From assembly GCF_018977255.1 (NCBI RefSeq), contig NW_024704755.1, positions 15,376,001 to 15,440,000 of the forward strand: a stretch of 64,000 nt of DNA, read 5' to 3'. Below, piece after piece: positions 1 to 64,000 of the stretch. Below the pieces are notes generated by a model. That model had not been told where the DNA came from. It searched no databases and saw nothing but the letters and a program-made list of their open reading frames with translations. The position numbers and the translations under genes are program-made. The DNA is from Callorhinchus milii (taxonomy: Eukaryota). Positions within the stretch are counted from its first letter, which is position 1; each line of letters opens with the position of its first letter.

Positions 1-898
1 TTGAAACACAATTCCTAGTCTTACACAAGAAAAATAAGTATGTGGCTATACAGTGGCAGATTGTCGTGATCATATCACAACCCAGGACAGTGCCAGAGAG
101 TGAAGGTTGGGGTAGAAAGAAAGATTAACCAAATAAACCATCTTACAATGAACATTGAAGTGAGTTCCACTCTATTTACCAAAGCAAGGAAAACCAATTG
201 GATACAAAAGGTTTTACCATACCTCTTTGACCCGAACTCAGAGTTCTACAGCTGCATTTCTATTGATACATGATGCTTTTCTCCATTTATACACACAAAA
301 TTGAATTTTGGTATATAGGGACAATTTGTAAGTTTGCTGAAGAGTCAATTAACAGTGAAGAAGATTGTAGTTTCATTAAAAATATATTAAGACTGGTAGA
401 TTGGACAGAGAGGTGGCAGATGAAATTAAATGGAGAGCAGGGCAGTTGTACATATTGGGATGTGTACCCGGGTCTCACGGCATGCTGCGGGTGAGTGGCC
501 CAGGCGGAACGTGCATTTTATACAATAGAACATTTTCTACCTGTATTTTGTAAAACTAATTAATTGTAGCGTGATATGGAAAAGATGGCTGAATGGGATG
601 TGGACTCTTTGAAGAGCGAATAAAGGCACCATGGGCTGAATAGCCTTCTGTACATTTTGTAGTTGTATCACAACAAACTACGGAAAATTCTGATTAAATA
701 TGCAGCTAAATATATGCAGGGAGAGATTCTGCTAGGACATTTGTATTTGTCCATCAATCGCAATATATTAATGATTAGCGCCGCTTTACAGGATATTTTT
801 CTCTCCTTGTCATCTGGAATTCTCTAAGCTATAAACTGAATTTTTGTGTTAAATGAAACATTTACATTTATCCTAAATGAAACAGGAATATATCTTAC

Positions 899-3800
899 CT
901 ATCTTTTTAATTGGCATTCTTTGCCAATGATGATCAAAAGCAGCAGAAATACCAGGCCTCCCCCTGCACATCCAGCGATCAGCAAAATGGAAGGATAATC
1001 GTCACTCTCTACAAGAACAGCATAAACTGAATGTGTTATTGACCCCAGCAATGAGTTAAAGCTTTAGTAACTGCGCATTGTATCTGAATGGAGATGTTTT
1101 AGCAGGTTTTATTACTTAATTTTTTATTTTTAAACAAGGTCTTGGCAAGTCCACAAGAGAAACCAAATCGCCAGCTGGTCAACAAGACTTAGAATTGCAG
1201 GACAGTCACTGGGGTGAGAGGTCTAGCCAAACCTTCACCAAATACTATTCTGATTAGGCTGCAAAGGTGAGTCTCTACAGGGAGACGAAGCACATTCCAT
1301 TCCAAACACAGAAAAAATTAGAGGTGCACGACATTATTGAGCGGAGACCAGAAGTTTGAAATTTGATCAGTTTTTAAATATACTTCTTCTCAGGGAGATG
1401 GTATGAATCCTTTCAATTCAAAGACTACACACATTAAGCTGATTCTTATCTTATGCATATTTATATGGAGTATTCGGTAAGAAACCTATATGATCATAAT
1501 CTTCGGTTTCAATCAAATTAATATATTTTCCAACAAAAATTTAGTTAACAAAATTAACAGTTGGCCAATTTGAAGAGTCTTGTAGCTTAGTGGTTAGAGC
1601 AGTCACCACCCAAGCAGAGACCTTGGGTTTGATTACGGGGCCAGGCAAAAGGTTTGATAAGTGTCCTCACTCCACATGCTTCTCCACTGTTCACCTAAGT
1701 AGAAATCCGATTGTTAGTCGATAGGCAGATCTCTTTCCTGTGGGTAATAATACCTTAATAAACAATATTTTTTCAAAAATGATACAATGGTCACTCAACC
1801 CACGACCGTTTGTGGGACACTGCTCTGCGCAACTTGCTGCCGAGATTCACTCACAAAATATACAGTCAATTCATTTTCCAGTATATTTGTGACGCGCCTT
1901 CAGATATCTCGAAGATGTGATATGATGCTATATCAAATGCAAGGATTATTATTGTTAAATTACCTGTATTGGATTTAGAAACTGCATAGATGGCAACTGC
2001 TGGAATCCGGAGGCTGGTGTGAGATACCAGACAGGTATAAACAACCCCACTCTGTACAGTCTGTGCCTCTTCCAAATAGCTCGAAATTTCGTAAAGGCCC
2101 TTTGAATTCCTTTCTTTAGTGGAATTTATCCCAGTTTTAACTTCATTGTCATCTTTACTCCAGGTCAGCGTTATATCTTCTGGGAAAAACGCAGCCGTTT
2201 TACACACAAGTGTCAGAGACATTGTTGAATCTATTTCTGAATCTCTGGCGAACATCTTCAGTGGAGTGGGGGGGACTGTAGGACAGACAATAGAGCAGAT
2301 TCAAGTTACTAGTGATCAGTTGGAATACAAAACTTTATTCTCATTTGAATTGTATGTGAATTGTTTCTTTGCAGTATCATAACAATAGGTTCCTCTGAGA
2401 CGCTACACCACATGAAGGGTGCTACTGCAAGTTGTTTTTGCCATAACAAGGAATCTGGATTGTAACGGCAAGAAACGCATCCTGTTTGGGTGTTTAATTT
2501 GGAACAATGTTTAGGATATGAAACATTAAAAGATGTCTTGTAAGAGGTCCTGCCACAATTCACCAGATTAGGAGCTGGATTAAAGTATTAACTGTGATCA
2601 GAAGATGGGTAAACCTGATTTATATTTGATAGAACTGAGAAAGATGGGAGTTAATTTGATTGAGCTGTGAACAAATGACTGCATATTGGAGGTCCAGTAG
2701 AATAATAAATATAGGAGACAAATTCTAACATTGTGGCTAAACCTGTTAGACGTGACATGAACCTGGTCTGTTCACATTACAAAATCAACTCCCATAGGTG
2801 GTCTTAGATGCATATTGAAGTGGGATATTTAAAAGGGAGAAAGCTAAACATTTTAAGGGTTGGAAAGTGGTGGAGAAATTGGATTAAAAGTTATGCCAAC
2901 ATTCTCGAGCAACGACAACTGGCAATTTCACCTTCATCAGAGATAATAGCAAAACCTCCCCGTTAACACCAACATTCATTTTGTTCTGCTGTGTTTCTTC
3001 AAATTTAAGTTTCAAACCAACTCACGATAATTAGTATAGGTAATTCAAAATCAGTTCATGACTGTTGATGGAACATTGCTGTATGCAAATTGGTGCAAAT
3101 TGTCCAAGTGTTTTTAAACATCTGCCTTTCATATAAATCAGTAAATTGTAAAAGTCTGGACCGCAGGTGAAAGAGATTCTGATTATCATCATTATTAATA
3201 GAAGCAGTGTTATCAGCATTATTGTTAGTATTATTAATAGTAGTATTATTGTTGTGTTAATAATAATAGTAATCATAATATTAATAATAAGACTCGCGTT
3301 CGATATGGAGCTTTTTGTGTCGAGATGATGTCTCAAAGCTTTTCACAGGAATCACTGTAAAAAGTGACGATTTTGTAGGAGAACACAGCAGCCAATTTTG
3401 CACACACCAATGTGCCACAAATAGTCAGGAAGTGAATAACCAACTTTATCTGGTGGAGTCGTCTGCTGGGACATGAGGGGGAAAGAGTCTCTCTTCTGGT
3501 TTCGAAAAGAACCACGGGATCGTTAACATCCACCTGAACATGCAGGAGGGACCTCGGTTTAGCGCCTCATTCACATAAGGAGAACCTTAAGTAATAGAGC
3601 AATGTAAAGGTCTGGACCATAGTGCAAGAGATTCTGATTAATAATAATAATGATTCAACCTCAAGCCATAGAGCGCGTTCCTAACATTGCTTTTGATTGT
3701 GTGCGCTGTGATCTTCATGTTTTGATGTTGGACAATCTGAATAAATGCATTCAGCACAGAATAAAATACCAGATAGAGTTAATATGATACTTGCGTCAAT

Positions 3801-4654
3801 AGGAGGGTTATAACTGTTTGAAAGCGTTGCTTAAAACAATTATTGAGCAAATCAACTTCCCACTTTGCTGTGTGGTATAAACCCGCCATCTCCCATCAGT
3901 ACAATAACAAATGGGCAATACTTTAAATGAATTTCGTATTGATAAAAATATTTCAGGTTAAAATAAAATCTTTCGCTGTGTTATGTACGATCACATGGGA
4001 TTAAAAAATGAAACAAACAATTTGCCCAAAACAATTTCAAAATGCTGCAATGTTCGCCTTTCAACATTATTCACATTATCAACTGTATTCACACTTACCA
4101 TGTACAATTAAACGTGATCCAGTTCCATTTGCTGCTATTTTCCCCTGACGGCTCACTGCACAGATATAGACTCCTGAGTCGTGGAAACTCACATTTAGGA
4201 GCTGGAACGTTTTGAAGTTGAATATTTTCCTGTTGTCAGGACTTGTATGTAAATATTCGCGCTCTCCTTGCTTCCACCAGTAAAAGGTTAAATCTGAAGT
4301 GGTCTGAATATTGGCAAACTTGCAGCCGAAGGTAACGCTTTCACCTTCGAATGCTGTCTTGTCTACAGGATATTGGATCACTTTCATAGATGCATCCCCA
4401 GCAACTGTGAGAAAATAAATCAAACCTATAATTGGTGATTATAGAGTTGAAGAAACGTGACAAAATAACTATAGGGAAGGAGGGAGAGAAGGTGGAAGAA
4501 AGAGAATGAGCGAGAAAGATTTATGCATCCACTGAAACATTTTAAAACTCTTCATCAATATTGTTTTGTATTTAAGATCCGCTGTAGTAAAACAATTACC
4601 TGCGAAAATAATCCCCATTAGAGAGAGACAGGGGATCACATCACTCGCCACCAT
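899..4654 (-). CDS. N1: VJ-C1-TM Ig-superfamily receptor (SIRP-like), neutral TM, no cytoplasmic tail
   Basis: Exons, all GT-AG and phase 1: leader 4600-4654 (MVASDVIPCLSLMGIIFA); V 4099-4404 (306 nt; C..W..DSGVYIC..GTGSRLIV); C1 1964-2275 (312 nt; VCKTAAFFPEDITLTW..YTCLVSH); TM 899-1008 (ESDDYPSILLIAGCAGGGLVFLLLLIIIGKECQLKR*), with an in-frame TAG at the exon end. Confidence 0.85.
1580..1950 (+). mobile_element. Older tRNA-headed Deu-domain SINE in the C1-TM intron (orthologous copies ~37632-38010 and ~61400-61775)
   Basis: tRNA-like head (gtagcttagtggttagagc), central gactgtttgtggga..gctgtgc motif, and L2-like tail gctatatcaaatgcaaggattatt. Confidence 0.75.
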
Positions 4655-4747
4655 CGTGATCAGTTGCTGAGACTCACCTCAACATGTTATTGGGTGTAAC
4701 AAACATTTGCTGATTGTCTAATATGAAATAATTCGAAGTGTCATATG

Positions 4748-4756
4748 ACTTCCTGT
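4748..4756 (-). promoter_or_regulatory. Conserved ETS-type motif (ACAGGAAGT) ~95 nt upstream of the leader ATG
   Basis: Same motif at the same spacing before all five main-gene leaders: 4748, 15313, 24780, 40192 and 49600. The upstream DNA is TATA-less. Function is inferred. Confidence 0.5.
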
Positions 4757-4919
4757 CTCCATGGTCAGAGATGAGTGGCATACGATTTGCAAAGAGAATT
4801 GTGCATTTCAGTTGTAACAAGAATCACTCCTCAGCTTAGCAATTTAAAAGGGTTACTTATATCCATATCATTGTCTGGTTTTGTTTTCTGCCTTCTTGCA
4901 TAAATTATTCCTTATCATA

Positions 4920-5460
4920 AGAACATAAGAACCTAAGAAATGGTGGACGAAAATAGACCAAGGTCAATCTAGTTCACCTTCCACCTTCCTGGCGGTCGCA
5001 TGCATATATGTCCCAAACTACCTATGTAGTATATCCCATAATGTTATTTCCTAAACCAAAAACATGTAATCTATGTTTGAAAGAATCAATACTTCCAGCT
5101 TCAACCGTTTCCCTAAGGAGCCAGTTGCATAGGTTAACTATTTGCTTAGTAAATTAGTGTTTGTGTAGATACATTCTGAATTTACACCACTTCAATCGCA
5201 AGCCGTGTCCTTTGATTTTACTATTCTGGGCAAGTTGAAACAACCTGTCATTTATCTATATTGTCTGACAGATTTAGAATCTTAAAGACAACAATTATGT
5301 CACCTCTCAATCTTCTCTTTTCCAGCGTGAACAGGTCCAACTTATTTAGTCACTGCTCACGGTCGAGTTCTTCCATTCCCTCAATCATTTGGTTGCCCTC
5401 CTCTGTTTCTTCTCAATTTCTCCAATATCCTTTTTGGACCTTCCAAACATTCACATTGAT
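4920..5460 (-). mobile_element. CR1-type LINE 3' fragment (related copies ~15480-15960 and ~40565-41070)
   Basis: Reverse strand matches the degenerate CR1 ORF2 C-terminus and 3' UTR seen in the plus-strand copies. Confidence 0.6.
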
Positions 5461-5894
5461 AATACGTACATAATAACGATCGATGTGTCTTTAAAGCTGA
5501 AATACAGAGCTAAATAAGTTACATTCTCTCTAGTTTAACATCAGCTTTTGGCTACACCATGGGACGGCAATCTAATGGAAAGCGCACAGAGAACAAAACG
5601 ATATTTTAATCAAACACAAAGATTTGATGTTTTGAGCAAAGCTGCACAGTTTCCTCTGGAACCTGAGCATTGAATGCATTACCATACTGAATGTCTTTCC
5701 ATATTTTATGTAATGGAAATCAATTAATAAGTACAAAGTTTATGATTTCATTAACAATACATTATGATTTGTCAATAGCAGATTTTTTGTAACAATTTAA
5801 TTGCAGATATTACAGAAACACAAAATAAATGTTTCCATTTTTACAAAGTCAGTTTATCTTCTTTACAAACACTACAATCATACCTTTATAACAT

Positions 5895-6440
5895 ACTGTT
5901 CAGGCCTCAGCTAGACTACTGAGTTTAATTCTGGGCACCATACTTCAGGTTGGATGTCAAGGCTTTGGTGAGTGTGCAAAAGAGATTCGCCAGCATAGAA
6001 CCAGGAATGAGCAACTTCGATTATCAGGAGAGGCTAGAGAAGCTAGGATTATTCTCTCTGGAGCAGAGAAGGTTAAATGGAGACCAGTTATACAAAATTG
6101 TGAGTGGATTCGATAGGGTGAACAAGGAAAAAATATTTCCACTGGCGGCTGGGTCGGTAACCCAAGGACACCGATTTCAAATAGTTGATAAAAGAAACAG
6201 AGTGACGGTGAGGAAATTTTTTTTCACACAGTGAATTGTTCGGATCTGGAATGGTTTGCCTGAAAGAGTGGTGGAAGCCGATTCGATAAAAACTTTTTAG
6301 AGAAATGTAGATAATTATTTGGGGAAGACAAGTTGCAGGGAGTGAGCGGTGAGTGGCGTTGAATTCAAGGGTTCTTTTGAAAGAGCTGGCACAGATATGA
6401 TGAGCCAAAGGCCCTGCTTCTGTGCTGTACAATTCTATGA
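5895..6440 (+). mobile_element. CR1-type LINE 3' fragment (related copies ~16370-16930 and ~41520-42050)
   Basis: YQERLEKLGLFSLEQRRLNGD.. is a typical CR1 ORF2 C-terminal motif; the tail is (ATTCT)-like. Confidence 0.8.
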
Positions 6441-7194
6441 TTGTATGATTCCGTAATACAGAGTGGCGGTGAGGAGAAATTTTGAATAAGTTTGAATGAA
6501 TACAATACCAGAGGTACAGCTGAATTATAGAAATACCTCTGAATAAATAATAATAATCATTTACATATGGTTGATTAGCATCTATTTGCTCACAGCAATG
6601 TCTCATCAACAGATATGAAGTCAATGACCAATTTTCTCTGTAGAAATGCTGATCATGATACCCAGAGGATACACTTCAGTTTAGAAGTAATGTAAAAAGA
6701 TCTACACAGTACACTTGAGCACGCAGCCTGGACTTCGTTCAATATTTCATCTATAAGATAATGATAACTTGCATTCTCATATATTACGACCTTCACATGG
6801 GGAAGCATCTCCGAACATCTCGAACTACACCTACTACAATGCAAACAAACCCATTATGACATTGAAGAGTCAGCCAAGAATATGAGTTTAAAGTCTTGAC
6901 CTTCAGCTTTAACTCAAACCATTTTTTTCAGGTAGATATGTGTTACCAGGTGTCAACTAACAGGAATTTTGATTGCACAGCATTCTCAGCTGTGGATAAT
7001 ATTCTTGGAGAGTGTTTGCCAGCGGTCAGTAGAAGCAAAACATATGTGTGTTTTGGAAGGTTATGCTTTACATCGTTGAAGATTCGCACAAAACATTGTT
7101 TTACAAATTGTGCACAAGCTTGATATCGATATTAGGATTGGGAATTGGGAATCATCATTGTAGTGGAGCCTTTGGTTGAGCAATAGCCACTTAC

Positions 7195-7434
7195 TTGGTA
7201 TTGAAGGCTGATCAAAGATGAGCACATGAGAAACCGTGAATGTTCAATTAGAGTTAAGAAGGGGTTATTTACTTGGTGTTTTCTGAATCACAAAGTGTAT
7301 ACGTAAACTGTACTCGAATAACATGTTTAATGAATGATAGAAATGATGGAGAGGAAGATGTCATTTGTCTCTCTGATGGCAATCACGGATTCCGAGATTA
7401 GTGCTACGTTGAACGAAAAATCACCAGTACCAAC
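7195..7434 (-). pseudogene. Decayed X-type V exon upstream of N1
   Basis: Reverse strand reads GDFSFNVALISESVIAIRETNDIF, which aligns to X-type SVKVIQISDPVAAIRGTHVTF. It ends in a J-like GATCAGCCTTCAATACCAA|gtaagt. It has stops, is about 80 nt shorter than the intact exon, and has lost its acceptor. Confidence 0.65.
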
Positions 7435-7974
7435 CCATCAGAGAAAAAATAAAGACAGATTGGTACATCAAAATACACCGCCCCCCCTCCCCCCAACATA
7501 TGACTCCAATCAGTTTTGGCCCTGATGGTCTGCAATAAGCTGAACTGCAACAAGGCTGCACAAGTGTTTTGTCGAGAAAAAACGTTACTGTGTCATTTGA
7601 CTTCCTGCCTTTGATGGTTCAGGAAATTGAGTTTGTGGTAAAAGTGCAATTTGTAAGGTCACGTAATCACTAACACAATGATGAGATTAACCCAATCCAT
7701 TGGTAGCACATAAAAGATTTAAATATATCCAGCCTTTAAGGCAGAATTCAAGATCACGTTATGGATCTCAGGATGTTGGGGTTAACTAATATCTATTTGG
7801 TGGATCATCTCTTCTTCGGAGAGTTCCATTCAATTATATATAGAAACCAATAGGCAACAACATTATTAGAACTAAACAACCTGCCTAACATCTTCACAAA
7901 TGTCTGCATAATTATATTTTGTCATCTGGGTGTAGAACCCATGCAGAAAACCACGCTTAAGATTCTGCAAAGAG

Positions 7975-8190
7975 GGTGGGAGAGAGGGAGAGTGAGAGAG
8001 AGAAATGGAGAGAGCGAGAGAGTCTGTGTGAGAGAGAGAAAGTGTGTGAGAAAGCGTGAGAGAGAGGGGAAGTAAGTGATTCAGAGGGTGAGAGAGGGAG
8101 AGAGAGAGAGAGCATTGATGGAGAGGTGAAGACAGAGAAACCAAGAAAGTGAGAGAGAGAGAGAGACCAGAGAGAGACCAGAGAGAGAAG
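7975..8190 (+). repeat. Imperfect (GA)n purine-rich microsatellite (related tracts ~19790-19940 and ~43380-43570)
   Basis: Directly visible GA-rich low-complexity sequence. Confidence 0.85.
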
Positions 8191-8559
8191 GCAGTATTTC
8201 TTGTTTCACTGTCAGGACAGATAGATGATCGGAGCCTCTCTCGGCCAACTTGGAGAGACCGAGGACAGACACCGAGGGGACGTGCTGTGCAGTTTCCTTA
8301 CAGAAAGCTGCCTCTTTTCCCAGTGAAAACATCTCAATGTCCATCATCCCACAGCCCCTCCCCATCATATCCCTGCGACCTCTCGACCTGGCTGTTCTAT
8401 CTTCTCAACCATCGCCATTTGCCCCTGATCTCTGGAGCTCCATTTCCGAAATCCCTCCAAATCATTCCCTCTGTCCCCTCTTTTAAGGCACATGAAGAAT
8501 CATTTGACCGTGTTTTTGATCATCCTTTCCTCTCCCAGCCACCCCCATGCCTATATTTG

Positions 8560-9190
8560 TATATCCCCCTAAATAAAAACAGAAGGTGCTGGGAACATTC
8601 AGCAGGTGAGACAGCGTCTATGGAGAAAAGAAAGTAAGTTAGGTCGATTTCAGGTTTCAGGTCGATGACCTTCTCAGAATAGTGGGATGTTGGATGGGAG
8701 CAGTTTATAAGAAAGAACAAAGAAGGGGGCGGGAAAGAAAGACACAGGAAAAAATTAGGTGGAGGACAGTAGATGATGAGATCAGAGGTTTTGATGGTGC
8801 AAGACGAAAGAAGGCAAAAGTGGGAGATTAGAGGAAGGAAGGAAGTGTTTGCCACCCAAAGGATGTTTGATTGGTTTTACAAGAGGGCTGTGGGGAGAGG
8901 GGGAAGGGGAGTCGGGGCAAAGGCTGAGAGAAGATGGGAGCTGAAGTGGTTAAAATCAAAGTTGAGGCCAGAAGGCTGTAATGTGCTGAGGATGTAGATG
9001 TGGTGCTGTTCATCGAGCTTGCATTGTGCTTTGTTGAATTAGCATAGGAGACCATTGACAGAGAGGTCAGAGTGGGAGTGGGAAGGAGAATTAAAGTAGC
9101 AAGCGACAAGAAGGTTAGGGTTGCACTTGCGGACGGAACAGAAATGTTCAGCAAAGCAATTACCCAATTTACGTTTGGTCTCTCCAACGG
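8560..9190 (-). mobile_element. Penelope-like element fragment (GIY-YIG C-terminus plus terminal repeat)
   Basis: Reverse strand reads ACYFNSPSHSHSDLSV..KLDEQHHIYILSTLQPSGLNFDF, resembling the Penelope endonuclease C-terminus. Recognised from memory of the family, not by a search. Confidence 0.6.
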
Positions 9191-9484
9191 GAGACGATGG
9201 AAGCAAAAAGTGTTGTTTGTTTCAAGAACAAATTAGATAGATTTATCATAGATAATAATATTTTGGGATACAGTATATAGATTGGGACACGGCATGTCAA
9301 GCGACTGCAGGATGGAGGGACACTAACTGATGGACCTTGGTCATTGTTGTTGTTACCAACATTACAGGATCAGAAAATAGATCTAAACAGTATTACTCAA
9401 CTCAAATATTGGATGCATTTAATAGATTTCCGCATGTCCAGGGCATTGCTTTCCCCTGGGGCATGGGTAATCAATGATTAACTA

Positions 9485-9880
9485 AAGTACCCATATAGAG
9501 AACTTCAATAGAGGTTTGAAGGTTTTAATAGGGCAGACATAGGGAAGATGTTTCCACTTGTGGGGGAGACCAAAACCAGGGGCCATCGATATAACATCGA
9601 TATAACAAATAGATCAAATAGGGAAGTTAGAAGAAATTTCTTTAAACAGAGAACAGATGGAATTTGGAACATGCTACGACAAGGATTTGTTGAGGCAAAT
9701 AGTATAGATGTATTCAAGGGGAAGCTAGATAGGTACATGAGGGAGAAAGGAATAGAAGGTTATGCTTGAAGGCTCAGTTGATGAAGGGCAGGAGGAGGCT
9801 CATATGAAGCATAAACACCGGCATAGACCAGTTGGGCCGAATGACCTGTTTCTGTGCTGTATATTCTAATGTATTCTAAT
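9485..9880 (+). mobile_element. CR1-type LINE 3' fragment
   Basis: MFPLVGETKTRGHRY..RRNFFKQR..FKGKLDRYM motif with a tattcta-type tail. Confidence 0.8.
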
Positions 9881-11579
9881 GTACCACAATGAACTTCATT
9901 CAACATTTTATTTATTGCAATTCAAAATTATGAAATCAAAGCTGTTATGTTCAATCACATCGCACCATACAGAGAACTTCGATAGAGATTTTAGGTGAGT
10001 GGTTTTACAGATATCACACAAAATTACAATAAAATCTTTATTCTTTGCCAAGCCATAACATCACCCTGACTAAAAAAAAAGCTCTATTTTAACACAACAA
10101 AATGTAATTTATGACACCTGGTGTTCAGGTCTGGGTAGTTCACACATACCAATGAGTACAATGTGAAAACACTTGAAACTTGGGGAATGAAAACTTGACT
10201 CAGTTTTCTGGTGGCAAATTTGAAAGTTTTGCCAATCTGGAAACAAATAACATAATAATCCAGGTTGTTTTTTAAATTAGGCTAAAACAGACAAATGTAT
10301 TATTTTTAAAAAGATAAAAAATGTGAAGCATTAGGCTGGTCCAGTGAAATAATGCAAAAGGAAGATAGATCAAAGAGTAGATGCCTTCTGGATCCTTTTA
10401 TGATGAAGGCTCTATGGCTACTGGTACATAGACTTATTAAAACCATCAACATCATTTTCAGATGCGGTCAGAAAAAAACAAAACTTGATCAACAATTGAT
10501 GTTCAACTGGACTCCAGGATATGTACCGACATTATTTAAAAAACACATTAAGTGTTGCATTTGGTGTATTATATTATATTAGTAATTGTCGGTTAATTGG
10601 AGCCAAATTGACCAAGCTGGTGTACAATATTTTGACCTGGGTTTACGAAGAAAATCTATGAAATTGCTGATATTCAATGGGTGAAAAGCAAATAAGAGGT
10701 GATATTCTAGATATATTCCAAGTCTTAAATGGTATAAATCAAATGCAATCAAATATATTTGATATAGTATACCAGACCGTTATGTAACATCTTCTGTTTC
10801 TTCCAGTCAGTGCATTTCCATCAGCACAATTCAATCACCTCTAAGCGTTTTCTTCCTTACTTCCTCTGTAATGTACATAAATGGATGTGATGGGACAAGA
10901 AATGACAAGATGTATACGCTGTGAAGATATGGCCATTACTGAGGGAAAAGGAAAAGGAGTTGGTAGGATTAGCAAGTTTGCAGGGCTATGGGGAGAGCGC
11001 GGGGAAATGCGATTGATTTGGAAGCTCTTTTCAAAGAGTCGGCACAGACACGATCGGCCGAATGGCCTCCTTCTGTGCTGTATAATTCTGCGATTCTGTG
11101 ATTCAGTAAGAAAACAAGAAGTGCAATTGTGAATATCACAAATCCTTTGATTCTGTGACTCACTGTAATCATTGTTGCGTTCCACGCAAACAAATTGACG
11201 TTTCAATCTGAAATGTTTACAACGAGACTGCAAACGTAACAGGTTTAGCTGATTTTTAAACGGCTGTTAAACACGATTTGCAGTGAGATTAATATATAAT
11301 ATGATAATCATGTAACAGATCTGGTTGCTATTGCACGAATGTATTGTTCAATATTTCCGGATACCTGAAAGTTTGGATTAGATATGTTTATATCCATTGA
11401 TTATAAGAGATTCCGCCAACAGAACAAAAAATAATTTCCGCATTGTAAAGTGTGTTGTCCCTGTAGCAGCGAACAACATGAACCTGTTTCCGTTTCATTG
11501 ATAACTGTATGTGCGACGATATAAACACAATATCTGTCAATGAAAAGTCAATGTTCTTTTAAAACAAAGAATGCTTTAC

Positions 11580-14500
11580 CTTTTATGTGGGTTGATTGTA
11601 AGATAGTCAATAAGAATGATGGTCAACAGTAACACTGCCACAAAGCATAACGTAAAACGGATAATCATCATAACGGACATTCCACCATTATCTGGAAAAC
11701 AAATTACGAAACTATAACATGTTTACATCAAAACTAAATAATCATTCTGTATTGGGAAAATGCACACGTTTTCCTTTTTTTACTGGAACGCTATAAAATG
11801 CGCATTCATTTTCAAATGAAAATAACAGCGAATAGTAGTGAAAATCAACGCGCGGCATTTTATTAGTGATGTTATAGAGACACAATTATATATTGTGTGG
11901 TAACAGTTCCCCATTGACTGTGCGCTCAGCTTCAAATGTACCGATAGAATGTGTGTTCTGACCCGAGCCATATAGAGCCACAGTCACCAAAACTCATTGC
12001 ATTGGAAATGTGCTCTCATCCCGAAAATCTATAAAACATCTCACAAGCGAGTTTTATTTTAATGCAGTGATTGTTGTTATAAAGGAATACGCAACAGAAG
12101 ATTTGCTCCAAATCGTCCTCAGAAAATGGAGTGGATTAATGAACCAATAGTATTTATGTTTCATTTGTGAACGTGTTTCAGTCCAAAAGTCCAATTTCTG
12201 ATGAACGCGCAGGACTATTGCACTTTAGAGAGGTTACTGAATGCCGAAAACGTAAATAACATTTTGAAGGGGAGCTATTCAGAATCTAATAACAAAACAA
12301 GAACATACGCAGATTTGAGATATTGTTCGATTCAAAGACTATACATTTAGAATTGGATTTTTAAAAAAAAATATATGGAGTTTCCAGCGAGAAACTTATA
12401 TGATTATAAATTGTTGCGTAACTAAATGTAAATACAATTTCCAGTAATTGGGTGTTTAACAACAAAAGCACCTTATTACTGGAAGACAATTTAGTCATCC
12501 TACCATAGAATCCTGGGTTTGGTTCAGAAACGGTGAACTTGGCAACTGCTGGAATCCGAAGGCTGATATGAGATACCAGACAGATATAAAGAGCCCCACT
12601 CTGTACAGGCTGTGTCTCTTCCATAGAGCTCCAAACTTTGTAGAGTCCCTTTGAGTTCCTTTCTTTTGTGGAGTTTATCCCAGTTTTAACTTCATTGCCA
12701 TCTTTACTCCAAATGAGCTTTATATCTTCTGGGTAAAACGCAGCCGTTTCACACACAAGTGTCGGAGGTGTTGATGAATCTGTTTCAGAATCTCTGGGGA
12801 ATATCTTCAGTGGGGTTGGGGGGACTGGAGGGCAGAAAATGGAGGAGAATCACATTACTGGTGATCAGTTGGAACATATAATTTGATTTCTATTTGAATT
12901 GTATGTAAATTGTTTCCTTGGAACATTATAACAAATAAGGCCCTCCGAGTCGCTACCCCACGTGAAGGGCCATATTGAAAGATGCTGTTGTCATAACAAG
13001 GGATCTGGATTGTAACTGAAGAAGCTGATCCTGTTCGGGTCTTCAATTTTGGAACAATGTTTAGGGTACGAAACGTTAAAAGGTGGAGGCGGTCCTGTCA
13101 CTATTCAGCAGATTAATAGTTGGATACAAGGATTTAACTATGACCAGAAGATGGCTAAACCTGATTTACATTTGATAGATCTGAGAAAGATGGGAGGTAA
13201 TTTGATTCAGGTATGAATGAATGATAGCATATTGCAGGCGCATCGTTCCAGTAAAGAAATAAAAATAGGAGACACGATCCTAACATTTTGGCTAAACCTG
13301 TTAGACGTGACATGAAACCGTCCAGTCCGCATGCAATACTATGATATTATGGAATCCCCTCCCAAGTGGCCTGGATGCAGATTGAAGTGGGATATTTAAA
13401 AAGAAAAAAGCTAAACATTTTAAGGGGCTGGAAAGTGGTGGCGAAATTGGGTTAAATGTTACGCCAGCATTCTCGAACAACAACTGAGATTTCACCTTCA
13501 TTAAAGATAATACCAAAACATCCCCATTAATAACAACATTCATTTTGTTCTGCTGTGTTTCTTCAAATTTAAATTTCAAACCAACTTACCATAATTAGAA
13601 TAGGTAATTCAAAATCATTTCATGACGACTGATGGGACATTGTTGTATGGAAATTGGTGCAAATGGTCCGAGTGTTTTTAAATATCTGCCTTTCATATAA
13701 ATCAGTAAATTGCAAATGTCTGGACCATAGGTGCAAGAGATTCTGATTCTGATTATCATCATTATTAGTAGTAGCAGTGTTATTAGCATTATTGTTAATA
13801 TTATTATTAGTAATATTATTGTTGTGTTAGCAATGATGGTATGGTAATAATAATTGTAATATTAATAAGACTTGCATTCGCCTTTTGTGTCGAGATGATG
13901 CCTCAAAGCATTTGATAGGATTCAATGTAAGAAAGGAGCGATTTTGTAGGAGAACACAGCAGCCAATTTTGCACACACCAATGTGCCACAAATAGTCATG
14001 AAGTGAAAAACCAACTCTATCTGGTGGAGTCGTCTGCCGGACAGGGGGGAAAGAGTCTCTCTTCTGGTTTCGAAAAGAACCACGAGATCGTTAACATCAC
14101 CTGAACATGCAGGAGGGACCTCGGCTTAGCGCCTCGTTCACATAGGGAGAACCTCAAGCAATAGAGCAATGTAAAGGTCTGGACTATAGTACAAGAGATT
14201 CTGATTAATAAAAATGATGATTCAACCTCAAGCCATAGAGCGCGTTCCTAACATTGCTTTTGATTGTGTGCGCTGTGATCTTCATGTTTTGACGTGGGAC
14301 AATCTGATAAATGCTTTCAGCACAGAATAAAATACCGAATAGCGTTACTATTATGCTTGCGTCGGTAGGAGGGATATAATTGTTTCAAAGCATTGCTTAA
14401 AACAATTATTAATCAACTCAAATCCCCACTTTGCTGTGTGGTATAAACCCGCCATCTACCATCAGTACAATAACAAATGGGCAATACTTTAGATGAATTT

Positions 14501-15219
14501 CGTATTGATAAAAATATTTCAGGTTAAAACAGAATCTTTCGCTGTGTTATGTACGATCACATGGGATTAAAAAATGAAACAAACAATTTGCCCAAAACAA
14601 TTTCAAAATGCCGCAATGTTCGCCTTTCAACATTATTCACATTATCAACTGTATTCACACTTACCATGTACAATTAAACGTGATCCAGTTCCATTTGCTG
14701 CTATTTTCCCCTGACGGCTCACTGCACAGAGATAGACTCCTGAGTCGTGGAAACTCACATTTAGGAGCTGGAATGATTTGAAATCGAATATTTTCCTGTT
14801 GTCAGGACTTGTATGTAAATATTCGCGCTCTCCTCGCTTCCACCAGTAAAAGGTTAAATCTGAAGTGGTCTGAATATCGGTAAACTTGCATCCGAAGGTA
14901 ATGCTTTCACCTTGATTTGCTATCTGTTCTACAGGATATTGGATCACTTTCATCGATGCATCTCCAGCAACTGTGAGAAAATAAATCAAACCTATAATTG
15001 GTGATTGTAGAGTTGAAGAAACGTGACAAAATAACTATAGGGAAAAAGGGAAAAAAGGTGGAAGAAGAGAAAGAGCGAGAAAGATTTATGCATTCACTGA
15101 AACATTTTGAAACTCTTCATCAATATCGTTTTGTATTTAAGATCCGCTGTAGTAAAACAATTACCTGCGAAAATAATCCCCATCAGAGAAAGACAGGGGA
15201 ACACATCACTCGCCACCAT
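11580..15219 (-). CDS. A2: VJ-C1-TM receptor with Arg in the TM (putative activating); final short tail exon unresolved
   Basis: Leader 15165-15219; V 14665-14970; C1 12504-12824 (321 nt); TM 11580-11691 (DNGGMSVMMIIRFTLCFVAVLLLTIILIDYLTINPHK, ends in phase 2). All junctions GT-AG and in frame. Confidence 0.85.
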
Positions 15220-16964
15220 CGTGATCAGTTGCTGAGACTCACCTCAACATGTTATTGGGTGTAACAAACATTTACTGATTGTCTAATATTAAATAATTTG
15301 CAGTGTCATGTGACTTCCTGTCTCCATGGTCAGAGATGAGTGAGATACGATTTGCAAAGAGAATTGTGCCTTTCAATTGTAACTGGAATCACTTCTCAGA
15401 TCGGTAGCAAAGAGAAGGGGTGCATATATCCATATTATTCTCCGGTTTTGTTTTTAGTTCTTGCATTAATTCTTCCTTATCATAAGAACATGAGAAACTA
15501 GGAACACAAGATCCTGGCGGTCGCATTCATATATGTGGCAAACTACCTATGTACTATATCTCATAGTGCTATTTCCTAAAAGAAAAGTATCTAATCTGTG
15601 TTTGAAAGAATCAATACTTCCAGCTTCAACTGTCTGACTAAGACACAGTTCCACAGTTTCACTATTCGCTCAGTGAAATAGTGTTCATATAGATTCGTTC
15701 TGAATTTACCCTCCTTCAATTGCAAGCTGTTTTCTGTCTTTTTACTATTCTGGACAAATTGAAACAGCCTGTCCTGATCTATCTTGTCTAACCCCTTTAT
15801 AATCTTAAAGACAGCAATCATGTCACCTATTTTTCAGCATGAACATGCCCAACTTACTTAGTTGCTCCTCATAGTTCAGTCCTTCCATTCCCTCAATCAT
15901 TTTGGTTGCCCTCCTCTGTATCTTCTCAATTCATCCAATATCATTTTTGGAGCTTCAAAACATTCACATTTATGATTTGTATATAACAGCTAAGGAAGCT
16001 ACATTCTCTCCAGTTTAACATCAGCTTTAGGCTACACCATGGGACGGCAATTTAGTGGAAAGCGGACGGAGAATCAAGCAGAATGTTTTGATTTATTTAA
16101 TGTTCTGAGCCATAGTTTAATGTTTCTTCTGGAACCTGAGTAATTGATCATTGAATGCATTACCCTATTGAATATCTTTCCATATTTTGTTCAATGGAAA
16201 TCAATATAATGAGTACAAAGTTTATGATTTCATTAACAGTAGATTATATTTTGTCAATAGCAGATTTTTTGTAACATTTTAATATTAATATTAATATTAC
16301 AGAAACACAAAATAAATGTTTCCACTTTTACAAAGTCAGTGTATCTTTCTTACAAACTCTACAATCATAGCTTTATAAAACACTGGTTAGGCCTCAGCTG
16401 GAGTACTGTGTTCAGTTCTGGACACTACGTTTTCGGAAGGATGTGAAGACATCGGAGATGGTGCAAAGAAGATTTACCTGGATGGTACCAGGAATGAGGG
16501 CCTTCAGTTATCAGGAGAGGCTAGATAAGCTAGGATTATTCTCCTTGGAGTATAGAAGGTTAAGAGGAGTCGTAATGGAAGTTTTCAAAATTATGAGAGG
16601 GTTCGATAGGGTGAACAGTGAGAAACTATTTCCACTGGCGGCTGGGTCGGTAACTTGATGATACGGATTTAAAATAGTTGTTAAAAGAAACAGAGGGGAG
16701 GTGAGGCAAATATCTTTCACACAATGGAATGCATTGCCTAAAATGGTGGTTGAAGCCAATTTGATATCAACTTATAAGAGAGATATAGATAATTATTTGG
16801 GGAAGATAAGTCGTGAGGACTATGGGGAGAGCGCGGGGGAGTGGCATTGAATTGGATAGCTCATTTCAAAGAGTGGCACAGACATGATGGGCCTAATGAC
16901 CTCCTTCTGTGATGTATAATTCTAAGATTGTAGGATTCTTAGATACAGAGTTTCTTTCAATGAA

Positions 16965-17905
16965 TACAACAAAAAGATTACATTTGTATAGCATCTTTCA
17001 CGTCGAGAGGACGTCCCAAAGCACTGGACAGTGTACAGCATTTCAGACCCGAGCTGGGGTCAAGGGGGAGAAGGGAGGGGAGGGGAAGGGGGGTGACCAA
17101 TGGCATGGTTGAAGAGGAGGGTTTTGAGGTGGGAATTGAAAGAGGCTAAGGAGGGGGCGAGGTGGAGTGATGGAGTTCCAGAGGTTGGGGGCAAAGTGGC
17201 TGAAGGCTCTCCTGCCAATGGTGGGGTGGGTTGTTCGGGGGTCTTGCAGCAGGCCGGTGCCGGCTGAGGGGAGGGAGCAGGCAGGTTGGTAGGGGCTTAG
17301 GAGGTCACAGAGAGAGGCGGGGTGAGACCATTGGGGGTTTGTAGGTGAGGACCAGGATTTTGAACTGGATCCTCTGAAGGATAGGGAGCCAATGGAGTCG
17401 GGCAAGAATGGGGGAGATGGGGTCAGGGAGTTTGGTGCAGGAGAGGACATCGACTGCAGAGTTCTGGATTATCTGCAGTCTGTGGAGGGAGGAGTTGGGA
17501 AGGTCAACAAGCAGGGCATTTGCATAGGGGGCAAATAGAGTTTCAGCGGCCTGAGGGTGAGATAGTGGCGGAGTTGGGCGATGTTAAGGAGGTGAGAGAA
17601 GGCAGAGCAGATCATGGTTTGGATGTGGGGAAGAAAAGACAGTTGAGGGTCGAACAAGACACCTCGGTTCCTGACTGGCTTGGTGATTTGAAGTGTGCAA
17701 TCATGGAGGTTGATGCTGCCAGAGCCTGAGGTGCAGAGGTGCGAGCGCAAGCCAATCAGGACGGCCTCAGTCGTATTCACATTCAACTGTAGGAAGTTTG
17801 CCCTCATCCAGGACTTCATGTCCGACAGACAGTCTGTCAGGACAGCAGTGATCCTGGAGTTGAAGGTGGAAGCAGAAAGATAGAGTTGGGTGTCATCCGC
17901 ATACA
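16965..17905 (-). mobile_element. L2-type LINE 3' fragment (RT YADD and downstream)
   Basis: MYMYADDTQLYLS..WMRANFLQLN and GRRAFSHFAPNLWNS motifs, with frameshifts. Confidence 0.85.
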
Positions 17906-18453
17906 TATACAATACAATAACAGTGGTACAGCTGAATTATAGAAATATCTCTAAATAAATAATAATCATTTACGTGCTTGATTTGCATCTATTTGCCCAC
18001 AGCAATGTCTCATAAACAGGAATGAAGTCAACGACCAATTTTCTCCAGGGAAATGTTGGTCATGATACCTAGAGGACCCACTTCAATTTAGTAGTAATGC
18101 AAAAAGACCTTCAACTAACACCTGAACATGCATCCTGACCTCATTCAATGCTTCATCTATAAATAATACTAACAACTTGCATACACACATACTACGACCT
18201 TCACATGGGAAGCAACTCCGAGCATCTCGAACTACACCTACGACAATGAAGAGCAAACCCATTATGACATTGGAGCATCAACCTTGAACATGAGTTTAAG
18301 TCTGGACCTTCGGTTTGAACTCAAACTGACCTTTTCAGGTAGATACGTATTACCAGGTGTCAAGTATCAGGAATTTTGATTGCACAGCATTCTCAATAAT
18401 GGATAATGTTCATGGAGAGTGTTTCGTCAGTAGAAACAAAACATATGTATGTT

Positions 18454-18585
18454 CTGACGAAGGGTCGTGGACCCAAAACGTTGACTCACTTTCCTTTCTC
18501 TATAGCTGCTGCCTGACCTGCTGAGTTTTCCCAGCTCTCTCTATTTTTGTTTCAGATTCCAGTATCTGCAGTGTTTTGTGTTTTG
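18454..18585 (+). mobile_element. Short Penelope-like terminal-repeat insertion with a 15-bp target duplication
   Basis: AAACATATGTATGTT at 18439-18453 and 18586-18600 flanks the insert. Absent from the paralogous positions near 7040 and 25870. Confidence 0.7.
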
Positions 18586-18742
18586 AAACATATGTATGTT
18601 TTGGAGGGTTAGGCTTTACATCGCTGAGGTTCTGTACAAAACATTGTTTTACACATTGTGCACAAGCTTGATGTTGATATTAGGATTGTGAATTGGGAAT
18701 CATCATTGAAGTGGAGCCTTGGGTTGAGCAATAGCCACTTAC

Positions 18743-18985
18743 TTGGCATTTAAGGCTGATTGACAATGAGCACATGAGAAACCGTGAATGTTCAATTAGA
18801 GTTAAGAAGGGGTTATTTTCTTGCTGTTTTCTGAATCACATATAAATAGTATAAATAAACTGGATTCGGATAATGTGTTTAATGAAGGAAAGTAATGATG
18901 TATAGGAAGGTGATGTTTGTCCGTCTGATGGCATTCACTCATTCTGCGATAAGTGTTACTTTGACTGAAAAATCATCAGTACTAC
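18743..18985 (-). pseudogene. Decayed X-type V exon upstream of A2
   Basis: Reads DDFSVKVTLIAE*VNAIRRTNITF versus DASVKVTQIPDPVAAIRGTHVTF in X5. The acceptor tctgatag and the gtaagt donor are retained; there is an in-frame stop. Confidence 0.7.
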
Positions 18986-21961
18986 CTATCAGAACAAATA
19001 ACAAGGAGAGATTAATACATTACAATACCAGCTTGCCCCTCAGCACAATGATTCCGATCAGTTTTGACCCTGACGGTATTTAATAAGCTGATCTGCAACA
19101 AATGATTTGCTGACAAAAATGTTTCTGTGTCATTTGACTTTGACAAACAAAAGCATTGGCGGTTTGCCAGTCTGCCCCCAACCTCTGGAACTTCATCCTC
19201 CAATCACTCCGCCTCGCTCCCTCCTTAGCCTCCTTCAAGTCCCGTCCCAAAACCCTCCTCTTCAACCATGCCATGGGTCACCCCCCCTTCCGCTCCCCTC
19301 CCTTCTCCCCCCTGACCCCAGCTCAGGTCTGAAATGCTGTGCACTGTCCAGCACCTTGGAACGTCCTCACAGCGTGAAAGGCGCTAAACAAATGTAATCT
19401 TGTTGTTGTTGACTTCCTATCTTTGAGGGATCAGTACATTTAGTTGGTGGAGAAAGAGCAACTTGTAAGGATACGTGATCACTAACCCTATGATGAGATT
19501 AACCCCATCCATCTTTAGCACATAAAAGATTTAAATTAATCCAGCCTTTAAACGTAATTCAAGGTCACGTTGTGGATCTCGGGATACTGAGTTTAACTGA
19601 TACCTTTTGGTGGATCATCTCTTCTTCGGAGAGTTCCATTCAATTATATATAGAAATCAATAAGCAACAAAATTATGAGAACCAAACAACCAGCCTAACA
19701 TCTTCACGGATATCTGCGTAATTATACTTTGTCATCCGGGTGTCGAACCCACACAGAAAACCACGCTTAAGATTCTGCCAAGAGGGTTGGAGAGAATGGG
19801 AGTGAGAGAGAGAAATGGAGAGAGAGTGAGAGTGGGTGAGAGAGGTATAGAGAGTGTGTAAGAACGCGTGAGAGAGAAGAGGGAGAGAAAGTGATTCAGA
19901 GGGCGAGAGAGAGCATGATAGAGAGGTGGGGACAGAGAAAAAAGTTAAGTGGAGGACAGTAGATGATGAGATCAGAGATTTTGATGGTGCAAGATAAAAG
20001 ATAGCAATAGTGGGAGATTCGAGAAAGAAAAGATGCTTCTGCCACCGAGAGGATGTGTGAGTGGTTACACAAGAGGAGGAGGGCCGAGGCAAGGCTGAGA
20101 GGAGATGGGAGTGTTGTTTGTTTCAAGAACAAATCAGATAGATAATAATATCTCAGGATACAGTATATAGTTTGGGACATGGTATGTCAGGCGGCTGCCA
20201 GGAAAGAGGAATGCGAACTGATAGACCTTGGTTTTCTTTTGCCTCGCAAATTCATATGCTTTTGTGTTCTTAAGTTGTTGTTGTTACCAACTTTGTGGGA
20301 TCAGAAAATAAATCTAAACAGTACTTCTCAACTCAAAGATTGGATGCATTTAATAGATTTCTGCATGTCCCAGACATTGCGTTCCCCGGAGGCATGGAAC
20401 AATCAATGAACTACCATTATGAAATTCATTGAACATTTTATTTATTGCAATTCAAAATGTTGAAATAAAATCTGTTATGTTCAATTACAATCCAAAATAC
20501 AGGGAACTTCGATAGAGATTTTAGGCGAGTGGTATTACAGGTATCAGAAAAATACAATAAAACGTATATTATTTGCAAAGCCATAACCATCACACACACT
20601 AAAAAAAAGCTCTATTTTAACACAATAAAATATGTAATGTATGACATCTGGCGATCAAGTCTCGGTAGCTCAAACATGCCACTGAGTGCAATATAAAATA
20701 TCTTGAAACTTGTGGTAGAATGAAAACTTGACTCAGTTTTCTAGTGCCAAATTTGACAGATAACAATTTTGCCAACCTTGAAACAAACAACATAATAATC
20801 CGGGTTGTTATTGAAATTACGATAAAACAGACACATTTTTTACTTTTAAAAAGCTGAAAAGTGTGAAGTGCTTCGGCTGCCCAGTGAAATAAAGCAAAAG
20901 GAATATTGATCAAAAAGCTGACGCTTTCTGGGTCATTGTGTGGCGAAGGCTCTGTGGCTAATGGTACATAGATTTATTAACACCATCAACATCATTTTCG
21001 GTGACAGTCAGAAAAAGCAAAACTTGATCGACAATTCATGTACAACTGGACTCCGGGATACGCCTCGAAATTATTTAAAAACACTATATTCGCTGCGCTT
21101 GGTGTATTGCATTATATTAGTAATTGTCGGTTCATTGGAGCCAAATTGACCAAGCTGATGTATATTATTTTGACCTGGGTTTTTCGAAGAAAATCTGTGA
21201 AACTGCTGATATTTAACGGGTGAAAAAGAAATAAGAGGTGATTTTCCAGATATATTCCGACTCCTAAATGGTATAACTCAAACGCATTCAAATATATTTT
21301 ATACAGTATACTGCTCATAATTTATAATCTTCTGTTCTTCCAGTCCGTGTATTCCATTAGCATAATTGAATCACCTCAATCGTTTCTTCCTCACTTCATC
21401 TATAACAAAACAAGTAGTGTAATCGTGAATATCACCAATCCTTTGATTCTATGATCAATTGTAATAATTGCTGATTTTCACCAAACAAATTGATGATTCA
21501 TTCTGCAATGTTTACAACGAGACTGGAACCGTTACTCGTTTAGTTTAATTTTAAACGGTAATTAAACATATTCGGACAACACGATTTGCAGTGAGATCGC
21601 CTTTTACGTTGGAAGGACGTCTGAAAGCGCTTGGCTGTGTTTGTGGGGCTCCGGAGCTGGAGACGGAATCCGAAGTATTGCATATGACCCAAACCCAACC
21701 ATGTAACACGGATCTGGTTGCTATTGCACGAATGTATTGTTCAATATTTCCGGATACCTGAAAGTTTGGATTAGATATGTTTATATCCATTGATTATTAG
21801 AGATTCCGCCAACAGAACAAAAAGTAATTTCCGCATTGTAAAGTGTGTTGTCCCTGTAGCAGCGAACAACCTGAACCTGTCCCCCTTTCATTGATAACTG
21901 TATGTGCGACGATATTTGTCAATGAAAAGTCAATGCTCTTTTAAAGCAAAGAATGTTTTAC

Positions 21962-24685
21962 CTTTTATGTGGGTTGATTGTAAGATAGTCAACAATGATG
22001 ATGGTCAACAGTAACACTGCCACAAAGCATAACATAAAACGGATAATCATCATAACGGGCATTCCACCATTATCTGGAAAACAAATTACGAAACTATAAC
22101 ATGTTTACATCAAAACTACTGAATAATCATTCTGTATTGGGAAAATGCACACGTTTTCCTTTTTTTACTGGAACGCTATAAAATGCGCATTCAATCAATT
22201 GCAAATAACAGCGAATAGTAGTGAAAATCAACGCGCGGCATTTTATTAGTGATGTTATAGAGACACAGTTATATATTATGTGACAGCAGTTCCCCATTGA
22301 CTGTGCGCTCAGCTTCAAATGTACCGATAGAATGTGTGTTCTGACCCGAGCCATAGAGAGCCACAGTCACCAAAACTCATTGCATTGGAAATGTGCTCTC
22401 ATCCCGAAAATCTATAAAACATCTCACAAGCGAGTTTTATTTTAATGCAGTGATTGTTGTTATAAAGGAATACGTAACAGCAGATTTGTTCCAAATCGTC
22501 CTCAGAAAATGGAGTGGATTAATGAACCAATAGTATTTATGTTTCATTTGTGAACGCGTTTCAGTCCAAAAGTCCAATTTCTGATGAACGCGCAGGACTA
22601 TTGCACTTTAGAGAGGTTACTGCATGTCAACAACGCTTTGAATGAGACATATTCAGAATTTAATAACAAAACAAGAACATACGCAGATTTGAGATATTCT
22701 TCGATTCAAAGACGACACATTTAAAATTGGATTTTACATATATATGGAGTTTTCAGCGAGAAACTTATATAACTATAAATTGTAGCGTAAATAATGTAAA
22801 TCCAATTGCCAGTAACAAGGTATTTAACAACAAATGACAGTAAGACAAGTAACTTCCTACCATCAACTTCTGTTTTGGGTTCAGAAACGGCGTAGACGGC
22901 AACTGCTGGAATCCGAAGGCTGACATGAGATACCACACAGGTATAAATAACTCCGCTCTGCACAGACTCTGTCTCTTCCATAGAGCTCGAAACTTTGTAA
23001 AGTCCATTTGAATTATTTTCTTTCGTGAAATGTATCCCAGTTTTAACTTCATTGCTATCTTTATTCCAGGTGAGCGTTACATCTTCCGGGTAAAACTCAG
23101 CCGTTTCACACACAAGAGACTGAGACTTTGATGAATCTCTTTCAGAATCTGTGGGGAATATCTTCAGTGGGGTTGGGGGGACTGTAGGGCAGACAGTGGG
23201 GCAGAATCACATTACGGGTGAGCAGTTGGAATATGAAATGTTATTCCCAGTTGAAATGTATATGAATTGATTCCGAGCGACATTTTAACAAAGGAAGGTT
23301 TTCCGAGACGTTAACCCATGTGACGGGCGCTATATAAATGTACGTTATTGTTGGCATAACAAGGAATCTGGATTGCAACGGCAAGAAACTGATCCTGTTC
23401 AGATGTTTTATTTGGAACAACGTTTCTGGTACCAAAGATTAAACGATGCCCTGATTAGAACAGGTAATTCAAAATCATTTCATGACTGTTTGTGGGACAT
23501 TTTTGAGCGCCAATTGTTCATGTTATTTCAAATTGTCTAAGTGTGTTTAAACATTTGCCTTTGATATGAATCAGTATTTTTTTAAATGTCTGGACCACAG
23601 TACAAGGGTTTCTGATTAATAGTAACAAAGCTTGAACCTGAAGCCATAGGGCTCTCGCTCAAACATTGCATTTCTTTGTCTGTGTACACTATAATCTTCA
23701 TGTCTTGATGTGTGAAATCTGACTAAATGCGTTCAGGTCAGAATAAAATACCATATAGAGCTAATATTCTACTGACGGCAGGAGGAGGGTTATACATGTT
23801 TGAAAGCGTTGCATAACGGAGTTATTAGCGACTCACATTCCCACTTTGTTGTGTGGTATAAACCCGCCGTTCCCTTCAGTACAGTAACGAAGGGGCAAAA
23901 CTGCATTTGAATAATATTCCATTGATAAAATGTATTTCGGGTTAAAGTCAAATCTGTTCCCGTGTCCTGTGCTATCATAACTTTTTGTGAGAGTAGAAAA
24001 TAGTACTCTCGCAAAAAGTTATGACAGTACAGGACATCAGTTTAGTGTAGAGTAGTTTATCCATAACGATTTCAAATTGCCTCAATACTCGCCTTTCAGC
24101 ATTCCCCGTTCCTGTTGCACTCACACTTACCATGTACAGTTAAACTGGTTCCAGTCCCATTTCCTGCTATTTTCCCCTTATGGACCGCTGCACAAATATA
24201 GACTCCGGAGTCGTTGAAATTCAGATTTAGGATCTGGAACGTTTTGTAATCAAATATTCTCCTGTTGTCAGGTCGTGTGTGCAAATATTCCCTCTCTCCT
24301 CGCTTCCACCAATATAATGTTGTATCTGAACCAGATTGACTGTCAGCAAACTTGCAGCCGAAGGTAACGTTTGCACCTCGGATTGCTGTTCGCTCTGCAG
24401 GATACTGAATCACTCTCATCGATGTACCACCAGTAACTGTGAGAAAATACATCAAATCTATCATTAGTAATTGTGGAATCTAAAACTAGAAAAGTGACAA
24501 AATAGCTATAGGACAGGATGGAGAGAAGGTGGAAGAAAGGAAAAACAGATGAACGTATTCATTAAACACATTTTGAAACTCTTTATGAATATCGTTTTGT
24601 ATTTAAGATCCGCTGTAGTAAAATAATTACCTGTGAAAATAATCCCCATCAGAGAAAGACAGGGGAACACATCACTCGCCACCAT
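21962..24685 (-). CDS. A3: VJ-C1-TM receptor with Arg in the TM (putative activating), second V subtype
   Basis: Leader 24631-24685; V 24131-24436 (GTSMRVIQYPAERTA..DSGVYICAAV..GTGTSLTV); C1 22861-23181; TM 21962-22073 (DNGGMPVMMIIRFMLCFVAVLLLTIIIVDYLTINPHK). Canonical splice sites, frame preserved. Confidence 0.85.
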
Positions 24686-25571
24686 CGTGATCAGTTGCTG
24701 AGACTCACCATCAACATGTTATTGGGTGTAACAAACATTTGCTGATTGTCTAATATGAAATAATTCGCAGTGTCATATGACTTCCTGTCTCCATGGTCAG
24801 AGATGAGTGACATACGATTTGCAAAGAGAATTGTGCCTTTCAATTGTAACTGGAATCAGTCCTCAGATCGGCAATCAAGAAGAAGGCAAATATATTCATA
24901 TTATTGTCTGTTTTTTTCTGTGTTCTTGTAATAATTCTCCATTTTCAGTCCCCGTATTCACATTGATAATTAGTATATAATAAAAAATTATATGTCTTTA
25001 TAGTTGATGTAGAAACCTAATGAAGCTGCATTCGCTCCAGTTTAGCATCAGTTTTAGGCTACACCATGGAACGGCAATCTAAGTGAAAGCACACAGAGAA
25101 CCAAATGATCTTTGAATCAAACACAAATGTTTGATTTATCTAATGTTCTGAGCTAAGGTACAATGGTTTCTCTTGAACCTAAGCCTTTAATCAATCAATA
25201 TATTACCATATTGAATGTAGTTCCATATTTTATTGAATGCAATTCAATATAATGAATACAAAGCATATCTGGATGATTTTTTAGTAACAATTTAACAATA
25301 GATATTACAGAAATGCCAAATAAATGCTTCTATTTTTACAAAATCAATTTATCTTCTTCACAAACACTACAATCATACAGAATCTCTTTCCTTTACAGGA
25401 TAATAATCCTTTACATGTGATTTATTTGCACGTATTTGCACGCAGTAGTGTCCCATAAATAGATATGAAGTGAATGACTAATTTTCTCTGAGAATTGTTG
25501 GTCATGATACTCAGAGGACCCATTTCAACTGAGGAATGATACTAAGAGATCTTTAACCTACCCCTGAACAG

Positions 25572-27109
25572 TCAGTCTGGACGTTGGTTCAACGGTTCAT
25601 CTGAAGGATAAGAAGAACACTCTGCAAACATATTGCGCCTTTCACGCGGAACAGCTTCTCCGGATATCTGGAACTACAGCGACGACAATGCAGAACACAG
25701 CATTACAGCATTGAAGCATCAGCTTAGAATATGGACTCAAAGTCTCAACCTTGGGCTTAAACCCAAAGTGCACATGTTACCAGGCATCACCTCGTTTAAT
25801 TGCACAGCTTCCTCAGTCTCAGCTGTGGATAATGCTCGTGGATGGTGTTCAGTGGCGGTCAGCAGACGTGAAACATATGCATATTTTGGAGGGTTGGACT
25901 TTAAGACAAAGAGGTTCCGCACAAACTCTCATCAGGTTATGTTTCACGAATTGTGCACAAACTTGATGTTAGGAGTGGGAATGGACATCGTAATGGATCC
26001 CTGGGTTGAACGCGAGGCCACTCACTTGGCATTTACGGCTGATCAATGATGAGCTCATGAGAAACCGAGATCGTTCAATTGGAGAGAAGAATGTTTTTTT
26101 TTGGTGTTTTCTGAAACTCAAGGACGCAGTTCGGTCCTCACCAAATACCAAAAATGTTTGTAGCAGAATCCATAACAGCTTTTAAAAGGATTTTAGAACT
26201 CATTGCTCCTTTGCCTTTTGTATGGATTTTAAATTACTGTTATGAAGACTATGGATAAACCATGTGACAGTTGTAGTTTAAGAATTGACAAAATGTATTA
26301 TTCGTTAAGATGTGCTGAGTTGTAGTATTTTGGGTTGAAGTTATGCAGTGATCGAAATTAAAATTGTATTTCCATTTAATATGCTTTTAATAATATTCTT
26401 GCGTTTGGTATAGCGCCTTATCATGTCTTCGAGAAGTCTGAAGCGCTTTTAAAATGAATAAAACGCGAAAGTTATTAATGGACAAACAATATAAATAACC
26501 ATATAACGTTCACCGCATTTATTACTTTTTGTGTGATTTCTTAATGCCAATTTCGCTCTTTATTCACACTCACCGCACACAGTTAATCGCGATCCAGATC
26601 CTCTTCCAATTATTGATCCCTGACGGACCACTACACAGCGACAGACTCCAGAGTCCTGTAAACTCACATTCAAGAACTGGAAGAAGCCGTTTCCTTTAGT
26701 TTTTACACCAAATAGTTTCCTGCGATCCTCCTTTGTATCCAAATAGCCGCTCTCACCCTCCTTATCCCACTGCACCTTCACTCCTGAACTGCCTTGAGGG
26801 AAGGGAAAGTTACAGTGGAAGGTAACGTGTGTCCCTCTGATGGCAGCCACAGGGTCGGAGATTTGAATCACTTTCACCGAAGGATCGCCATCAACAGTCA
26901 GAAAATAAAGTCAAACACTGACTTCTTAGATGATAAGCAATGGAGAAAACAAATGAGTAAAAGAGGAGAAAACGTAGGTGTATAAGATAAATGTCACATG
27001 AAAACAAGTTTGCACATATTTCATAGAAGAACTGAACTATAGAATGAACATATATACCTGTTGAAATAATATGTAAGGCCGACAGGTACAGGAAGACAAC
27101 ACTCCCCAT
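25572..27109 (-). pseudogene. X3: C1-less leader-V(J) unit, damaged copy
   Basis: Leader 27058-27109 (MGSVVFLYLSALHIIST). V 26574-26894 has lost its acceptor AG (ttctgactg versus ttctgacag in X5), and DSGVYxC is changed to DSGVCRC. Candidate 42-nt stalk exon 25781-25822 and candidate terminal exon 25572-25600. Confidence 0.7.
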
Positions 27110-27459
27110 GTCTGTCTCTGGCGGACATTTATACGAGTGACAGAGAACTCTACTTTTCAACGTCTACTATTGATTTCCAGATCTTCTGTCACAAGTGACC
27201 GTGGATTATTTGGTACAGAGTAGGTCGCTGTGACACTGACTTTGTTTCTTTGGGTTCGTGAAATGTTGCAGGTGTGCAGAATGCAATTCGAAATCACACT
27301 TTTACATCAAAATTGTAAAAATAGTAACCCATCCTGTGAAGATCAGAAAACAAGCTGAGCGTATCTAAACTTAAAACACACACCGTTCAGCGTCATTAAT
27401 AGTTTATGGTGCTTTCTACAACTGGAAATGTTGATTTGAGCACTAACTCGTGGAATAAG

Positions 27460-28700
27460 TGGTGTCAGAAACATTCCAATCTGATGGGCCATCTCTTCTC
27501 ATGCTTTTATCCAGCTGTCCCCTGTTTATAGAAATTAACCTTTCCCTCTCTTCTGGCATAGTGCGTCCCTGTTATCACTCCATGAAAATGTTCACCCCCA
27601 TCCCTCTAAATTGTCGGTCCATCTCCAACTTACCCTTTGTATCCAAAATCCTGGCCACTCAACACATTTATACGAGTGACAGAGAACTCTACTTTTCAAC
27701 TTCTACTATTGATTTCCAGATCTTCTGATGCTCTCACCGTTTGCGTGTCAAGACATGGATGAGCCCAGACTTCTTCGAACTTCTAATGCATGATGGAAGC
27801 CATCCTTCTTGTCTACTGTTAACAACTCCTTTCTCCCAGGGATTGCTGCACCCTCTCCGCACCACCATGAGTGGCCGAACCTTCAATTTTATGCCCACAA
27901 AATATACACAGTTGCATCATTTCACAATGTATCCCGTGAAGCTCTTTTGAATTGTCTCAACAACATGAAAACGTGCTATATCAATCAAGGTTAAGACTGT
28001 AATTATTACTAGATTCATATGCCCTAACCTCTGCCAATCCCTCCACACCCACTTTGTCTCATTCTTTCTCAATCTCTCTTTGGTTCTGACTCAATCCTAC
28101 CACTTGAAACATGTCTTATCAGCCCCCTTTCTCTCCCTCACCTGTCCTTGCTCTGTATCTAACCTAAACCCTTTGAAGCCCTCCAAAACAATATCCGATG
28201 TGAAGGATGCTATAAAGGGATGATGTTTAATCAACTGATAGCAAATGTGTTTCTTGGATCTTTTGTAATTGCTCAGATGATTGTGAAGGAGTTTGAAGAA
28301 ACATTAATCTGTAGCTCCATCTGACATACTACAATTGCTCATAAATTATGGCATCGGATGGCGCTGCAGACTACACCATATTTATACAATGAAAAGCTGT
28401 AACCTGCACATTTGTTTCCCTTTTTCACCAGTTGCACCTTTGTCTGACTGGCTCAGGATTTCTGTGTGTACCCTGACCCCTGTGCTGCACCATGGGAAGC
28501 TTCCAGCCACTATTTCCTGAATCTCTGGAACTCCCTGCCTCTATCCCTGTACCACACAGTATGTTTAAGTGTCTTCAAATCTCACTTGAAGATTTTGCGC
28601 TTCGATTGTGTCTATGGTCAATTTACCTTTCTCCCTGGCTCAGCGTCAAGTTCTGCTACTGTTCAGTCCTGGGTATGCTATATAAATTCAAGTTGTTGTT
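27460..28700 (+). mobile_element. Degenerate L2-type LINE fragments (paralog ~52160-53730)
   Basis: RSISNLPFVSKI and LWNSLP motifs; heavily mutated. Confidence 0.6.
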
Positions 28701-30444
28701 GTTGCTTCGATGGTTCCAAAAGAGCAGATGTATTGAATGCCCGATAACTCTTTTTGCTCTGCTGCTCTTCTGACACATGCAGAAATCTTTTACCGCGCTT
28801 ATGAGTATCCAAACAAACTGACATTTTTATGCCACCGACACAAGGAAAGTTTCCTTTGGCTGGAATGGAATGCACACTTTCCAGAGGCATAGACTGGGAG
28901 GAATTACTCAAGGACAAACCAGTTATAGAAGATTATGCTGCACTAGCAGGACAAATATAGAAAGTAAAGCAGTGGCAAAATAAACAAAAACACCAAAATG
29001 AATCAAGAGGAAATAGCAAGTGAGATAAGGGAGAAGCAGAAGATTTATAAAGCTTGTAAATAGAAGGAGATGGTGACCATTGGGCTGAATACAAGACTGT
29101 ACAGAAAGAGGTTAAAAGACGTATAGGATCCAAGAGACAACTGGAAAAGAAAATCTAAACTCAAAAACATAAACCCTCATATCCTTTCAATATTGCAACA
29201 GGGAAGATGTCAAAATTTTAAGGGAATCAGATAGGGTTATATAAAAAAAGAATGGACTCCCGGTAGCAAAAATGAAATGAATAATTACTGCAGCTTTTTT
29301 TTTATCAATAAAGACATTAAAATCATGACCACGAACATACTACATTTTCAGCTTGACTAAGTTGGCAACACTCTCACTGCTGAGTCAGAATTTATGCGTT
29401 CAAGCCCCAAGTCTGGACATGGAAATCATATAAACAAAATGACACTCCAATGTCATACTGGGGTGGTGGGGAGAGGGGCGGGAATGCAGCATTTTTGGAG
29501 ATGCTGTCCTTCGTATGAGAAATTAAACCAAGGGCCCAACTGCCTGTTCATCAAAGATCCCATGTCATTATACAAAGCAGAAGGGAGTTTCTCCAGATTT
29601 CCTGGGCAACAGTCCCCCAAATTGGTCACATACTTTATGGCTGTTTGTGGCATATTGCCGTGCACTGAAAAACACAGTCACTGAACTTTAGAGGATATTC
29701 TATGAAGTGCTTTGAGACATCCTCCAAAATTTATAATGAGTGTGGATCCACATAGATTATGCTGTCAGCACCTGAGGCCAGAAGGCACTGAATGAAAAGG
29801 AGAGCCTCTGTCTTGTCAACGTTCAACTGGAGGAACGACATCCAGCACTCATCAGGACTTGATGTCCAAATAGGCAATCAATCAGAACAGCAGTAGTCCT
29901 GGAAACAAGTTCAGAAGCTGACATAAATTGGGATGCTATTCAGCTACATGTGGAAGTTAACTTCATGTCTGCAATAACATCACTGAGCAGGAGCATGTTA
30001 TTATTAAAAAGGAAAAGGATAGATCTCTAAATGACTTGGATTTATAGATCCAAATAAAATTCACACGTGATATCAATTTCGGACAACTGGGGAATCAGAG
30101 GAGGCAGGAAATGTCGGCCAAAATAACTTGACAGTGTATTTACATGTGCTGCTAAATTAAGTATAAATAAATGAATGGTAAATTCAATATAGATAAATTA
30201 ATGGTAAACTAAGTGTAGATAAACTTATGCGATAGACCAATAGGAAACACGAGCATTTCATGGACTGGATAGAAATTGCCAAGGAGAAAGCTGAAATAAA
30301 TCCCGGTGTGTTAGCTGACTCTTCACTCATATGTCAAAACAGTGTGAGGCAGCAATAAACAAGACAAACAGGATGCTGTGCTCTTTGCTGCACTAAATCA
30401 GTTGAGTTCAAACCCTAAATATCACACTTATCTTTGGCGAGACC

Positions 30445-31570
30445 ACACCTTCATTATTGCAGAGCGATGTGCCTTCCCTTGACCCAACACAGCTATCCAG
30501 CTATCGACCCATCTGCAACCTTCCTTTTCTGTCCAAGGTCTTTGAGAAAGCCGTTGCCTCCCAATTTTGCACTTTCGTCTCCTCCATGAGCTCCTCCAAT
30601 TGGGTTTCTATGCTGCGCACAGCACGGAGACTGCTATGCTCAAGGTCACAAACGACATCCTGACCATGTGTTCAAGGCTCCCTATGCCTCCTCGTCCTCC
30701 TTGACCTCTCCGCCACTTTTGACACTGTGGATCACTCAATACTCCTCCACTGCCTCTCCTCCCATGTCAACCTTCAAGTTCTGTCCTTGACTTGTTCAGG
30801 TCCTACCTTTCACAACGACTCCACTTCGTCTCACCGAACAGCTTCTCCTCCAGCCCCGAACCATCTCGTATGGCATTTCTCAGTGCTCTGTCCTCCATCC
30901 CCTCCTCTTCACCCTCTACATGCTCCCACTTGATGGCATCATCCACAGACATGGGGTAAATTTCCCCAAATATGCGGAACGCACTGCATGCATTGCCAGA
31001 ATCTGCCACTGCCTTACCCTCATCGGCTGCTGAAATCCTTACCCATGCATTCGTTACCTCAAGGCTCGGTTATGGAAATTCCCTCCTCATCGGCCTTCCC
31101 AACTCTTCCCTTCACAAAATACAGATCATCAAAAACTCTGCAGCTCGTATACTGTCACGCCCCAGGCTCCGTGACCCCATCACACCCACCCTGGCCCGAC
31201 TCCACTGGTTCCCCATCTATCAGAGGATTGAATTCAGGATCTTCATCCTCACTTCCAAGGCCATCCATGACCTTACCCCCTCCTGCATATCTGACCTGCT
31301 GACTCCCTACCAAACCGCCCATTCGTTCCATTCAGCAGGCTCCGGCCTGCTCCATGTCTTCCGCCTGACCCGCCCTACCATCGGTGGCCGGGATTTCAGC
31401 CTCTCTGCACCTACACTCTGGAACTTCTTCCCACAGTCTCTTTGCCTCGCTTCCTCCCTTGCCTCCATGAAGGCTGGTCTCCAGATCCTCCTCTTCAATC
31501 ATGCCTTCGGTCGCCCTCCCACCTCTCTGACTTTCCCCACCGCTTCCCTCCCCCTCCCCCTCTATTAATG
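30445..31570 (+). mobile_element. L2-type LINE RT fragment (paralog ~55465-56600)
   Basis: YRPICNLPFLSKVFEK, HSTETA, LTHAFVTSRL and LHWFPI..IGGRDFS..LWN motifs. Confidence 0.85.
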
Positions 31571-33171
31571 TAATTTTGTTGTTGTCACTGTGACATAATG
31601 GGGCTGTTGAGTTCCAACAGGCAGCGTGGAAGATAGCAACGAGGATGGCCCCCAGGATTAGAGGAATGAACTTTGAGAGGTATTTAAAATTTTAAATGGG
31701 ATTGAAAAAGTATACGCAGATCTATAAGTTTAGAGTTACAAAGGCAATATCACAATAGATCCCAGGTTTTACCATGGTGGTGGGGGGAACTTGTAGTGCG
31801 TTCTGAAAGGATGTGATCAGACAGGCCAAAGGGTCTTCTTCAATGAAACCAATTGTGAGTGAAGAGGTAGGGAAGCCCAAGGGTGCACTGGTTGTACTAT
31901 TGGAGTTTAACAAGCTAAAGTCTCAAAGCTTGCTATTGAAAGCACCATCTAACCAGCTTTACTGCTTGTCCAGCGAGGACTACTCTTTTCATTAGGTTTT
32001 TGGCCTACAGAGTTAACAGTATCTGAGTGGGAAGATACCCCACTCCCAGTGACAGGTCTACTCCTTGAAGTACCTTTCTTTTCGACCGTGCCTTTGGTGA
32101 GCTTCCTCCCCCTTCCCCGGCTCAGTCCTGGGATCCGTTACTCTGAAGCGCTCTGTGATGCCGTCCGGCGTGGAGGGCGCTGTATAAATCCATGTGAATC
32201 CAAGTTGTTGAAAGTGATTCCAAAGTTCTTTTGCTAAGCAAGTCACACTGGACGTTGCTCAGCTACAAGGCCACGCTGTTTGCTTACTCGCTCCAAGGGC
32301 TGTGGCTGGTTGAAATTAGACATCCAAAAAGCACCGGGTTTAGTCTACACTAAATAGATAGCAAATATCAGGAATTCCTTGGAAACCCATAATGAGCAGC
32401 ACAAATAAGCATGAAATGTGTGAGAGGATAGAGCCCCCATCCCCCTGACCCTATTGGCACACATCCATGTAGATTGAGCGGAGGCTGTACGAGTCGGTGC
32501 GTTGCCATTTTACTGGAGCAACACTTTAAACATGTATTTTAAAAAAAGGTTTGTGTTAAATTAGGAAAAAACACACAGTATCTCCCCAAAACATACAAAG
32601 CCACATCACGTTACACTATATCCTGTAAAGCGCTTAGAGACATTGTGGCGACGGAATAAGTCACTACATTAAATTCATGGATAATTAATAAAAACAAATT
32701 TGAATTAAACCCACTCTACAGTTCAGGCTTCACTTGTAGTGAGCCAGGACATGATGCCCACAACGATATACATCATGTTGTAAGAATGCATATCTGTTGT
32801 TACACAAACAAAGAAATATTGTGCACAGTTGTTACAGCCACTTTACTACAATAGCCACAGCCTAATGGATGGAAACAGTTTGTAACCCGTTGCTCTATAT
32901 ATAATCTGAGAGAGCGAGACTTTTGTAATGGAATTATTCTGTGACATTTAGAAATACAGCAGAACGATTGGGGTTTTAATACTTATTTGTTTCATGTGAG
33001 GTATATTTTTAGCATTTAGGTGAACAGCTCAACCGTTCAACGCCCACGCCTCAACTTTTTCACTGGGTTGGACGAATTGCGTCAATTTTGTTGACAGCTT
33101 TTACCAAGTGTTGTTTCATTAATACTGAAGAGACAGAGTGACCAGAAAGGATTGATTGATGCAACTTGTTT

Positions 33172-33177
33172 TTTATT
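33172..33177 (-). terminator. Candidate polyadenylation signal AATAAA of I4 (paralogous site 58199-58204 for I6)
   Basis: About 175 nt after the I4 stop codon; conserved in both inhibitory copies. Confidence 0.4.
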
Positions 33178-33349
33178 GAGAGGTTGATTGAACATGTTAC
33201 ACAACAGTTCCATTCGTTTGAACTCTGGTTTTAGTTTTGCAGCAGTTAAAGAGCTATTTTCTGGCAACACAGGAATAATATGCACAATGTTCACTTTGGT
33301 GGAAAACAACACCTAATATACACCAATATCAGTTTCTGAGCCTGTTTCA

Positions 33350-36300
33350 TTACTTGGATCTTGGTTCCCTGCAGATAGCTGCTGCTGCTCCTCCGTGGTT
33401 TCTCACATGGAGCTCTGCATACTCTGTATTCTTAACTCTACTTTTAAGATTCCCTGTTTTATTGGAAGGATGTAAATCCAGAGCGGCATATGTCAGTTTG
33501 TGCTCCGCTGCCCCTTGCTTGGTCTGTAAAGGCAATTTTTGAGAATTTGATTATATTAATTCATTTTATTCTTCAGAAATCTCCTCGAATACGCAGCACC
33601 ACTTGCCCCATAGCTCATTTGGTTAAGTCACTTCTCCTTTAAAGAACTGAGTCAAACAGAATCCAGCAGTTACAACTTCTACCACGAAAAGGTTAGTAAA
33701 GAAAAGTGAAAATCAATCAGTTTATGAGTTGTTCATTGACCTACAGAAATGTGGGTATATATTTCTGTATATAATTGATGACCCAGTGCCTTATAGATTG
33801 ATGCACAATAGCTGGTCTTTTTCACAAGAAAAATAAATGTCTATACAGTGACAAATTGTCGTGAGCATATCACAGCCCAGGACAGTGTCAGAGAGTGAAC
33901 ATTAGAGGAGAAAGAAAGATTAACCACAGAAATGTTACAAACAGTCTCATAGTGAACACTGAAGTGAGTTCCACTCTATTTACCAAAGCAAGGAAATCCA
34001 GTTGAATACAAAAGGTTTATGTTTCGATTTTGTGTTTGAAAGATATACCTGGGCGTACACAGTGCTCTCCTGTTGTTTAGGTCTTGGAGTTTTCTTGGAA
34101 CTGGTCAAATTCAAGGTGACATAAGCCACCGGCTCATTCTCTCCTCTGTGCATCGTCTATAAAACAGAGTGTGATCACAACAACAGCAACACATTGCATT
34201 TGTAGAGCACCTTTCACTTCGGAAGGACATTCCAGGGCGCTGCTGGAATGTTGTCCTCACTGTTCTGAAGATTGCTGTGTAAGTACTTATCTGAATGTCC
34301 ATAAGTTTAAAATATTTAAGACATAGCTTTCATATATTTTAAAAGCAGACAATTTTATTGAATAGTCTGTCACCAAATGTATGTCACCGGGCACCTCATA
34401 TTTGAATGATACATTGAGGCTGCAGAGATGCTCTGAGGGAATACATTTAAAATGTTCTAATTTATTTCTGAAGAACGGTATCTTTCCATCACAACAACCC
34501 TGTTTTCAGATGAAACATCTGCTGAGTTGAATTTAATAAATGTACCTGCTCTTCGCAATGACTCGATCCCTTCTGGTTTCTGCGTGGACCTTAGAAGGAA
34601 ATTAACAGAAGAAGAATTCACTCAATTTCCACAACAGTAATTTTGAATATATTTTGGTTAGACTGAATGAAAAACGACAAAACCCAAAAGCTGCCAGAAT
34701 CGTTTTTTTTTAAAAAGTATAAAGTTGTCTTGCATCTAACTCTAATTTAAGCCCAGGAGTAGAATCAAATAAATCACACAACCATTAATTGACAAACTAT
34801 TTTGCCCTCTCACTCTTATTGCTGTAAACATAGTTCCATTCTCTGAACTTGTTCTCTGTAACTCCATCATAGAGTCCCTCCAAATCCCTCTTTCCCAAGC
34901 CACCTTCAAAATCTTCATCAAATTAACCAAGAGAATAGATAGTTTCGGGTATGAGATATAAAACCAAAGAGGTAATATTAAACTTATATAAATTGTCAGT
35001 GTCAGAACTAGAATACTGTATCCAGGATTGTTTACCTCACTTAGGAAATTTACCAGACTGATCCCGGGGAAGATTGGTGCTGCGAGTTCAGTGGCCCAGG
35101 CAGAATGTGCATTTTATATAATAAAACATTTTCTCGCTGTATTTTATAAAATTAATCAATTGTAGCACAATGTGGAAAAGATGGGTTAATGGGATGTGGT
35201 CTCTTTAAAGAGGGAATACAGACACCATAGGCTGAATGACCTTCTGCACTGTACATTTCTGTAATTGTATCACAACAGATTTCAGACATTCGTTGCATGG
35301 AGATTTCTGATTAAATATGCAGCTAAATGTAAGCAGGGAGAGATTCTGTTAGGGCATTTGTCAATCAATCGCAATATATTAATGATTGGCGTCACTTTAC
35401 AGGATGTCTTTCGTCTTTCTCTCCTTGTTATCTAGGGGACCGAGGACAGCCTTGAGGACAGCCTTGAGGACAGCCTTGACCGTGCCTTCAGCTCCCCTCT
35501 CGACTCTCTAACCCCTCCTCGCTCCCTCCCTTCCCTCCCCTCACGCTGACCATTTCCCCCTTGCTCGGGTCCTGACCCAACTGTACAGCGCCTTGGTACA
35601 TCCTCCCGATGTGAAAGGCGCTCTATAAATGGAATCTTGTTCTTGTTGTTATCTGGAATTCTCTAAGGTATAAATTGAATATTATTTTTTCAATTAGGTG
35701 CCGCTTAAAAGGTTAGTCCAAAAGATAAGCGCCCATAGATTTGGGGAGAGCATATTAACGTGGATTGGGGAATGGTTAACGGGTAGGAAACAAAGAGTTG
35801 GGATAAAGTGGTCCTTTTTCAGATTGGCGGGATGTGACTAGTGGAGTGTCACAAGGTTCAGTCCTTGGGCCTCAGTTATTTATGATCTACATCAACGATC
35901 TAGATGAGGACATCGAAGTTAATATATCTAAATTCGCAGAAGACACAAAAGTAGGAGGATGTGTTAACACGGAGGACGACATTAAAAAAATGCAGCGTGA
36001 CATAGATAGCTTAGCTGATTGGGCAGGTAGGTGGCAAATGAAGTATATTGAAGGGAAGTGCGAAGTCATCCACGTAGGTAGCAAAACCGGTAGAGCAGGT
36101 TATTTTTTAGAAGGGGAGAGATTGGAATGTGTTAGCCTCCAGAGGGACTTGGGTGTCCTTGTACACCAATAACAGAAAGTTAGTCTGCAGGTGCAGCAAG
36201 CAATTAGGAAGGTGAACGGTATGTTAGCATTCATTATGAAAGGATTAGAATATAAGAGTAGGGAAGTCTTGCTTCAACTGTATAGGGCCCTGGTGAGACG

Positions 36301-39300
36301 ACACTTGGAATACTATGTGCAGTTTTGGTCTCCTTATTTAAGGAAGTAGTACTTGCCTTGGAGGGGGTGCAGTGTAGATTTACTAGGTTAGTACCAGAGA
36401 TGAAGGGGATGAGTTACGAGGATAGGCTGACCAATTTGGGCCTATATTCTCTTGAATATAGAAGAATTAGAGGGGATCTTATACAAACCTATAAGATCAT
36501 CAAAGGGCATGATAGAGTAGATAGTGGGAGACTGTTTCCACTGGTTGGAGAAACTAAAACCAGGGATCACATCCTTAAAATCAGAGGCAGCCGTTTCGCA
36601 CTGAGTTGAGGAAGAACTTCTTCACTCAAAGGGCGGTGAATGTATGGAATGCACGACCCCAAAGGGCTGTTGATGCTCAGTCCTTGAACATATGCAAGAC
36701 TGAGATAGATAGATTTCTTATTGCAAAAGGGCTTAAGGAATATAGGGATCAGGCAGTGTCAGGTTATTAGCTGGAGTTAGATTAGAAAATCAGACATGAT
36801 TGAATGGCGGGACAGGCTCGAAGGGTCGAATGGCCTACTCCTGCTCCAACATGTTATGTTATGTTAAATTTTGTGTTAAATTAAACATTTACATTTAACC
36901 TGAATTAAACAGGAATATATCTTACCTTTCTTTTTGCTTAATTGCCATTGCTTTCCAATGATGATCAAAAGCAGCAGAAATGCCAGGCCTCCCCCTGCAC
37001 ATCCAGCGATCAGCGCATAAGGAAGCTGAGCGTCACTCTCTACAAGGACAGCATAAACTGAATGTGTTATTGAACACAGCAATGAATTACAGTTTCAGTA
37101 AATGCGCGGTGCATCCGAATAGAGATATGTTAGCAGGTTTTATTATTTGATATTTTATTTTTAAACAGGGTCTTAGTAGATCCGTAGGAATCCAAGGCAC
37201 TTTTAATGAGAAACTAGATAGCCGAGCTCGTCAACAAGACTTAAAATTGCAGGATCCCTCACTGGGGTGAGGGGTCTCGCCAAATCTTTGACAAATACTA
37301 TTCCGATTAAGCTAGAAAGGTGAACCTCTCCATGGACATGAAGCACATTCCATTCCAGACACCAAAACAATTAGAGGTGAACGACATTATTGAGCAGAGA
37401 CCAGGAGTTTGAAATGTGATGAGTTTTTAAATCCTTCTTCTCAGGCAGATGGTATGAATCTTTTCAATTCAAAGACGATACACATTAAGCTGATTGTTAT
37501 TTTGTATATATTTATATGGAGTATTCGGCTACAAAACTATATGATCATAATCTTCAGTGCAAACCAAATTAAATATTTTCCAAAAACAATTCAGTTAATA
37601 ACAATTAACAGTAGGATATTGGCCAATTAGTGGAGTCCTGTGGCTTAGTGGTTAGAGCAATCACCGCACAAGCTAGAGACCCTGGCTTCGATTACCGGGT
37701 CGGGCAAAACATTGGGCAAGTTTCTCTACACCACACGTCTGTATTCATCTAGCAGTAAGTAGGAATCCAGTTGTTAGTCAATTGGCAGATCGCTTTCCTG
37801 GGGATAATAATAATACCTTAAAATACAATAATTTAAAAAAAATACTTAGGTCACTCAATCAACGACTGTTTGTGGAACACTGCTGTGCAACAATTGCTCC
37901 CGAGAGTCATCCACAAAACATACATTCAATTCACTTTCCAGTTTATTTGTGAAGCACTTCAGACTTCTCAAAGACGTGATACAGCGCTATATCAAATGCA
38001 AGGATTATTTTTATTGTGAAATTACCTGTGTTGGATTTAGAAACTGAATATCTGGCAACTGCTGGAATCCGGAGGCTGATGTGAGATACCAGACAGGTAT
38101 AAACAACCCCACTCTGTACAGGCTGTGTCTCTTCCAAATAGCTCGAAAATTCATAAAGTCCCTTTGAATTCCTTTCTTTAGTAGAATTTATCCCAGTTTT
38201 AACTTCATTGTCATCTTTACTCCAGGTCAGCGTTATATCTTCCGGGTAAAATGCAGCCGTTTTACACACAAAGGTCCTAAATGTTTTTGAATCTATTTTA
38301 GAATCTCTGGGGAATATCTTCAGTGGAGTAGGGGGAACTGTAGGAGAGACAATGGAGCAGAATCATATTACTGGTGATCAGTTGGAATATAAAATGTTAT
38401 TCCCAGTTGAAATGTACATGAATTGATTCCTAGCAACATTTTAACAAGGAAGGTTTTCCGAGACGTTAACCAATGTGACGGGCGCTGTATAGATGTACGT
38501 TGTTGTTGGCATAACAAGGAATCTGGATTGAAACGGCAAGAAACTGATCCTGTTCAGATCTTTTATTTTGAAAAATGTTTCTGGTAGCAAACATTAAAAG
38601 ATGGCCTGCAGGAGGTCCAGCCTCTATTCACGAATTAACAGCTGGACGAAAGGATTTAACTATGACGATAAGATGGATAAACGTGATTTATGTTTGATAG
38701 ATCTGAGAATAATTTGATTGAGCTGTCAACGAATGCTAAAATAGTTTTATTTTAAAATAGTTTTAAAAAAGAAAATGTTACTTAAAACAATTATTAAGCA
38801 ATTTAAATTCCCACTTTGCTGTGTTCAAGAATTCAAGATCCTCATCCTCACCTACAAGGCCATTCACGGCCTTGCTCCCTCCTACCTCTCTGACCTACTA
38901 TCCCCCTACCTACCTGCCCGTACCCTCCGTTCCTCGGGCTCCGGTCTGTTCCACATCCCCCGCCCTAACCGCCCTACCATCGGTGGCCGGGCCTTCAGCC
39001 TCTCAGCCCCGAGGCTCTGGAACTCCATCCCCCAGTGCCTTCGCCGCTTCCTCCCTTTCCTCCTTCAAGGCCGGTCTCAAAACCTTTCTCTTTGACCGTG
39101 CGTTCAGCTCCCTTCTCGACTCTCTACCCCCTCCTCGCTCCCTCCTCCCTGCCCTCACCCTGACCATTTCCCCCTCCTCGCTCCCTCCCTTCCCTCCCCT
39201 CACCCTGACCATTTCCCCCCTGCTCGGGTCCTGACCCAACTGTCCAGCGCCTTGGGATATCCTCCCGACGTGAAAGGCGCTCTATAAATTGAATCTTGTT

Positions 39301-40097
39301 GTTGTTGTTGTTGTTGGTATAAACCCGACATCTTCCATCAGTACGATAACAAATGGGCAATACTTTAGATGAATATTGCATTGATAAAAATATTTCAAGT
39401 TTAAATAAAATATTTCGCTGTGTGCTGTAGGATCACATGGGATTAAACGATTAAACAAACAATTTTGCCCATAACGATTTCAAAATGCCGCAATGTTCGC
39501 CTTTCAACATTATTTACATTATCAACTGTATTCACACTTACCATGTACAATTAAACGTGATCCATTTCCATTTGCTGCTATTTTCCCCTGACGGCTCACT
39601 GCACAGAGATAGACTCCTGAGTCATGGAAACTCACGTTTAGGAGCTGGAACGTTTTGAAATTGAATATTTTCCTGTTGTCAGGACTTGTATGTAAATATT
39701 CCTGTTCTCCTCGCTTCCACCAGTAAAAGGTTAAATCTGAAGTGGACTGAATATCGGCAAACTTGCAGCCGAAGGTAACGCTTTCACCTTGATTTGCTGT
39801 CTTGTCTACAGGATATTGGATCACTTTCATCGATGCATCCCCAGCAACTGTGAAAAAATAAATCAAATCTATAACTAGTGATTATAGAGTTGAAGCAATG
39901 TGACAAAATAAGTATAAGGAAAAAGGGAAAAAAGGCGGAAGAAAGAGAAAGCGAGGAAGAGATTTATGCATTCACTGAAACATTTTGAAACTCTTCATCA
40001 ATATCATTTTGTATTTAAGATCCGCTGTCGTAAAACAATTACCTGCGAAAATAATGCCCATCAGAGAAAGACAGGTGAAAACACCACTCGCCACCAT
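33350..40097 (-). CDS. I4: complete VJ-C1-TM inhibitory receptor with ITIM/ITSM-like tail (SIRP-alpha-like architecture)
   Basis: Seven coding exons: leader 40043-40097; V 39542-39847; C1 38026-38337; TM 36926-37039 (ALIAGCAGGGLAFLLLLIIIG); cyt1 34546-34589 (GPRRNQKGSSHCEEQ); cyt2 34049-34156 (..PVAYVTLNL..ESTVYAQ); cyt3 33350-33523 (..KLTYAALDL..NTEYAELHV..). Phases 1-1-1-1-0-0 join without a stop. Confidence 0.88.
35434..35644 (+). mobile_element. 5'-truncated L2 insertion with a 9-bp TSD (TTGTTATCT), I4-specific
   Basis: Absent from the I6 and N1 introns. Three copies of the 12-mer GAGGACAGCCTT lie at its 5' junction (35442-35477). Confidence 0.75.
35681..36866 (+). mobile_element. CR1-type LINE RT fragment, I4-specific
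   Basis: SGVSQGSVLGPQLFMIYINDL..KFAEDTK RT motifs and an (ATGTT)n tail. Absent at the equivalent I6 position near 60640. Confidence 0.9.
38825..39315 (+). mobile_element. L2-type LINE 3' fragment in the I4 V-C1 intron
   Basis: FKILILTYKAIHGLAPSYLSDLL..GGRAFS motif and (GTT)n tail; it interrupts gctgtgt|ggtataaa, which is continuous in the paralogs. Confidence 0.85.
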
Positions 40098-42731
40098 CGT
40101 GATCAGTTGCTGAGACTGACCATCAACATGTTATTGGGTGTAACAAACATTTGCTGATTGTCTAATATGAAATAATTCGCAGTATCATATGACTTCCTGT
40201 CTCCATGGTCAGAGATGATTGACATACGATTTGCAATGAGAATTGTGCCTTTCAATTGTAACTGAAATCACTCCTCAGATCGGCAGTCAAGAGGAAGGTA
40301 AATATATTCATATTATTGTCTGTTTTTTGTTTTCTGTATTCTTGCAATAATTCTCCATTTTCATCCACAAGTTCACATTTACAATTAGTGTATAATAAAT
40401 AATTATCTGTCTTAAAAGCTGATTTACAAAGCCAGAATTGTGCCTTTCAATCTCTCATTGTGCCTTAGAAATACTCCTCAGATTGGCAGCAAAGAGAAGG
40501 GTTACATATATCCATATTATTTTCTGGTTTTGTTTTCTGCATTCTTGCATTAATTCTTCCTTATCATAGGTACACAAGAACCTAAGAAATGCTGGACAAA
40601 AACATACCAAGCAACATCTCTTCCACCTTCCTGGTGGTTGCATGCTCATATGTCCCAAACTGCCTGTGTACTATATCCCCTCATGTTATTTCCTAGAAGA
40701 AAACTATCTAATCTGTGTTTGTAAGAATCAATGCCTTCCAGCTTCAATCATCTCCCCAGGGAGCCTGTTCCACAGTTTCACTATTCGCTTAGTGAATTAG
40801 TATTTGTGTAGATTCGTTCTGAATTTACATCCCTTGAATCGCAAGCCTTGTCCTTTGGTTTTACTATTCTGGACAAGATGAAACATCCTCTTATGTATCT
40901 ATATTGCCTAACCACTTAAAAATAGCACTCAGAGTGCCTCTCAATCATCTCTTTTCCAGCATGAACATGCCCAATTTACTTAGTCGCTGATCATAGTCCA
41001 GTCATTCCATTCCCTTAATCATTTGGTTGCCCTCCTCTGTATCACCTCAATTTCTCCAATATCATTATTGAACCCTCCATAGATTCGCATTTAAAATACG
41101 TATATAATAAAGATCTATATGTATTTAAAGCTGAACTATAGAGCTAAGGATGCTACACTGTCTCCAGTTTAACATCAAATTTAGGCTACACCAAGAGACG
41201 GCAATCTAATAGAAAGCGCACGGAGAGCAAAATTGACCTTAGAGTCAAATACAAAGATTTGATGTTCTGAGAAAAGGTACACTGTTTCCTCTGGAAACTG
41301 AGCATTGAATGCATTACCATATTGAATATCTTTCCATATTTTATTTAATGGAAATCAATATAAGTACAAAGTTTATGATTTCATTAACAATACATTATGG
41401 TTCGTCAATAGCAGATTTTTTGTAACAATTAATAGTAGACATTAGAGAAATACAAAATAAATGTTTTCATTTTTACAAAGTCAGTTTATCTTCTTTATGA
41501 AAACTACAATTGTAGCTTTATAAAATACTGTTTAGGCCTTAGCTAGAATACTGTGTTCAGTTCTGGGCACCCAACTTTAGGATGGATGTTAAGGCTTTGC
41601 CGAGGGTGCAAAGTAGATTCGCCAGCATGTAACCAGGATTGAGGGACTTCAGTTATCAGGAGAGGCTAGAGAAGCTCGGATTATTCCCTTGGAGCAGAGA
41701 CGGTTAAGTGGAGATTTATTAGAGGTTTTCAAAATTATGAGGGGATTTGATAGGGTGAATAAGGAGAACTATTTCCAGGGTCGGGTGAAGTTGACAAAAG
41801 AGTGGAGATGAGGAGAATTTTTTTCACACAGCGAGTTATTTGGATCTGGAATGCATTGCCTGAAAGGGTGGTGGAAGCTGATTTGGTAAGAACTTTCAAG
41901 AGAGATGTAGATAATTATTTGGGTTCCAGGGCTATGGGGAGAGAGCGGGGACTTGGCATTGAATTGAATAGCTCATTTCTAAGAACCGGCACACACATGG
42001 TGAACCGAATGGCCTCCTCCTATCCTGTATAATTCTATGATTGTGTGATTCTATGACACAGAGTTTCTCTCAATGAATACACTACCAGAGGTACAGCTTA
42101 ATTTTAGAAATATCTCTGAATAAATAATAATAATCCTTTATATGTGATTGATTTGCATCTATTTGCTCACAGCAATGTCTAATTAACATGTATGAAGTCA
42201 ATGATCAATTTTCTCTAGAGAAATGTTTGTCATGATACCCAGAGGAACCACTTCAATTTAGGAGGAATGCAAGATGATCTTCGCTGTACACCTGAGCACG
42301 CAGCTGTACTTCGTTCAGTGTCTCATCTATAAGGTAATAATAACAACTTGCATACACACATATTACGCCCTTCACATGGAGAAGCATCTACAAGTATCGT
42401 GAACTACATCTACAACAATGCAAATTAAACCCATTATGGCATTGGAGCATCAGCCCAGAATATGAGTTTAAAAGCTTGACCTTTGGCTGGAAATCAAACT
42501 GACTTTTTCAAGTAGATATGTGTTACCAGGTGTCAACTAACAGGAATTTTGATTCCACAGCATTCTCAACTGTGGATATTGTTCATGGAGAGTGTTTCGC
42601 ACTTTACATTGTTGAGGTTTCGCACAAAACATTGTTTTATAAATTGTGCACAAGCTTGGTATTGATATTAGGATTGGGAATTGGTAATCATCATTGAAGT
42701 GGAGCCTTGGGTTGAGCAATGCGCCACTTAC

Positions 42732-42974
42732 TTGGTATTTAAGGCTGATCAATCATGAGCACATGAGAAACCGTGAATGTTCAACTAGACTTAAGAAGGG
42801 GATTATTTTCTTGGTGTTTTATGAATCACAAAGTTGTATAAATAAACTGTACTCGAATAACATGTTTCATGAACGATAGGAATGATGCAGAAGAAGGTAA
42901 CGTTTGTCTCTCTGATGTTATTCACGCATTCCAGGATCAGTGCTACTTTGACCGAAAAATCACCAGTAGCAACC
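42732..42974 (-). pseudogene. Decayed X-type V exon upstream of I4
   Basis: Reads GDFSVKVALILECVNNIRETNVTFFC, so the first Cys is retained. Stops follow downstream; the gtaagt donor is retained. Confidence 0.65.
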
Positions 42975-45887
42975 CATCAGAAAAAATAACAAGGACAGAT
43001 TATACATTAAAATACCACTCCCCGCCATCACCCAACACTAGGATTCCGATCAGTTTTGACCCTGATGGTCTGTAACAAGCTGATCTACAACAAGTGTTTT
43101 GTCCAGAAAAATGTTTGTGTGTCATTTGACTTCCTGCCTTTGAGGGTTCAGGAAGTTGAGTTTGCATCGAAAGTGTAATTTGTAAGGTCACGTGATCACT
43201 AATGCTATGATGAGATTAACCCAATCCATTGGAAGCACATAAAAGATTTAAATGTTTCCAGCCTTTAAGGCAGAATTCAAGGTCACGTTGTGGATCTCGG
43301 GATGTTGGGGTTAACTAATACCTATTTGGTGGATCATCCGGGTGTCGAACCCACACAGAAAACCACGGTTAAGATTCTGCCAAGAGGGTTGGAGAGAGCG
43401 AGAGTGAGAGAGAGAAATGGAGAGAGCATGAGAGTGGGTGAGAGAGGTAAAGAAAGTGTTTGAGAAAGCGTGAGAGAGAAGAGGGAGAGAAAGTGATTCA
43501 GAGGGCGAGAGAGAACACGATAGAGAGATGGGGACAGAGAAACAAAGAAAGTGAGAGACAGAGGATCAGAGAGAGGAGGAGGTGAGGGCAGCGTTTCTTG
43601 GTTCATTTCTCAGGACAGATAGATGATTGGAGGCTGTCTTGGCCTCCGCGGAGAGACCGAGGACAGACACCGAGGGATGTGCTGTGTGGTTTCCTCACAG
43701 AAAGCTCTCTCTTTCCCCAGTGAGAAACATCTCTATGTCCGTCATCGCACAGCCCCTCCCCATCACACCCCTGCGACCCCCGACCTGGCACAAACACCAG
43801 CTTGCTTCATGCCCCCCACCCCATCTGCCCCACCATCGCCATCTGCCCCTGATCTCTGGAGTTCCATTTGTGGATCACTCCAAATCATTCCCTCCCTCCC
43901 CTCTTTCAAAGCAGTTGAATAAATATTTGACCACGCTTTTGATCATCGTTTCCTCGCCCCAGCCCCTCGCCCCCTCACATATTTGTATAGCGCCCCCAAA
44001 TAAAAACAGAAATCGCTGGGAACACTCAACAGTTCAGGCAGCATCTATGGAGAGAAGAAAATTAGTTAACGTTTCAGGTCAATGACCTTTCGTCAGAATT
44101 GGGGGATATTGAAAGGGAGCAGTTAATAAGGAAGAACAAAGTGGGCGGGAAAGAAAGACATAGAAAAAGTTAAGTGGAGGACAGTAGATGATGAGGTCAG
44201 AGATTTTGATGGTGCAAGATAAAAGATGGCAATAATGGGAGATTCGAGAAAGAAAAGATGCTTCTGCCACCGAGAGGATGTGTGAGTGGTTAAAGAAGAG
44301 GAGGAGGGCCGAGGCAAGGCTGAGAGGAGATAGGAGTGTTGTTTGTTTGAAGAACAAATCAGATAGATTTCTCGTAGATAATAATATCTCGGGTTACAGT
44401 ACATAGTTTCGGACGCGGCATCTCAGGCGACTGCCAGGAAGGAGGAACCCGAACTGATAGACCTTGGTTTTCTTTCGCCTCGCAAATTCATATGCTTTTG
44501 TGTTCTTAAGTTATTGTTGTTACCAACTTTGTGGGATCAGAAAATAGATCTAAACAATACTTCTCAACTCAAAGATTGGATGCATTTAATAGATTTCTGC
44601 ATGTCCCAGACATTGCTTTCCCCGGAGGCATGGAACAATCAATGGACTACCATTATGAAATTCATTGAACATTTTATTTATTGCAATTCAAAATGTTGAA
44701 ATAAAATCTATGTTCGATTACAATGCACGATACAGGGAACTTCGATATAAATTTTAGGCAAGTGGTATTACAGGTAACCCACAGAAATACAATAGAACCT
44801 ATATTATTTGCAAAGCCATAATCATCACACATACAAATAGCATGAGAATCCGGGTTGTGGAGAAGGCTCTGTGGCTAATGGTACATAGATTTATTAACAC
44901 CATCAACATCATTTTCGGTGACAGTCAGAAAAAGCAAAACTTGATCGACAATTCATGTACAACCGGACTCCGGGATATGCCTTGAAATTATTTAAAACAC
45001 TATATTCGCTGCGTTTGGTGTATTGCATTGTATTAGTAATTGTCGGTTCATTGGAGCCAAATTGACCAAGCTGATGTATAATATTTTGACTTGGGTTTAC
45101 GAAGAAAATCTGTGAAATTGCTGATATGTAACGGGTGAAAAATAAATAAGAGGTGATATTCCAGATATATTCCGACTCCTAAATGGTATAACTCAAACGC
45201 ATTCAAATATATTTTATACAGTATACTGCTCATAATTTATAATCTTCTGTTCTTCCAGTCCGTGTATTCCATTAGCATAATTGAATCACCTCAATCGTTT
45301 CTTCCTCACTTCATCTATAACAAAACAAGTAGTGTAATCGTGAATATCACCAATCCTTTGATTCTATGATCAATTGTAATAATTGCTGATTTTCACCAAA
45401 CAAATTGATGATTCATTCTGCAATGTTTACAACGAGACTGGAACCGTTACTCGTTTAGTTTAATTTTAAACGGTAATTAAACATATTCGGACAACACGAT
45501 TTGCAGTGAGATCGCCTTTTACGTTGGAAGGACGTCTGAAAGCGCTTGGCTGTGTTTGTGGGGCTCCGGAGCTGGAGACGGAATCCGAAGTATTGCATAT
45601 GACCCAAACCCAACCATGTAACACGGATCTGGTTGCTATTGCACGAATGTATTGTTCAATATTTCCGGATACCTGAAAGTTTGGATTAGATATGTTTATA
45701 TCCATTGATTATTAGAGATTCCGCCAACAGAACAAAAAGTAATTTCCGCATTGTAAAGTGTGTTGTCCCTGTAGCAGCGAACAACATGAACCTGTCCCCC
45801 TTTCATTGATAACTGTATGTGCGACGATATAAACACAATATTTGTCAATGAAAAGTCAATGCTCTTTTAAAGCGAAGAATGTTTTAC

Positions 45888-48800
45888 CTTTTATGTGGGT
45901 TGATTGTAAGATAGTCAACAATGATGATGGTCAACAGTAACACTGCCACAAAGCATAACATAAAACGGATAATCATCATAACGGGCATTCCACCATTATC
46001 TGGAAAACAAATTACGAAACTATAACATGTTTACATCAAAACTACTGAATAATCATTCTGTATTGGGAAAATGCACACGTTTTCCTTTTTTTACTGGAAC
46101 GCTATAAAATGCGCATTCAATCAATTGCAAATAACAGCGAATAGTAGTGAAAATCAACGCGCGGCATTTTATTAGTGATGTTATAGAGACACAGTTATAC
46201 ATTATGTGACAGCAGTTCCCCATTGACTGTGCGCTCAGCTTCAAATGTACCGATAGAATGTGTGTTCTGACCCGAGCCATAGAGAGCCACAGTCACCAAA
46301 ACTCATTGCATTGGAAATGTGCTCTCATCCCGAAAATCTATAAAACATCTCACAAGCGAGTTTTATTTTAATGCAGTGATTGTTGTTATAAAGGAATACG
46401 TAACAGCAGATTTGTTCCAAATCGTCCTCAGAAAATGGAGTGGATTAATGAACCAATAGTATTTATGTTTCATTTGTGAACGCGTTTCAGTCCAAAAGTC
46501 CAATTTCTGATGAACGCGCAGGACTATTGCACTTTAGAGAGGTTACTACATGTCAACAACGCTTTGAATGAGACATATTCAGAATTTAAAAACAAAACAA
46601 GAACATACGCAGATTTGAGATATTCTTCGATTCAAAGACTATACATTTAAAATTGGATTTTACATATATATGGAGTTTTCAGCGAGAAACTTATATAACT
46701 ATAAATTGTAGCGTAAATAATGTAAATCCAATTGCCAGTAACAAGGTATTTAACAACAAATGACAGTAAGACAAGTAACTTCCTACCATCAACTTCTGTT
46801 TTGGGTTCAGAAACGGCGTAGACGGCAACTGCTGGAATCCGAAGGCTGACATGAGATACCACACAGGTATAAATAACTCCGCTCTGCACAGACTCTGTCT
46901 CTTCCATAGAGCTCGAAACTTTGTAAAGTCCATTTGAATTCTTTTCTTTGGTGTCATTTATCCCAGTTTTAACTTCATTGCCATTTTTATACCAAGTCAG
47001 CGTTACATCTTCCGGGTAAAACTCAGCCGTTTCACACACAAGAGTCTGAGACTTTGATGAATCTCTTTCAGAATCTCTGTGGAATATCTTCAGTGGGGTT
47101 GGGGGGACTGTAGGGCAGACAGTGGGGCAGAATCACATTACGGGTGAGCAGTTGGAATATGAAATGTTATTCCCAGTTGAAATGTATATGAATTGATTCC
47201 GAGCGACATTTTAACAAAGGAAGGTTTTCCGAGACGTTAACCCATGTGACGGGCGCTATATAAATGTACGTTATTGTTGGCATAACAAGGAATCTGGATT
47301 GCAACGGCAAGAAACTGATCCTGTTCAGATGTTTTATTTGGAACAACGTTTCTGGTACCAATATTAAACGATGCCCTGCAGGAGGTCCAGATATTCATTC
47401 ACCAAATTAACAGTTGGATGAAAGGATTTAACTTCGACGATAAGATGGGTAAACGTGATTTATGTTTGATAGATCTGAGAAGTAATTTGATTGAGCTGTC
47501 AACGAATACTAAAATAGTGCATTCTTTCCAATAGAGGAATAACAATAGAAAGGGACACAATCCTAATACTTTGGCTAAACCTGGTGAGACGTGAAATGAA
47601 ACCATTCTATTCACATGTAGTTCAGTGAAATTGTGGAAACCACTCCCATAAGTGGCCTTAAATGCCGATTTAAGTGGGATATTTATTGATAAGGGAGAGA
47701 AATAAAAGTTTTAAGGGGTCTGGAAAGTGGCGGAGAGATTGGATGAAAAGTTCTGCCACCGTTCTCGAACAACAGTAACCTATATGTATTGGGCGCTCTT
47801 CACACAGGATACCGTCCCGGAGAAAACTGGAGATTTCACCACAATTAGAGACATAAGCAAATCCTCCCCTTTCACTCCAACATTGATTTTGTTCTGCTCT
47901 GTTTTTAAATTTGATAAGTTTCCAACGAATTTTCCATAATTAGAACAGGTAATTCAAAATCATTTCACTACTGTTTGTGGGACATTGTTGAGCGCCAATT
48001 GTTCATGTTATTTCAAATTGTCTAAGTGTGTTTAAACATTTGCCTTTGATATGAATCAGTAATTATTTAAATGTCCGGACCCCAGTACAAGGGATTTTGA
48101 TTAATAATAATAATGCTTGAACCTGAAGCCATAGGGCTCTCGCTCAAACATTGCATTTCTTTGTCTGTGTACACTATAATCTTCATGTCTTGATGTGGGA
48201 AATCTGACTAAATGCGTTCAGGTCAGAATAAAATACCATATAGAGCTAATATTCTACTGACGGCAGGAGGAGGGCTATACATGTTTGAAAGCGTTGCATA
48301 ACGGAGTTATTAGCGACTCAAATTCCCACTTTGCTGTGTGGTATAAACCCGCCGTTCCCTTCAGTACAGTAACGAAGGGGGAAATTGCATTTGAATAATA
48401 TTTCGTTGATAAAATGTGTTTTGGGTTAAAGTCAAATCTGTTCCCGTGTCCTGTGCTATCATAACTTTTTGTGAGAGTAGAAAATAGTACTCTCACAAAA
48501 CGTTATGACAGCACAGGACGTCAGTTTAGTGTAAAATAGTTTATCCATAACGATTTCTGTAGTCCTGTAGCTCAGTGGTTAGAGCACTCGCTTTGCAAGT
48601 GAGAAACCTGAGTTCAATTCCAGGCAGAGGGCGAAACCTTGGGCAAGTTTCCTTACTCCACACAGAGCCTAATAATAATCCCTCCAAAAAAAAACAATAA
48701 TTAAATTGGTCATTTTCAATCTACGACTGTTTGTGGGACATTGCTGTGCGCAATTGGCTGCCGCGTTCGCCCACAAATATAGTCAATTCACTTTACAGTA

Positions 48801-49505
48801 TACTCTGTGAAGCGCTTTGGGACGTCCTCCCGACGTGAAAAGCGCTATATCAAATGCAAGGATTATTATTATTATTATTATTATTATTATTTCAAATTGC
48901 CCCAATACTCGCCTTTCAGCATTCCCCGTTCCTGTTGCACTCACACTTACCATGTACAGTTAAACTGGTTCCAGTCCCATTTCCTGCTATTTTCCCCTTA
49001 TGGACCGCTGCACAAATATAGACTCCGGAGTCGTTGAAATTCAGATTTAGGATCTGGAACGTTTTGTAATCAAATATTCTCCTGTTGTCAGGTCGTGTGT
49101 GCAAATATTCCCTCTCTCCTCGCTTCCACCAATATAATGTTGTATCTGAACCAGATTGACTGTCAGCAAACTTGCAGCCGAAGGTAACGTTTTCACCTCG
49201 GATTGCTGTTCGCTCTGCAGGATACTGAATCACTCTCATCGATGTACCACCAGTAACTGTGAGAAAATACATCAAATCTATCATTAGTAATTGTGGAACC
49301 TAAAACTAGAAAAGTGACAAAATAGCTATAGGACAGGATGGAGAGAAGGTGGAAGAAAGAAAAAACAGATGAACGTATTCATTAAACACATTTTGAAACT
49401 CTTCATGAATATCGTTTTGTATTTAAGATCCGCTGTAGTAAAACAATTACCTGTGAAAATAATCCCCATCAGAGAAAGACAGGGGAACACATCACTCGCC
49501 ACCAT
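45888..49505 (-). CDS. A5: VJ-C1-TM receptor with Arg in the TM (putative activating); recent duplicate of A3
   Basis: Leader 49451-49505; V 48951-49256 (1 aa different from A3); C1 46787-47107; TM 45888-45999. Canonical splice sites. Confidence 0.85.
48558..48888 (+). mobile_element. Young full-length tRNA-derived Deu-domain SINE with (TTA)n tail
   Basis: A/B-box head gtagctcagtggttagagc..gttcaattcc and tail aaagcgctatatcaaatgcaaggattattatt. Flanked by an ATTTC duplication (48553-57 and 48889-93). Absent at the paralogous site near 24070. Confidence 0.9.
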
Positions 49506-50395
49506 CGTGATCAGTTGCTGAGACTCACCATCAACATGTTATTGGGTGTAACAAACATTTGCTGATTGTCTAATATGAAATAATTCGCAGTGTCATATGA
49601 CTTCCTGTCTCCATGGTCAGAGATGAGTGACATACGATTTGCAAAGAGAATTGTGCTTTTGAATTGTAACTGGAATCACTCCTCAGATCGGCAATCAAGA
49701 TGAAGGCAAATATATTCATATTTTTGTCTCTTTTTGTTTTCTGTATTCTTTGAATAATTCTCCATTTTCAGTCCCCATATTAACATTGATAATTGGTATA
49801 TAATAAACAATTATATGTCTTTATAGTGGATATACAAACCTAATGAAACTACATTTTCTCCAGTTTAGCATCAGTTTTAGGCTACACCATGGAACGGCAA
49901 TCCAAGGGAAAGCACACAGAGAACCAAAATGATCTTTGAATCAAACACAAATGTTTGGTTTATCTAATGTTCTGAGCAAAGGTACAATGGTTTCTCTTGA
50001 ACCTAAGCCTTTAATCAATCAATATATTACCATATTGAATGTAGTTCCATATTTTATTGAATGCAATTCAATATAATGAATACAAAGCATATCTGGATGA
50101 TTTTTTAGTAACAATTTAACAATAGATATTACAGAAATGCAAAATAAATGCTTCCATTTTTACAAAATCAATTTATCTTCTTTACAAACTCTACAATCAT
50201 ACAGAATCTCTTTCCTTTACAGGATAATAATCCTTTACACGTGATTTATTTGCACCTATTTGCACGCAGTCGTGTCCCATAAGTAGACATGAAGTGAATG
50301 ACCAATTTTCTCTGAGAATTGTTGGTCATGATACTCAGAGGACCCATTTCAACTGAGGAATGATACTAAGAGATCTTTAACCTACCCCTGAACAG

Positions 50396-51814
50396 TCAGT
50401 CTGGACGTTGGTTCAACGGCTCATCTAAAGGATAAGAAGAACACTCTGCAAACATATTGCGCCTTTCACGCGGAACAGCTTCTCCGGACATCTGGAACTA
50501 CAGCTATGACAATGCAGAACACAGCATTACAGCATTGGAGCATCAGCTTAGAATATGGACTCAAAGTCTCAACCTTGGGCTTAAACCCAAAGTGCACATG
50601 TTACCAGGCATCACCTCGTTTGATTGCACAGCTTCCTCAGTCTCAGCTGTGGATAATGCCCGTGGATGGTGTTCAGTGGCGGTCAGCAGAAGTGAAACAT
50701 ATGTATATTTTGGAGGGTTAGACTTTCAGTCCGAGAGGGTCGGCACAAAACTTTCATCAGACTATGTTTTATGAATTGTGCACAAACTTGATGTTAGGAG
50801 TGGGAATGGTCATCGTAATAGATCCCTGGGTTGAAACGTCAAGAAACGCCACTTACTTGGCATTTACAGCCGATCAACTGTGAGCGCATGAAAAACCGAG
50901 AGTGTTCAATTGCCCCTTTGCCTTTTGTATGGATTTTGAATTACTGCTATGAATAATATGGATAAATGATGTAACAATTATTGTTTTAGAATTGATAAAA
51001 TGTATTATTTGCTAATGTGGTGAGTTGTATTATTTTGGTCTTAAGTTATGCAGTGATCGAAATTAAAATTGTATTTCCACTTAATATGCTTTTAATAATA
51101 TTCTTGCATTTGGTATAGTGCCTTATCATGTCTTCGAGACGTCTGATTCGCTTTTAAAATGAATAAAATGCGAAAGTTATTAATGGACAAACAATATTAA
51201 TAACTATATAGCATTCACCGCATTTATTACTTTTTGTGTGATTTCTAAATGCCAATTTCGCTCTTCATTCACACTCACTGCACACAATTAATCGTGATCC
51301 AGATCCTCTTCTAATTATTGATCCCTGATGGACCACTGCACAGCGATAGACTCCAGAGTCCTGTAAACTCACATTCAAGAACTGGAAGAAGCCGCTTCCT
51401 TTAGTTTTTACACCAAATAGTTTCCTGCGATCCTCCTTTGTATCCAAATAGCCGCTCTCACCCTTCTTATCCCACTGCACCTTCACTCCTGAACTGCCTT
51501 GAGGGAAGGGAAAGTTACAGTGGAAGGTAACGTGTGTCCCTCTGATGGCAGCCACAGGGTCGGGGATTTGAGTCACTTTCACCGAAGCATCGCCATCAAC
51601 TGTCAGAAAATAAAGTCAAACACTGACTTCTTAGATGATAAGCAATGGAGAAAACAAATGAGTAAAAGAGGAGAAAACGTAAGTGTATAAGATAAATGTC
51701 ACATGGAAACAAGTTTGCACATATTTCATAGAAGAACTGAACTATATAATGAACATATATACCTGTTGAAATAATATGTAAGGCCGACAGGTACAGGAAG
51801 ACAACACTCACCAT
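50396..51814 (-). CDS. X5: C1-less leader-V(J) gene, possibly secreted single-V protein
   Basis: Leader 51763-51814 (MVSVVFLYLSALHIIST). V 51279-51599 has an intact acceptor and donor and the motifs C..W..DSGVYRC..GSGSRLIV. Candidate in-frame stalk exon 50605-50646 and terminal exon 50396-50424 (DEPLNQRPD*). Leader and V are well supported; the downstream exons are inferred. Confidence 0.65.
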
Positions 51815-54800
51815 GTCTGCCTCTGGCTCTGATGGTCTGTCACAAGTGACCGTGGATTATTTGGTACAGAGTAGGTCGCTGTGACACTGACTTTCTGTTT
51901 CTTTGGTTTCGTGAAATGTTGCAGGTGTGCAGAATGCAATTCAAAATCACACTTTTACATCAAATTTGTAAAAATAGTAACCCATCCTGTGAAGATCAGA
52001 AAACAAGCTGAGCGTATCTAAACTTAAAAAACACACCGTTCAGCGTCATTAATAGTTGGTGCATTAATAGTTCGTCATTAATTAATATGGTGCTTTCTCC
52101 AACTGGAAATGTTGATTTGAGCACTAACTCGTGGAACAAGTGGTGTCAGAAACATTCCAATTTGATGGGTAATCTCTTCTCATGCTTTTATCCAACTGTC
52201 CCCTGTTTATAGAAATTAACCTTTCCCTCTCTTCTGGCATAGTGCGTCCCTATTATCACTCCATGCAAATGTTTACCCCCATCCCTCTAAACTGTCCAAT
52301 TGTCGGTCCATCTCCAACTTACCCTTTGTATCCAAAATCCTGGCCACTCAACTGTGCTCCCCATTTTGTCCACTTGGTGCTAGAAGTTCAATTTCTACCC
52401 ACAGCAGAGACAGCATAGTCAAAGCAAGGATGATATACTCTATGTTTCTCTCCCTCTCTCTCTCTCTCTGCAACCTTGACTCTCTGCTTCTTGCGCTCCA
52501 AGATCATTCTGCTGCTTTCAAAATTGTCGACCATTCCATCCTACTTGACCATCTCTCTTCCCTCATCCATCTGCTTTGGACTGCACGGCCATCTGCAGAA
52601 TATTTCAGGTCTGTATCATCGACCCCCTTCTTCTTCTCATCTACATGGTCTCTCTCTCTCTCTCGATATTATCCTCAGACAAGCGATTAGCTTTCACATT
52701 TATACGAGTGACAGATAACTCTACTTTTCAACTTCTACTATTGATTTCCAGATCTTCTGATGCTCTCACCGTTTGCGTGTCAAGACATGGATGAGCCCAG
52801 ACTTCTTCGAACTTCTAATGGATGATGGAAGCCATCCTTCTTGTCTACTGTTAACAACTCCTTTCTCCCAGGGATTGCTGCACCCTCTCCGCACCACCAT
52901 GAGTGGCCGAACCTTCAATTTTATGCCCACAAAATATACACAGTTGCATCATTTCACATTGTATCCCGTGAAGCTCTTTTGAATTGTCTCAACAACATGA
53001 AAACGTGCAACATCAATCAAGGTTAAGACTGTAATTATTACTAGATTCATATGCCCTAACCTCTGCCAATCCCTCCACACCCACTTTGTCTCATTCTTTC
53101 TCAATCTCTCTTTGGTTCTGACTCAATCCTACCACTTGAAACATGTCTTATCAGCCCCCCTCTCTCCCCCTCACCTGTCCTTGCTCTGTATCTAACCTAA
53201 ACCCTTTGAAGCCCTCCAAAACAATATCCGATGTGAAGGATGCTATAAAGGGATGATGTTTAATCAACTGATAGCAAATGTGTTTCTTGCATCTTTTGTA
53301 ATTGCTCAGATGATTGTGAAGGAGTTTGAAGAAACATTAATCTGTAGCTCCATCTGACATATTACAATTGCTCATAAATTATGGCATCGGATGGCGCTGC
53401 AGACTACACCATATTTATACTATGAAAAGCTGTAACCTACACATTTGTTTCCCTTGTTCACCAGTTGCACCTTTGTCTGACTGGCTCAGGATTTCTGTGT
53501 GTACCCTGACCCCTGTGCTGCACCATGGGAAGCTTCCAGCCACTATTTCCTGAATCTCTGGAACTCCCTGCCTCTATCCCTGTACCACACAGTATTTTTA
53601 AGTGTCTTCAAATCTCACTTGAAGATTTTGCGCTTCGATTGTGTCTATGGTCAATTTACCTTTCTCCCTGGCTCAGAGTCAAGTTCTGCTACTGTTCAGT
53701 CCTGGGTATGCTATATAAATTCAAGTTGTTGTTGTTGCTTCGATGGTTCCATCAGAGCAGATGTATCGAATGCCCGATAACTCTTTTTGCTCTGCTGCTC
53801 TTCTGACACATGCAGAAATCTTTTACCGCGCTTATGAGTATCCAAACAAACTGACATTTTTATGCCACCGACACAAGGAAAGTTTCCTTTGGCTGGAATG
53901 GAATGCACACTTTCCAGAGGCATAGACTGGGAGGAATTACTCAAGGACAAACCAGTTATAGAAGATTATGCTGCACTAGCAGGACAAATATAGAAAGTAA
54001 AGCAGTGGCAAAATAGACAAAAACACCAAAATGGATCAAGAGGAAATAGCAAGTGAGATAAAGGAGAAGCAGAAGATTTATAAAGCTTGTAAATAGAAGG
54101 AGATGGTGACCATTGGGCTGAATACAAGACTGTACAGAAAGAGACGTATAGGATCCAAGAGCCAACTGGAAAAGAAAATCTAAACTCAAAAACATAAACC
54201 CTCACATCCTTTGAATATTGCAACAGGGAAGATGTCAAAATTTTAAGGGAATCAGATAGGGTTATATAAAAAAAGAATGGACTCCCGGTAGCAAAAATGA
54301 AATGAATAATTACTGGAGCTTTTTTTTATCAGTAAAGACATTAAAATCATGACCACGAACATACTACATTTTCAGCTTGACTAAGTTGGCAACACTCTCA
54401 CTGCTGAGTCAGAATTTAAGCGTTCAAGCCCCAAGTCTGGACACGGAAATCATATAGACAAAATGACACTCCAATGTCATACTGGGGTGGTGGGGAGAGG
54501 GGCGGGAATGCAGCATTTTTGGAGATGCTGTCCTTCGGATGAGAAATTAAACCAAGGGCCCAACTGCCTGTTCATCAAAGATCCCATGTCATTATACAAA
54601 GCAGAAGGGAGTTTCTCCAGATTTCCTGGGCAACAGTCCCCCAAATTGGTCACATACTTTATGGCTGTTTGTGGCGTATTGCCGTGCACTAAAAAACACA
54701 GCCACTGAACTTTAGAGGATACTCTATGAAGTGCTTTGAGACATCCTCCAAAATTTATAATGAGTGTGTATCCACATAGATTATGCTGTCAGCACCTGAG

Positions 54801-57800
54801 GCCAGAAGGCACTGACTGAAAAGGAAAGCCTCTGTCTTGTCAACGTTCAACTGGAGGAACGACATCCAGCACTCATCAGGACTTGATGTCCAAATAGGCA
54901 ATCAATCAGAACAGCAGTAGTCCTGGAAACAAGTTCAGAAGCTGACATAAATTGGGATGCTATTCAGCTACATGTGGAAGTTAACTTCATGTCTGCAATA
55001 ACATCACTGAGCAGGAGCATGTTATTATTAAAAAGGAAAAGGATAGATCTCTAAATGACTTGGATTTATAGATCCAAATAAAATTCACACGTGATATCAA
55101 TTTGGGACAACTGGGGAATCAGAGGAGGCAGGAAATGTTGGCCAAAATAACTTGACAGAGTATTTACATGGGCTGCTAAATTAAGTATAGATAAATGAAT
55201 GGTAAATTCAATATAGATAAATTAATGGTAAACTAAGTATAGATAAACTTATGCGATAGACCAATAGGAAACACGAGCATTTCATGGACTGGATAGAAAT
55301 TGCCAAGGGGAAAGCTGAAATAAATCCTGGTGTGTTAGCTGACTCTTCACTCATATGTCAAAACAGTGTGAGGCAGCAATAAACAAGACAAACAGGATGC
55401 TGTGCTCTTTGCTGCACTAAATCAGTTGAGTTCAAACCCAAAATATCACACTTATCTTTGGCGAGACCACACCTTCATTATTGGAGAGCGATGTGCCTTC
55501 CCTTGACCCAACACAGCTATCCAGCTATCGGCCCATCTGCAACCTTCCTTTTCTGTCCAAGGTCTTTGAGAAAGCCGTTGCTCCCAATTTTGCACTTTCG
55601 TCTCCTCCATGAGCTCCTCCAATTGGGTTTCTATGCTGTGCACAGCACGGAAACTGCTATGGTCAAGGTCACAAACGACATCCTGACCATGTGTCCAAGG
55701 CTCCCGATGCCTCGTCGTCCTCCTTGACCTCTCCGCCACTTTTGACACTGTGGATCACTCAATACTCCTCCACTGCCTCTCCTCCCATGTCAACCTTCAA
55801 AGTTCTGTCCTTGACTTGTTCAGGTCCTACCTTTCACAACGACTCCACTTCGTCTCAGCGAACAGCTTCACCTCCAGCCCCGAACCATCTCGTATGGCAT
55901 TTCTCAGCGCTCTGTCCTCCATCCCCTCCTCTTCACCCTCTACATGCTCCCACTTGATGGCATCATCCACAGACATGGCGTAAACTTCCCGAAATATGCG
56001 GATGACCCCACATGCATTGCCATACTCTGCCACTGCCTCACCCCCATAGGCTGCTGAAATCCATACCCATGCATTCGTTACCTCAAGGCTCGATTATGGA
56101 AATTCCCTCCTCATCGGCCTTCCCAACTCTTCCCTTCACAAAATGCAGATCATCAAAAACTCTGCAGCTCATGTACTCTCACGCATCAGGCTCCGTGACC
56201 CCATCACTCCCACCCTCGCCCGACTCCACTGGTTCACCATCTATCAGAGGATTGAATTCAAGATCTTCGTCCTCACTTCCAAGGCCATCCATGACCTTAC
56301 CCCTCTTTCCTTTCTGACCTAGTGACTCCCTACCAAACTGCCCATTCGTTCCATTCAGCAGGCTCCGGCCTGCTCCATGTCTTCCGCCTGACCCGCCCTA
56401 CCATCGGTGGCCGGGATTTCAGCCTCTCTGCACCTACACTCTGGAATTCCTTCCCACAGTCTCTTTGCCTCACTTCCTCCCTTGCCTCCATGAAGGCTGG
56501 TCTCCAGATCCTCCTTTTCAATCATGCCTTCGGTCGCTCTCCCACCTCTCTGCCTTCCCCCACCGCTACCCTCCCCCTCTATAAATGTAATTTTGTTGTT
56601 GTTGTTGTCACTGTGACATAATGGGGCTGTTGAGTTCCAACAGACAGCATGGAAGAAAGCAACGAGGATGGCCCCCAGGATTAGAGGAATGAACTTTGAG
56701 AGGTATTTAAAATATTAAATGGGATTGAAAAAGTATACGCAGATCTATAAGTTTAGAGTTACAAAGGCAATATCACAATAGATCCCAGGTTTTACCATGG
56801 TGGTGGGGGGAACTTGTAGTGCGTTCTGAAAGGATGTGATCAGATAGGCCAAAGGGTCTTCTTCAATGAAACCAATTGTGAGTGAAGAGGTAGGGAAGCC
56901 CAAGGGTGCACTGGTTGTACTATTGGAGTTTAACAAGCTAAAGTCTCAAAGCTTGCTATTGAAAGCACTATCTGACGAGCTTCACTGCTTGTCCAGCGAG
57001 GACTACTCTTTTCATTAGGTTTTTGGCCTACAGAGTTAACAGTATCTGAGTGGGAAGATACCCCACTCCCAGTGAGAGGTCTACTCCTTGAAGTACCTTT
57101 CTTTTCGACCGTGCCTTTGGTCAGCTTCCTCCCCCTCCCCCGGCTCGGTCCTGGGATCCGTTACTGTGAAGCGCTCTGTGATGCCGTCCGGCGTGGAGGG
57201 CGCTGTATAAATCCATGTGAATCCAAGTTGTTGAAAGTGATTCCAAAGTTCTTTTGCTAAGCAAGTCACACTGGACGTAGCTCAGCTACAAGGCCACGCT
57301 GTTTGCTTACTGGCTCCAATGACTGTGGCTGGTTGAAATTAGACATCCAAAAAGCACTGGGTTTAGTCTACACTAAATAGATAGCAAATATCAGGAATTC
57401 CTTGGAAACCCATAATGAGCAGCACAAATAAGCATGAAATGTGTGAGAGGATAGATCCCCCATCCCCCTGACCCTATTGGCACACATCCGTGTGGATTGA
57501 GCGGAGGTTGTACGAGTTGGTGCGTTGCCATTTTACTGAAGCAACACTTTAAACATGTATTTTTAAAAAAGATTTTTTGTTAAATTAGTAAAAAACACAC
57601 AGTATCACATAAAGCCACATCACGTTACACTATATCCTGTAAAGCGCTTTGAGATATTGTGGCGACGGAATAAGTCACTACATTAAATTCATGGATAATT
57701 AATAAAAACAAATTTGAATTAAACCCACTCTACAGTTCAGGCTTTACTTGTAGTGAGCCAGGACATGATGCCCACAACGATATACCTCATGTTGTAAGAA

Positions 57801-58549
57801 TGCATATCTGTTGTTACACAAACAAAGAAATATTGTGCACAGTTGTTACAGCCACTTTACTACAATAGCCACAGCCTAATGGATGGAAACAGTTTGTAAC
57901 CCCTTGCTCTATATATAATCTGAGAGAGCGAGACTTTTGTAATGGAATTATTCTGTGACATTTAGAAATACAGCAGAACGATTGGGGTTTTAATACTTAT
58001 TTGTTTCATGTGAGATATATTTTTAGCATTTAGGTGAACAGCTCAACCGTTCAACACCCACGCCTCAACTTTTTCACTGGGTTGGATGAATTGTGTCATA
58101 TTTTGTTGACAGCTTTTATGTTAGACCTTACCAAGTGTTGTTTCATTAGTACTGAAGAGACAGAGTGACCAGAAGAGACTGATTTATGCAACTTGTTTTT
58201 TATTGAGAGGTTGATTGAACATGTTACACAACAGTTCCATTCGTTTGAACTCTGGTTTTAGTTTTGCAGCAGTTAAAGAGCTATATTCTAAACAAATAGT
58301 TCAGTAGATACCTTTATGGTTTGGTCAAATTCACATTAAAATAATGTTTAGCATTTAAGTATAGCTATATAGATATAATAAGTAACTTTCCAAGACATTT
58401 CCTAAAGACATCTAATGTAATAAACTAATAAATGAACTCATGGTTCAAACAGGTTAAAAGAGAATAGCAGCACAGGAATAATATGCACATTGTTCACTTT
58501 GGTGGAAAACAACACCTAATATACAACAATATCAGTTTAGGAGCCTGTT

Positions 58550-61500
58550 TCATAACTTGGATCTTGGTTCCCTGCAGATAGCTGCTGCTGCTCCTCCGTG
58601 GTTTCTCACATGTAGCTCTGCATACTCTGTATTCTTAACTCTACTTTTAGGTTTTCCTGTTTTATTGGAAGGATGTAAATCCAGAGCGGCATATGTCAGC
58701 TTGTGCTCCGCTGCTCCTTGCTTGGTCTGTAAAGGCAATTTTTGAGAATTTGATTATATTAATTCATTTTATTCTTCAGTAATCTCCTCAAATAGGCAGT
58801 CACTTCTCCTATAAAGAACTGAGTCAAACAGAATCCAGCAGCTACAATTTCTACCACGAATAGGTTAGTAAAGAAAAGTGAAAATCAATCAGTTTATGAG
58901 TTGTTCATTGACCTACAGAAATGTGGGTATATATTTCTGTATATAATTGATGACCCAGTGCCTTATAGATTGATGCACAATAGCTGGTCTTTTTCAAGAA
59001 AAATAAATGTCTATACAGTGACAAATTGTCGTGAGCATATCACAGCCCAGGACAGTGTCAGAGAGTGAACATTAGAGGAGAAAGAAAGATTAACCACAGA
59101 AATGTTGCAAACAGTCTTATAGTGAACACTGAAGTGAGTTCCACTCTATTTACCAAAGCAAGGAAATCCAGTTGAATACAAAAGGTTTATGTTTCGTATT
59201 TGTGTTTCAAAGATATACCTGGGCGTACACAGTGCTCTCCTGTTGTTTGGGTCTTGGAGTTTTCTTGGAACTGGTCAAATTCAAGGTGACATAAGCCACC
59301 GGCTCATTCTCTCCTCTGTGCATCGTCTATAAAACAGATTGTGATCACAACAACAGCAACACATTGGATTTTAGAGCACCTTTCACTTCGGAAGGACATT
59401 CCAGGGCGCTGCTGGAATGTTGTCCTCACTGTTCTGAAGATTGCTGTGTAAGTACTTATCTGAATGTCCATAAGTTTAAAATATTTAAGACATAGCTTTC
59501 ATATATTTTAAAAGCAGACAATTTTATTGAATACTCTGTCACCAAATGTATGTCACCGGGCACCTCATATTTGAATGATACATTGAGGCTGCAGAGATGC
59601 TCTGAGGGAATACATTTAAAATGTTCTAATTTATTTCTGAAGAACGGTATCTTTCCATCACAACAACCCTGTTTTCAGATGAAACATCTGCTGAGTTGAA
59701 TTTAATAAATGTACCTGCTCTTCGCAATGACTCGATCCCTTCTGGTTTCTGCGTGGACCTTAGAAGGAAATTAACAGAAGAAGAGTTCACTCAATTTCCA
59801 CAACAGTAATTTTGAATATATTTTGGTTAGACTGAATGAAAAACGATTCAAAACCCACAAGCTGCCAGAATCGTTTTTATTTTTAAAAAAGTATAAAGTT
59901 GTCTTGCATCTAACTCTAATTTAAGCCCAGGAGTAGAATCAAATAAATCACACCACCTTAACTACAAACTATCTTGCCCTCTCAATCTTATTCCTGTAAA
60001 CAGCGCTATACCAAATGCAAGGATTATTATTAATATTATTATTATTATTGTTCTCTGTAGCTCCATCATAGAGTCCCTCTTTCCCAAGCCACCTTCAAAA
60101 TTTTCAACAAATTAACCAAGAGAATAGATAATTTGGGTATGAGATGTAAAACCGAAGAGGTAATATTAAACTGATATAAATTGTCAGTGTCAGAACTAGA
60201 ATACTGTATGCAGGATTGTTTACCTCACTTAGGAAATTTACCAGACTGATTCCGGGGAAGATTGGTGCTGCGAGTTCAGTGGCCCAGGCAGAATGTGCAT
60301 TTTATATAATAAAACATTTTCTCGTTGTATTTTATAAAATTAATCAATTGTAACACGATATGGAAAAGATGGGTTAATGGGATGTGGACTCTTTAAAGAA
60401 GGAATAAAGACACCATAGGCTGAATGACCTTCTGCACTGTACATTTCTGTAATTGTATCACAACAGATTTCAGACATTTGTTGCATGGAAATTTCTGATT
60501 AAATATGCAGCTAAATATAAGCAGAGAGAGATTCTGTTAGGGCATTTGTCAATCAATCGCAATATATTAATGATTGGCGTCACTTTACAGGATGTTTTTC
60601 TCTCCTTGTTATCTGGAATTCTCTGCTATTAACTGAACTTTTGTGTTAAATTAAACATTTACATTTAACCTGAATTAAACAGGAATATATCTTACCTTTC
60701 TTTTTGCTTAATTGCCATTGCTTTCCAATGATGAACAAAAGCAGCAGAAATGCCAGGCCTCCCCCTGCACATCCAGCGATCAGCGCATAAGGAAGCTGAG
60801 CGTCACTCTCTACAAGGACAGTATAAACTGAATGTGTTATTGAACACAGCAATGAATTATAGTTTCAGTAAATGCGCGGTGAATCCGAATAGAGATATGT
60901 TAGCAGGTTTTATTATTTGATATTTTATTTTTAAACAGGGTCTTAGTAGATCCGTAGGAATCCAAGGCACTTTTAATGAGAAACTAGATAGCCGAGCTCG
61001 TCAACAAGACTTAAAATTGCAGGACAGTCACTGGGGTGAGGGGTCTCGCCAAATCTATGACAAATACTATTCCGATTAAGCTAGAATGGTGAACCTCTCC
61101 ATGGACATGAAGCACATTCCATTCCAGACACCAAAACAATTAGAGGTGAACGACATTATTGAGCAGAGACCAGGAGTTTGAAATGTGATGAGTTTTTAAA
61201 TCCTTCTTCTCAGGCAGATGGTATGAATCTTTTCAATTCAAAGACGATACACATTAAGCTGATTGTTATTTTGTATATATTTATATGGAGTATTCGGCTA
61301 CAAAACTATATGATCATAATCTTCAGTGCAAACCAAATTAAATATTTTCCAAAAACAATTCAGTTAATAACAATTAACAGTAGGATATTGGCCAATTAGT
61401 GGAGTCCTGTAGCTTAGTGGTTAGAGCAATCACCGCACAAGCTAGAGACCCTGGCTTCCATTACTGGGTCAGGCAAAACATTGGGCAAATTTCTTTACAC

Positions 61501-62104
61501 CACACGTCTCTGTATTCATCTAGCAGTAAGTAGGAATCCAGTTGTTAGTCAATTGGCAGATTGCTTTCCTGTGGATAATGATAATACCTTAAAATACAAT
61601 AATTTGAAGTACTTCGGTCACTCAATCCACGACTGTTTGTGGTACACTGCTGTGCACAAACTGCTGCCAAGATTCACCCACAAAACATACATTCAATTCA
61701 CTTTCCAGTTTATTTGTGAACCGCTTCAGGCTTCTCAAAGACGTGATACAGCGCTATATCAAATGCAAGGATTATGTTTATTGTGAAATTACCTGTGTTG
61801 GATTTAGAAACTGAATATCTGGCAACTGCTGGAATCCGGAGGCTGATGTGAGATACCAGACAGGTATAATCAACGCCACTCTGTACAGGCTGTGTCTCTT
61901 CCAAATAGCTCGAAAATTCATAAAGTCCCTTTGAATTCCTTTCTTTAGTAGAATTTATCCCAGTTTTAACTTCATTGTCATCTTTACTCCAGGTCAGCGT
62001 TATATCATCTGGGTAAAATGCAGCCGTTTTACACACAAGCGTCAGAAATATTTTCGAATCTATTTCAGAATCTCTAGCGAACATCTTCAGCGGGGTAGGG
62101 GGGA
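58550..62104 (-). CDS. I6: inhibitory VJ-C1-TM receptor, 5'-truncated by the window edge (leader and V expected just beyond 64000)
   Basis: C1 61793-62104; TM 60696-60809; cyt1 59715-59758; cyt2 59219-59326 (VAYVTL, TVYAQ); cyt3 58550-58726 (LTYAAL, TEYAEL). 62.2-64 kb is homologous to the V-C1 intron of N1 (2.3-3.75 kb). Confidence 0.85.
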
Positions 62105-63136
62105 CTGTAGGACAGACAATGCAGCAGAATCATATTATTGGTGATCAGTTGAAATATAAAATTTTATTCCCATTTAAATTGTATATGAATTGTTTCCTTA
62201 CAATGTTATAACAAATAAGGTCCACCGAGATGCTGCCCTTCGTGAAAGTTGCTGTTGCAAGTTGTAGTTGTCATAACAAGGAATTGAGATTGGAATGGGA
62301 AAAAACTGATCCTATTTGGGTGTTTAATTTGGAACAATGTTTAAGTTACGAAACATTAAAAGATGCCTTGTAGGAGGTCCTGCCTCTCTCCACCATATTA
62401 GTAGCTGAATGAAAGTATTAACTATGATGAGAGAATGGGTAAACTTGATTTATATTTGATAGATCTGAGAAAGATGGGAGTTAACTTAACTGAGCTGTGA
62501 ATGAACAATAACATATTGCAGGCGCATCCTTCCAGTAGAGGAATAAAAATAGGAGACACAATCAAACATTTTGGCTGAATCTGTTCGACGTGACATGAAA
62601 TCTCTCCGTTCACATGTATTACTATACTATTATGGAATCCACTCCCAGAAGTGGCCTTAAATACAGATTGGAGTAGGATATTTAAAAGGGCGAAGGCTAA
62701 ACATTTTAAGTGGTTGGAACGTGGTGGAGAAATTGGATTAAAAATTATGCCAACATTCTCGAGCAACGACAAGTGGAGATTTCACCTTTATTAGAGATAT
62801 GAGCAAAACTTCCCCGTTAACACCAACATTCATTTTGTTCTGCTGTGTTTCTTCAAATTTAAGTTTCAAACCAACTCACAATAACTAGAATAGGTAATTC
62901 AAAATCATTTCATGACCGTTGATGGAACATTGCTGTATGCAAATTGGTGCTAATTGTCCGAGTGCTTTTAAACATCTGCCTTTCATATACATCAGTAAAT
63001 TGTAAAAGTCTGGACCGTAGGTGCAAGAGATTCTGATTATCATCATTATTAATAGTAGCAGTGCTATTAGCATTAATTATTAGTATTATTGTTGTGTTAA
63101 TAATGATAAATCTTGCATTATTCTTATAATAATAAT

Positions 63137-63460
63137 GTGGAGTCCTGTAGCTCAGTGGTTAGAGCACTCGCTTTGCAAGTGAGAGACCTGGGTTCAATTC
63201 CAGGCAGAGGACGAAACCTTGGGCACGTTTCCTTACTCCACACAGAGCCTAATAATAATCCCTCCAAAACAAAAAACAATAATAAATTGTCATTTTCAAT
63301 CTACGACTGTTTGTGGGACATTGCTGTGCGCAATTGGCTGCCGCGTTCACCCACAAATATACAGTCAATTCACTTTACAGTGTGTTCTGTGAAGCGCTTT
63401 GGGAAGTCCTCCCGATGTGAAAAGCGCTATATCAAGTGCAATGATTATTATTATTATTAT
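63137..63460 (+). mobile_element. Young full-length tRNA-derived SINE, same family as the copy at 48558
   Basis: Near-identical to the 48558 element along its full length; inserted in an AT-rich (TAA) tract. Confidence 0.9.
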
Positions 63461-64000
63461 TAATAATAAGATTGGAGTAGGATATTTAAAAGGGCGAAGG
63501 CTAAACATTTTAAGGGGTTAATAATAAGGATATTAAAATGAGTTTTGCATTCGATATGGATCCATTTGTCGAGATGATGTCTCAAAGCTTTATCATAGGA
63601 TTCACTGTAAGAAGTGGCAATTTTGTAGAAGAACACAGCAGCCAATTTTGCACACAGCTTGTGCCACAAATAGTCATGAAATGAGTAACCAACTTTTTTC
63701 TGGTGGAGTCGTCTGCCGGACAGGGGAGGGAAGGATCTCTCTTCTGGTTTCGAAAAGAACTACGGGATCGTTAACATTTACCTGAACATGCAGGAGGGAC
63801 CTCGCTTTAGCGCCTCATTCACATCAAGTAATAGAGCAATGTAAAGGTCTGGACCATAGTGCAAAAGATTCTGATTAATCATAATAATAATTCAACCTCA
63901 AGACAATGTTCCTAACATTGCTTTTGATTGTGTGCGCAGTGATCTTCATGTATTGACGTGGGACAATCTGAATAAATGTGTTCATCATAGAATAAAATCC

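What the first reader, a model, noticed from the sequence alone, without database searches (positions are those of the whole stretch)
899..62104. Tandem cluster of non-rearranging VJ-C1 paired immune receptors (inhibitory, activating and tailless) in a probable cartilaginous fish
Seen in the sequence: six leader-V-C1-TM genes with clean splice phase and three distinct signalling ends (four-Tyr tail, Arg-TM, immediate stop). The ORF track misses the cytoplasmic exons, the Arg-TM exons and most leaders. Established: mammalian SIRPs form this same triad (SIRP-alpha ITIM/ITSM, SIRP-beta charged TM, SIRP-gamma tailless) and have J-like V plus C1 domains. VJ-C1 non-rearranging genes such as chicken PRARP and the Xenopus VJC1 genes are discussed as relatives of the antigen-receptor ancestor. 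Inference: this is a one-V/one-C1 paired-receptor family, either an early SIRP relative or a lineage-specific convergent system. I cannot tell whether it has been described.
Basis: partly seen in the sequence, partly recalled or inferred. Interest (0 to 1): 0.9.

Follow-up and report, generated by a model that had tools for sequence, protein, structure and literature searches.

The report
Elephant shark paired V-C1 immune receptors
This stretch of elephant shark (Callorhinchus milii) DNA holds a tandem cluster of antibody-like surface receptor genes, each with one variable and one constant domain, in "brake", "accelerator" and tailless versions; databases annotate them only by automatic names and I found no paper describing the family.

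Summary
On the minus strand lie five complete leader/V/C1/TM genes and a sixth cut by the window edge; its leader and V lie beyond base 64000. Every internal exon border is AG..GT.

Three signalling ends exist:
- g4 and g6 have a neutral TM and a four-tyrosine tail.
- g2, g3 and g5 have an Arg-containing TM followed at once by a stop.
- g1 has a neutral TM ending in a stop.

The V and J-like parts share one exon and no RSS adjoins them. The window is Callorhinchus milii. NCBI and Ensembl models reproduce the tail junctions and the Arg-TM exon.

The family occurs across Chondrichthyes; all 20 top profile hits that I sampled were chondrichthyan. Activating and inhibitory members share 90-100% identical V domains, and the Arg-x16-Asp TM module is conserved from chimaera to sharks.

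SIRP membership is not shown:
- there is one C1, not two;
- the V-C1 profile scores Ig light chains (72-74 bits) above SIRP-alpha d1-d2 (49.5 bits);
- the tail, however, aligns collinearly with the SIRP-alpha tail.

The tailless form is one frameshifted copy, not a class. Two orphan leader+V pairs went unmentioned. Function, ligand and adaptor are inferred.

The parts
899..4654 (-). g1: leader 4654-4600, VJ exon 4404-4099, C1 exon 2275-1964, neutral TM exon 1008-899 ending in TAG. Tailless, 259 aa. A-type V.
   Evidence: AG/GT at all borders. The stop lies directly before the former GTAAGA donor.
11576..15219 (-). g2: leader 15219-15165, VJ 14970-14665, C1 12824-12504, Arg-TM exon 11691-11576 with stop. 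Activating type. A-type V.
   Evidence: The V domain is 90% identical (aa) to that of inhibitory g4.
21958..24685 (-). g3: leader 24685-24631, VJ 24436-24131, C1 23181-22861, Arg-TM exon 22073-21958 with stop. Activating type. B-type V.
   Evidence: The Ensembl/UniProt model P0009 is the same protein apart from one residue and includes the Arg-TM exon.
26574..27109 (-). V_X1: orphan leader 27109-27058 plus V exon 26894-26574. The acceptor is TG instead of AG, and the YxC motif reads CxC. No C1 or TM exon lies before the next gene. Probable pseudogene.
33350..40097 (-). g4: leader 40097-40043, VJ 39847-39542, C1 38337-38026, neutral TM 37039-36926, cytoplasmic exons 34589-34546, 34156-34049 and 33523-33350. 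Inhibitory type, 370 aa, four Tyr.
   Evidence: The C1-skipped splice form is 100% identical to the NCBI model P0006.
45884..49505 (-). g5: leader 49505-49451, VJ 49256-48951, C1 47107-46787, Arg-TM exon 45999-45884 with stop. Activating type. B-type V, duplicate of g3.
51279..51814 (-). V_X2: orphan leader 51814-51763 plus V exon 51599-51279. Acceptor, donor and ORF are intact, but no C1 or TM exon of its own follows.
58550..62104 (-). g6 (partial): C1 62104-61793, neutral TM 60809-60696, cytoplasmic exons 59758-59715, 59326-59219 and 58726-58550. Inhibitory type. Its leader and V lie beyond base 64000.
   Evidence: The translation equals the C-terminal part of the NCBI model P0001.
20939..38709 (.). 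First copy of a 24-25 kb tandem segmental duplication (g3, V_X1, g4). The second copy is 44856-62471 (g5, V_X2, g6).
   Evidence: 92.5-98% nucleotide identity, offsets 23.8-25.2 kb.
44856..62471 (.). Second copy of the segmental duplication.

Best explanation
The window is part of a cluster of at least 450 kb in the elephant shark. The cluster encodes germline-joined VJ-C1 type I membrane receptors that form a paired activating/inhibitory family.

Shown:
- Each gene has a split leader, one V exon ending in a J-like strand, one C1-set exon and a TM exon.
- Inhibitory genes (g4, g6) add three small exons. These encode a disordered tail with four conserved tyrosines, three of them in ITIM/ITSM context.
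- Activating genes (g2, g3, g5) use a different TM exon. It carries an Arg in the outer third and an Asp at the inner end, and it stops after 9 cytoplasmic residues.
- The family grows by tandem segmental duplication.
- V/C1 ectodomains are exchanged or homogenised between the two signalling types.

Inferred:
- On ligand binding, the tyrosines are phosphorylated and recruit SHP-type phosphatases, which damps the cell.
- The Arg-TM forms pair through the membrane with an Asp-bearing ITAM adaptor. Given the outer position of the Arg, an FcR-gamma/CD3-zeta type is more likely than DAP12. This triggers the cell.
- The near-identical ectodomains let both types see the same or closely related ligands, as in SIRP, KIR, LILR and PIR.
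- g1 is an inhibitory-type gene that lost its tail through a frameshift. It is either a decoy/adhesion form or a null allele.
For: Architecture, splice sites and ORFs.

Independent gene models:
- NCBI P0006 is 100% identical to g4 without its C1 exon.
- NCBI P0001 matches the g6 tail.
- Ensembl P0009 matches g3 including the Arg-TM exon.

Structure: the AlphaFold model has two confident Ig domains (pLDDT about 90), a TM helix and a disordered tail. The best Foldseek matches are Fab light chains, i.e. V-C1 chains.

Pairing:
- V identity is 88-92% among g1, g2 and g4, which carry three different signalling ends.
- The g3 V domain is identical to the V of the ITIM-bearing P0004.
- Arg and ITIM forms are mixed in three well-supported subclades (98/87, 100/99 and 100/99).

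Ancient activating module: R-x16-[IVL]D[HY] occurs in Callorhinchus, Heptranchias, Scyliorhinus and Chiloscyllium proteins (species).

Tail: it is conserved across the family (ERTVYAQTKQ, LTYAxL).

Duplication.

Cluster extent: 15.247-15.695 Mb on scaffold MU249845.1.

Adaptor rule: Arg-TM receptors pairing with FCER1G is established knowledge; see for example PMC8102735 (listed).
Against: There is no expression, protein, ligand or signalling data.

The database models are predictions, and I could not see their RNA support.

The second tyrosine (TVYAQT) is not a canonical ITIM or ITSM.

I could not check whether C. milii has FcR-gamma or DAP12.

dN/dS in V is 0.37-0.56, so I detected no positive selection of the kind often seen in pathogen-driven paired receptors. 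This was only a whole-exon pairwise estimate.

The conserved inner Asp of the activating TM has no counterpart in the textbook adaptor model.
Confidence: 0.75

Rival explanations
1. These are true members of the SIRP family: an early one-C1 form of SIRP-alpha/beta, orthologous or co-orthologous to tetrapod SIRPs.
For: - The order V, C1, TM, four-Tyr tail matches SIRP-alpha.
- The tail aligns collinearly with the human SIRP-alpha tail over all four tyrosines: 37% identity over 76 aa, pairwise E 6e-7.
- The family tail profile scores 39 bits on that tail, against at most 7.2 bits for 200 shuffles.
- SIRP-alpha d1-d2 matches the family profile collinearly at 49.5 bits, and d3 at 42 bits. The ectodomain sequence was verified against PDB 2wng and 7st5.
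- NCBI's automatic names are mostly 'SIRP-beta-1-like' or 'PTPNS1-like'.
Against: - There is one C1 exon, not two.
- The V-C1 profile scores Ig lambda (73.9 bits), Ig kappa (71.6) and UrIg2 (57.5) above SIRP-alpha d1-d2 (49.5).
- The V domain alone does not retrieve SIRP d1 from the PDB.
- The activating residue is an outer Arg plus an inner Asp, not the Lys of SIRP-beta.
- In the tree, SIRP-alpha sits on a very long branch with no affinity to the family.
- Synteny was not tested.
Confidence: 0.35
2. This is a lineage-specific chondrichthyan family, assembled from an Ig-light-chain-like or UrIg-like VJ-C1 unit and generic ITIM and Arg-TM modules. It converges on the SIRP layout. On this reading it is a membrane-bound relic of the non-rearranging antigen-receptor lineage.
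For: - All 20 single-stretch hits sampled from the top 150 of an exhaustive HMMER search are chondrichthyan.
- The word-indexed profile search drops from 224 bits (the lowest family member) to 86 bits (IgM).
- V-C1 scores highest against Ig light chains and UrIg2.
- The best fold matches are Fab light chains.
- The leader is split and the VJ lies in one exon, as in antigen-receptor genes.
Against: - The J-like strand lacks the Phe/Trp of FGxG; it reads N-G-[TS]-G.
- No extracellular interchain Cys is present and there is no evidence of dimerisation.
- Light chains dominate the PDB, which inflates their rank.
- The tail similarity to SIRP-alpha is hard to ascribe to chance alone.
- Linkage to Ig/TCR or the MHC was not tested.
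Confidence: 0.35
3. Much of the array is decaying duplicates, and only one or two genes are functional. The apparent 'triad' is then an artefact of recent duplication and frameshift.
For: - g3/g5 and g4/g6 are copies within a 92.5-98% identical duplication.
- g1's tailless state is a single frameshift found in 1 of 8 sampled neutral-TM exons.
- V_X1 has a broken acceptor, and V fragments with stops lie at 42964-42866 and 19010-18888.
Against: - All six V-C1 genes keep open frames, canonical Cys/Trp/YxC/YxCxVxH residues and AG/GT borders.
- dN/dS stays below 1 in most pairs.
- Both signalling types are conserved across lineages that diverged about 420 Myr ago (the date is from PMC3964593).
Confidence: 0.1

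Closest known systems
SIRP family (SIRP-alpha, -beta, -gamma; human chromosome 20p13)
   Same: - J-like V followed by C1-set Ig, a single TM, and clustered genes.
- An inhibitory member whose four cytoplasmic tyrosines align one-to-one with those of SIRP-alpha.
- An activating member with a basic TM residue and a very short tail.
- A member with almost no tail.
   Different: - One C1 instead of two.
- The ectodomain is not specifically SIRP-like: 49.5 bits against 72-74 bits for Ig light chains.
- An outer Arg plus an inner Asp instead of a Lys.
- The tailless form is a singleton frameshift.
- The ligand is unknown.
Other paired Ig-like receptor families (KIR, LILR/PIR, CD300, chicken CHIR, teleost NITR and LITR)
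   Same: - Tandem, fast-duplicating clusters.
- Near-identical ectodomains on ITIM tails or on charged-TM/short-tail modules.
- Exon exchange between the two types.
   Different: Those families use C2-, I- or V-type domains, and NITRs use V or V-I. None has an antigen-receptor-like VJ plus a true C1-set domain. Here the activating TM module is ancient and shared by chimaera and sharks, not recently derived.
UrIg and UrIg2 (elasmobranch non-rearranging antibody-like genes; PMC12227049)
   Same: Split leader, VJ in a single exon followed by C1-set domains, and non-rearranging. The UrIg2 V-C1 unit matches the family profile at 57.5 bits.
   Different: - UrIg has three C domains and is secreted.
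- UrIg2 has 9-11 C domains.
- Both are disulfide-linked homodimers reported only in elasmobranchs.
- The present genes have one C1, ITIM or Arg-TM signalling ends, form a multigene cluster, and occur in a holocephalan too.
Ig light chains and TCR chains
   Same: A V-J-C1 two-domain ectodomain. These give the best profile and fold matches.
   Different: - No RSS and no split V/J.
- No interchain cysteine.
- The J-like strand lacks Phe/Trp.
- The chains carry their own signalling modules.

Membership tests
SIRP family | N-terminal V-set domain with a J-like G strand, germline-joined | tested here: met
   V-set match. GxG(T/S)xLxV lies at the end of the V exon.
SIRP family | Two membrane-proximal C1-set domains (V-C1-C1) | tested here: not met
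   There is exactly one C1 exon between V and TM in every gene.
SIRP family | Ectodomain sequence closer to SIRPs than to other VJ-C1 proteins | tested here: not met
   Family profile scores: Ig lambda 73.9, Ig kappa 71.6, UrIg2 57.5, SIRP-alpha d1-d2 49.5 bits. The V domain alone does not retrieve SIRP d1.
SIRP family | Inhibitory member with the SIRP-alpha type four-tyrosine tail | tested here: inconclusive
   The alignment is collinear: 37% identity over 76 aa, E 6e-7. The tail profile scores 39 bits against at most 7.2 for shuffles.
SIRP family | Activating member with a TM Lys that pairs with DAP12 | tested here: not met
   The TM carries an Arg in the outer third and an Asp at the inner end. 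Adaptor pairing cannot be tested here.
SIRP family | Conserved synteny with the SIRP locus; CD47 binding | not testable with these tools
   Only 10 kb flanks could be fetched, and all seven loci lie inside the cluster.
Paired activating/inhibitory Ig-like receptors (generic kind) | Clustered genes with near-identical ectodomains but opposite signalling modules | tested here: met
   g2 versus g4 V domains are 90% identical. The g3 V domain is identical to that of P0004 (ITIM type). Clades are mixed.
Paired activating/inhibitory Ig-like receptors (generic kind) | ITIM-bearing tail in one type; charged TM residue and short tail in the other | tested here: met
   VAYVTL, LTYAAL and TEYAEL in one type; Arg-TM followed by a stop in the other.
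Paired activating/inhibitory Ig-like receptors (generic kind) | Opposite signalling demonstrated in cells | not testable with these tools
   Needs experiments.
Rearranging antigen receptors (Ig/TCR) | Separate V and J segments flanked by RSS | tested here: not met
   V and J are in one exon. RSS-like matches are at chance level and not next to V exons.
UrIg/UrIg2 | VJ followed by three or more C1 domains; disulfide-linked homodimer | tested here: not met
   One C1 and no extracellular unpaired Cys. Definition taken from PMC12227049.
Tapasin/TAPBPR (one of NCBI's automatic names) | Large N-terminal tapasin domain before the Ig domains | tested here: not met
   Proteins of 259-370 aa match only Ig-type Pfam families.
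B7 family / B7-H6 (one of NCBI's automatic names) | IgV without a J-like strand, plus a CD80-like C2-set constant domain | tested here: not met
   C1-set scores 54.4 bits against a cut-off of 21. C2-set_2 scores 17.3 bits, below its cut-off of 21. A J-like strand is present.
PRARP / Xenopus VJC1 genes | Sequence and synteny relationship to those VJ-C1 genes | not testable with these tools
   Neither the papers (Fu 2019; Ohta 2019) nor the sequences were available.

The most novel reading that the evidence does not exclude
This family may be the surviving membrane-bound form of the ancestral VJ-C1 receptor. It combines an Ig-light-chain/UrIg-like ectodomain with a SIRP-alpha-like four-tyrosine tail and an Arg/Asp TM module at least 420 Myr old. 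That would link SIRPs directly to the non-rearranging antigen-receptor lineage. It would also show that activating/inhibitory pairing on a VJ-C1 scaffold was already present in the chondrichthyan ancestor.
Probability: 0.15. Interest if true: 0.85.

Novelty: new member of a known kind. Interest (0 to 1): 0.55.

Why it matters
Cartilaginous fish are the oldest living lineage with Ig, TCR and MHC. Their germline-encoded innate Ig-type receptors are barely described: a 2019 review of their immunity does not mention ITIM receptors at all.

Here is a large receptor family found across chondrichthyans, with a clear inhibitory/activating split on an antigen-receptor-like VJ-C1 scaffold. That offers three things:
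- A candidate NK or myeloid regulatory receptor system for sharks and chimaeras.
- A new data point for the debate on non-rearranging VJ-C1 genes and the origin of antigen receptors. That debate currently rests on UrIg/UrIg2, NKp30, PRARP and SIRP.
- A case where the activating TM module is ancient rather than recently derived, which bears on how paired receptors evolve.

The sequences already sit in public annotation under misleading automatic names: SIRP-like, tapasin-related-like, lambda-light-chain-like, NCR3LG1-like, MHC class II-like, TCR-beta-like and PD-L1-like. The practical gain is recognising them as one family.

Tried and rejected
- **Placing the window on the scaffold.** Seven loci of MU249845.1 were fetched and none overlaps the window at 98.5% identity or more. 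The window probably lies in the 15.375-15.4725 Mb gap, but that is inference.
- **Looking up the spliced g5 protein and P0006 by exact sequence.** Neither is on record.
- **Synteny.** No non-Ig neighbour lies within the 10 kb flanks of any locus, so synteny with the SIRP locus or MHC paralogues was not obtained.
- **Bony-vertebrate relatives.**
  - The word-indexed searches return only chondrichthyan family members and then IgM.
  - The tail-only search had just 15 candidates.
These are family members or giant multi-Ig proteins, so the best non-chondrichthyan relative could not be seen.
- **Literature.** Nine full-text searches found no paper on this family. The key J Immunol and Immunogenetics papers are not held.
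- **UrIg/UrIg2 identity.** Rejected on architecture.
- **V_X exons as a first V of g3 or g5 (a V-V-C1 gene).** Considered. The V_X exons have their own leaders and V_X1 lacks an acceptor, so they are treated as orphan units. Splicing of V_X2 into g5 is not excluded.
- **One gene giving both forms by alternative TM exons.** Rejected for the window. No ITIM exons lie downstream of the Arg-TM exons, and no Arg-TM exon lies between C1 and a neutral TM.
- **Positive selection.** Pairwise dN/dS shows none at whole-exon level.


Full report
**What is in the window.**

The window is eukaryotic DNA of 37-44% GC with no N runs. ORFs on the minus strand match Pfam V-set and C1-set (C1-set up to 54 bits against a cut-off of 21). 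tblastn with these ORFs finds seven V exons and six C1 exons, all on the minus strand.

Reading the junctions base by base gives five complete four-exon genes (g1-g5). Each has:
- a leader exon of 55 nt (MVAS..GIIF[AT]);
- a V exon of 306 nt;
- a C1 exon of 312 or 321 nt;
- a TM exon.

A sixth gene (g6) has only its C1, TM and cytoplasmic exons in the window; its leader and V lie beyond base 64000. All internal borders are AG..GT. The Ig exons are in phase 1, and each spliced frame is open to its stop.

**The signalling ends.**

*Inhibitory type (g4, g6).* The TM is neutral and glycine-rich (LIAGCAGGGLAFLLLL). Three small exons follow:
- 44 nt encoding GPRRNQKGSSHCEEQ;
- 108 nt carrying VAYVTL and TVYAQ|T;
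- 174 or 177 nt carrying LTYAAL and TEYAEL.

*Activating type (g2, g3, g5).* These use a different TM exon, DNGGM.VMMIIRF.LCFVAVLLLTII..DYLTINPHKR*, which ends in a stop.

*Tailless (g1).* It has the neutral TM but reads ..GKECQLKR*, with TAG directly before the former GTAAGA donor.

After splicing, the second tyrosine motif is TVYAQT, which is not a canonical ITIM or ITSM. The other three motifs are canonical.

**Not rearranging.**

V and the J-like strand (N-G-[TS]-G-[ST]-x-L-x-V) lie in a single exon. Heptamer/nonamer searches with 12 or 23 bp spacers give chance-level matches, and none lies next to a V exon.

**Source and independent gene models.**

The best protein hits are Callorhinchus milii models on the 18.1 Mb scaffold MU249845.1.
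- NCBI P0006 ('NCR3-like isoform X2') equals g4 with the C1 exon skipped, residue for residue. This confirms the leader-V, TM-exon 5, exon 5-6 and exon 6-7 junctions.
- NCBI P0001 matches the g6 C1, TM and tail.
- Ensembl/UniProt P0009 is g3 with one residue changed and includes the Arg-TM exon.
- My spliced g5 model is not on record as an NCBI product. Several older models are chimeras of neighbouring genes (P0002, P0005, P0010).

These are predictions, and I could not inspect their RNA evidence.

**Family and distribution.**

Relatives occur in Heptranchias, Heterodontus, Scyliorhinus, Mustelus, Chiloscyllium, Hemiscyllium, Pristiophorus, Mobula, Hypanus, Hemitrygon and Amblyraja. Their automatic names vary widely: SIRP-beta-1-like, PTPNS1-like, tapasin-related-like, lambda light chain-like, NCR3LG1-like, MHC class II-like, TCR-beta-like and PD-L1-like.

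The invariant positions are the Ig hallmarks: Cys/Trp/DxGxYxC in V, and Cys/Trp/YxCxVxH in C1, followed by VPPTPLKI at the V-C1 joint.

In the word-indexed profile search, the lowest family member scores 224 bits and the next hit (IgM) scores 86. In the exhaustive HMMER search, all 20 single-stretch hits that I sampled from the top 150 are chondrichthyan.

Seven fetched loci place the cluster at 15.247-15.695 Mb or wider on the scaffold, with a reversed and a forward sub-cluster. None overlaps the window.

**Evidence for pairing.**

There are two V types in the window: A (g1, g2, g4; 88-92% amino-acid identity) and B (g3, g5; 99%). A and B are 66% identical.

Type A therefore appears with all three signalling ends. 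Type B appears with the Arg-TM in the window, and with a neutral TM plus ITIM tail in P0004 just outside it, where the V domain is identical to that of g3.

In locus L001, which carries P0004, similarity to g5 runs through C1 and stops about 100 bp before the position of the Arg-TM exon. A neutral TM and ITIM exons follow, so this is a hybrid gene.

An ectodomain tree shows Arg-TM and ITIM forms intermingled in three supported subclades (98/87, 100/99, 100/99). The Arg-TM module itself, R-x16-[IVL]D[HY], is shared by Callorhinchus, Heptranchias, Scyliorhinus and Chiloscyllium.

So the two signalling modules predate the holocephalan-elasmobranch split (about 420 Myr ago; PMC3964593), while the ectodomains are exchanged or homogenised within lineages.

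Half the window is a 24-25 kb tandem duplication at 92.5-98% identity. Whole-exon dN/dS is 0.37-0.56 in V.

**What it resembles.**

AlphaFold gives two confident Ig domains, a TM helix and a disordered tail. The best Foldseek PDB matches are Fab light chains.

The family profile was scored against verified comparator sequences:

| Comparator | Bits |
|---|---|
| Ig lambda V-C | 73.9 |
| Ig kappa V-C | 71.6 |
| UrIg2 V-C1 | 57.5 |
| SIRP-alpha d1-d2 | 49.5 |
| SIRP-alpha d3 | 42.0 |

The V domain alone finds no SIRP d1 in the PDB. The C1 domain finds Ig CH, UrIg2 and SIRP d3 at similar levels.

The tail, by contrast, aligns collinearly with the human SIRP-alpha tail over all four tyrosines: 37% identity over 76 aa, E 6e-7. 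The tail profile scores 39 bits on it, against at most 7.2 for 200 shuffles.

Taken as a whole protein, SIRP-alpha is the nearest named mammalian protein. Membership is nevertheless not established: there is one C1 rather than two, the ectodomain has no specific SIRP affinity, the TM carries Arg plus Asp rather than Lys, and synteny is untested.

UrIg/UrIg2 are excluded on architecture. Tapasin and B7-H6 are excluded on domain content.

**The tailless gene.**

Of eight neutral-TM exons in the window and the sampled loci, only g1 carries the stop. The other seven read ..K[KR]KG|gt. g1 is therefore a frameshifted inhibitory-type gene, and a conserved SIRP-gamma-like class is not shown.

**Mechanism.**

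Shown: architecture, motifs, pairing of ectodomains, conservation and mode of expansion.

Inferred from established knowledge of ITIM receptors and of charged-TM receptors (for example Arg-TM KIRs pairing with FCER1G, PMC8102735):
- the tail recruits SHP-type phosphatases;
- the Arg-TM forms assemble with an Asp-bearing ITAM adaptor;
- both types see the same or related ligands.

None of this could be tested here.

**Literature.**

Nine full-text searches found no description of this family.
- Recent papers from the laboratory most active on shark VJ-C1 genes discuss UrIg, UrIg2, NKp30 and PRARP, and state that VJ-C1-type genes were identified in tetrapods (PMC12227049, PMC10751288).
- The elephant shark genome paper does not mention the family in its main text.
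- A 2019 review of cartilaginous fish immunity contains no ITIM receptor.
- Several subscription papers were not available, so a prior description cannot be ruled out.

**Verdict.**

The finding is a real, apparently undescribed member of a known kind: paired Ig-like receptors on a SIRP-like VJ-C1 scaffold. The sequences are already in public annotation under automatic names.

Noticed in passing
window 26574-27109 and 51279-51814 (minus strand): There are two orphan leader+V units of a third V type (V_X), about 50% identical to the A and B types. They resemble the V of paralogue P0010, which has its own distinct C1. No C1 or TM exon follows either unit before the next gene's leader. V_X1 has lost its acceptor (TG) and its YxC tyrosine. 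V_X2 is intact, so splicing into g5 exons is not excluded.
   Followed up: partly
window 42866-42964 and 18888-19010 (minus strand): Short relics of V_X-like V exons. The relic at 18888-19010 contains a stop codon. They mark older, decayed duplication units.
   Followed up: no
L001 (MU249845.1:15346696-15374538), gene at 10001-17843: P0004 is a hybrid gene. Its B-type V is identical to the g3 V, and its C1 differs from the g3 C1 at only a few positions. It is joined to a neutral TM and an ITIM tail. Similarity to g5 ends about 100 bp before the position of the Arg-TM exon. This looks like an unequal-crossover or gene-conversion breakpoint between activating and inhibitory genes.
   Followed up: partly
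window 39542 to 37039 (g4): The NCBI isoform P0006 skips the C1 exon, which is phase-compatible. That gives a V-only ITIM receptor, which NCBI's pipeline named 'NCR3-like'. I could not check whether the isoform is real.
   Followed up: no
window 35834-36172 (+), also 36325-36609, 30972-31568, 56012-56621, 38775-39234, 17043-17912, 5950-6234: Retroelement debris lies in introns and between genes. One ORF matches Pfam RVT_1 (34 bits) inside the g4 TM-to-tail intron, antisense to the gene. Several other ORFs share a ..LAPSY[LI]SDLL.PY.P.R.LRS.. type motif and have no Pfam hit.
   Followed up: partly
window 7872-8637, 19673-20180, 43334-44404: Low-complexity serine/leucine-rich ORFs (SLSLSHSL..) occur on both strands at several intergenic sites. 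They probably reflect a simple CT-rich repeat.
   Followed up: no
P0034, P0035, P0139, P0198 (Heptranchias, Pristiophorus, Hemitrygon, Hypanus): A third subfamily has the same V-C1 ectodomain. Its TM is followed by CCKFCKCK and a lysine-rich tail with no tyrosine motifs. It forms its own clade (96/99) in the ectodomain tree.
   Followed up: partly
Activating TM exons 11576-11691, 21958-22073, 45884-45999: Besides the outer Arg, an Asp at the cytoplasmic end of the TM is conserved at fixed spacing (R-x16-[IVL]D[HY]) from chimaera to sharks. The usual one-charge adaptor model does not explain it.
   Followed up: partly
L004 (MU249845.1:15586300-15609434), about 13836: NCBI model P0013 ('immunoglobulin lambda-1 light chain-like', 229 aa) ends by read-through after C1. 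A normal neutral TM exon lies downstream, so automatic annotation of this family often misses the TM and tail exons.
   Followed up: partly

Follow-up and report, generated by a model that had tools for sequence, protein, structure and literature searches.

Paired activating and inhibitory receptors are a recurrent answer to pathogen pressure, and their history before the bony fishes is poorly charted. NKp46, LILRA, GPVI, and OSCAR are FcR-gamma-coupled receptors with an N-terminal Arg in the transmembrane (TM) segment, and in FcaRI, NKp46, GPVI, and LILRA2 an acidic residue lies exactly 17 positions past this Arg. Multigene clusters that combine ITIM-bearing and charged-TM members are formed by teleost NITR, LITR, and DICP and by skate MDIR genes, whose products have V or V/I, or C2-type, domains. 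Partners of Fc-gamma carry Arg at about TM position 3, type I partners of DAP12 carry Lys near position 9, and assembly drops about six-fold when R and K are exchanged; the N-terminal Arg of FcaRI gives no assembly with DAP12, which prefers a central Lys in type I receptors, and rodent DAP12 pairs with Arg in Ly49 (PMC1440944). SIRP-beta is described as coupling to DAP12 (PMC12975943), while NKp30 uses a TM charge interaction with CD3-zeta (PMC12272517) and is presented as an ancient family that sharks also have (Kinlein 2021, as cited in PMC12272517). In macaques, activating KIR3DS is described as an inhibitory-type ectodomain recombined with a 3' segment encoding a TM Arg, and as coupling to FcR-gamma rather than DAP12 (PMC8102735).

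The 64-kb window, the whole stretch of DNA analyzed here, holds a cluster of antibody-like V-C1 receptor genes of Callorhinchus milii. Three of these genes (A, B, and C) have a TM exon with an Arg and a predicted short tail, and two (D and F) have an uncharged TM followed by ITIM exons. We conclude that A, B, and C are probably activating members of a paired, non-rearranging, antibody-like V-C1 family, with an adaptor most likely of the CD3-zeta/FcR-gamma type.

Gene structures and the Arg-encoding exon

All features described below lie on the minus strand. In gene A, a leader exon (MVASDVFPCLSLMGIIFA, 15165-15219) is followed by a VJ-type V exon (14665-14970; Pfam V-set/ig), a C1-set exon (12504-12824; PF07654, E 4.9e-15), and a 3' cassette (11306-12503) that comprises the C1-TM intron, the Arg exon, and the 3' flank; at ~94% identity this cassette is shared with B and C, and the 3' parts of the inhibitory genes bear no relation to it. 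Leader, V, and C1 exons of gene B occupy 24631-24685, 24131-24436, and 22861-23181, and those of gene C 49451-49505, 48951-49256, and 46787-47107. When leader, V, C1, and Arg exons were joined, each of the three genes gave an intact ORF of 267 aa in which all splice sites were canonical. No further Ig ORF was found in the 0.8-kb C1-TM intron, which leaves a single C1 exon between V and TM.

The Arg exons, each of 112 nt, are located at 11580-11691 (gene A, ..VMMIIRFTLCFVAVLLLTIILIDYLTINPHK), 21962-22073 (gene B, ..VMMIIRFMLCFVAVLLLTIIIVDYLTINPHK), and 45888-45999 (gene C). All three are bordered by canonical ag/gt sites, with an acceptor ending in ttttccag and a donor starting with gtaaa, are entered in phase 1 and left in phase 2, and have one open frame, with stops in the other two. 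Where it meets the preceding C1 exon, whose donor is in phase 1, this frame gives a GAT (Asp) codon. The consensus peptide of the three exons is (D)NGGM(S/P)VMMIIRF(T/M)LCFVAVLLLTII(LI/IV)DYLTINPHK; the gene A exon encodes NGGMSVMMIIRFTLCFVAVLLLTIILIDYLTINPHK, those of B and C, which are identical in DNA, encode NGGMPVMMIIRFMLCFVAVLLLTIIIVDYLTINPHK, and the Arg codon is CGT in each. Splice sites, phase, and the single open frame agree with the positions that the preliminary description had given for these exons, all of which were correct.

Pfam and AlphaFold indicated a type I layout of leader, V-set, C1-set, and C-terminal helix. The AlphaFold model (mean pLDDT 79) places V at residues 27-121, C1 at 127-218, and the helix at 232-260, with the Arg as its predicted eighth residue. 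In the best 19-residue Kyte-Doolittle window (score 2.99) the Arg occupies position 3. Both analyses agree with the earlier proposal of a hydrophobic stretch whose Arg lies toward the extracellular side. The Arg lies in the outer third of the helix, and an Asp at the cytoplasmic boundary follows exactly 17 positions later. Seven fairly hydrophobic residues precede the Arg in C. milii, and 2-5 hydrophobic residues do so in elasmobranch homologs.

Beyond the boundary Asp, the tail would measure 9-11 residues in its two likeliest endings, or at most 12 aa, and would hold no conserved signalling motif. One ending uses a terminal mini-exon that encodes SYQ-stop, for which candidates were found at 11495-11504 in gene A (..S-Y-Q-stop; implied intron just 75 nt), 21888-21897 in gene B (implied intron 64 nt), and 45803-45812 in gene C. 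The tail had been called ambiguous, with one acceptor giving ..PHKSYQ*; this acceptor is present in all three copies (11504, 21897, and 45812), and read-through of the TM donor would alternatively give ..PHKR*. A scan for a longer tail exon returned several candidate acceptors downstream, none of which added an ITIM or ITAM.

The inhibitory genes differ from A, B, and C at their 3' ends. Gene D has an uncharged TM exon (..LPYALIAGCAGGGLAFLLLLIIIGKQWQLSKKKG, 36924-37064) and three cytoplasmic exons (34543-34590, 34049-34156, and 33353-33526; together 33353-34590) with the ITIMs VAYVTL and LTYAAL and the motif TEYAEL. Gene F, whose V exon lies past the window end, has a C1 exon at 61794-62105, an uncharged TM exon at 60694-60834, and cytoplasmic ITIM exons at 59712-59759, 59219-59326, and 58553-58729 (together 58553-59759) that match P0007 at 100%. 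A tblastn search with the ITIM tails of the inhibitory paralogs matched the window only at 33353-34590 and 58553-59759, behind D and F, and gave no match in 4654-11580, 15219-21962, or 40097-45888, which bears out the absence of ITIM exons downstream of the Arg exons that had been noted earlier. A segment of gene F at 61556-61642, picked up by tblastn with the Gln-variant module of P0030, was rejected as a relic Arg-type exon: it contains stops and no hydrophobic stretch.

Paralogs, elasmobranch homologs, and gene models

Between gene A and genes B/C the Arg exon is 95.5% identical, the flanking introns are 94% identical, and four of the five exonic substitutions are non-synonymous; B and C themselves represent one segmental duplication (95-98% identical). 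Because the introns are conserved about as well as the exon and B/C is one recent duplication, conservation in three copies proves little. The earlier observation that the exon is conserved in three genes holds as a statement of shared sequence and fails as a sign of constraint.

The paralogs revealed a different pattern. At the amino acid level the V domain of A is 90% identical to that of inhibitory gene D and 88% to that of gene E, which has an uncharged TM (dS about 0.10), but just 66% identical to that of B/C (dS 0.47), whereas in the 3' cassette A matches B/C at 94-95.5% identity. Homology of A to the inhibitory genes D and F stops at 12512, 8 bp from the C1 donor. Judged from these comparisons, gene A is a mosaic of a D-like V domain and the Arg cassette common to B/C, and on the same footing it represents the classic paired-receptor pattern. 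Activating and inhibitory genes with close ectodomains and opposite signalling ends are interleaved within the 64 kb.

Six elasmobranch species (Heterodontus francisci, Heptranchias perlo, Scyliorhinus canicula, Carcharodon carcharias, Chiloscyllium punctatum, and C. plagiosum) have V-C1 proteins with an R-x16-[D/E]-H module in the same place. In the aligned modules of seven species the acidic residue is present in 9/9, the Arg in 8/9 (the exception being a Gln in Heptranchias P0030), and the spacing is invariant. Elasmobranch modules share 6-11 of 19 residues with the C. milii core in fixed register, as against 4-6 of 19 for uncharged TMs of the V-C1 family in the best of any register. When 35-aa elasmobranch TM modules were searched against the window in six frames, the best matches were exactly the three Arg exons, with the gene A exon as top match and E values of 8.5e-6 to 7e-4 for three of the queries; a PDB search with the TM-module profile returned chance matches only. 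By these sequence comparisons the Arg exon is real beyond chance, and it is conservation across species, not among paralogs, that supports it. The two polar residues and the spacing of the cassette are common to chimaeras and sharks, lineages that split roughly 420 My ago (PMC6238376).

The same conservation bears on whether A, B, and C signal at all. They might, like SIRP-gamma, be non-signalling decoys or adhesion molecules anchored in the membrane, with Arg and Asp snorkeling to the interfaces around a short, 16-residue core; the Arg-Asp distance of 17 positions, close to one bilayer core, with a short hydrophobic core between, and the Gln tolerated at the Arg position in one ortholog would suit such anchors. 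An Arg outside and an Asp inside, however, run contrary to the positive-inside rule for a type I protein, the R-x16-acid geometry also occurs in FcR-gamma-dependent receptors, and it is activating partners that usually show a dedicated 3' cassette in place of an ITIM tail. Passive anchoring would, moreover, be an odd reason for conservation across roughly 420 My (PMC6238376), and we consider a decoy role unlikely.

A juxtamembrane [I/V]-D-Y-L-T-I in genes A, B, and C, which the preliminary description had overlooked, formally fits the ITIM consensus [ILVS]xYxx[ILV]. Were it a working ITIM, the receptors would be inhibitory or, like KIR2DL4, of dual function, and an ITIM-like VGYDAL does close the modeled tail of one elasmobranch homolog (C. 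punctatum P0047). The Tyr in C. milii, however, abuts the membrane, adjoining the boundary Asp inside the helix predicted by AlphaFold, and its position is taken by His in 7/7 elasmobranch modules, so that the Tyr is not the conserved feature. We therefore give a functional ITIM at this site next to no credence.

The Arg exon had also been described as unannotated. This does not apply to gene B, which corresponds to UniProt A0A4W3H622 (P0002): the C-terminus of this entry matches the gene B exon exactly and ends in PHKR. It does apply to A and C, for which an exact-sequence look-up of the built models found no public full-length model with the exon. The exon was likewise absent from all NCBI C. 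milii gene models retrieved. Models P0005 and P0008 stop just after C1 (..GFYGRMTKLSSS), in P0006 a B-like V-C1 is followed by an uncharged TM and ITIMs, and P0001 spans two genes. Automated names of the cluster genes are SIRP-beta1-like or PTPNS1-like; NCBI applies NCR3-like to one V-TM isoform (P0011), which has an uncharged TM with ITIMs.

These models raise the question whether the exon is used. NCBI and some Ensembl models (P0005, P0008, P0006, and P0001) propose ends that would follow from read-through after C1, giving a secreted V-C1 protein, or from splicing to inhibitory exons of neighboring genes, and the look-up result for A and C points the same way. Against this stand an ideal acceptor, donor, and phase in all three genes, the presence of the exon in one Ensembl-derived model, and the inclusion of the homologous module in RefSeq models of six elasmobranch species; the exon-skipping models are, in addition, visibly chimeric across genes. 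An unused Arg exon is thus very unlikely, and secreted isoforms could coexist with the membrane form. Omission of the exon from the retrieved NCBI C. milii models leaves the putative activating genes mislabeled as inhibitory, secreted, or fused.

Candidate adaptors of the putative activating receptors

Inhibitory genes D and F present ectodomains near-identical to those of A, B, and C above an uncharged TM and ITIM exons, and in A, B, and C all sequence after the C1 exon is swapped for a cassette of ~1.2 kb with a single coding exon. In the scheme proposed here, the Arg may be neutralized within the bilayer by the Asp pair of an ITAM adaptor dimer linked by a disulphide, a pairing presumably needed for surface expression. 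Ligand binding would then signal through the adaptor ITAMs to Syk/ZAP-70 and oppose the ITIM signal of the paired inhibitory receptors.

An adaptor of the CD3-zeta/FcR-gamma type, rather than DAP12, is the most likely partner and the best inference from the analysis: it is favored because the basic residue is an Arg and lies N-proximal in the helix. A profile of the shark TM modules scored 8-11 bits on TMs of human FcR-gamma-coupled receptors and at most 0.8 bits on those of DAP12-coupled receptors, a weak test that serves as a lead only.

CD3-zeta is chiefly a T-cell gene. Its expression is documented for catshark and nurse shark (PMC10768021), the elephant shark has annotated CD3 genes (PMC6795676), and a survey of 2014 found no FcR-gamma in cartilaginous fish (PMC4016189). 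In our protein searches for FcR-gamma, made with human FcR-gamma and a six-species alignment, the best 120 matches listed came from tetrapods and a bichir; PF11628, the Pfam family of zeta/FcR-gamma TMs, came up in these searches. With FcR-gamma reported absent and CD3-zeta present, only CD3-zeta is a documented candidate adaptor. A literature search for a SIRP-like V-C1 family in sharks or elephant shark, or for shark FCER1G or TYROBP, found nothing relevant.

Activating receptors that instead pair with an adaptor of the DAP12 or DAP10 type are improbable, although several observations speak for them. The rules on basic residues derive from mammals, the Ly49 Arg pairs with rodent DAP12 (PMC1440944), FcR-gamma was missing from cartilaginous fish in the 2014 survey (PMC4016189), and the C. 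milii Arg, with seven fairly hydrophobic residues before it, could lie deeper than position 3. However, type I partners of DAP12 favor a central Lys and the FcaRI Arg does not assemble with DAP12 (PMC1440944), merely 2-5 hydrophobic residues precede the Arg in elasmobranch homologs, and the profile scores, weak as that test is, set FcR-gamma-coupled above DAP12-coupled TMs.

The preliminary description had regarded coupling to a CD3-zeta/FcR-gamma-type adaptor as a convergent route to activation. That wording presumes SIRP orthology and is not supported: there is one C1 domain, not two, and in sequence and fold likeness to antibody light chains equals likeness to SIRP-alpha. Convergence and descent from an old shared module would account equally well for the R-x16-acid geometry, and homology to the TMs of FcR-gamma-coupled receptors cannot be proven over a hydrophobic segment of 20 residues. 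As a tentative and rather doubtful reading, R-x16-[D/E]-H may be an adaptor-docking module of the chimaera-shark ancestor, homologous to, and not convergent with, the tetrapod R-x16-E of FcaRI, NKp46, GPVI, and LILRA. If so, FcR-gamma/zeta-type coupling of innate Ig-like receptors would date to the base of the jawed vertebrates, and cartilaginous fish would have either an overlooked FcR-gamma-like gene or CD3-zeta outside T cells. The locus opens to direct test which ITAM adaptor innate Ig-like receptors relied on at that stage, with FcR-gamma reported missing.

Comparison with known receptor families

The Arg module is genuine and ancient, but it belongs to a well-known kind, that of activating receptors signalling via a partner chain, and the C. 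milii cluster shows this kind clearly in a cartilaginous fish, with an activating cassette that is defined and portable. None of the NITR, LITR, DICP, and MDIR families has, to our knowledge, been described as V-C1 with R-x16-D-H. UrIg/UrIg2 is excluded as the family of the C. milii genes by its many C1 domains (PMC12227049), and the shark NCR3 family by being V-only.

With SIRP the cluster shares a non-rearranging VJ-type V followed by C1-set sequence, clustered genes with near-identical ectodomains and opposite tails, and several ITIM-type tyrosines in inhibitory members. SIRP-alpha (2wng) was the best non-antibody PDB match (E 2e-16), but in phmmer and Foldseek searches against PDB antibody light chains scored equal to or above SIRP for the C. 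milii ectodomain and were its best structural matches; such generic antibody-like V-C1 matches are not decisive between SIRP and another family. SIRP differs in having two C1 domains after V where the C. milii genes have one, and the activating C. milii form has an N-proximal Arg, not a central Lys, so that DAP12 coupling as in SIRP-beta is not expected. NKp30 (NCR3) likewise has a non-rearranging VJ-type V domain but lacks a C1 domain, and its human TM scored -1.4 bits on the shark TM profile.

The activating end resembles that of other receptors. FcaRI combines one Arg near TM position 3 with a short tail (PMC1440944), whereas the ectodomains of FcR-gamma-coupled receptors differ in consisting of leukocyte receptor complex Ig domains of C2/I type and not V-C1. 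The macaque KIR3DS/KIR2DL4 cassette belongs to another family, with other domain types and in another lineage, and KIR2DL4 keeps an ITIM in its tail, but gene A has the same mosaic pattern.

Arginine exon and gene cluster

Self-BLAST showed that the 64-kb window (39.6% G+C, zero N) is a tandem array of related minus-strand genes, in the 5' to 3' order F, a lone V exon, C, D, a second lone V exon, B, A and E. A transmembrane (TM) exon with an intramembrane Arg, claimed in the preliminary description for three of these genes, was confirmed on the minus strand at 11580-11691 (gene A), 21962-22073 (gene B) and 45888-45999 (gene C). Each copy is a 112-nt exon with a single open frame (ttttccag/AT AAT GGT ... 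CAT AAA AG/gtaaa). It opens in phase 1 and the upstream C1 exon closes in phase 1 (..TATG/gtagga in A, ..GATG/gtagga in B and C), so that an Asp codon is created at the junction. In all three genes, leader, V, C1 and Arg exons formed an intact ORF with canonical splice signals at every junction. Pfam identified C1-set (E 4.9e-15) and V-set/ig domains in the spliced model, and AlphaFold (mean pLDDT 79) predicted a pair of Ig domains followed by a short stalk of low confidence and a single helix (232-260). The best 19-residue hydrophobic window was IIRFMLCFVAVLLLTIIIV, with the Arg at position 3.

Matches of the spliced model, comprising the Arg exon and upstream exons, were restricted to cartilaginous-fish proteins. 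The top matches were all from Callorhinchus milii (elephant shark; 62-90% identity) and carried conflicting automated names (SIRP-beta1-like, PTPNS1-like, Ig lambda-like and NCR3-like). By sequence, the closest solved structures were antibody chains, with SIRP-alpha (2wng, E 2e-16) among them; by fold, antibody light chains ranked first. UrIg/UrIg2, which have many C1 domains, and the V-only shark NCR3 family were rejected as identities of the V-C1 family. Literature searches found no paper describing this family.

The Arg exon had been called unannotated, which does not hold for gene B: the Ensembl-derived UniProt entry A0A4W3H622 (retrieved as P0002) reproduces its V and TM exons exactly and its C1 exon with one residue difference, and ends in ..PHKR. 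For the retrieved NCBI models of C. milii the description stands, as they skip the exon and stop after C1, place an ITIM tail behind a B-type V-C1, or merge two genes. RefSeq models of six elasmobranch species contain the homologous module. Exact-match look-up in a 15-billion-protein collection returned no entry identical to our models of the three genes (A, B and C). Automated models of the locus (P0001, P0005, P0006, P0008 and P0011) were chimeric or truncated, with mutually inconsistent product names: XP_007902905 continues from gene A's C1 into gene E (V and C1), P0006 couples a B-type V-C1 with an ITIM tail, and P0011, named NCR3-like, skips the C1 exon.

Two candidate endings were found for the Arg-type receptors. 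Read-through, as in the Ensembl-derived model, leaves 9 residues after the Asp (..YLTINPHKR*), while an acag/ acceptor leaves 11 (..YLTINPHKSYQ*). The latter acceptor, proposed earlier, is conserved in all three copies (11504, 21897 and 45812), with an implied intron of just 64-75 nt; further acceptors downstream add neither an ITIM nor an ITAM. The segment [I/V]-D-Y-L-T-I formally matches the ITIM consensus. Because its Tyr is part of the predicted helix and all elasmobranch modules have His instead, it was judged unlikely to act as an ITIM; what is conserved at the boundary is D-H/Y rather than a phosphotyrosine motif. In one Chiloscyllium punctatum homologue (P0047/P0162), the modelled tail after the Arg-type TM is 41 residues long and ends in ..PVGYDAL, which matches the ITIM consensus; this could reflect a dual receptor resembling KIR2DL4 or an artefact of the gene model.

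The lone V exons (26563-26910 and 51268-51615, minus strand; ..VKVIQISDPVAAIRGTHVTFHCNFPFPQGSSGVKVQWDK..RLTVC), one per copy of a segmental duplication, end in phase 1 and are each preceded by a leader-like ORF (e.g. MVSVVFLYLSALHIISTG near 51800), with no C1 or TM exon of their own ahead of the next gene's leader. They might serve genes B and C as alternative first V exons or as an additional N-terminal V, or else be relics. Intergenic space consists mostly of interspersed repeats duplicated together with the genes (27663-33262 versus 52695-58289, plus scattered ORFs, e.g. 35807-36169 and 16371-16655 on the plus strand), including reverse-transcriptase-like ORFs (..GSVLGPQLFMIYINDLDE..) and the motif ..LFPLVGETKTRGH....

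Conservation of the TM module

Conservation across the three genes, on which the initial argument had relied, carries no weight. Genes B and C lie in one 95-98% identical segmental duplication (20939-35416 versus 44856-60603) and their Arg exons are identical. Between A and B/C, the exon has five substitutions in its 112 positions (95.5% identity, versus 94% for the flanking introns), and four of the five alter the amino acid, conservatively. The C1 exons of B (22861-23181) and C (46787-47107) differ at 13 of 321 nt, 10 of them non-synonymous (dN/dS about 1), versus only 5 of 787 nt in the adjoining intron (Fisher p = 1.6e-4), a pattern suggestive of either a gene-conversion tract or diversifying selection within C1. 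Between A (12504-12824) and B/C, the C1 exon is 85% and the C1-TM intron 94% identical; this greater divergence of ectodomain exons than of introns fits a mosaic or gene-conversion history of the cluster rather than simple duplication.

With the gene B protein as query, a full HMMER scan of 1.84 billion representatives retrieved V-C1 homologues bearing the same module at their C-terminus in six elasmobranch species: Heterodontus francisci (VFPRFILSVLVLLLLTIIIMDHF), Scyliorhinus canicula (IVIPRLVLGFLIILGLLGIIVDHV), Carcharodon carcharias (THRFILAFLVILILTTIIVEHL), Chiloscyllium punctatum (LIYRSILGILVIIILAVIIFDHV), Heptranchias perlo (MIVRLLMAFLVILALTAIIVDHV) and Chiloscyllium plagiosum (NIFRLILGIVVMVLGTAFIVDHL). 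Across nine modules from seven species, the Arg was present in eight, the acidic residue in all nine, and the 16-residue spacing was constant; the exception is P0030, another Heptranchias protein, where Gln substitutes for the Arg. With this variant left out, Arg was the sole invariant column of the eight-row alignment. The Asp/Glu 17 positions after the Arg marks the cytoplasmic end; ahead of the Arg, C. milii has five to seven more apolar residues (M-S/P-V-M-M-I-I), versus two to five in elasmobranchs. In fixed register, the C. milii core shared 6-11 of 19 residues with elasmobranch cores, versus at best 4-6 of 19, in any register, with 17 uncharged TMs of the same family. In tblastn searches with the modules of four elasmobranch proteins, the top window matches fell exactly at the three Arg exons (E values 8.5e-6, 2.8e-4, 7e-4 and a weak 0.17). 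Since the module is common to chimaeras and elasmobranchs, which diverged about 420 My ago (PMC6238376), both it and its two polar residues are old and constrained. We regard this cross-species conservation as the decisive evidence that the Arg exon exceeds chance.

Further V-C1 homologues (P0027, from Hypanus sabinus; P0049, from Mobula hypostoma; P0035, P0038 and P0087) carry a second kind of Arg-bearing TM (ILRCAMG.., LLISRCAWGG.., VIYRSTAG.., ICRSIGGG..). It resembles a Gly-to-Arg version of the inhibitory-type TM (LISGCAGG..), is followed by K/R-rich tails, and may represent a separate way of acquiring a charged TM within the same family.

Predicted adaptor coupling

Assembly of activating receptors with dimeric signalling modules is mediated by a single basic TM residue and paired TM Asp residues (PMC1440944). 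In Fc-gamma partners the basic residue, where present, is always Arg and lies in the N-terminal part of the TM (position 3 in FcaRI), with the Fc-gamma Asp at position 6, whereas type I DAP12 partners have a Lys near position 9; R/K exchange lowers assembly to about 15% and FcaRI does not assemble with DAP12 (PMC1440944). Binding of NKp30 to CD3-zeta is likewise a TM charge interaction (PMC12272517). When these rules are applied to the shark module, the type and N-terminal position of its Arg predict that it would dock a zeta/gamma-type partner.

The adaptor side is the weak link of this proposal. A 2014 genome survey did not find FcR-gamma in cartilaginous fish (PMC4016189), and the best 120 matches listed in our FcR-gamma searches were from tetrapods and one bichir only. 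Expression of CD3Z is documented for catshark and nurse shark (PMC10768021), and elephant shark has annotated CD3 genes (PMC6795676).

When human TM sequences were scored with a profile built from the shark modules, NKp46, FcaRI and GPVI reached 8-11 bits, LILRA2 and OSCAR 1.5-1.8 bits, DAP12-coupled K-type TMs at most 0.8 bits and SIRP-alpha -1.1 bits. Human FcaRI, NKp46, GPVI and LILRA2 have an acidic residue exactly 17 positions past the TM Arg. These observations fit a docking geometry common to the shark module and FcR-gamma-coupled TMs, by descent or convergence, and offer a lead rather than a statistical demonstration.

Paired receptors and cassette exchange

Pairing of an ITIM receptor with a charged-TM activating partner is a textbook principle; the main interest of the Arg cassette lies in its age and in the question of which adaptor it uses. 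The inhibitory paralogues combine an uncharged TM (LPYALIAGCAGGGLAFLLLL..) with tails that contain VAYVTL, LTYAAL and TEYAEL. On the minus strand, gene D comprises a leader (40044-40097), V and C1 exons, an uncharged TM (36924-37064) and ITIM exons (34590-33353); gene F comprises a C1 exon (61794-62105), an uncharged TM (60694-60834) and ITIM exons (59759-58553), its V exon lying past the window end. In agreement with the earlier claim that ITIM exons are absent downstream of the Arg exons, tblastn with the inhibitory tails matched only behind D and F, and detected no ITIM exon in the stretch from each Arg exon to the leader of the following gene.

Gene E, also on the minus strand, has a leader (4601-4654), V (4100-4432), C1 (1965-2276) and an uncharged-TM exon copy within 880-1060 (..LLIAGCAGGGLVFLLLLIIIGKECQLKR*). 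This copy is 4 nt shorter than that of gene D, so that a TAG falls at the donor and the exon would terminate the protein without an ITIM tail. The UniRef model for gene E (P0004) has a different TM (..HYALIAGGAAGGLVFLLL..), which is absent from the window.

SIRP-alpha and SIRP-beta form an inhibitory/activating pair, and the elephant-shark family would work likewise; SIRPs, however, have two C1 domains and, in the activating member, a central TM Lys, in contrast to one C1 domain and an Arg in the elephant-shark family.

Gene A has a mosaic structure: its V domain shares 90% amino-acid identity with D and 88% with E (dS about 0.10), versus only 66% with B/C (dS 0.47), while from the C1 donor onwards it is 94-95.5% identical to B/C. 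At the nucleotide level, A is homologous to the inhibitory genes D and F only as far as 12512, 8 bp from its C1 donor (12504), and the sequences are unrelated beyond. A D/E-like V combined with a B/C-like 3' part thus indicates that a 3' cassette of roughly 1.2 kb (11306-12503 in A) was joined to an inhibitory-type ligand-binding domain. Macaque activating KIR, in which a KIR3D gene was joined to the Arg-bearing 3' part of KIR2DL4 (PMC8102735), are built in the same way, from an inhibitory-type ectodomain and an Arg-bearing 3' segment.

What the first reader, a model, noticed from the sequence alone, without database searches (positions are those of the whole stretch)
33350..37039. Hidden three-exon cytoplasmic tail builds a tandem (ITIM + ITSM-like) x2 module like SIRP-alpha
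Joining TM (114 nt), cyt1 (44 nt), cyt2 (108 nt) and cyt3 gives VAYVTL..TVYAQT..LTYAAL..TEYAEL. VAYVTL and LTYAAL fit the ITIM consensus (I/V/L/S)xYxx(L/V). TEYAEL and TVYAQT resemble the ITSM TxYxx(V/I) but do not match it exactly. The alternating order matches human SIRP-alpha (ITYADL/TEYASI/LTYADL/SEYASV). The same exons are intact in I6 (58550-60809). cyt2 and cyt3 each hold one ITIM plus one TxY motif at similar spacing, which suggests an exon duplication.
Basis: partly seen in the sequence, partly recalled or inferred. Interest (0 to 1): 0.75.

Follow-up and report, generated by a model that had tools for sequence, protein, structure and literature searches.

The report
Elephant-shark SIRPα-like inhibitory receptor tail
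The flagged stretch is the real, already-annotated membrane anchor and three-exon cytoplasmic tail of an elephant-shark immune receptor, and its four tyrosine motifs line up one-for-one with those of human SIRPα; it is a fairly ordinary inhibitory receptor that hints the SIRPα signalling tail is very old.

Summary
On the minus strand, TM (37039-36926), cyt1 (34589-34546), cyt2 (34156-34049) and cyt3 (33523-33350) have AG/GT borders and compatible phases. With leader, V and C1 exons they give one 370-aa open frame containing VAYVTL, TVYAQT, LTYAAL and TEYAEL.

The tail is not hidden. The window is Callorhinchus milii. The exact 370-aa product is on record in NCBI's annotation. A 266-aa isoform named "NCR3-like" carries the same tail. 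The I6 tail equals a RefSeq model, and paralogs are auto-named "SIRPα-like".

SIRPα kinship is supported:
- BLASTP aligns all four tyrosines colinearly (E=1e-5).
- Tail profile against tail profile gives 90% probability.
- The shark tail profile scores human SIRPα at 34.8 bits, against at most 11 bits for ten other ITIM tails.

Against membership, there is one C1 domain rather than two, and the V domain is not specifically SIRP-like.

The exon duplication is well supported (hhalign 98.3%, E=1.6e-14), and paralogs carry extra tandem cyt2-like exons.

No strict ITSM exists in these two genes. SHP-1/2 recruitment is inferred, not tested.

Verdict: an uncharacterised new member of a known kind, and part of a paired-receptor cluster.

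The parts
40043..40097 (-). Gene A leader exon (ATG at 40097; 55 nt, phase 1 out)
39542..39847 (-). Gene A V-set exon with a J-like end (NGNGSRLIV)
   Evidence: (V-set E=7.8e-7)
38026..38337 (-). Gene A C1-set exon
   Evidence: (C1-set E=1.1e-15)
36926..37039 (-). Gene A connecting-peptide/transmembrane exon (uncharged TM, LPYALIAGCAGGGLAFLLLLIIIG)
35434..36865 (+). Dead retroelement (LINE RT fragment plus a SINE-like piece) inserted antisense in the TM-cyt1 intron of gene A; absent from I6
   Evidence: RVT_1 E=1.4e-8
34546..34589 (-). Gene A cyt1 exon (44 nt, GPRRNQKGSSHCEEQ). It keeps the reading frame: skipping it gives a 7-residue tail.
34049..34156 (-). Gene A cyt2 exon, tail unit 1: ITIM VAYVTL (34129-34112) and TVYAQ (34063-34049)
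33350..33523 (-). Gene A cyt3 exon, tail unit 2 plus C-terminus: ITIM LTYAAL (33496-33479), TEYAEL (33427-33410), stop 33352-33350
61793..62104 (-). I6 C1-set exon (the V and leader exons lie beyond the window end)
60696..60809 (-). I6 TM exon (1 nt different from gene A, Ile>Phe)
59715..59758 (-). I6 cyt1 exon (identical to gene A)
59219..59326 (-). I6 cyt2 exon (1 synonymous difference)
58550..58726 (-). I6 cyt3 exon (7 nt differences; ends ...RSKL then TGA). The whole I6 tail is identical to RefSeq model P0001.

Best explanation
The region holds the last four exons of an annotated Callorhinchus milii gene. The gene encodes a type I membrane receptor: leader, V domain with a J-like strand, one C1 domain, an uncharged transmembrane helix and a 108-residue disordered tail.

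The tail is two copies of a roughly 37-residue unit. Each unit has an ITIM (xxYAxL[D/N]L), a basic linker (SKKT..K) and a second tyrosine 22-23 residues later. Unit 1 is exon cyt2 and unit 2 is the start of exon cyt3. This is the same layout as the four-tyrosine tail of SIRPα (SHPS-1) and is most likely homologous to it.

Inferred mechanism, by analogy with SIRPα:
1. Ligand engagement lets Src-family kinases phosphorylate the tyrosines.
2. The ITIM plus downstream-tyrosine pairs, especially LTYAAL...TEYAEL in cyt3, dock the tandem SH2 domains of SHP-1 or SHP-2.
3. The phosphatases dampen nearby activating signals.

The gene sits in a tandem cluster of at least 250 kb. Neighbouring near-identical ectodomains splice instead to a transmembrane exon containing Arg, with a 5-residue tail. 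These are putative activating partners, so the cluster looks like a paired-receptor family.

Shown here: the exon structure, the open frame, its presence in public annotation, conservation of the motifs, the internal duplication and the similarity to SIRPα. Inferred: phosphorylation, phosphatase recruitment, inhibitory output and the ligand.
For: Structure:
- Seven-exon model with AG/GT borders, giving 370 aa.
- Pfam finds C1-set (E=1.1e-15) and V-set.
- The exact product is on record in GCA_018977255.1, MU249845.1:15408350-15417097.
- Isoform P0005 has a 100% identical tail.
- The I6 tail equals P0001.

Conservation:
- The same tail occurs in Heptranchias, Heterodontus, Mobula and Scyliorhinus proteins.
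- Four Tyr plus L30, E45, Q51, K53, L66, L68 and S71 are invariant in 8 diverged tails.

SIRPα kinship:
- Tail BLASTP against human SIRPα (P0038): 30.4 bits, E=1e-5, four Tyr colinear.
- Full-length BLASTP is colinear, E=1e-13.
- hhalign of cartilaginous-fish tails against mammalian SIRPα tails: 89.9%, E=1.7e-6.
- The tail HMM scores SIRPα at 34.8 bits, other human ITIM tails at 11.2 bits or less, and 2000 shuffled SIRPα tails at 13.0 bits or less.
- SIRPα (2wng) ties for the best solved-structure match, E=1.9e-15.
- SIRPγ and SIRPα are the best non-immunoglobulin matches to the C1 domain.

Duplication:
- Unit 1 against unit 2 profiles: 98.3%, E=1.6e-14.
- Single-sequence shuffle test: P=0.004.
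- Two tandem 111-nt cyt2-like exons in a paralog.

Paired partners: three Arg-containing TM exons in the window.
Against: - There is one C1 domain, not the two of SIRPα.
- The V domain alone has no specific match to SIRPα or NKp30 V domains among solved structures.
- RefSeq names for family members are inconsistent: NCR3-like, TAPBPL-like, Ig lambda-like, SIRPα-like.
- No mammalian SIRPα reached E<=0.001 in the library-wide profile search. At 34.8 bits it would have E of about 0.0015. Some uncharacterised teleost proteins with repeated ITIM units score higher, 39-42 bits.
- TVYAQT, the best-conserved motif, has Thr at +3 and fits no SHP or SAP consensus, so its partner is unknown.
- dN/dS over whole tail exons is not low (0.44-1.6), so constraint is confined to the motifs.
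- There is no transcript, phosphorylation or binding data.
Confidence: 0.75

Rival explanations
1. This is a generic ITIM tail on a V-C1 receptor family specific to cartilaginous fishes. The likeness to SIRPα is convergence of short SH2-docking motifs (YAxL[D/N], xEYAx[ILV]) at the spacing a tandem-SH2 phosphatase requires, not common descent.
For: - ITIM pairs 18-30 residues apart occur in many unrelated receptors (established knowledge).
- The V domain is not SIRP-specific.
- There is one C1, not two.
- The library-wide profile search does not reach SIRPα at E<=0.001, and teleost repeat proteins score higher.
- Automatic names are mixed.
Against: - SIRPα scores three times higher than ten other ITIM tails (34.8 against 11.2 bits or less).
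- The alignment covers the linkers too (LNL..KK.P.P).
- The full-length alignment is colinear, including the leader/V junction and the C1 domain.
- SIRPα/γ are the top non-immunoglobulin C1 matches.
Confidence: 0.2
2. The tail works as a switch or an activating module (ITSM-type, recruiting SAP/EAT-2 or other SH2 adaptors) rather than as a pure phosphatase-recruiting inhibitor.
For: - Two of the four sites have Thr at -2.
- Paralogs carry strict ITSMs at the same positions: TEYAEI in P0015 and TVYAKI in P0164.
- The invariant TVYAQT fits no ITIM consensus.
Against: - Gene A and I6 have no strict TxYxx[VI].
- Two perfect ITIMs are present.
- The closest relative, SIRPα, signals through SHP-1/2 (PMC12975943).
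Confidence: 0.1
3. Gene A is a non-functional duplicate. The 1.4-kb retroelement in its TM-cyt1 intron disturbs splicing, and only I6 or other paralogs are expressed with the full tail.
For: - The insertion at 35434-36865 is absent from I6.
- The two copies differ about as much in tail exons (2.0%) as in introns (2.9%), so there is no visible selection since the duplication.
- Nearby copies have decayed tails.
Against: - The insertion is intronic and antisense.
- All splice sites and the 370-codon frame are intact.
- Two isoforms of gene A are in the public annotation.
Confidence: 0.1

Closest known systems
SIRPα (SHPS-1 / PTPNS1 / CD172a), mammals
   Same: - Leader, V domain with J-like strand, C1-set domain, uncharged TM and a long tail.
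- Four tyrosines in the same order: ITIM, (T/S)xYA.., ITIM, (T/S)EYA..[ILV], at similar spacing (22/14/23 against 24/17/26).
- The tail is the best-scoring human ITIM tail against the shark tail profile.
- It belongs to a cluster with activating relatives.
   Different: - One C1 domain instead of two.
- About 24% ectodomain identity.
- The second motif has Thr rather than Ile at +3, and the fourth has Leu rather than Val.
- The family is expanded to many tandem genes with 1 to at least 5 tail units.
- The ligand (CD47?) is unknown, and orthology is not established.
SIRPβ / SIRPγ (activating and tail-less SIRP relatives)
   Same: - Three neighbouring genes in the window splice similar V-C1 ectodomains to a TM exon with a basic residue and a 5-residue tail (β-like).
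- One copy has an uncharged TM that ends in a stop after 7 residues (γ-like).
   Different: - The basic residue is Arg, with an Asp further along the TM, not the Lys of SIRPβ.
- The adaptor is unknown.
- These variants arose within cartilaginous fishes, so they are analogous rather than orthologous.
NKp30 (NCR3), the RefSeq name given to gene A
   Same: An N-terminal V domain with a J-like strand. The 266-aa isoform lacks the C1 exon, so it looks like a single-V receptor.
   Different: NKp30 has an Arg-containing TM and a short tail without ITIMs (established knowledge). Gene A has a C1 exon, an uncharged TM and a four-tyrosine ITIM tail. No NKp30 structure matched the V domain at E<=0.01.
Other ITIM/ITSM-pair tails (PZR/MPZL1, BTLA, PECAM-1, CD33-type Siglecs, LAIR-1)
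   Same: One ITIM followed 18-30 residues later by a second ITIM/ITSM-like tyrosine. This is the generic docking site for tandem-SH2 phosphatases.
   Different: These have only one pair each.

Membership tests
SIRP family (SIRPα type) | N-terminal V-set domain ending in a J-like G-x-G-x-x-L-x-V strand | tested here: met
   Pfam V-set E=7.8e-7. NGNGSRLIV aligns to SGAGTELSV of human SIRPα.
SIRP family (SIRPα type) | Two membrane-proximal C1-set domains (V-C1-C1) | tested here: not met
   There is a single C1 exon and a single Pfam C1-set hit. That C1 aligns to either d2 or d3 of SIRPα.
SIRP family (SIRPα type) | Uncharged TM plus a cytoplasmic tail with four tyrosines arranged as two ITIM-plus-second-tyrosine units | tested here: met
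   All four Tyr align colinearly with human SIRPα.
SIRP family (SIRPα type) | Tail sequence closer to SIRPα than to other ITIM receptors | tested here: met
   34.8 bits against 11.2 bits or less for ten other tails, and 13.0 bits or less for shuffles. The library-wide E would be about 0.0015.
SIRP family (SIRPα type) | V domain binds CD47 | not testable with these tools
   The V domain shows no specific sequence match to the SIRPα d1 domain among solved structures.
SIRP family (SIRPα type) | Phosphorylated tail recruits SHP-1/SHP-2 | not testable with these tools
   Inferred only from the motifs and from SIRPα biology (PMC12975943).
SIRP family (SIRPα type) | Orthologous genomic position (synteny with the tetrapod SIRP cluster) and the same exon borders in the tail | not tested
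   The flanks fetched showed only family members; the cluster is at least 250 kb. No tetrapod genomic DNA was available.
ITIM | (I/V/L/S)-x-Y-x-x-(L/V/I) | tested here: met
   VAYVTL and LTYAAL match. Both are conserved across the family.
ITSM | T-x-Y-x-x-(V/I) | tested here: not met
   No match in gene A or I6: TEYAEL has Leu and TVYAQT has Thr at +3. Paralogs do match at the same positions: TEYAEI in P0015 and TVYAKI in P0164.
NKp30 / NCR3 (RefSeq label of gene A) | Single V domain, Arg in the TM, short tail without ITIM | tested here: not met
   Gene A has a C1 exon, an uncharged TM and a 108-aa ITIM tail. No NKp30 hit for the V domain.

The most novel reading that the evidence does not exclude
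This cluster is the cartilaginous-fish counterpart of the SIRP family. If so, the four-tyrosine SIRPα signalling tail arose by duplication of a single 36-37-codon exon before cartilaginous and bony vertebrates split. It still behaves as an exon-sized module, present in 1 to at least 5 copies per gene. An α-like, β-like and γ-like division of labour has evolved within one tandem array.
Probability: 0.45. Interest if true: 0.5.

Novelty: new member of a known kind. Interest (0 to 1): 0.3.

Why it matters
SIRPα is a major 'don't-eat-me' checkpoint receptor, and SIRPs have been discussed as relatives of antigen-receptor ancestors because of their V-J-C1 build (PMC2785349). A clear SIRPα-type tail on V-C1 receptors in a chimaera and in sharks would date this signalling module to the base of jawed vertebrates. 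It would also show its origin by exon duplication.

For annotation, it shows that the name 'natural cytotoxicity triggering receptor 3-like' for this gene is misleading. For general biology it is a predictable finding: an inhibitory Ig-superfamily receptor in a paired-receptor cluster.

Tried and rejected
- The tail-only word-indexed homology search reached only Callorhinchus proteins. It was too insensitive to test SIRPα kinship, so I fetched true SIRPα tails with a recalled human query, which the database confirmed at 100%.
- Gene A against I6 as a test of selection was uninformative: tail exons differ by 2.0% and introns by about 2.9%, so the duplicates are too recent.
- dN/dS on whole tail exons against older paralogs was noisy (0.44-1.6). 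Constraint is at motif level only.
- My first coordinates for cyt1 and for the I6 C1 exon were off by 2 nt. Both were corrected.
- Synteny walking with the look-up of encoding contigs listed only the gene asked for in each 10-kb flank and was abandoned.
- The paper on the mouse SHPS-1 gene structure could not be fetched.
- Literature searches for shark or elephant-shark SIRP found nothing specific.
- Rejected the NKp30-like reading (RefSeq name): the domain, TM and tail features do not fit.
- Rejected the idea that the exons are chance ORFs: an exact annotated product exists, and the tail is shared by chimaera and shark/ray proteins.
Full report
**What is there**

Read on the minus strand, the region contains four exons with canonical AG/GT borders.

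| Exon | Coordinates | Length |
|---|---|---|
| TM | 37039-36926 | 114 nt |
| cyt1 | 34589-34546 | 44 nt |
| cyt2 | 34156-34049 | 108 nt |
| cyt3 | 33523-33350 | 174 nt including TAA |

The phases are 1/1, 1/0, 0/0 and 0/stop. Upstream lie a leader exon (40097-40043), a V exon (39847-39542) and a C1 exon (38337-38026), all in phase 1. The seven exons give a single 1113-nt, 370-aa frame. Pfam finds C1-set (E=1.1e-15) and V-set.

The tail reads ...EPVAYVTLNLTSSKKTPRPKQQESTVYAQ|TKQGAAEHKLTYAALDLHPSNKTGNLKSRVKNTEYAELHVRN... Motif coordinates were verified. The I6 copy (60809-58550) is intact. It differs at 9 of 440 nt, and one change turns the stop into Leu, followed by TGA.

**Is it more than chance**

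- Shuffling the tail gives at least 2 strict ITIMs in 0.3% of trials and at least 3 relaxed sites in 0.015%.
- The same tail is found in proteins of Heptranchias, Heterodontus, Mobula and Scyliorhinus.
- In an alignment of eight diverged tails, the four tyrosines and several flanking residues are invariant, while the linkers vary.
- Whole-exon dN/dS is not low (0.44-1.6). This fits a disordered tail in which only short motifs are constrained.

**Not hidden**

- The homolog search places the window in Callorhinchus milii.
- The exact 370-aa product is on record in NCBI's annotation of GCA_018977255.1, at MU249845.1:15408350-15417097.
- P0005, named 'natural cytotoxicity triggering receptor 3-like isoform X2', is the same gene without the C1 exon and has a 100% identical tail.
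- The I6 tail is identical to P0001, LOC103185949 isoform X2.
- Several paralogs are auto-named 'tyrosine-protein phosphatase non-receptor type substrate 1-like', that is, SIRPα-like.
- Older models (P0003, P0004) read through the cyt1 or cyt2 donor site and were named SIRPβ-like. This shows how the tail can be missed.

**Kinship with SIRPα**

The database returned a 100% identical 504-aa protein (P0038) and named primate SIRPα entries. The tests then used those database sequences.

- BLASTP of the shark TM plus tail against P0038: 30.4 bits, E=1e-5, 37% identity over 76 residues. The motifs pair as VAYVTL/ITYADL, TVYAQT/TEYASI, LTYAAL/LTYADL and TEYAEL/SEYASV.
- Full-length BLASTP is colinear from the leader/V junction through C1, TM and tail (E=1e-13).
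- A profile of eight cartilaginous-fish tails against a profile of seven mammalian SIRPα tails: 89.9% probability, E=1.7e-6, 75 columns.
- Specificity control: the shark tail HMM scores human SIRPα at 34.8 bits. PZR scores 11.2 bits. CD33, Siglec-7, PILRα, LAIR-1, PECAM-1, BTLA, CEACAM1, G6b-B and PD-1 score under 9 bits. The best of 2000 shuffled SIRPα tails scores 13.0 bits.
- Among solved structures, SIRPα (2wng) ties for the best match to the whole protein. SIRPγ and SIRPα are the best non-immunoglobulin matches to the C1 domain.

**Limits of the SIRPα kinship**

- There is one C1 domain, not two.
- The V domain alone has no SIRP-specific or NKp30-specific match.
- A library-wide search with the tail profile found 42 proteins at E<=0.001. 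All those that I traced with V-C1 ectodomains are cartilaginous fishes. A few uncharacterised teleost proteins with repeated ITIM units also appear. No mammalian SIRPα is in the list; 34.8 bits corresponds to a library-wide E of about 0.0015.
- Homology of the tail to SIRPα is therefore probable, not proven. Orthology was not tested, because there is no synteny evidence and no tetrapod genomic DNA.

**Exon duplication**

- cyt2 and the first 37 residues of cyt3 align end to end. Both tyrosines are in register apart from a one-residue gap.
- Single-sequence shuffle test: P=0.004.
- Profile against profile (13 unit-1 and 10 unit-2 sequences): 98.3%, E=1.6e-14.
- In the gene for P0008 (L003), two 111-nt cyt2-like exons lie in tandem with the same acceptor context. 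That gene's cyt3-like exon is dead, with a stop at codon 3 and the ITIM Tyr changed to Cys.
- Other family members carry 1 to at least 5 units.
- Both units are shared by the chimaera and by sharks and rays, and each aligns to one half of the SIRPα tail. The first duplication is therefore ancient, not specific to this gene.
- The Thr at +3 of TVYAQT is the first codon of the next exon, and each following unit also begins with Thr.

**Motif classes**

- VAYVTL and LTYAAL are strict ITIMs.
- TEYAEL fits neither the strict ITIM consensus (Thr at -2) nor the strict ITSM consensus (Leu at +3). Paralogs have TEYAEI, SEYSEV and AVYAEV at this position.
- TVYAQT has Thr at +3 and fits no SHP or SAP consensus, yet (E/D)RTVYAQTKQ is the best-conserved stretch of the tail. 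Its binding partner is an open point.

**Mechanism (inferred)**

By analogy with SIRPα (PMC12975943), Src-family kinases phosphorylate the tyrosines. The ITIM plus downstream-tyrosine pairs, 22-23 residues apart, dock the tandem SH2 domains of SHP-1 or SHP-2, which inhibit nearby activating signals.

The exon layout allows isoform control:
- Skipping cyt1 (44 nt) shifts the frame and leaves a 7-residue tail.
- Skipping cyt2 keeps the frame and leaves one ITIM pair.

**Context**

The window holds a tandem array on the minus strand.
- Three genes splice V-C1 to another TM exon, DNGGMPVMMIIRFMLCFVAVLLLTIIIVDYLTINPHKR*. It carries an Arg in the membrane span and a 5-residue tail, so these genes are putative activating partners.
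- A third copy of the gene-A type, at the window start, has a TAG at the end of its TM exon and lacks cyt1 and cyt2. It is a tail-less form.
- The cluster spans at least 250 kb.

**Verdict**

It represents an uncharacterised cartilaginous-fish member of the SIRPα-like inhibitory receptor kind. I found no paper on it in the searchable library. Interest is modest.

Noticed in passing
window 45884-45999, 21958-22073, 11576-11691 (minus strand): Three copies of an alternative last exon encoding a TM with Arg and Asp and a 5-residue tail (..MMIIRFMLCFVAVLLLTIIIVDYLTINPHKR*). It is used by the V-C1 genes that lack the ITIM tail (P0009-type), which are putative activating partners of the inhibitory genes.
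   Followed up: partly
window 902-1009 (TM exon) and 1-900: The third gene of the gene-A type (L 4656, V 4406, C1 2273) has an in-frame TAG at the very end of its TM exon (..IIIGKECQLKR*). The stretch that should hold cyt1 and cyt2 is replaced by about 270 bp that includes an RT-like fragment. This is a tail-less, SIRPγ-like form or a decaying copy.
   Followed up: partly
window 35434-36865: A dead LINE reverse-transcriptase fragment (RVT_1 E=1.4e-8, with stops) plus a SINE-like piece and a short GGACAGCCTTGA x3 repeat, inserted antisense in the TM-cyt1 intron of gene A. It is absent from I6.
   Followed up: partly
window 38026-38337 vs 61793-62104: The C1 exons of gene A and I6 differ at 17 of 312 nt (5.4%). 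The changes are mostly amino-acid-changing and clustered near the N-terminal strand. Tail exons and introns differ by only 2-3%. This could reflect diversifying selection or patchy gene conversion in the ectodomain.
   Followed up: no
L003 14918-15028, 15478-15588, 16696-16866, 6630-6785: In the paralog encoding P0008 the cyt2-like exon is tandemly duplicated. Its cyt3-like exon is decayed (stop at codon 3, ITIM Tyr>Cys). Another decayed cyt3-like exon lies upstream of the gene.
   Followed up: partly
window 51268-51615 and 26563-26910 (minus strand): A second, diverged type of V exon with its own leader (MGSVVFLYLSALHIIS..) sits upstream of each putative activating gene. It resembles the V exons of P0011, a V-C1-V-C1 model with an ITIM tail but no TM.
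   Followed up: no
P0180 (163 aa; NCBI source, unnamed, contig of 106,818 bp): This protein matched the shark tail profile at E=3.4e-6 library-wide. It has a signal-peptide-like N-terminus followed by repeated ETVYA.. / V(I/V)YA(N/D)LDL units and has no Ig domains. Its origin and meaning are unknown.
   Followed up: no
P0183 (Channa striata), P0188 (Oreochromis niloticus LOC102081169), P0185, P0186: Short, uncharacterised proteins with repeated 'ITYSxI..KKRK..PEESPVYAxVK' units score 39-42 bits against the shark tail profile. P0185 and P0188 start with a TM-like hydrophobic stretch. P0183 and P0188 are teleost proteins; the origin of P0185 and P0186 was not established. The same ITIM-pair unit may be widespread in fish receptors or adaptors.
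   Followed up: no
window 34546-34589 (cyt1): The 44-nt cyt1 exon is the only tail exon whose length is not a multiple of three. Skipping it yields ..KKKDDAQRRE*, so the exon could act as an on/off switch for the ITIM tail.
   Followed up: partly

Follow-up and report, generated by a model that had tools for sequence, protein, structure and literature searches.

An intact leader and V exon pair in a Callorhinchus milii receptor cluster is most likely the truncated 5′ part of an inhibitory receptor gene

X5 is an intact pair of a leader and a V exon in Callorhinchus milii, and most likely represents the 5′ remainder of an inhibitory receptor gene that was once longer, not a purpose-built soluble or cassette gene. 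On balance, we think it probable that X5 is a 3′-truncated receptor fragment of what we here call the X lineage, and that a recent duplication or gene conversion has preserved its exons. The window, that is, the whole stretch of 64,000 nt that was analysed (scaffold MU249845.1:15,376,001-15,440,000, assembly GCA_018977255.1), is part of a cluster of more than 390 kb composed of non-rearranging VJ-C1 receptors, all encoded on the minus strand. Unless stated otherwise, positions are those of the window and features lie on its minus strand.

Results

The leader exon of X5 (51763-51814; ATG at 51814-51812) encodes MVSVVFLYLSALHIIST plus the first base of the next codon, and is followed by a donor (GT at 51762-51761) that reads CAG/GTATAT. 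Two full-length X genes from the same cluster (L001 and L002) have leader exons with 94 % identity to this one, and the X5 leader is also present in the protein models XP_042196354.1 and XP_042196356.1. Intron 1 (51600-51762; 163 nt; acceptor ...ctgacag at 51600/51601) shares 97.5 % identity with that of X3, the duplicate of X5, 95.7 % with that of the L002 X gene and 90.7 % with that of the L001 X gene; its retention speaks against X5 being a processed, retro-copied pseudogene. The VJ-type V exon (51279-51599) is intact, of phase 1-1, and ends in ...GSGSRLIVC. It matches the Pfam V-set domain (E 1.4e-8), keeps the canonical Cys, Trp and YxC as well as a J-like GSGSRLIV, and its AlphaFold model adopts an Ig V fold (pLDDT 86). 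At the protein level, this V domain has 92 % identity with A0A4W3H538 and 81-82 % with XP_042196354.1, and the extra Cys that closes it is conserved across the X lineage. The phase-1 donor, a/GTGAGT, is near consensus, with the last exonic base being A in X5 only and G in X3, L001 and L002. As for features of a rearranging V segment, the J-like GSGSRLIV resides in the same exon, GTGAGT follows directly, and no heptamer was seen there. The exon boundaries, the V-set match and the RLIVC end thus bear out what a preliminary description had read from the letters, namely that X5 is equipped with a leader of its own and that its VJ exon is intact and closes with a Cys.

What should follow such a V exon is apparent from its full-length relatives. 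These genes have the layout L-V-C1′-TM-cyt-ITIM-ITIM (exon map of L002), and the L001 X gene is organized in the same way, with an intact C1′ exon that is skipped by its protein model; the C1′ exons are found at 11140-11463 of L001 and 11654-11986 of L002. Behind V and C1′ come a stalk/TM exon (…WAGCAAGGFAFLALVIIIGKRC…), a short cytoplasmic exon and two ITIM exons, the latter marking the full-length X paralogues as inhibitory receptors. Among the protein models, XP_042196354.1 (LOC103185896) joins X-type leader and V to a TM and a VAYVTL/LTYAAL/SEYSEV tail, while XP_042196356.1 continues from X-type leader and V into C1′. X5 has its leader, terminal Cys and V donor in common with LOC103185896 and with the gene of XP_042196356.1 and A0A4W3H538, and resembles them in the 5′ flank, in intron 1 and over the initial 185 nt of intron 2, but lacks their C1′, stalk/TM, cytoplasmic and ITIM exons altogether.

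At the DNA level, leader, intron 1 and V of X5 are 91-96 % identical to the full-length X genes. The match of the window to these genes is confined to ~52400-51094, with homology ending 185 nt into the V-C1′ intron, at ~51094. The remaining intron stub (51094-51278), with identities of 84 % to L001 and 79 % to L002, harbors an in-frame stop (51265-51267), 12 nt inside the intron, as well as an AATAAA (51223-51228) 38 nt further on; the same stop and AATAAA occur in the full-length X genes, marking them as ancestral intron sequence. Since the leader-intron-V tract is more identical to L002 (94-96 %) than are its flanks (74-79 %), it appears conversion-like. Between 51278 and the ATG of the next gene, A5, at 49505, tblastn returned no match to an A-type C1, an X-type C1′, the inhibitory stalk/TM/ITIM tail or an Arg-containing TM, and across the window the C1′ query matched C1 exons of A genes only. 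It thus holds true, as previously proposed, that with X5 a second and divergent V lineage is interspersed among the A genes and that X5 has no C1 of its own before A5.

A5 (45884-49505) is an activating-type VJ-C1 receptor, composed of a leader (49451-49505), a V exon (48951-49256), a C1 exon (46787-47107) and an Arg-containing TM/end exon (45884-45999); its duplicate A3 has an Ensembl model (A0A4W3H622) with matching exons. Upstream of X5 lies the 3′ part of A6 (LOC103185949; 58598-62102), an inhibitory VJ-C1-TM-ITIM gene (C1 61794-62102; TM 60694-60810; ITIM 59219-59398 and 58598-58729). ITIM members of the array are A6, A4 and A1, and Arg-TM members are A5, A3 and A2. On record within 23350-64000 are only two protein-coding genes, A4 and A6, and the protein-coding gene lists contain no entry at the positions of X5, X3, A5 and the A3 V exon; these lists comprise protein-coding models only. 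Likewise, no protein model contained the V of X5 or X3 in word-indexed searches of proteins of 69-490 aa. The NCBI refers to the neighbors of X5 as ‘tyrosine-protein phosphatase non-receptor type substrate 1-like’ or ‘SIRP beta-1-like’, and C1-skipping isoforms, in which V leads directly to TM, are annotated for neighboring genes. An old Gnomon model, XP_007902905.1, chains exons of adjacent genes. In an Rfam scan, tRNA-like SINE heads were the sole matches.

X3 (26574-27109; leader 27058-27109, V exon 26574-26894) is the duplicate of X5 in the neighboring 24-kb unit and shares with it both the truncation and the blocks that follow. The two V exons are 96.3 % identical, and the Tyr of YxC is replaced by Cys in X3. 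In the other units, merely decayed X-type V remnants are left: X4r (42878-42964), comprising the first third only, at the X5-equivalent unit position 5′ of A4; X2r (18906-18974), with a stop codon, 5′ of A2; and X1r (7354-7425), 5′ of A1. DNA alignment showed the remnants to keep the intron-exon boundary, and their reading as processed retrocopies was discarded, as the leader-V join in the L001 tblastn match turned out to be the translated polypyrimidine tract of a retained intron. No further truncated X copies were found 5′ of activating genes in L006 and L007 (15.47-15.61 Mb).

Is the X5 V exon under constraint? It shows no excess conservation over its introns. X5 and X3 differ at 12 of 321 V-exon positions as compared to 25 of 587 in the non-coding flanks (p 0.86), and the V changes include 10 nonsynonymous and 1 synonymous; in that same duplication, the A5/A3 V exon accumulated a single difference in 306 positions (p 0.003). 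The dN/dS ratio proved uninformative as a test of function, ranging from 0.7 to 1.1 even between full-length genes (0.80 for the V exons of L001 and L002, which are presumably functional). A ratio near or above 1 is also expected of diversifying selection on a receptor V domain.

Downstream of the stub, a junction segment (50913-51093) is common to X3 only, without homology to full-length X genes or remnant units. It is followed by two backbone blocks, R1 (50592-50912) and R2 (50224-50591). Homologues of R1 directly follow the decayed X-V remnants in L001 (7793-8124) and in the X1r, X2r and X4r units, and R2 is 73-75 % identical to 42127-42464, 6550-6918 and 17959-18325. Together, R1 and R2 are common to the remnant units at 73-80 % identity, and this backbone is found 5′ of every other A gene as well, beside decayed X-type V remnants. 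The preliminary description had placed two small exons here: a 42-nt exon within R1 (50605-50646; cag/...CCTG/gtaaca) and a terminal exon within R2 (50396-50424, stop codon included; DEPLNQRPD). Both stretches are present as written. As exons, however, they do not stand out from chance: the acceptor of the 42-nt stretch scores -0.7, lower than every acceptor verified in the array, shuffling of the interval yields an equally good symmetric open exon in 19 % of cases, and indels disrupt both proposals in the remnant units, where older copies of the 42-nt stretch measure 43 nt (+6/-7 indels) and the terminal ORF is broken by 1-2-nt indels. The acceptor of the terminal exon is strong, with a score of 5.8.

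Copies of the terminal exon near 6.7, 18.1 and 42.3 kb had further been taken for a frameshifted TM. The copies exist (the 73-75 % matches of R2), and the strings ACSG and GLFALLL are present in them, but in different frames. Local DNA alignment of the four true TM exons with the five downstream regions stayed at shuffle level (z ≤ 2.2), and an nhmmer profile of the true TM exons, built without that of L002, which contains a single N, had no match after X5 (best E 19; leave-one-out controls 5e-18 and 2e-21). A frameshifted TM in R2 is thus not supported, and true stalk/TM and ITIM exons are indeed wholly unlike this block. A search for a hidden TM yielded weak 19-mers only (Kyte-Doolittle mean ~1.9-2.0 vs 2.5-3.0 in true TMs), which paralogues do not share; the counterpart of the R2 19-mer (at 50552) in the older X4r copy shows no hydrophobicity. 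A plus-strand ORF at 50457-50774, overlapping the proposed exons (105 aa; 138 aa in X3), was dismissed as a chance ORF; it has no Pfam match and is interrupted by stops in older units. As to an ancestral V-stalk-TM layout of the NKp30 type, a V-stalk-TM-ITIM product is annotated elsewhere in the cluster (XP_042196354.1). That model, however, omits a C1′ exon present in its gene, and both readable full-length X genes hold C1′ between V and TM, arguing against this layout as the ancestral one.

Discussion

How might an intact leader and V exon have come to stand alone? As a truncated gene, X5 would have retained everything from the promoter flank through the leader exon, intron 1 and the V exon up to nt 185 of the intron that follows. 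The C1′ exon and everything 3′ of it would have been lost in X5 and in its tandem duplicate X3, the stub being joined to the backbone that precedes each of the A genes. That this backbone also follows three decayed X-V remnants (X1r, X2r and X4r) suggests the truncated arrangement to be old, and the V exon would already have decayed in three of the five units. Its intactness in X5 and X3 may be explained if a full-length X gene recently donated the leader-to-V tract, by copying or gene conversion, after which duplication of the unit would have given rise to the present pair. We infer that X5 is an orphan exon pair or a unitary pseudogene without a functional product of its own, and that its main evolutionary role, if any, might be that of a germline gene-conversion partner of full-length X genes. 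X5 is still fully open and has a good donor, and may be called a putative pseudogene. Speaking against a fragment, leader and V are open in both copies, X5 has the canonical Ig residues and the GTGAGT donor is near consensus; in addition, the intronic stop and AATAAA would permit a soluble V product.

Truncated or orphan V-exon pseudogenes occur in expanding clusters, including KIR, LILR and SIRP pseudogenes and germline pseudo-V segments. Such partial duplicates of 5′ exons in tandem arrays, with unequal crossing-over, gene conversion and intron-like evolution, resemble X5, which may be described as an unannotated truncated paralogue of the kind left by unequal crossing-over in fast-evolving immune-receptor arrays.

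Among known receptors, the SIRP family (SIRP-alpha, -beta and -gamma) is reminiscent of the shark cluster in that a non-rearranging VJ-type V precedes C1-set domains and that inhibitory (ITIM) and activating (charged TM) members are paired in one cluster. In line with this, A6 matches SIRP-alpha (2wng, E 1.4e-14) and SIRP-gamma, and the X5 V model superposes on the SIRP-alpha V (TM about 0.74). The shark genes, with one C1 domain and not two, may be called SIRP-like; a SIRP-like succession of V, C1 and TM is seen in A6, A4, A1, A5, A3 and A2, whereas X5 is V only. The human SIRP cluster itself has a single-V, TM-less member, SIRPD, and SIRPB1 isoforms differ in their V ends. NKp30 (NCR3), with its single V-stalk-TM layout, resembles the C1-skipped isoforms XP_042196406.1 and XP_042196354.1, and NCBI names the C1-skipping isoform of A4 ‘NCR3-like’. 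Yet NKp30 combines an Arg-TM with a short tail, the C1-skipped shark isoforms carry ITIM tails, and X5 has no TM; no TM exon with a basic residue for adaptor pairing follows it. Neither the PDB sequence matches of the X5 V (E ≤ 0.01) nor its top 50 Foldseek matches, comprising VNAR, TCR V-alpha, V-lambda and SIRP-alpha, included an NKp30 chain.

In cartilaginous fish, UrIg and UrIg2 (PMC12227049, PMC10751288) likewise have a germline-joined VJ exon followed by C1-type domains, and UrIg2 (9dmx) is the best PDB sequence match of the A6 C1 domain (E 6e-16). UrIg2, a V-C1-C2-C3 disulfide-linked dimer (PMC12227049), is not a V-C1-TM-ITIM multigene family, unlike the shark cluster, and X5 consists of leader and V only. 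Our literature search retrieved UrIg/UrIg2 and MHC-linked VJ genes, and no description of the present C. milii cluster.

It appears unlikely that X5 instead encodes a soluble single-V protein serving as decoy or ligand trap. Such a protein could arise if the V donor were unused and the transcript ended at the intronic stop (…RLIVCSECE) and the AATAAA at 51223-51228, or if the 42-nt and terminal exons were used (…RLIVC-TETEEAVQSNEVMPDEPLNQRPD). Leader and V are intact, the V model is a confident Ig V fold closed by the lineage-conserved extra Cys, a stop and AATAAA stand right behind the donor, X5 has no downstream partner exon of its own, and the terminal acceptor is strong. Against the first route, the stop and AATAAA are ancestral and unchanged in full-length X genes; against the second, the 42-nt exon does not exceed chance, its acceptor being poor, and both small exons are frame-broken in paralogous units. 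In addition, no sign of purifying selection on the V exon was seen, and X5 is covered by no protein model.

Slightly less probable still is that leader and V of X5 constitute an alternative 5′ cassette of A5 (and those of X3 of A3), with the V donor joined to the A5 C1 or V exon. X5 and A5 are on the same strand, the intact V donor (51279) is located 1.8 kb 5′ of the A5 start codon, and, as all array exons are of phase 1-1, splicing of X5-V to A5-V or A5-C1 would be in frame. Exon-skipping isoforms are annotated for neighboring genes, with XP_007902905.1 even chaining adjacent-gene exons. The arrangement is found in both duplicated units, yet these stem from one recent duplication and so amount to a single observation. 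Conversely, A5 has a start codon, signal peptide and V of its own, X-type V is joined to A-type exons in no model, and no V-V-C1 protein was found among the closest relatives in other cartilaginous fishes. In addition, A2, likewise of the activating type, is preceded by a decayed X V, and the X V exon is unconstrained whereas the A V exon is conserved. We regard as more doubtful again that X5 or X3 V, transcribed from the X promoter and spliced to an A C1, would generate an activating/inhibitory pair sharing a ligand-binding domain via inter-unit splicing. If true, the cassette would couple an Arg-TM activating end to the V domain of a lineage otherwise linked to ITIMs, in a holocephalan, and exemplify a paired receptor made by inter-unit splicing. 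No test supports either of the two fates raised beforehand, secreted decoy or splicing into A5, and the evolutionary pattern is that of an unconstrained fragment.

Finally, an assembly artefact, that is, a collapsed or mis-joined repeat in the duplicated cluster, is highly improbable: while the region consists of a tandem duplication, at 92-98 % identity, with many SINE/LINE fragments, the same junction is present in X5 and X3, whose copies differ by substitutions and indels, the window contains no N, and the downstream blocks are common to three older units.

X5 itself, most likely a truncated front end, is of little weight, and the surrounding cluster is more informative. The window lies in a holocephalan cluster of germline-joined VJ-C1 receptors in which ITIM-bearing members alternate with Arg-TM members, and which also shows annotated C1-skipping, ‘NKp30-like’ isoforms and traces of duplication, truncation and gene conversion. 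The cluster thereby bears on the evolution of paired receptors and of VJ-C1 antigen-receptor-like genes in early jawed vertebrates.

Results

The leader (51763-51814) and V exon (51279-51599) of X5 are as the preliminary description had them, that is, a leader of its own and an intact VJ exon ending in Cys. The V exon matches Pfam V-set (E 1.4e-8), carries the canonical Cys, Trp and YxC, a J-like GSGSRLIV and a C-terminal Cys followed by a phase-1 donor (a/GTGAGT), and is confidently predicted, from an alignment of relatives, to fold as an Ig V domain (pLDDT 86). In fold, this model is closest to solved V domains of shark VNAR, TCR V-alpha, V-lambda and SIRP-alpha; its top 50 fold matches include no NKp30 chain. 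Likewise upheld is the lack of a C1 exon before the next gene: between the X5 V donor and the start codon of A5, tblastn revealed no C1, C1′ (the distinct C1-set domain of X-lineage genes), TM or ITIM exon.

The window sequence (no N, GC about 38 %) is identical to Callorhinchus milii GCA_018977255.1, MU249845.1:15,376,001-15,440,000, and its minus strand carries all receptor exons. From high to low coordinates, ORF listing and tblastn gave the order A6, X5, A5, X4r, A4, X3, A3, X2r, A2, X1r, A1, wherein X5 and X3 consist of leader and V only, X4r (42878-42964), X2r and X1r are V remnants, and the A genes are VJ-C1 receptor genes, either inhibitory, i.e. ITIM-bearing (A6, A4, A1), or of the activating type (A5, A3, A2). 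A6 comprises C1 (61794-62102), TM (60694-60810) and ITIM exons (59219-59398, 58598-58729); A5 comprises leader (49451-49505), V (48951-49256), C1 (46787-47107) and an Arg-TM exon (45884-45999). Given a tandem duplication of about 24 kb (44856-62471 versus 20939-38709, 92–98 % identity), A6-X5-A5 and A4-X3-A3 represent one recently duplicated triad. Each copy holds an inhibitory VJ-C1-TM-ITIM gene, a truncated X leader and V, and an activating-type VJ-C1 gene with an Arg-containing TM end (…MPVMMIIRFMLCFVAVLLLTIIIVDYLTINPHKR, then stop). Judging from related loci, the cluster reaches across at least 15.22-15.61 Mb of MU249845.1. Between the receptor genes lie long tracts of low complexity and of retroelement origin (52400-58200, occupying much of the A6-X5 interval, 27700-33300, and also 7.8-9.2, 17-20 and 43.3-44.4 kb), their ORFs being Ser/Leu/Pro-rich or bearing motifs such as …RAFSLSAPTLWNS…. 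A tRNA-derived SINE resides in the V-C1 introns of A5 (48558-48880) and A6 (63137-63462), with tRNA-like heads on the plus strand (48565-48627 and 63145-63207) that are the sole two Rfam matches in the window; further copies, up to 96 % identical, occur in the cluster loci L001 and L002.

Over window positions 23350-64000, the NCBI protein-coding gene lists contain A4 and A6 only, and the V of X5 or X3 was absent from proteins of 69-490 aa in a collection of 5.8 billion sequences. The names given to A proteins by NCBI and UniProt ('SIRP beta-1-like', 'tyrosine-protein phosphatase non-receptor type substrate 1-like', 'tapasin-related protein-like', 'NCR3-like', 'immunoglobulin lambda-1 light chain-like') are automatic labels on one family of germline-joined VJ-C1 receptors. 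A5 (45884-49505), A3 (21961-24682) and A2 (about 11579-15200) have open leader, V, C1 and TM exons and are not among the NCBI protein-coding genes listed for their stretches, A3 being covered solely by the Ensembl/UniProt model A0A4W3H622. An older RefSeq model, XP_007902905.1 (382 aa), chained the A2 C1 exon to the A1 V and C1 exons (1965-12822), a chaining that the current A1 model (XP_042196416.1) no longer has.

Used as protein queries, the leader and V of X5 matched three C. milii proteins and no others. In XP_042196354.1 (LOC103185896, 268 aa), DSKNVIRYLLWAGCAAGGFAFLALVIIIGKRC… comes after an X-type leader and V and is itself followed by a tail with VAYVTL, LTYAAL and SEYSEV; in XP_042196356.1 / A0A4W3H538, C1′ follows a leader and V that are likewise X-type and 92 % identical to those of X5, and it also follows the X-type V of A0A4W3H256. 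Exon mapping of the XP_042196356.1 gene (L002) gave the order leader, V, C1′, TM, a 45-nt exon and two ITIM exons. At LOC103185896 (L001; gene region L001 10001-15546), an intact C1′ exon lies between V and TM (L001 11140-11463), left out of the sole model (268 aa); its YTC motif reads YNC. Because both maps place C1′ between V and TM, the X lineage is an inhibitory VJ-C1′-TM-ITIM gene. The ancestral V-stalk-TM ('NKp30-like') layout once proposed must be abandoned, as such a product is a splice isoform of genes that contain C1′. C1-skipping NCBI isoforms joining V directly to TM/ITIM exons exist for A4 (33350-40097) and A6 (58.5-64 kb); the isoform accessions for these two genes are XP_042196406.1 ('NCR3-like isoform X2') and XP_042196404.1.

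X5 can be aligned with full-length X genes over 52400-51094, at 74–85 % identity in the 5′ flank, 91–96 % across leader, intron 1 and V exon, and 79–84 % in the first 185 nt past the V donor. Homology ends at about 51094, roughly 420 nt short of the C1′ position in L001. Since the leader-to-V tract is far closer to the L002 gene (94–96 %) than its flanks are (74–79 %), it looks, judging from sequence identity, like a gene-conversion or recent copy tract. The break is followed by a 180-nt junction segment and then two backbone blocks, R1 (50592-50912) and R2 (50224-50591), which are found again upstream of the genes A4, A2 and A1, and also in L001, each time directly after an X-type V exon that has decayed to its first third. 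The V exon is decayed in three of the five window units, and array units are about 75 % identical to one another. With R1/R2 directly behind the decayed remnants, the truncated layout thus predates the array units.

Both exons previously proposed 3′ of V fall into these blocks, and neither is borne out. The 42-nt phase-1 exon sits in R1; its three older paralogous copies measure 43 nt (one 6-nt and one 7-nt indel), and its acceptor scores −0.7 versus 1.2–4.5 for all verified array acceptors, using a crude consensus matrix suited to ranking only. Acceptor-like and donor-like sites in the interval are as numerous as in shuffled sequence, and a symmetric open exon as good as the 42-nt stretch arose in 19 % of shuffles. 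The terminal exon (DEPLNQRPD, then stop; R2) has a good acceptor (5.8), a score that taken alone means little, and 1–2-nt indels among its paralogous copies, so that no reading frame is conserved. Identity at the proposed exons does not exceed that of the surrounding backbone. The strings interpreted as a frameshifted TM (ACSG..GLFALLL) are indeed present, in different frames, yet their TM origin finds no support: true TM exons of five genes gave no alignment to R2 above shuffle level, and an nhmmer profile of true TM exons found nothing in six downstream regions (best E 19), while leave-one-out controls picked up divergent TM exons with E-values of 5e-18 and 2e-21. Two plus-strand ORFs over the proposed exons (50457-50774, 105 aa; 25633-26049, 138 aa) have no Pfam match, are broken in older paralogous units and are probably chance ORFs.

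The V exons of X5 and its duplicate X3 (26574-26894) differ at 12 of 321 positions (10 nonsynonymous, 1 synonymous), their non-coding flanks at 25 of 587 (Fisher p 0.86). In that duplicated unit, a single difference over 306 positions separates the V exon of A5 from that of A3 (p 0.003 against X), and none separates their leader or TM exons. In X3, Cys replaces the conserved Tyr of YxC (…DSGVCRC…), along with nine more amino-acid changes relative to X5; the last exon base of the V donor is A in X5 alone and G otherwise. Among all X V exons, dN/dS is 0.7–1.1, even between the two full-length genes, so it gives no means of telling relaxed from diversifying selection. The leader-to-V tract being young, even a dead fragment would be expected to keep its frame open. 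Between the C1 exons of A5 and A3 (22868-23179), 13 of 321 positions are changed, giving 9 clustered amino-acid differences, with intron 3 99.4 % identical and leader, V and TM exons (almost) identical. This pattern points either to patchy conversion by another paralogue or to C1 being under diversifying selection. A decayed activating-type gene, with a stop codon in C1 and an Arg-TM-like exon, lies downstream of the inhibitory gene XP_007902902.2 (L007 23440-24023); decay thus affects activating members in other parts of the cluster, too.

Discussion

What is X5? Of its structure we are highly confident; the best-supported reading, and in our view a probable one, is a 3′-truncated gene fragment without a product of its own. 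A soluble V protein, which the intronic stop and AATAAA just past the V donor would permit, is unlikely, as both are ancestral intron features that full-length X genes have too. Even less probable is an alternative V cassette spliced to A5 exons: since every exon is phase 1-1, its product would stay in frame, but there is neither a model nor a precedent among relatives. Mis-assembly, conceivable in so highly duplicated a region, is very improbable given a junction common to two diverged copies.

As a truncated fragment, X5 stems from the X-lineage VJ-C1′-TM-ITIM genes, whose C1, TM and ITIM features it lacks. It is neither a rearranging V segment nor a retrocopy, and the features of NKp30 are not found in it. 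Taken together, the genes of the cluster work in the manner of SIRP-type paired receptors, and in kind they are akin to the non-rearranging VJ-C1 genes that have been discussed in cartilaginous fish (PMC12227049, PMC10751288). Our literature search found no published description of this C. milii cluster. X5 was previously unannotated, the kind of element is already known, and unless transcripts show otherwise, it is of little interest.
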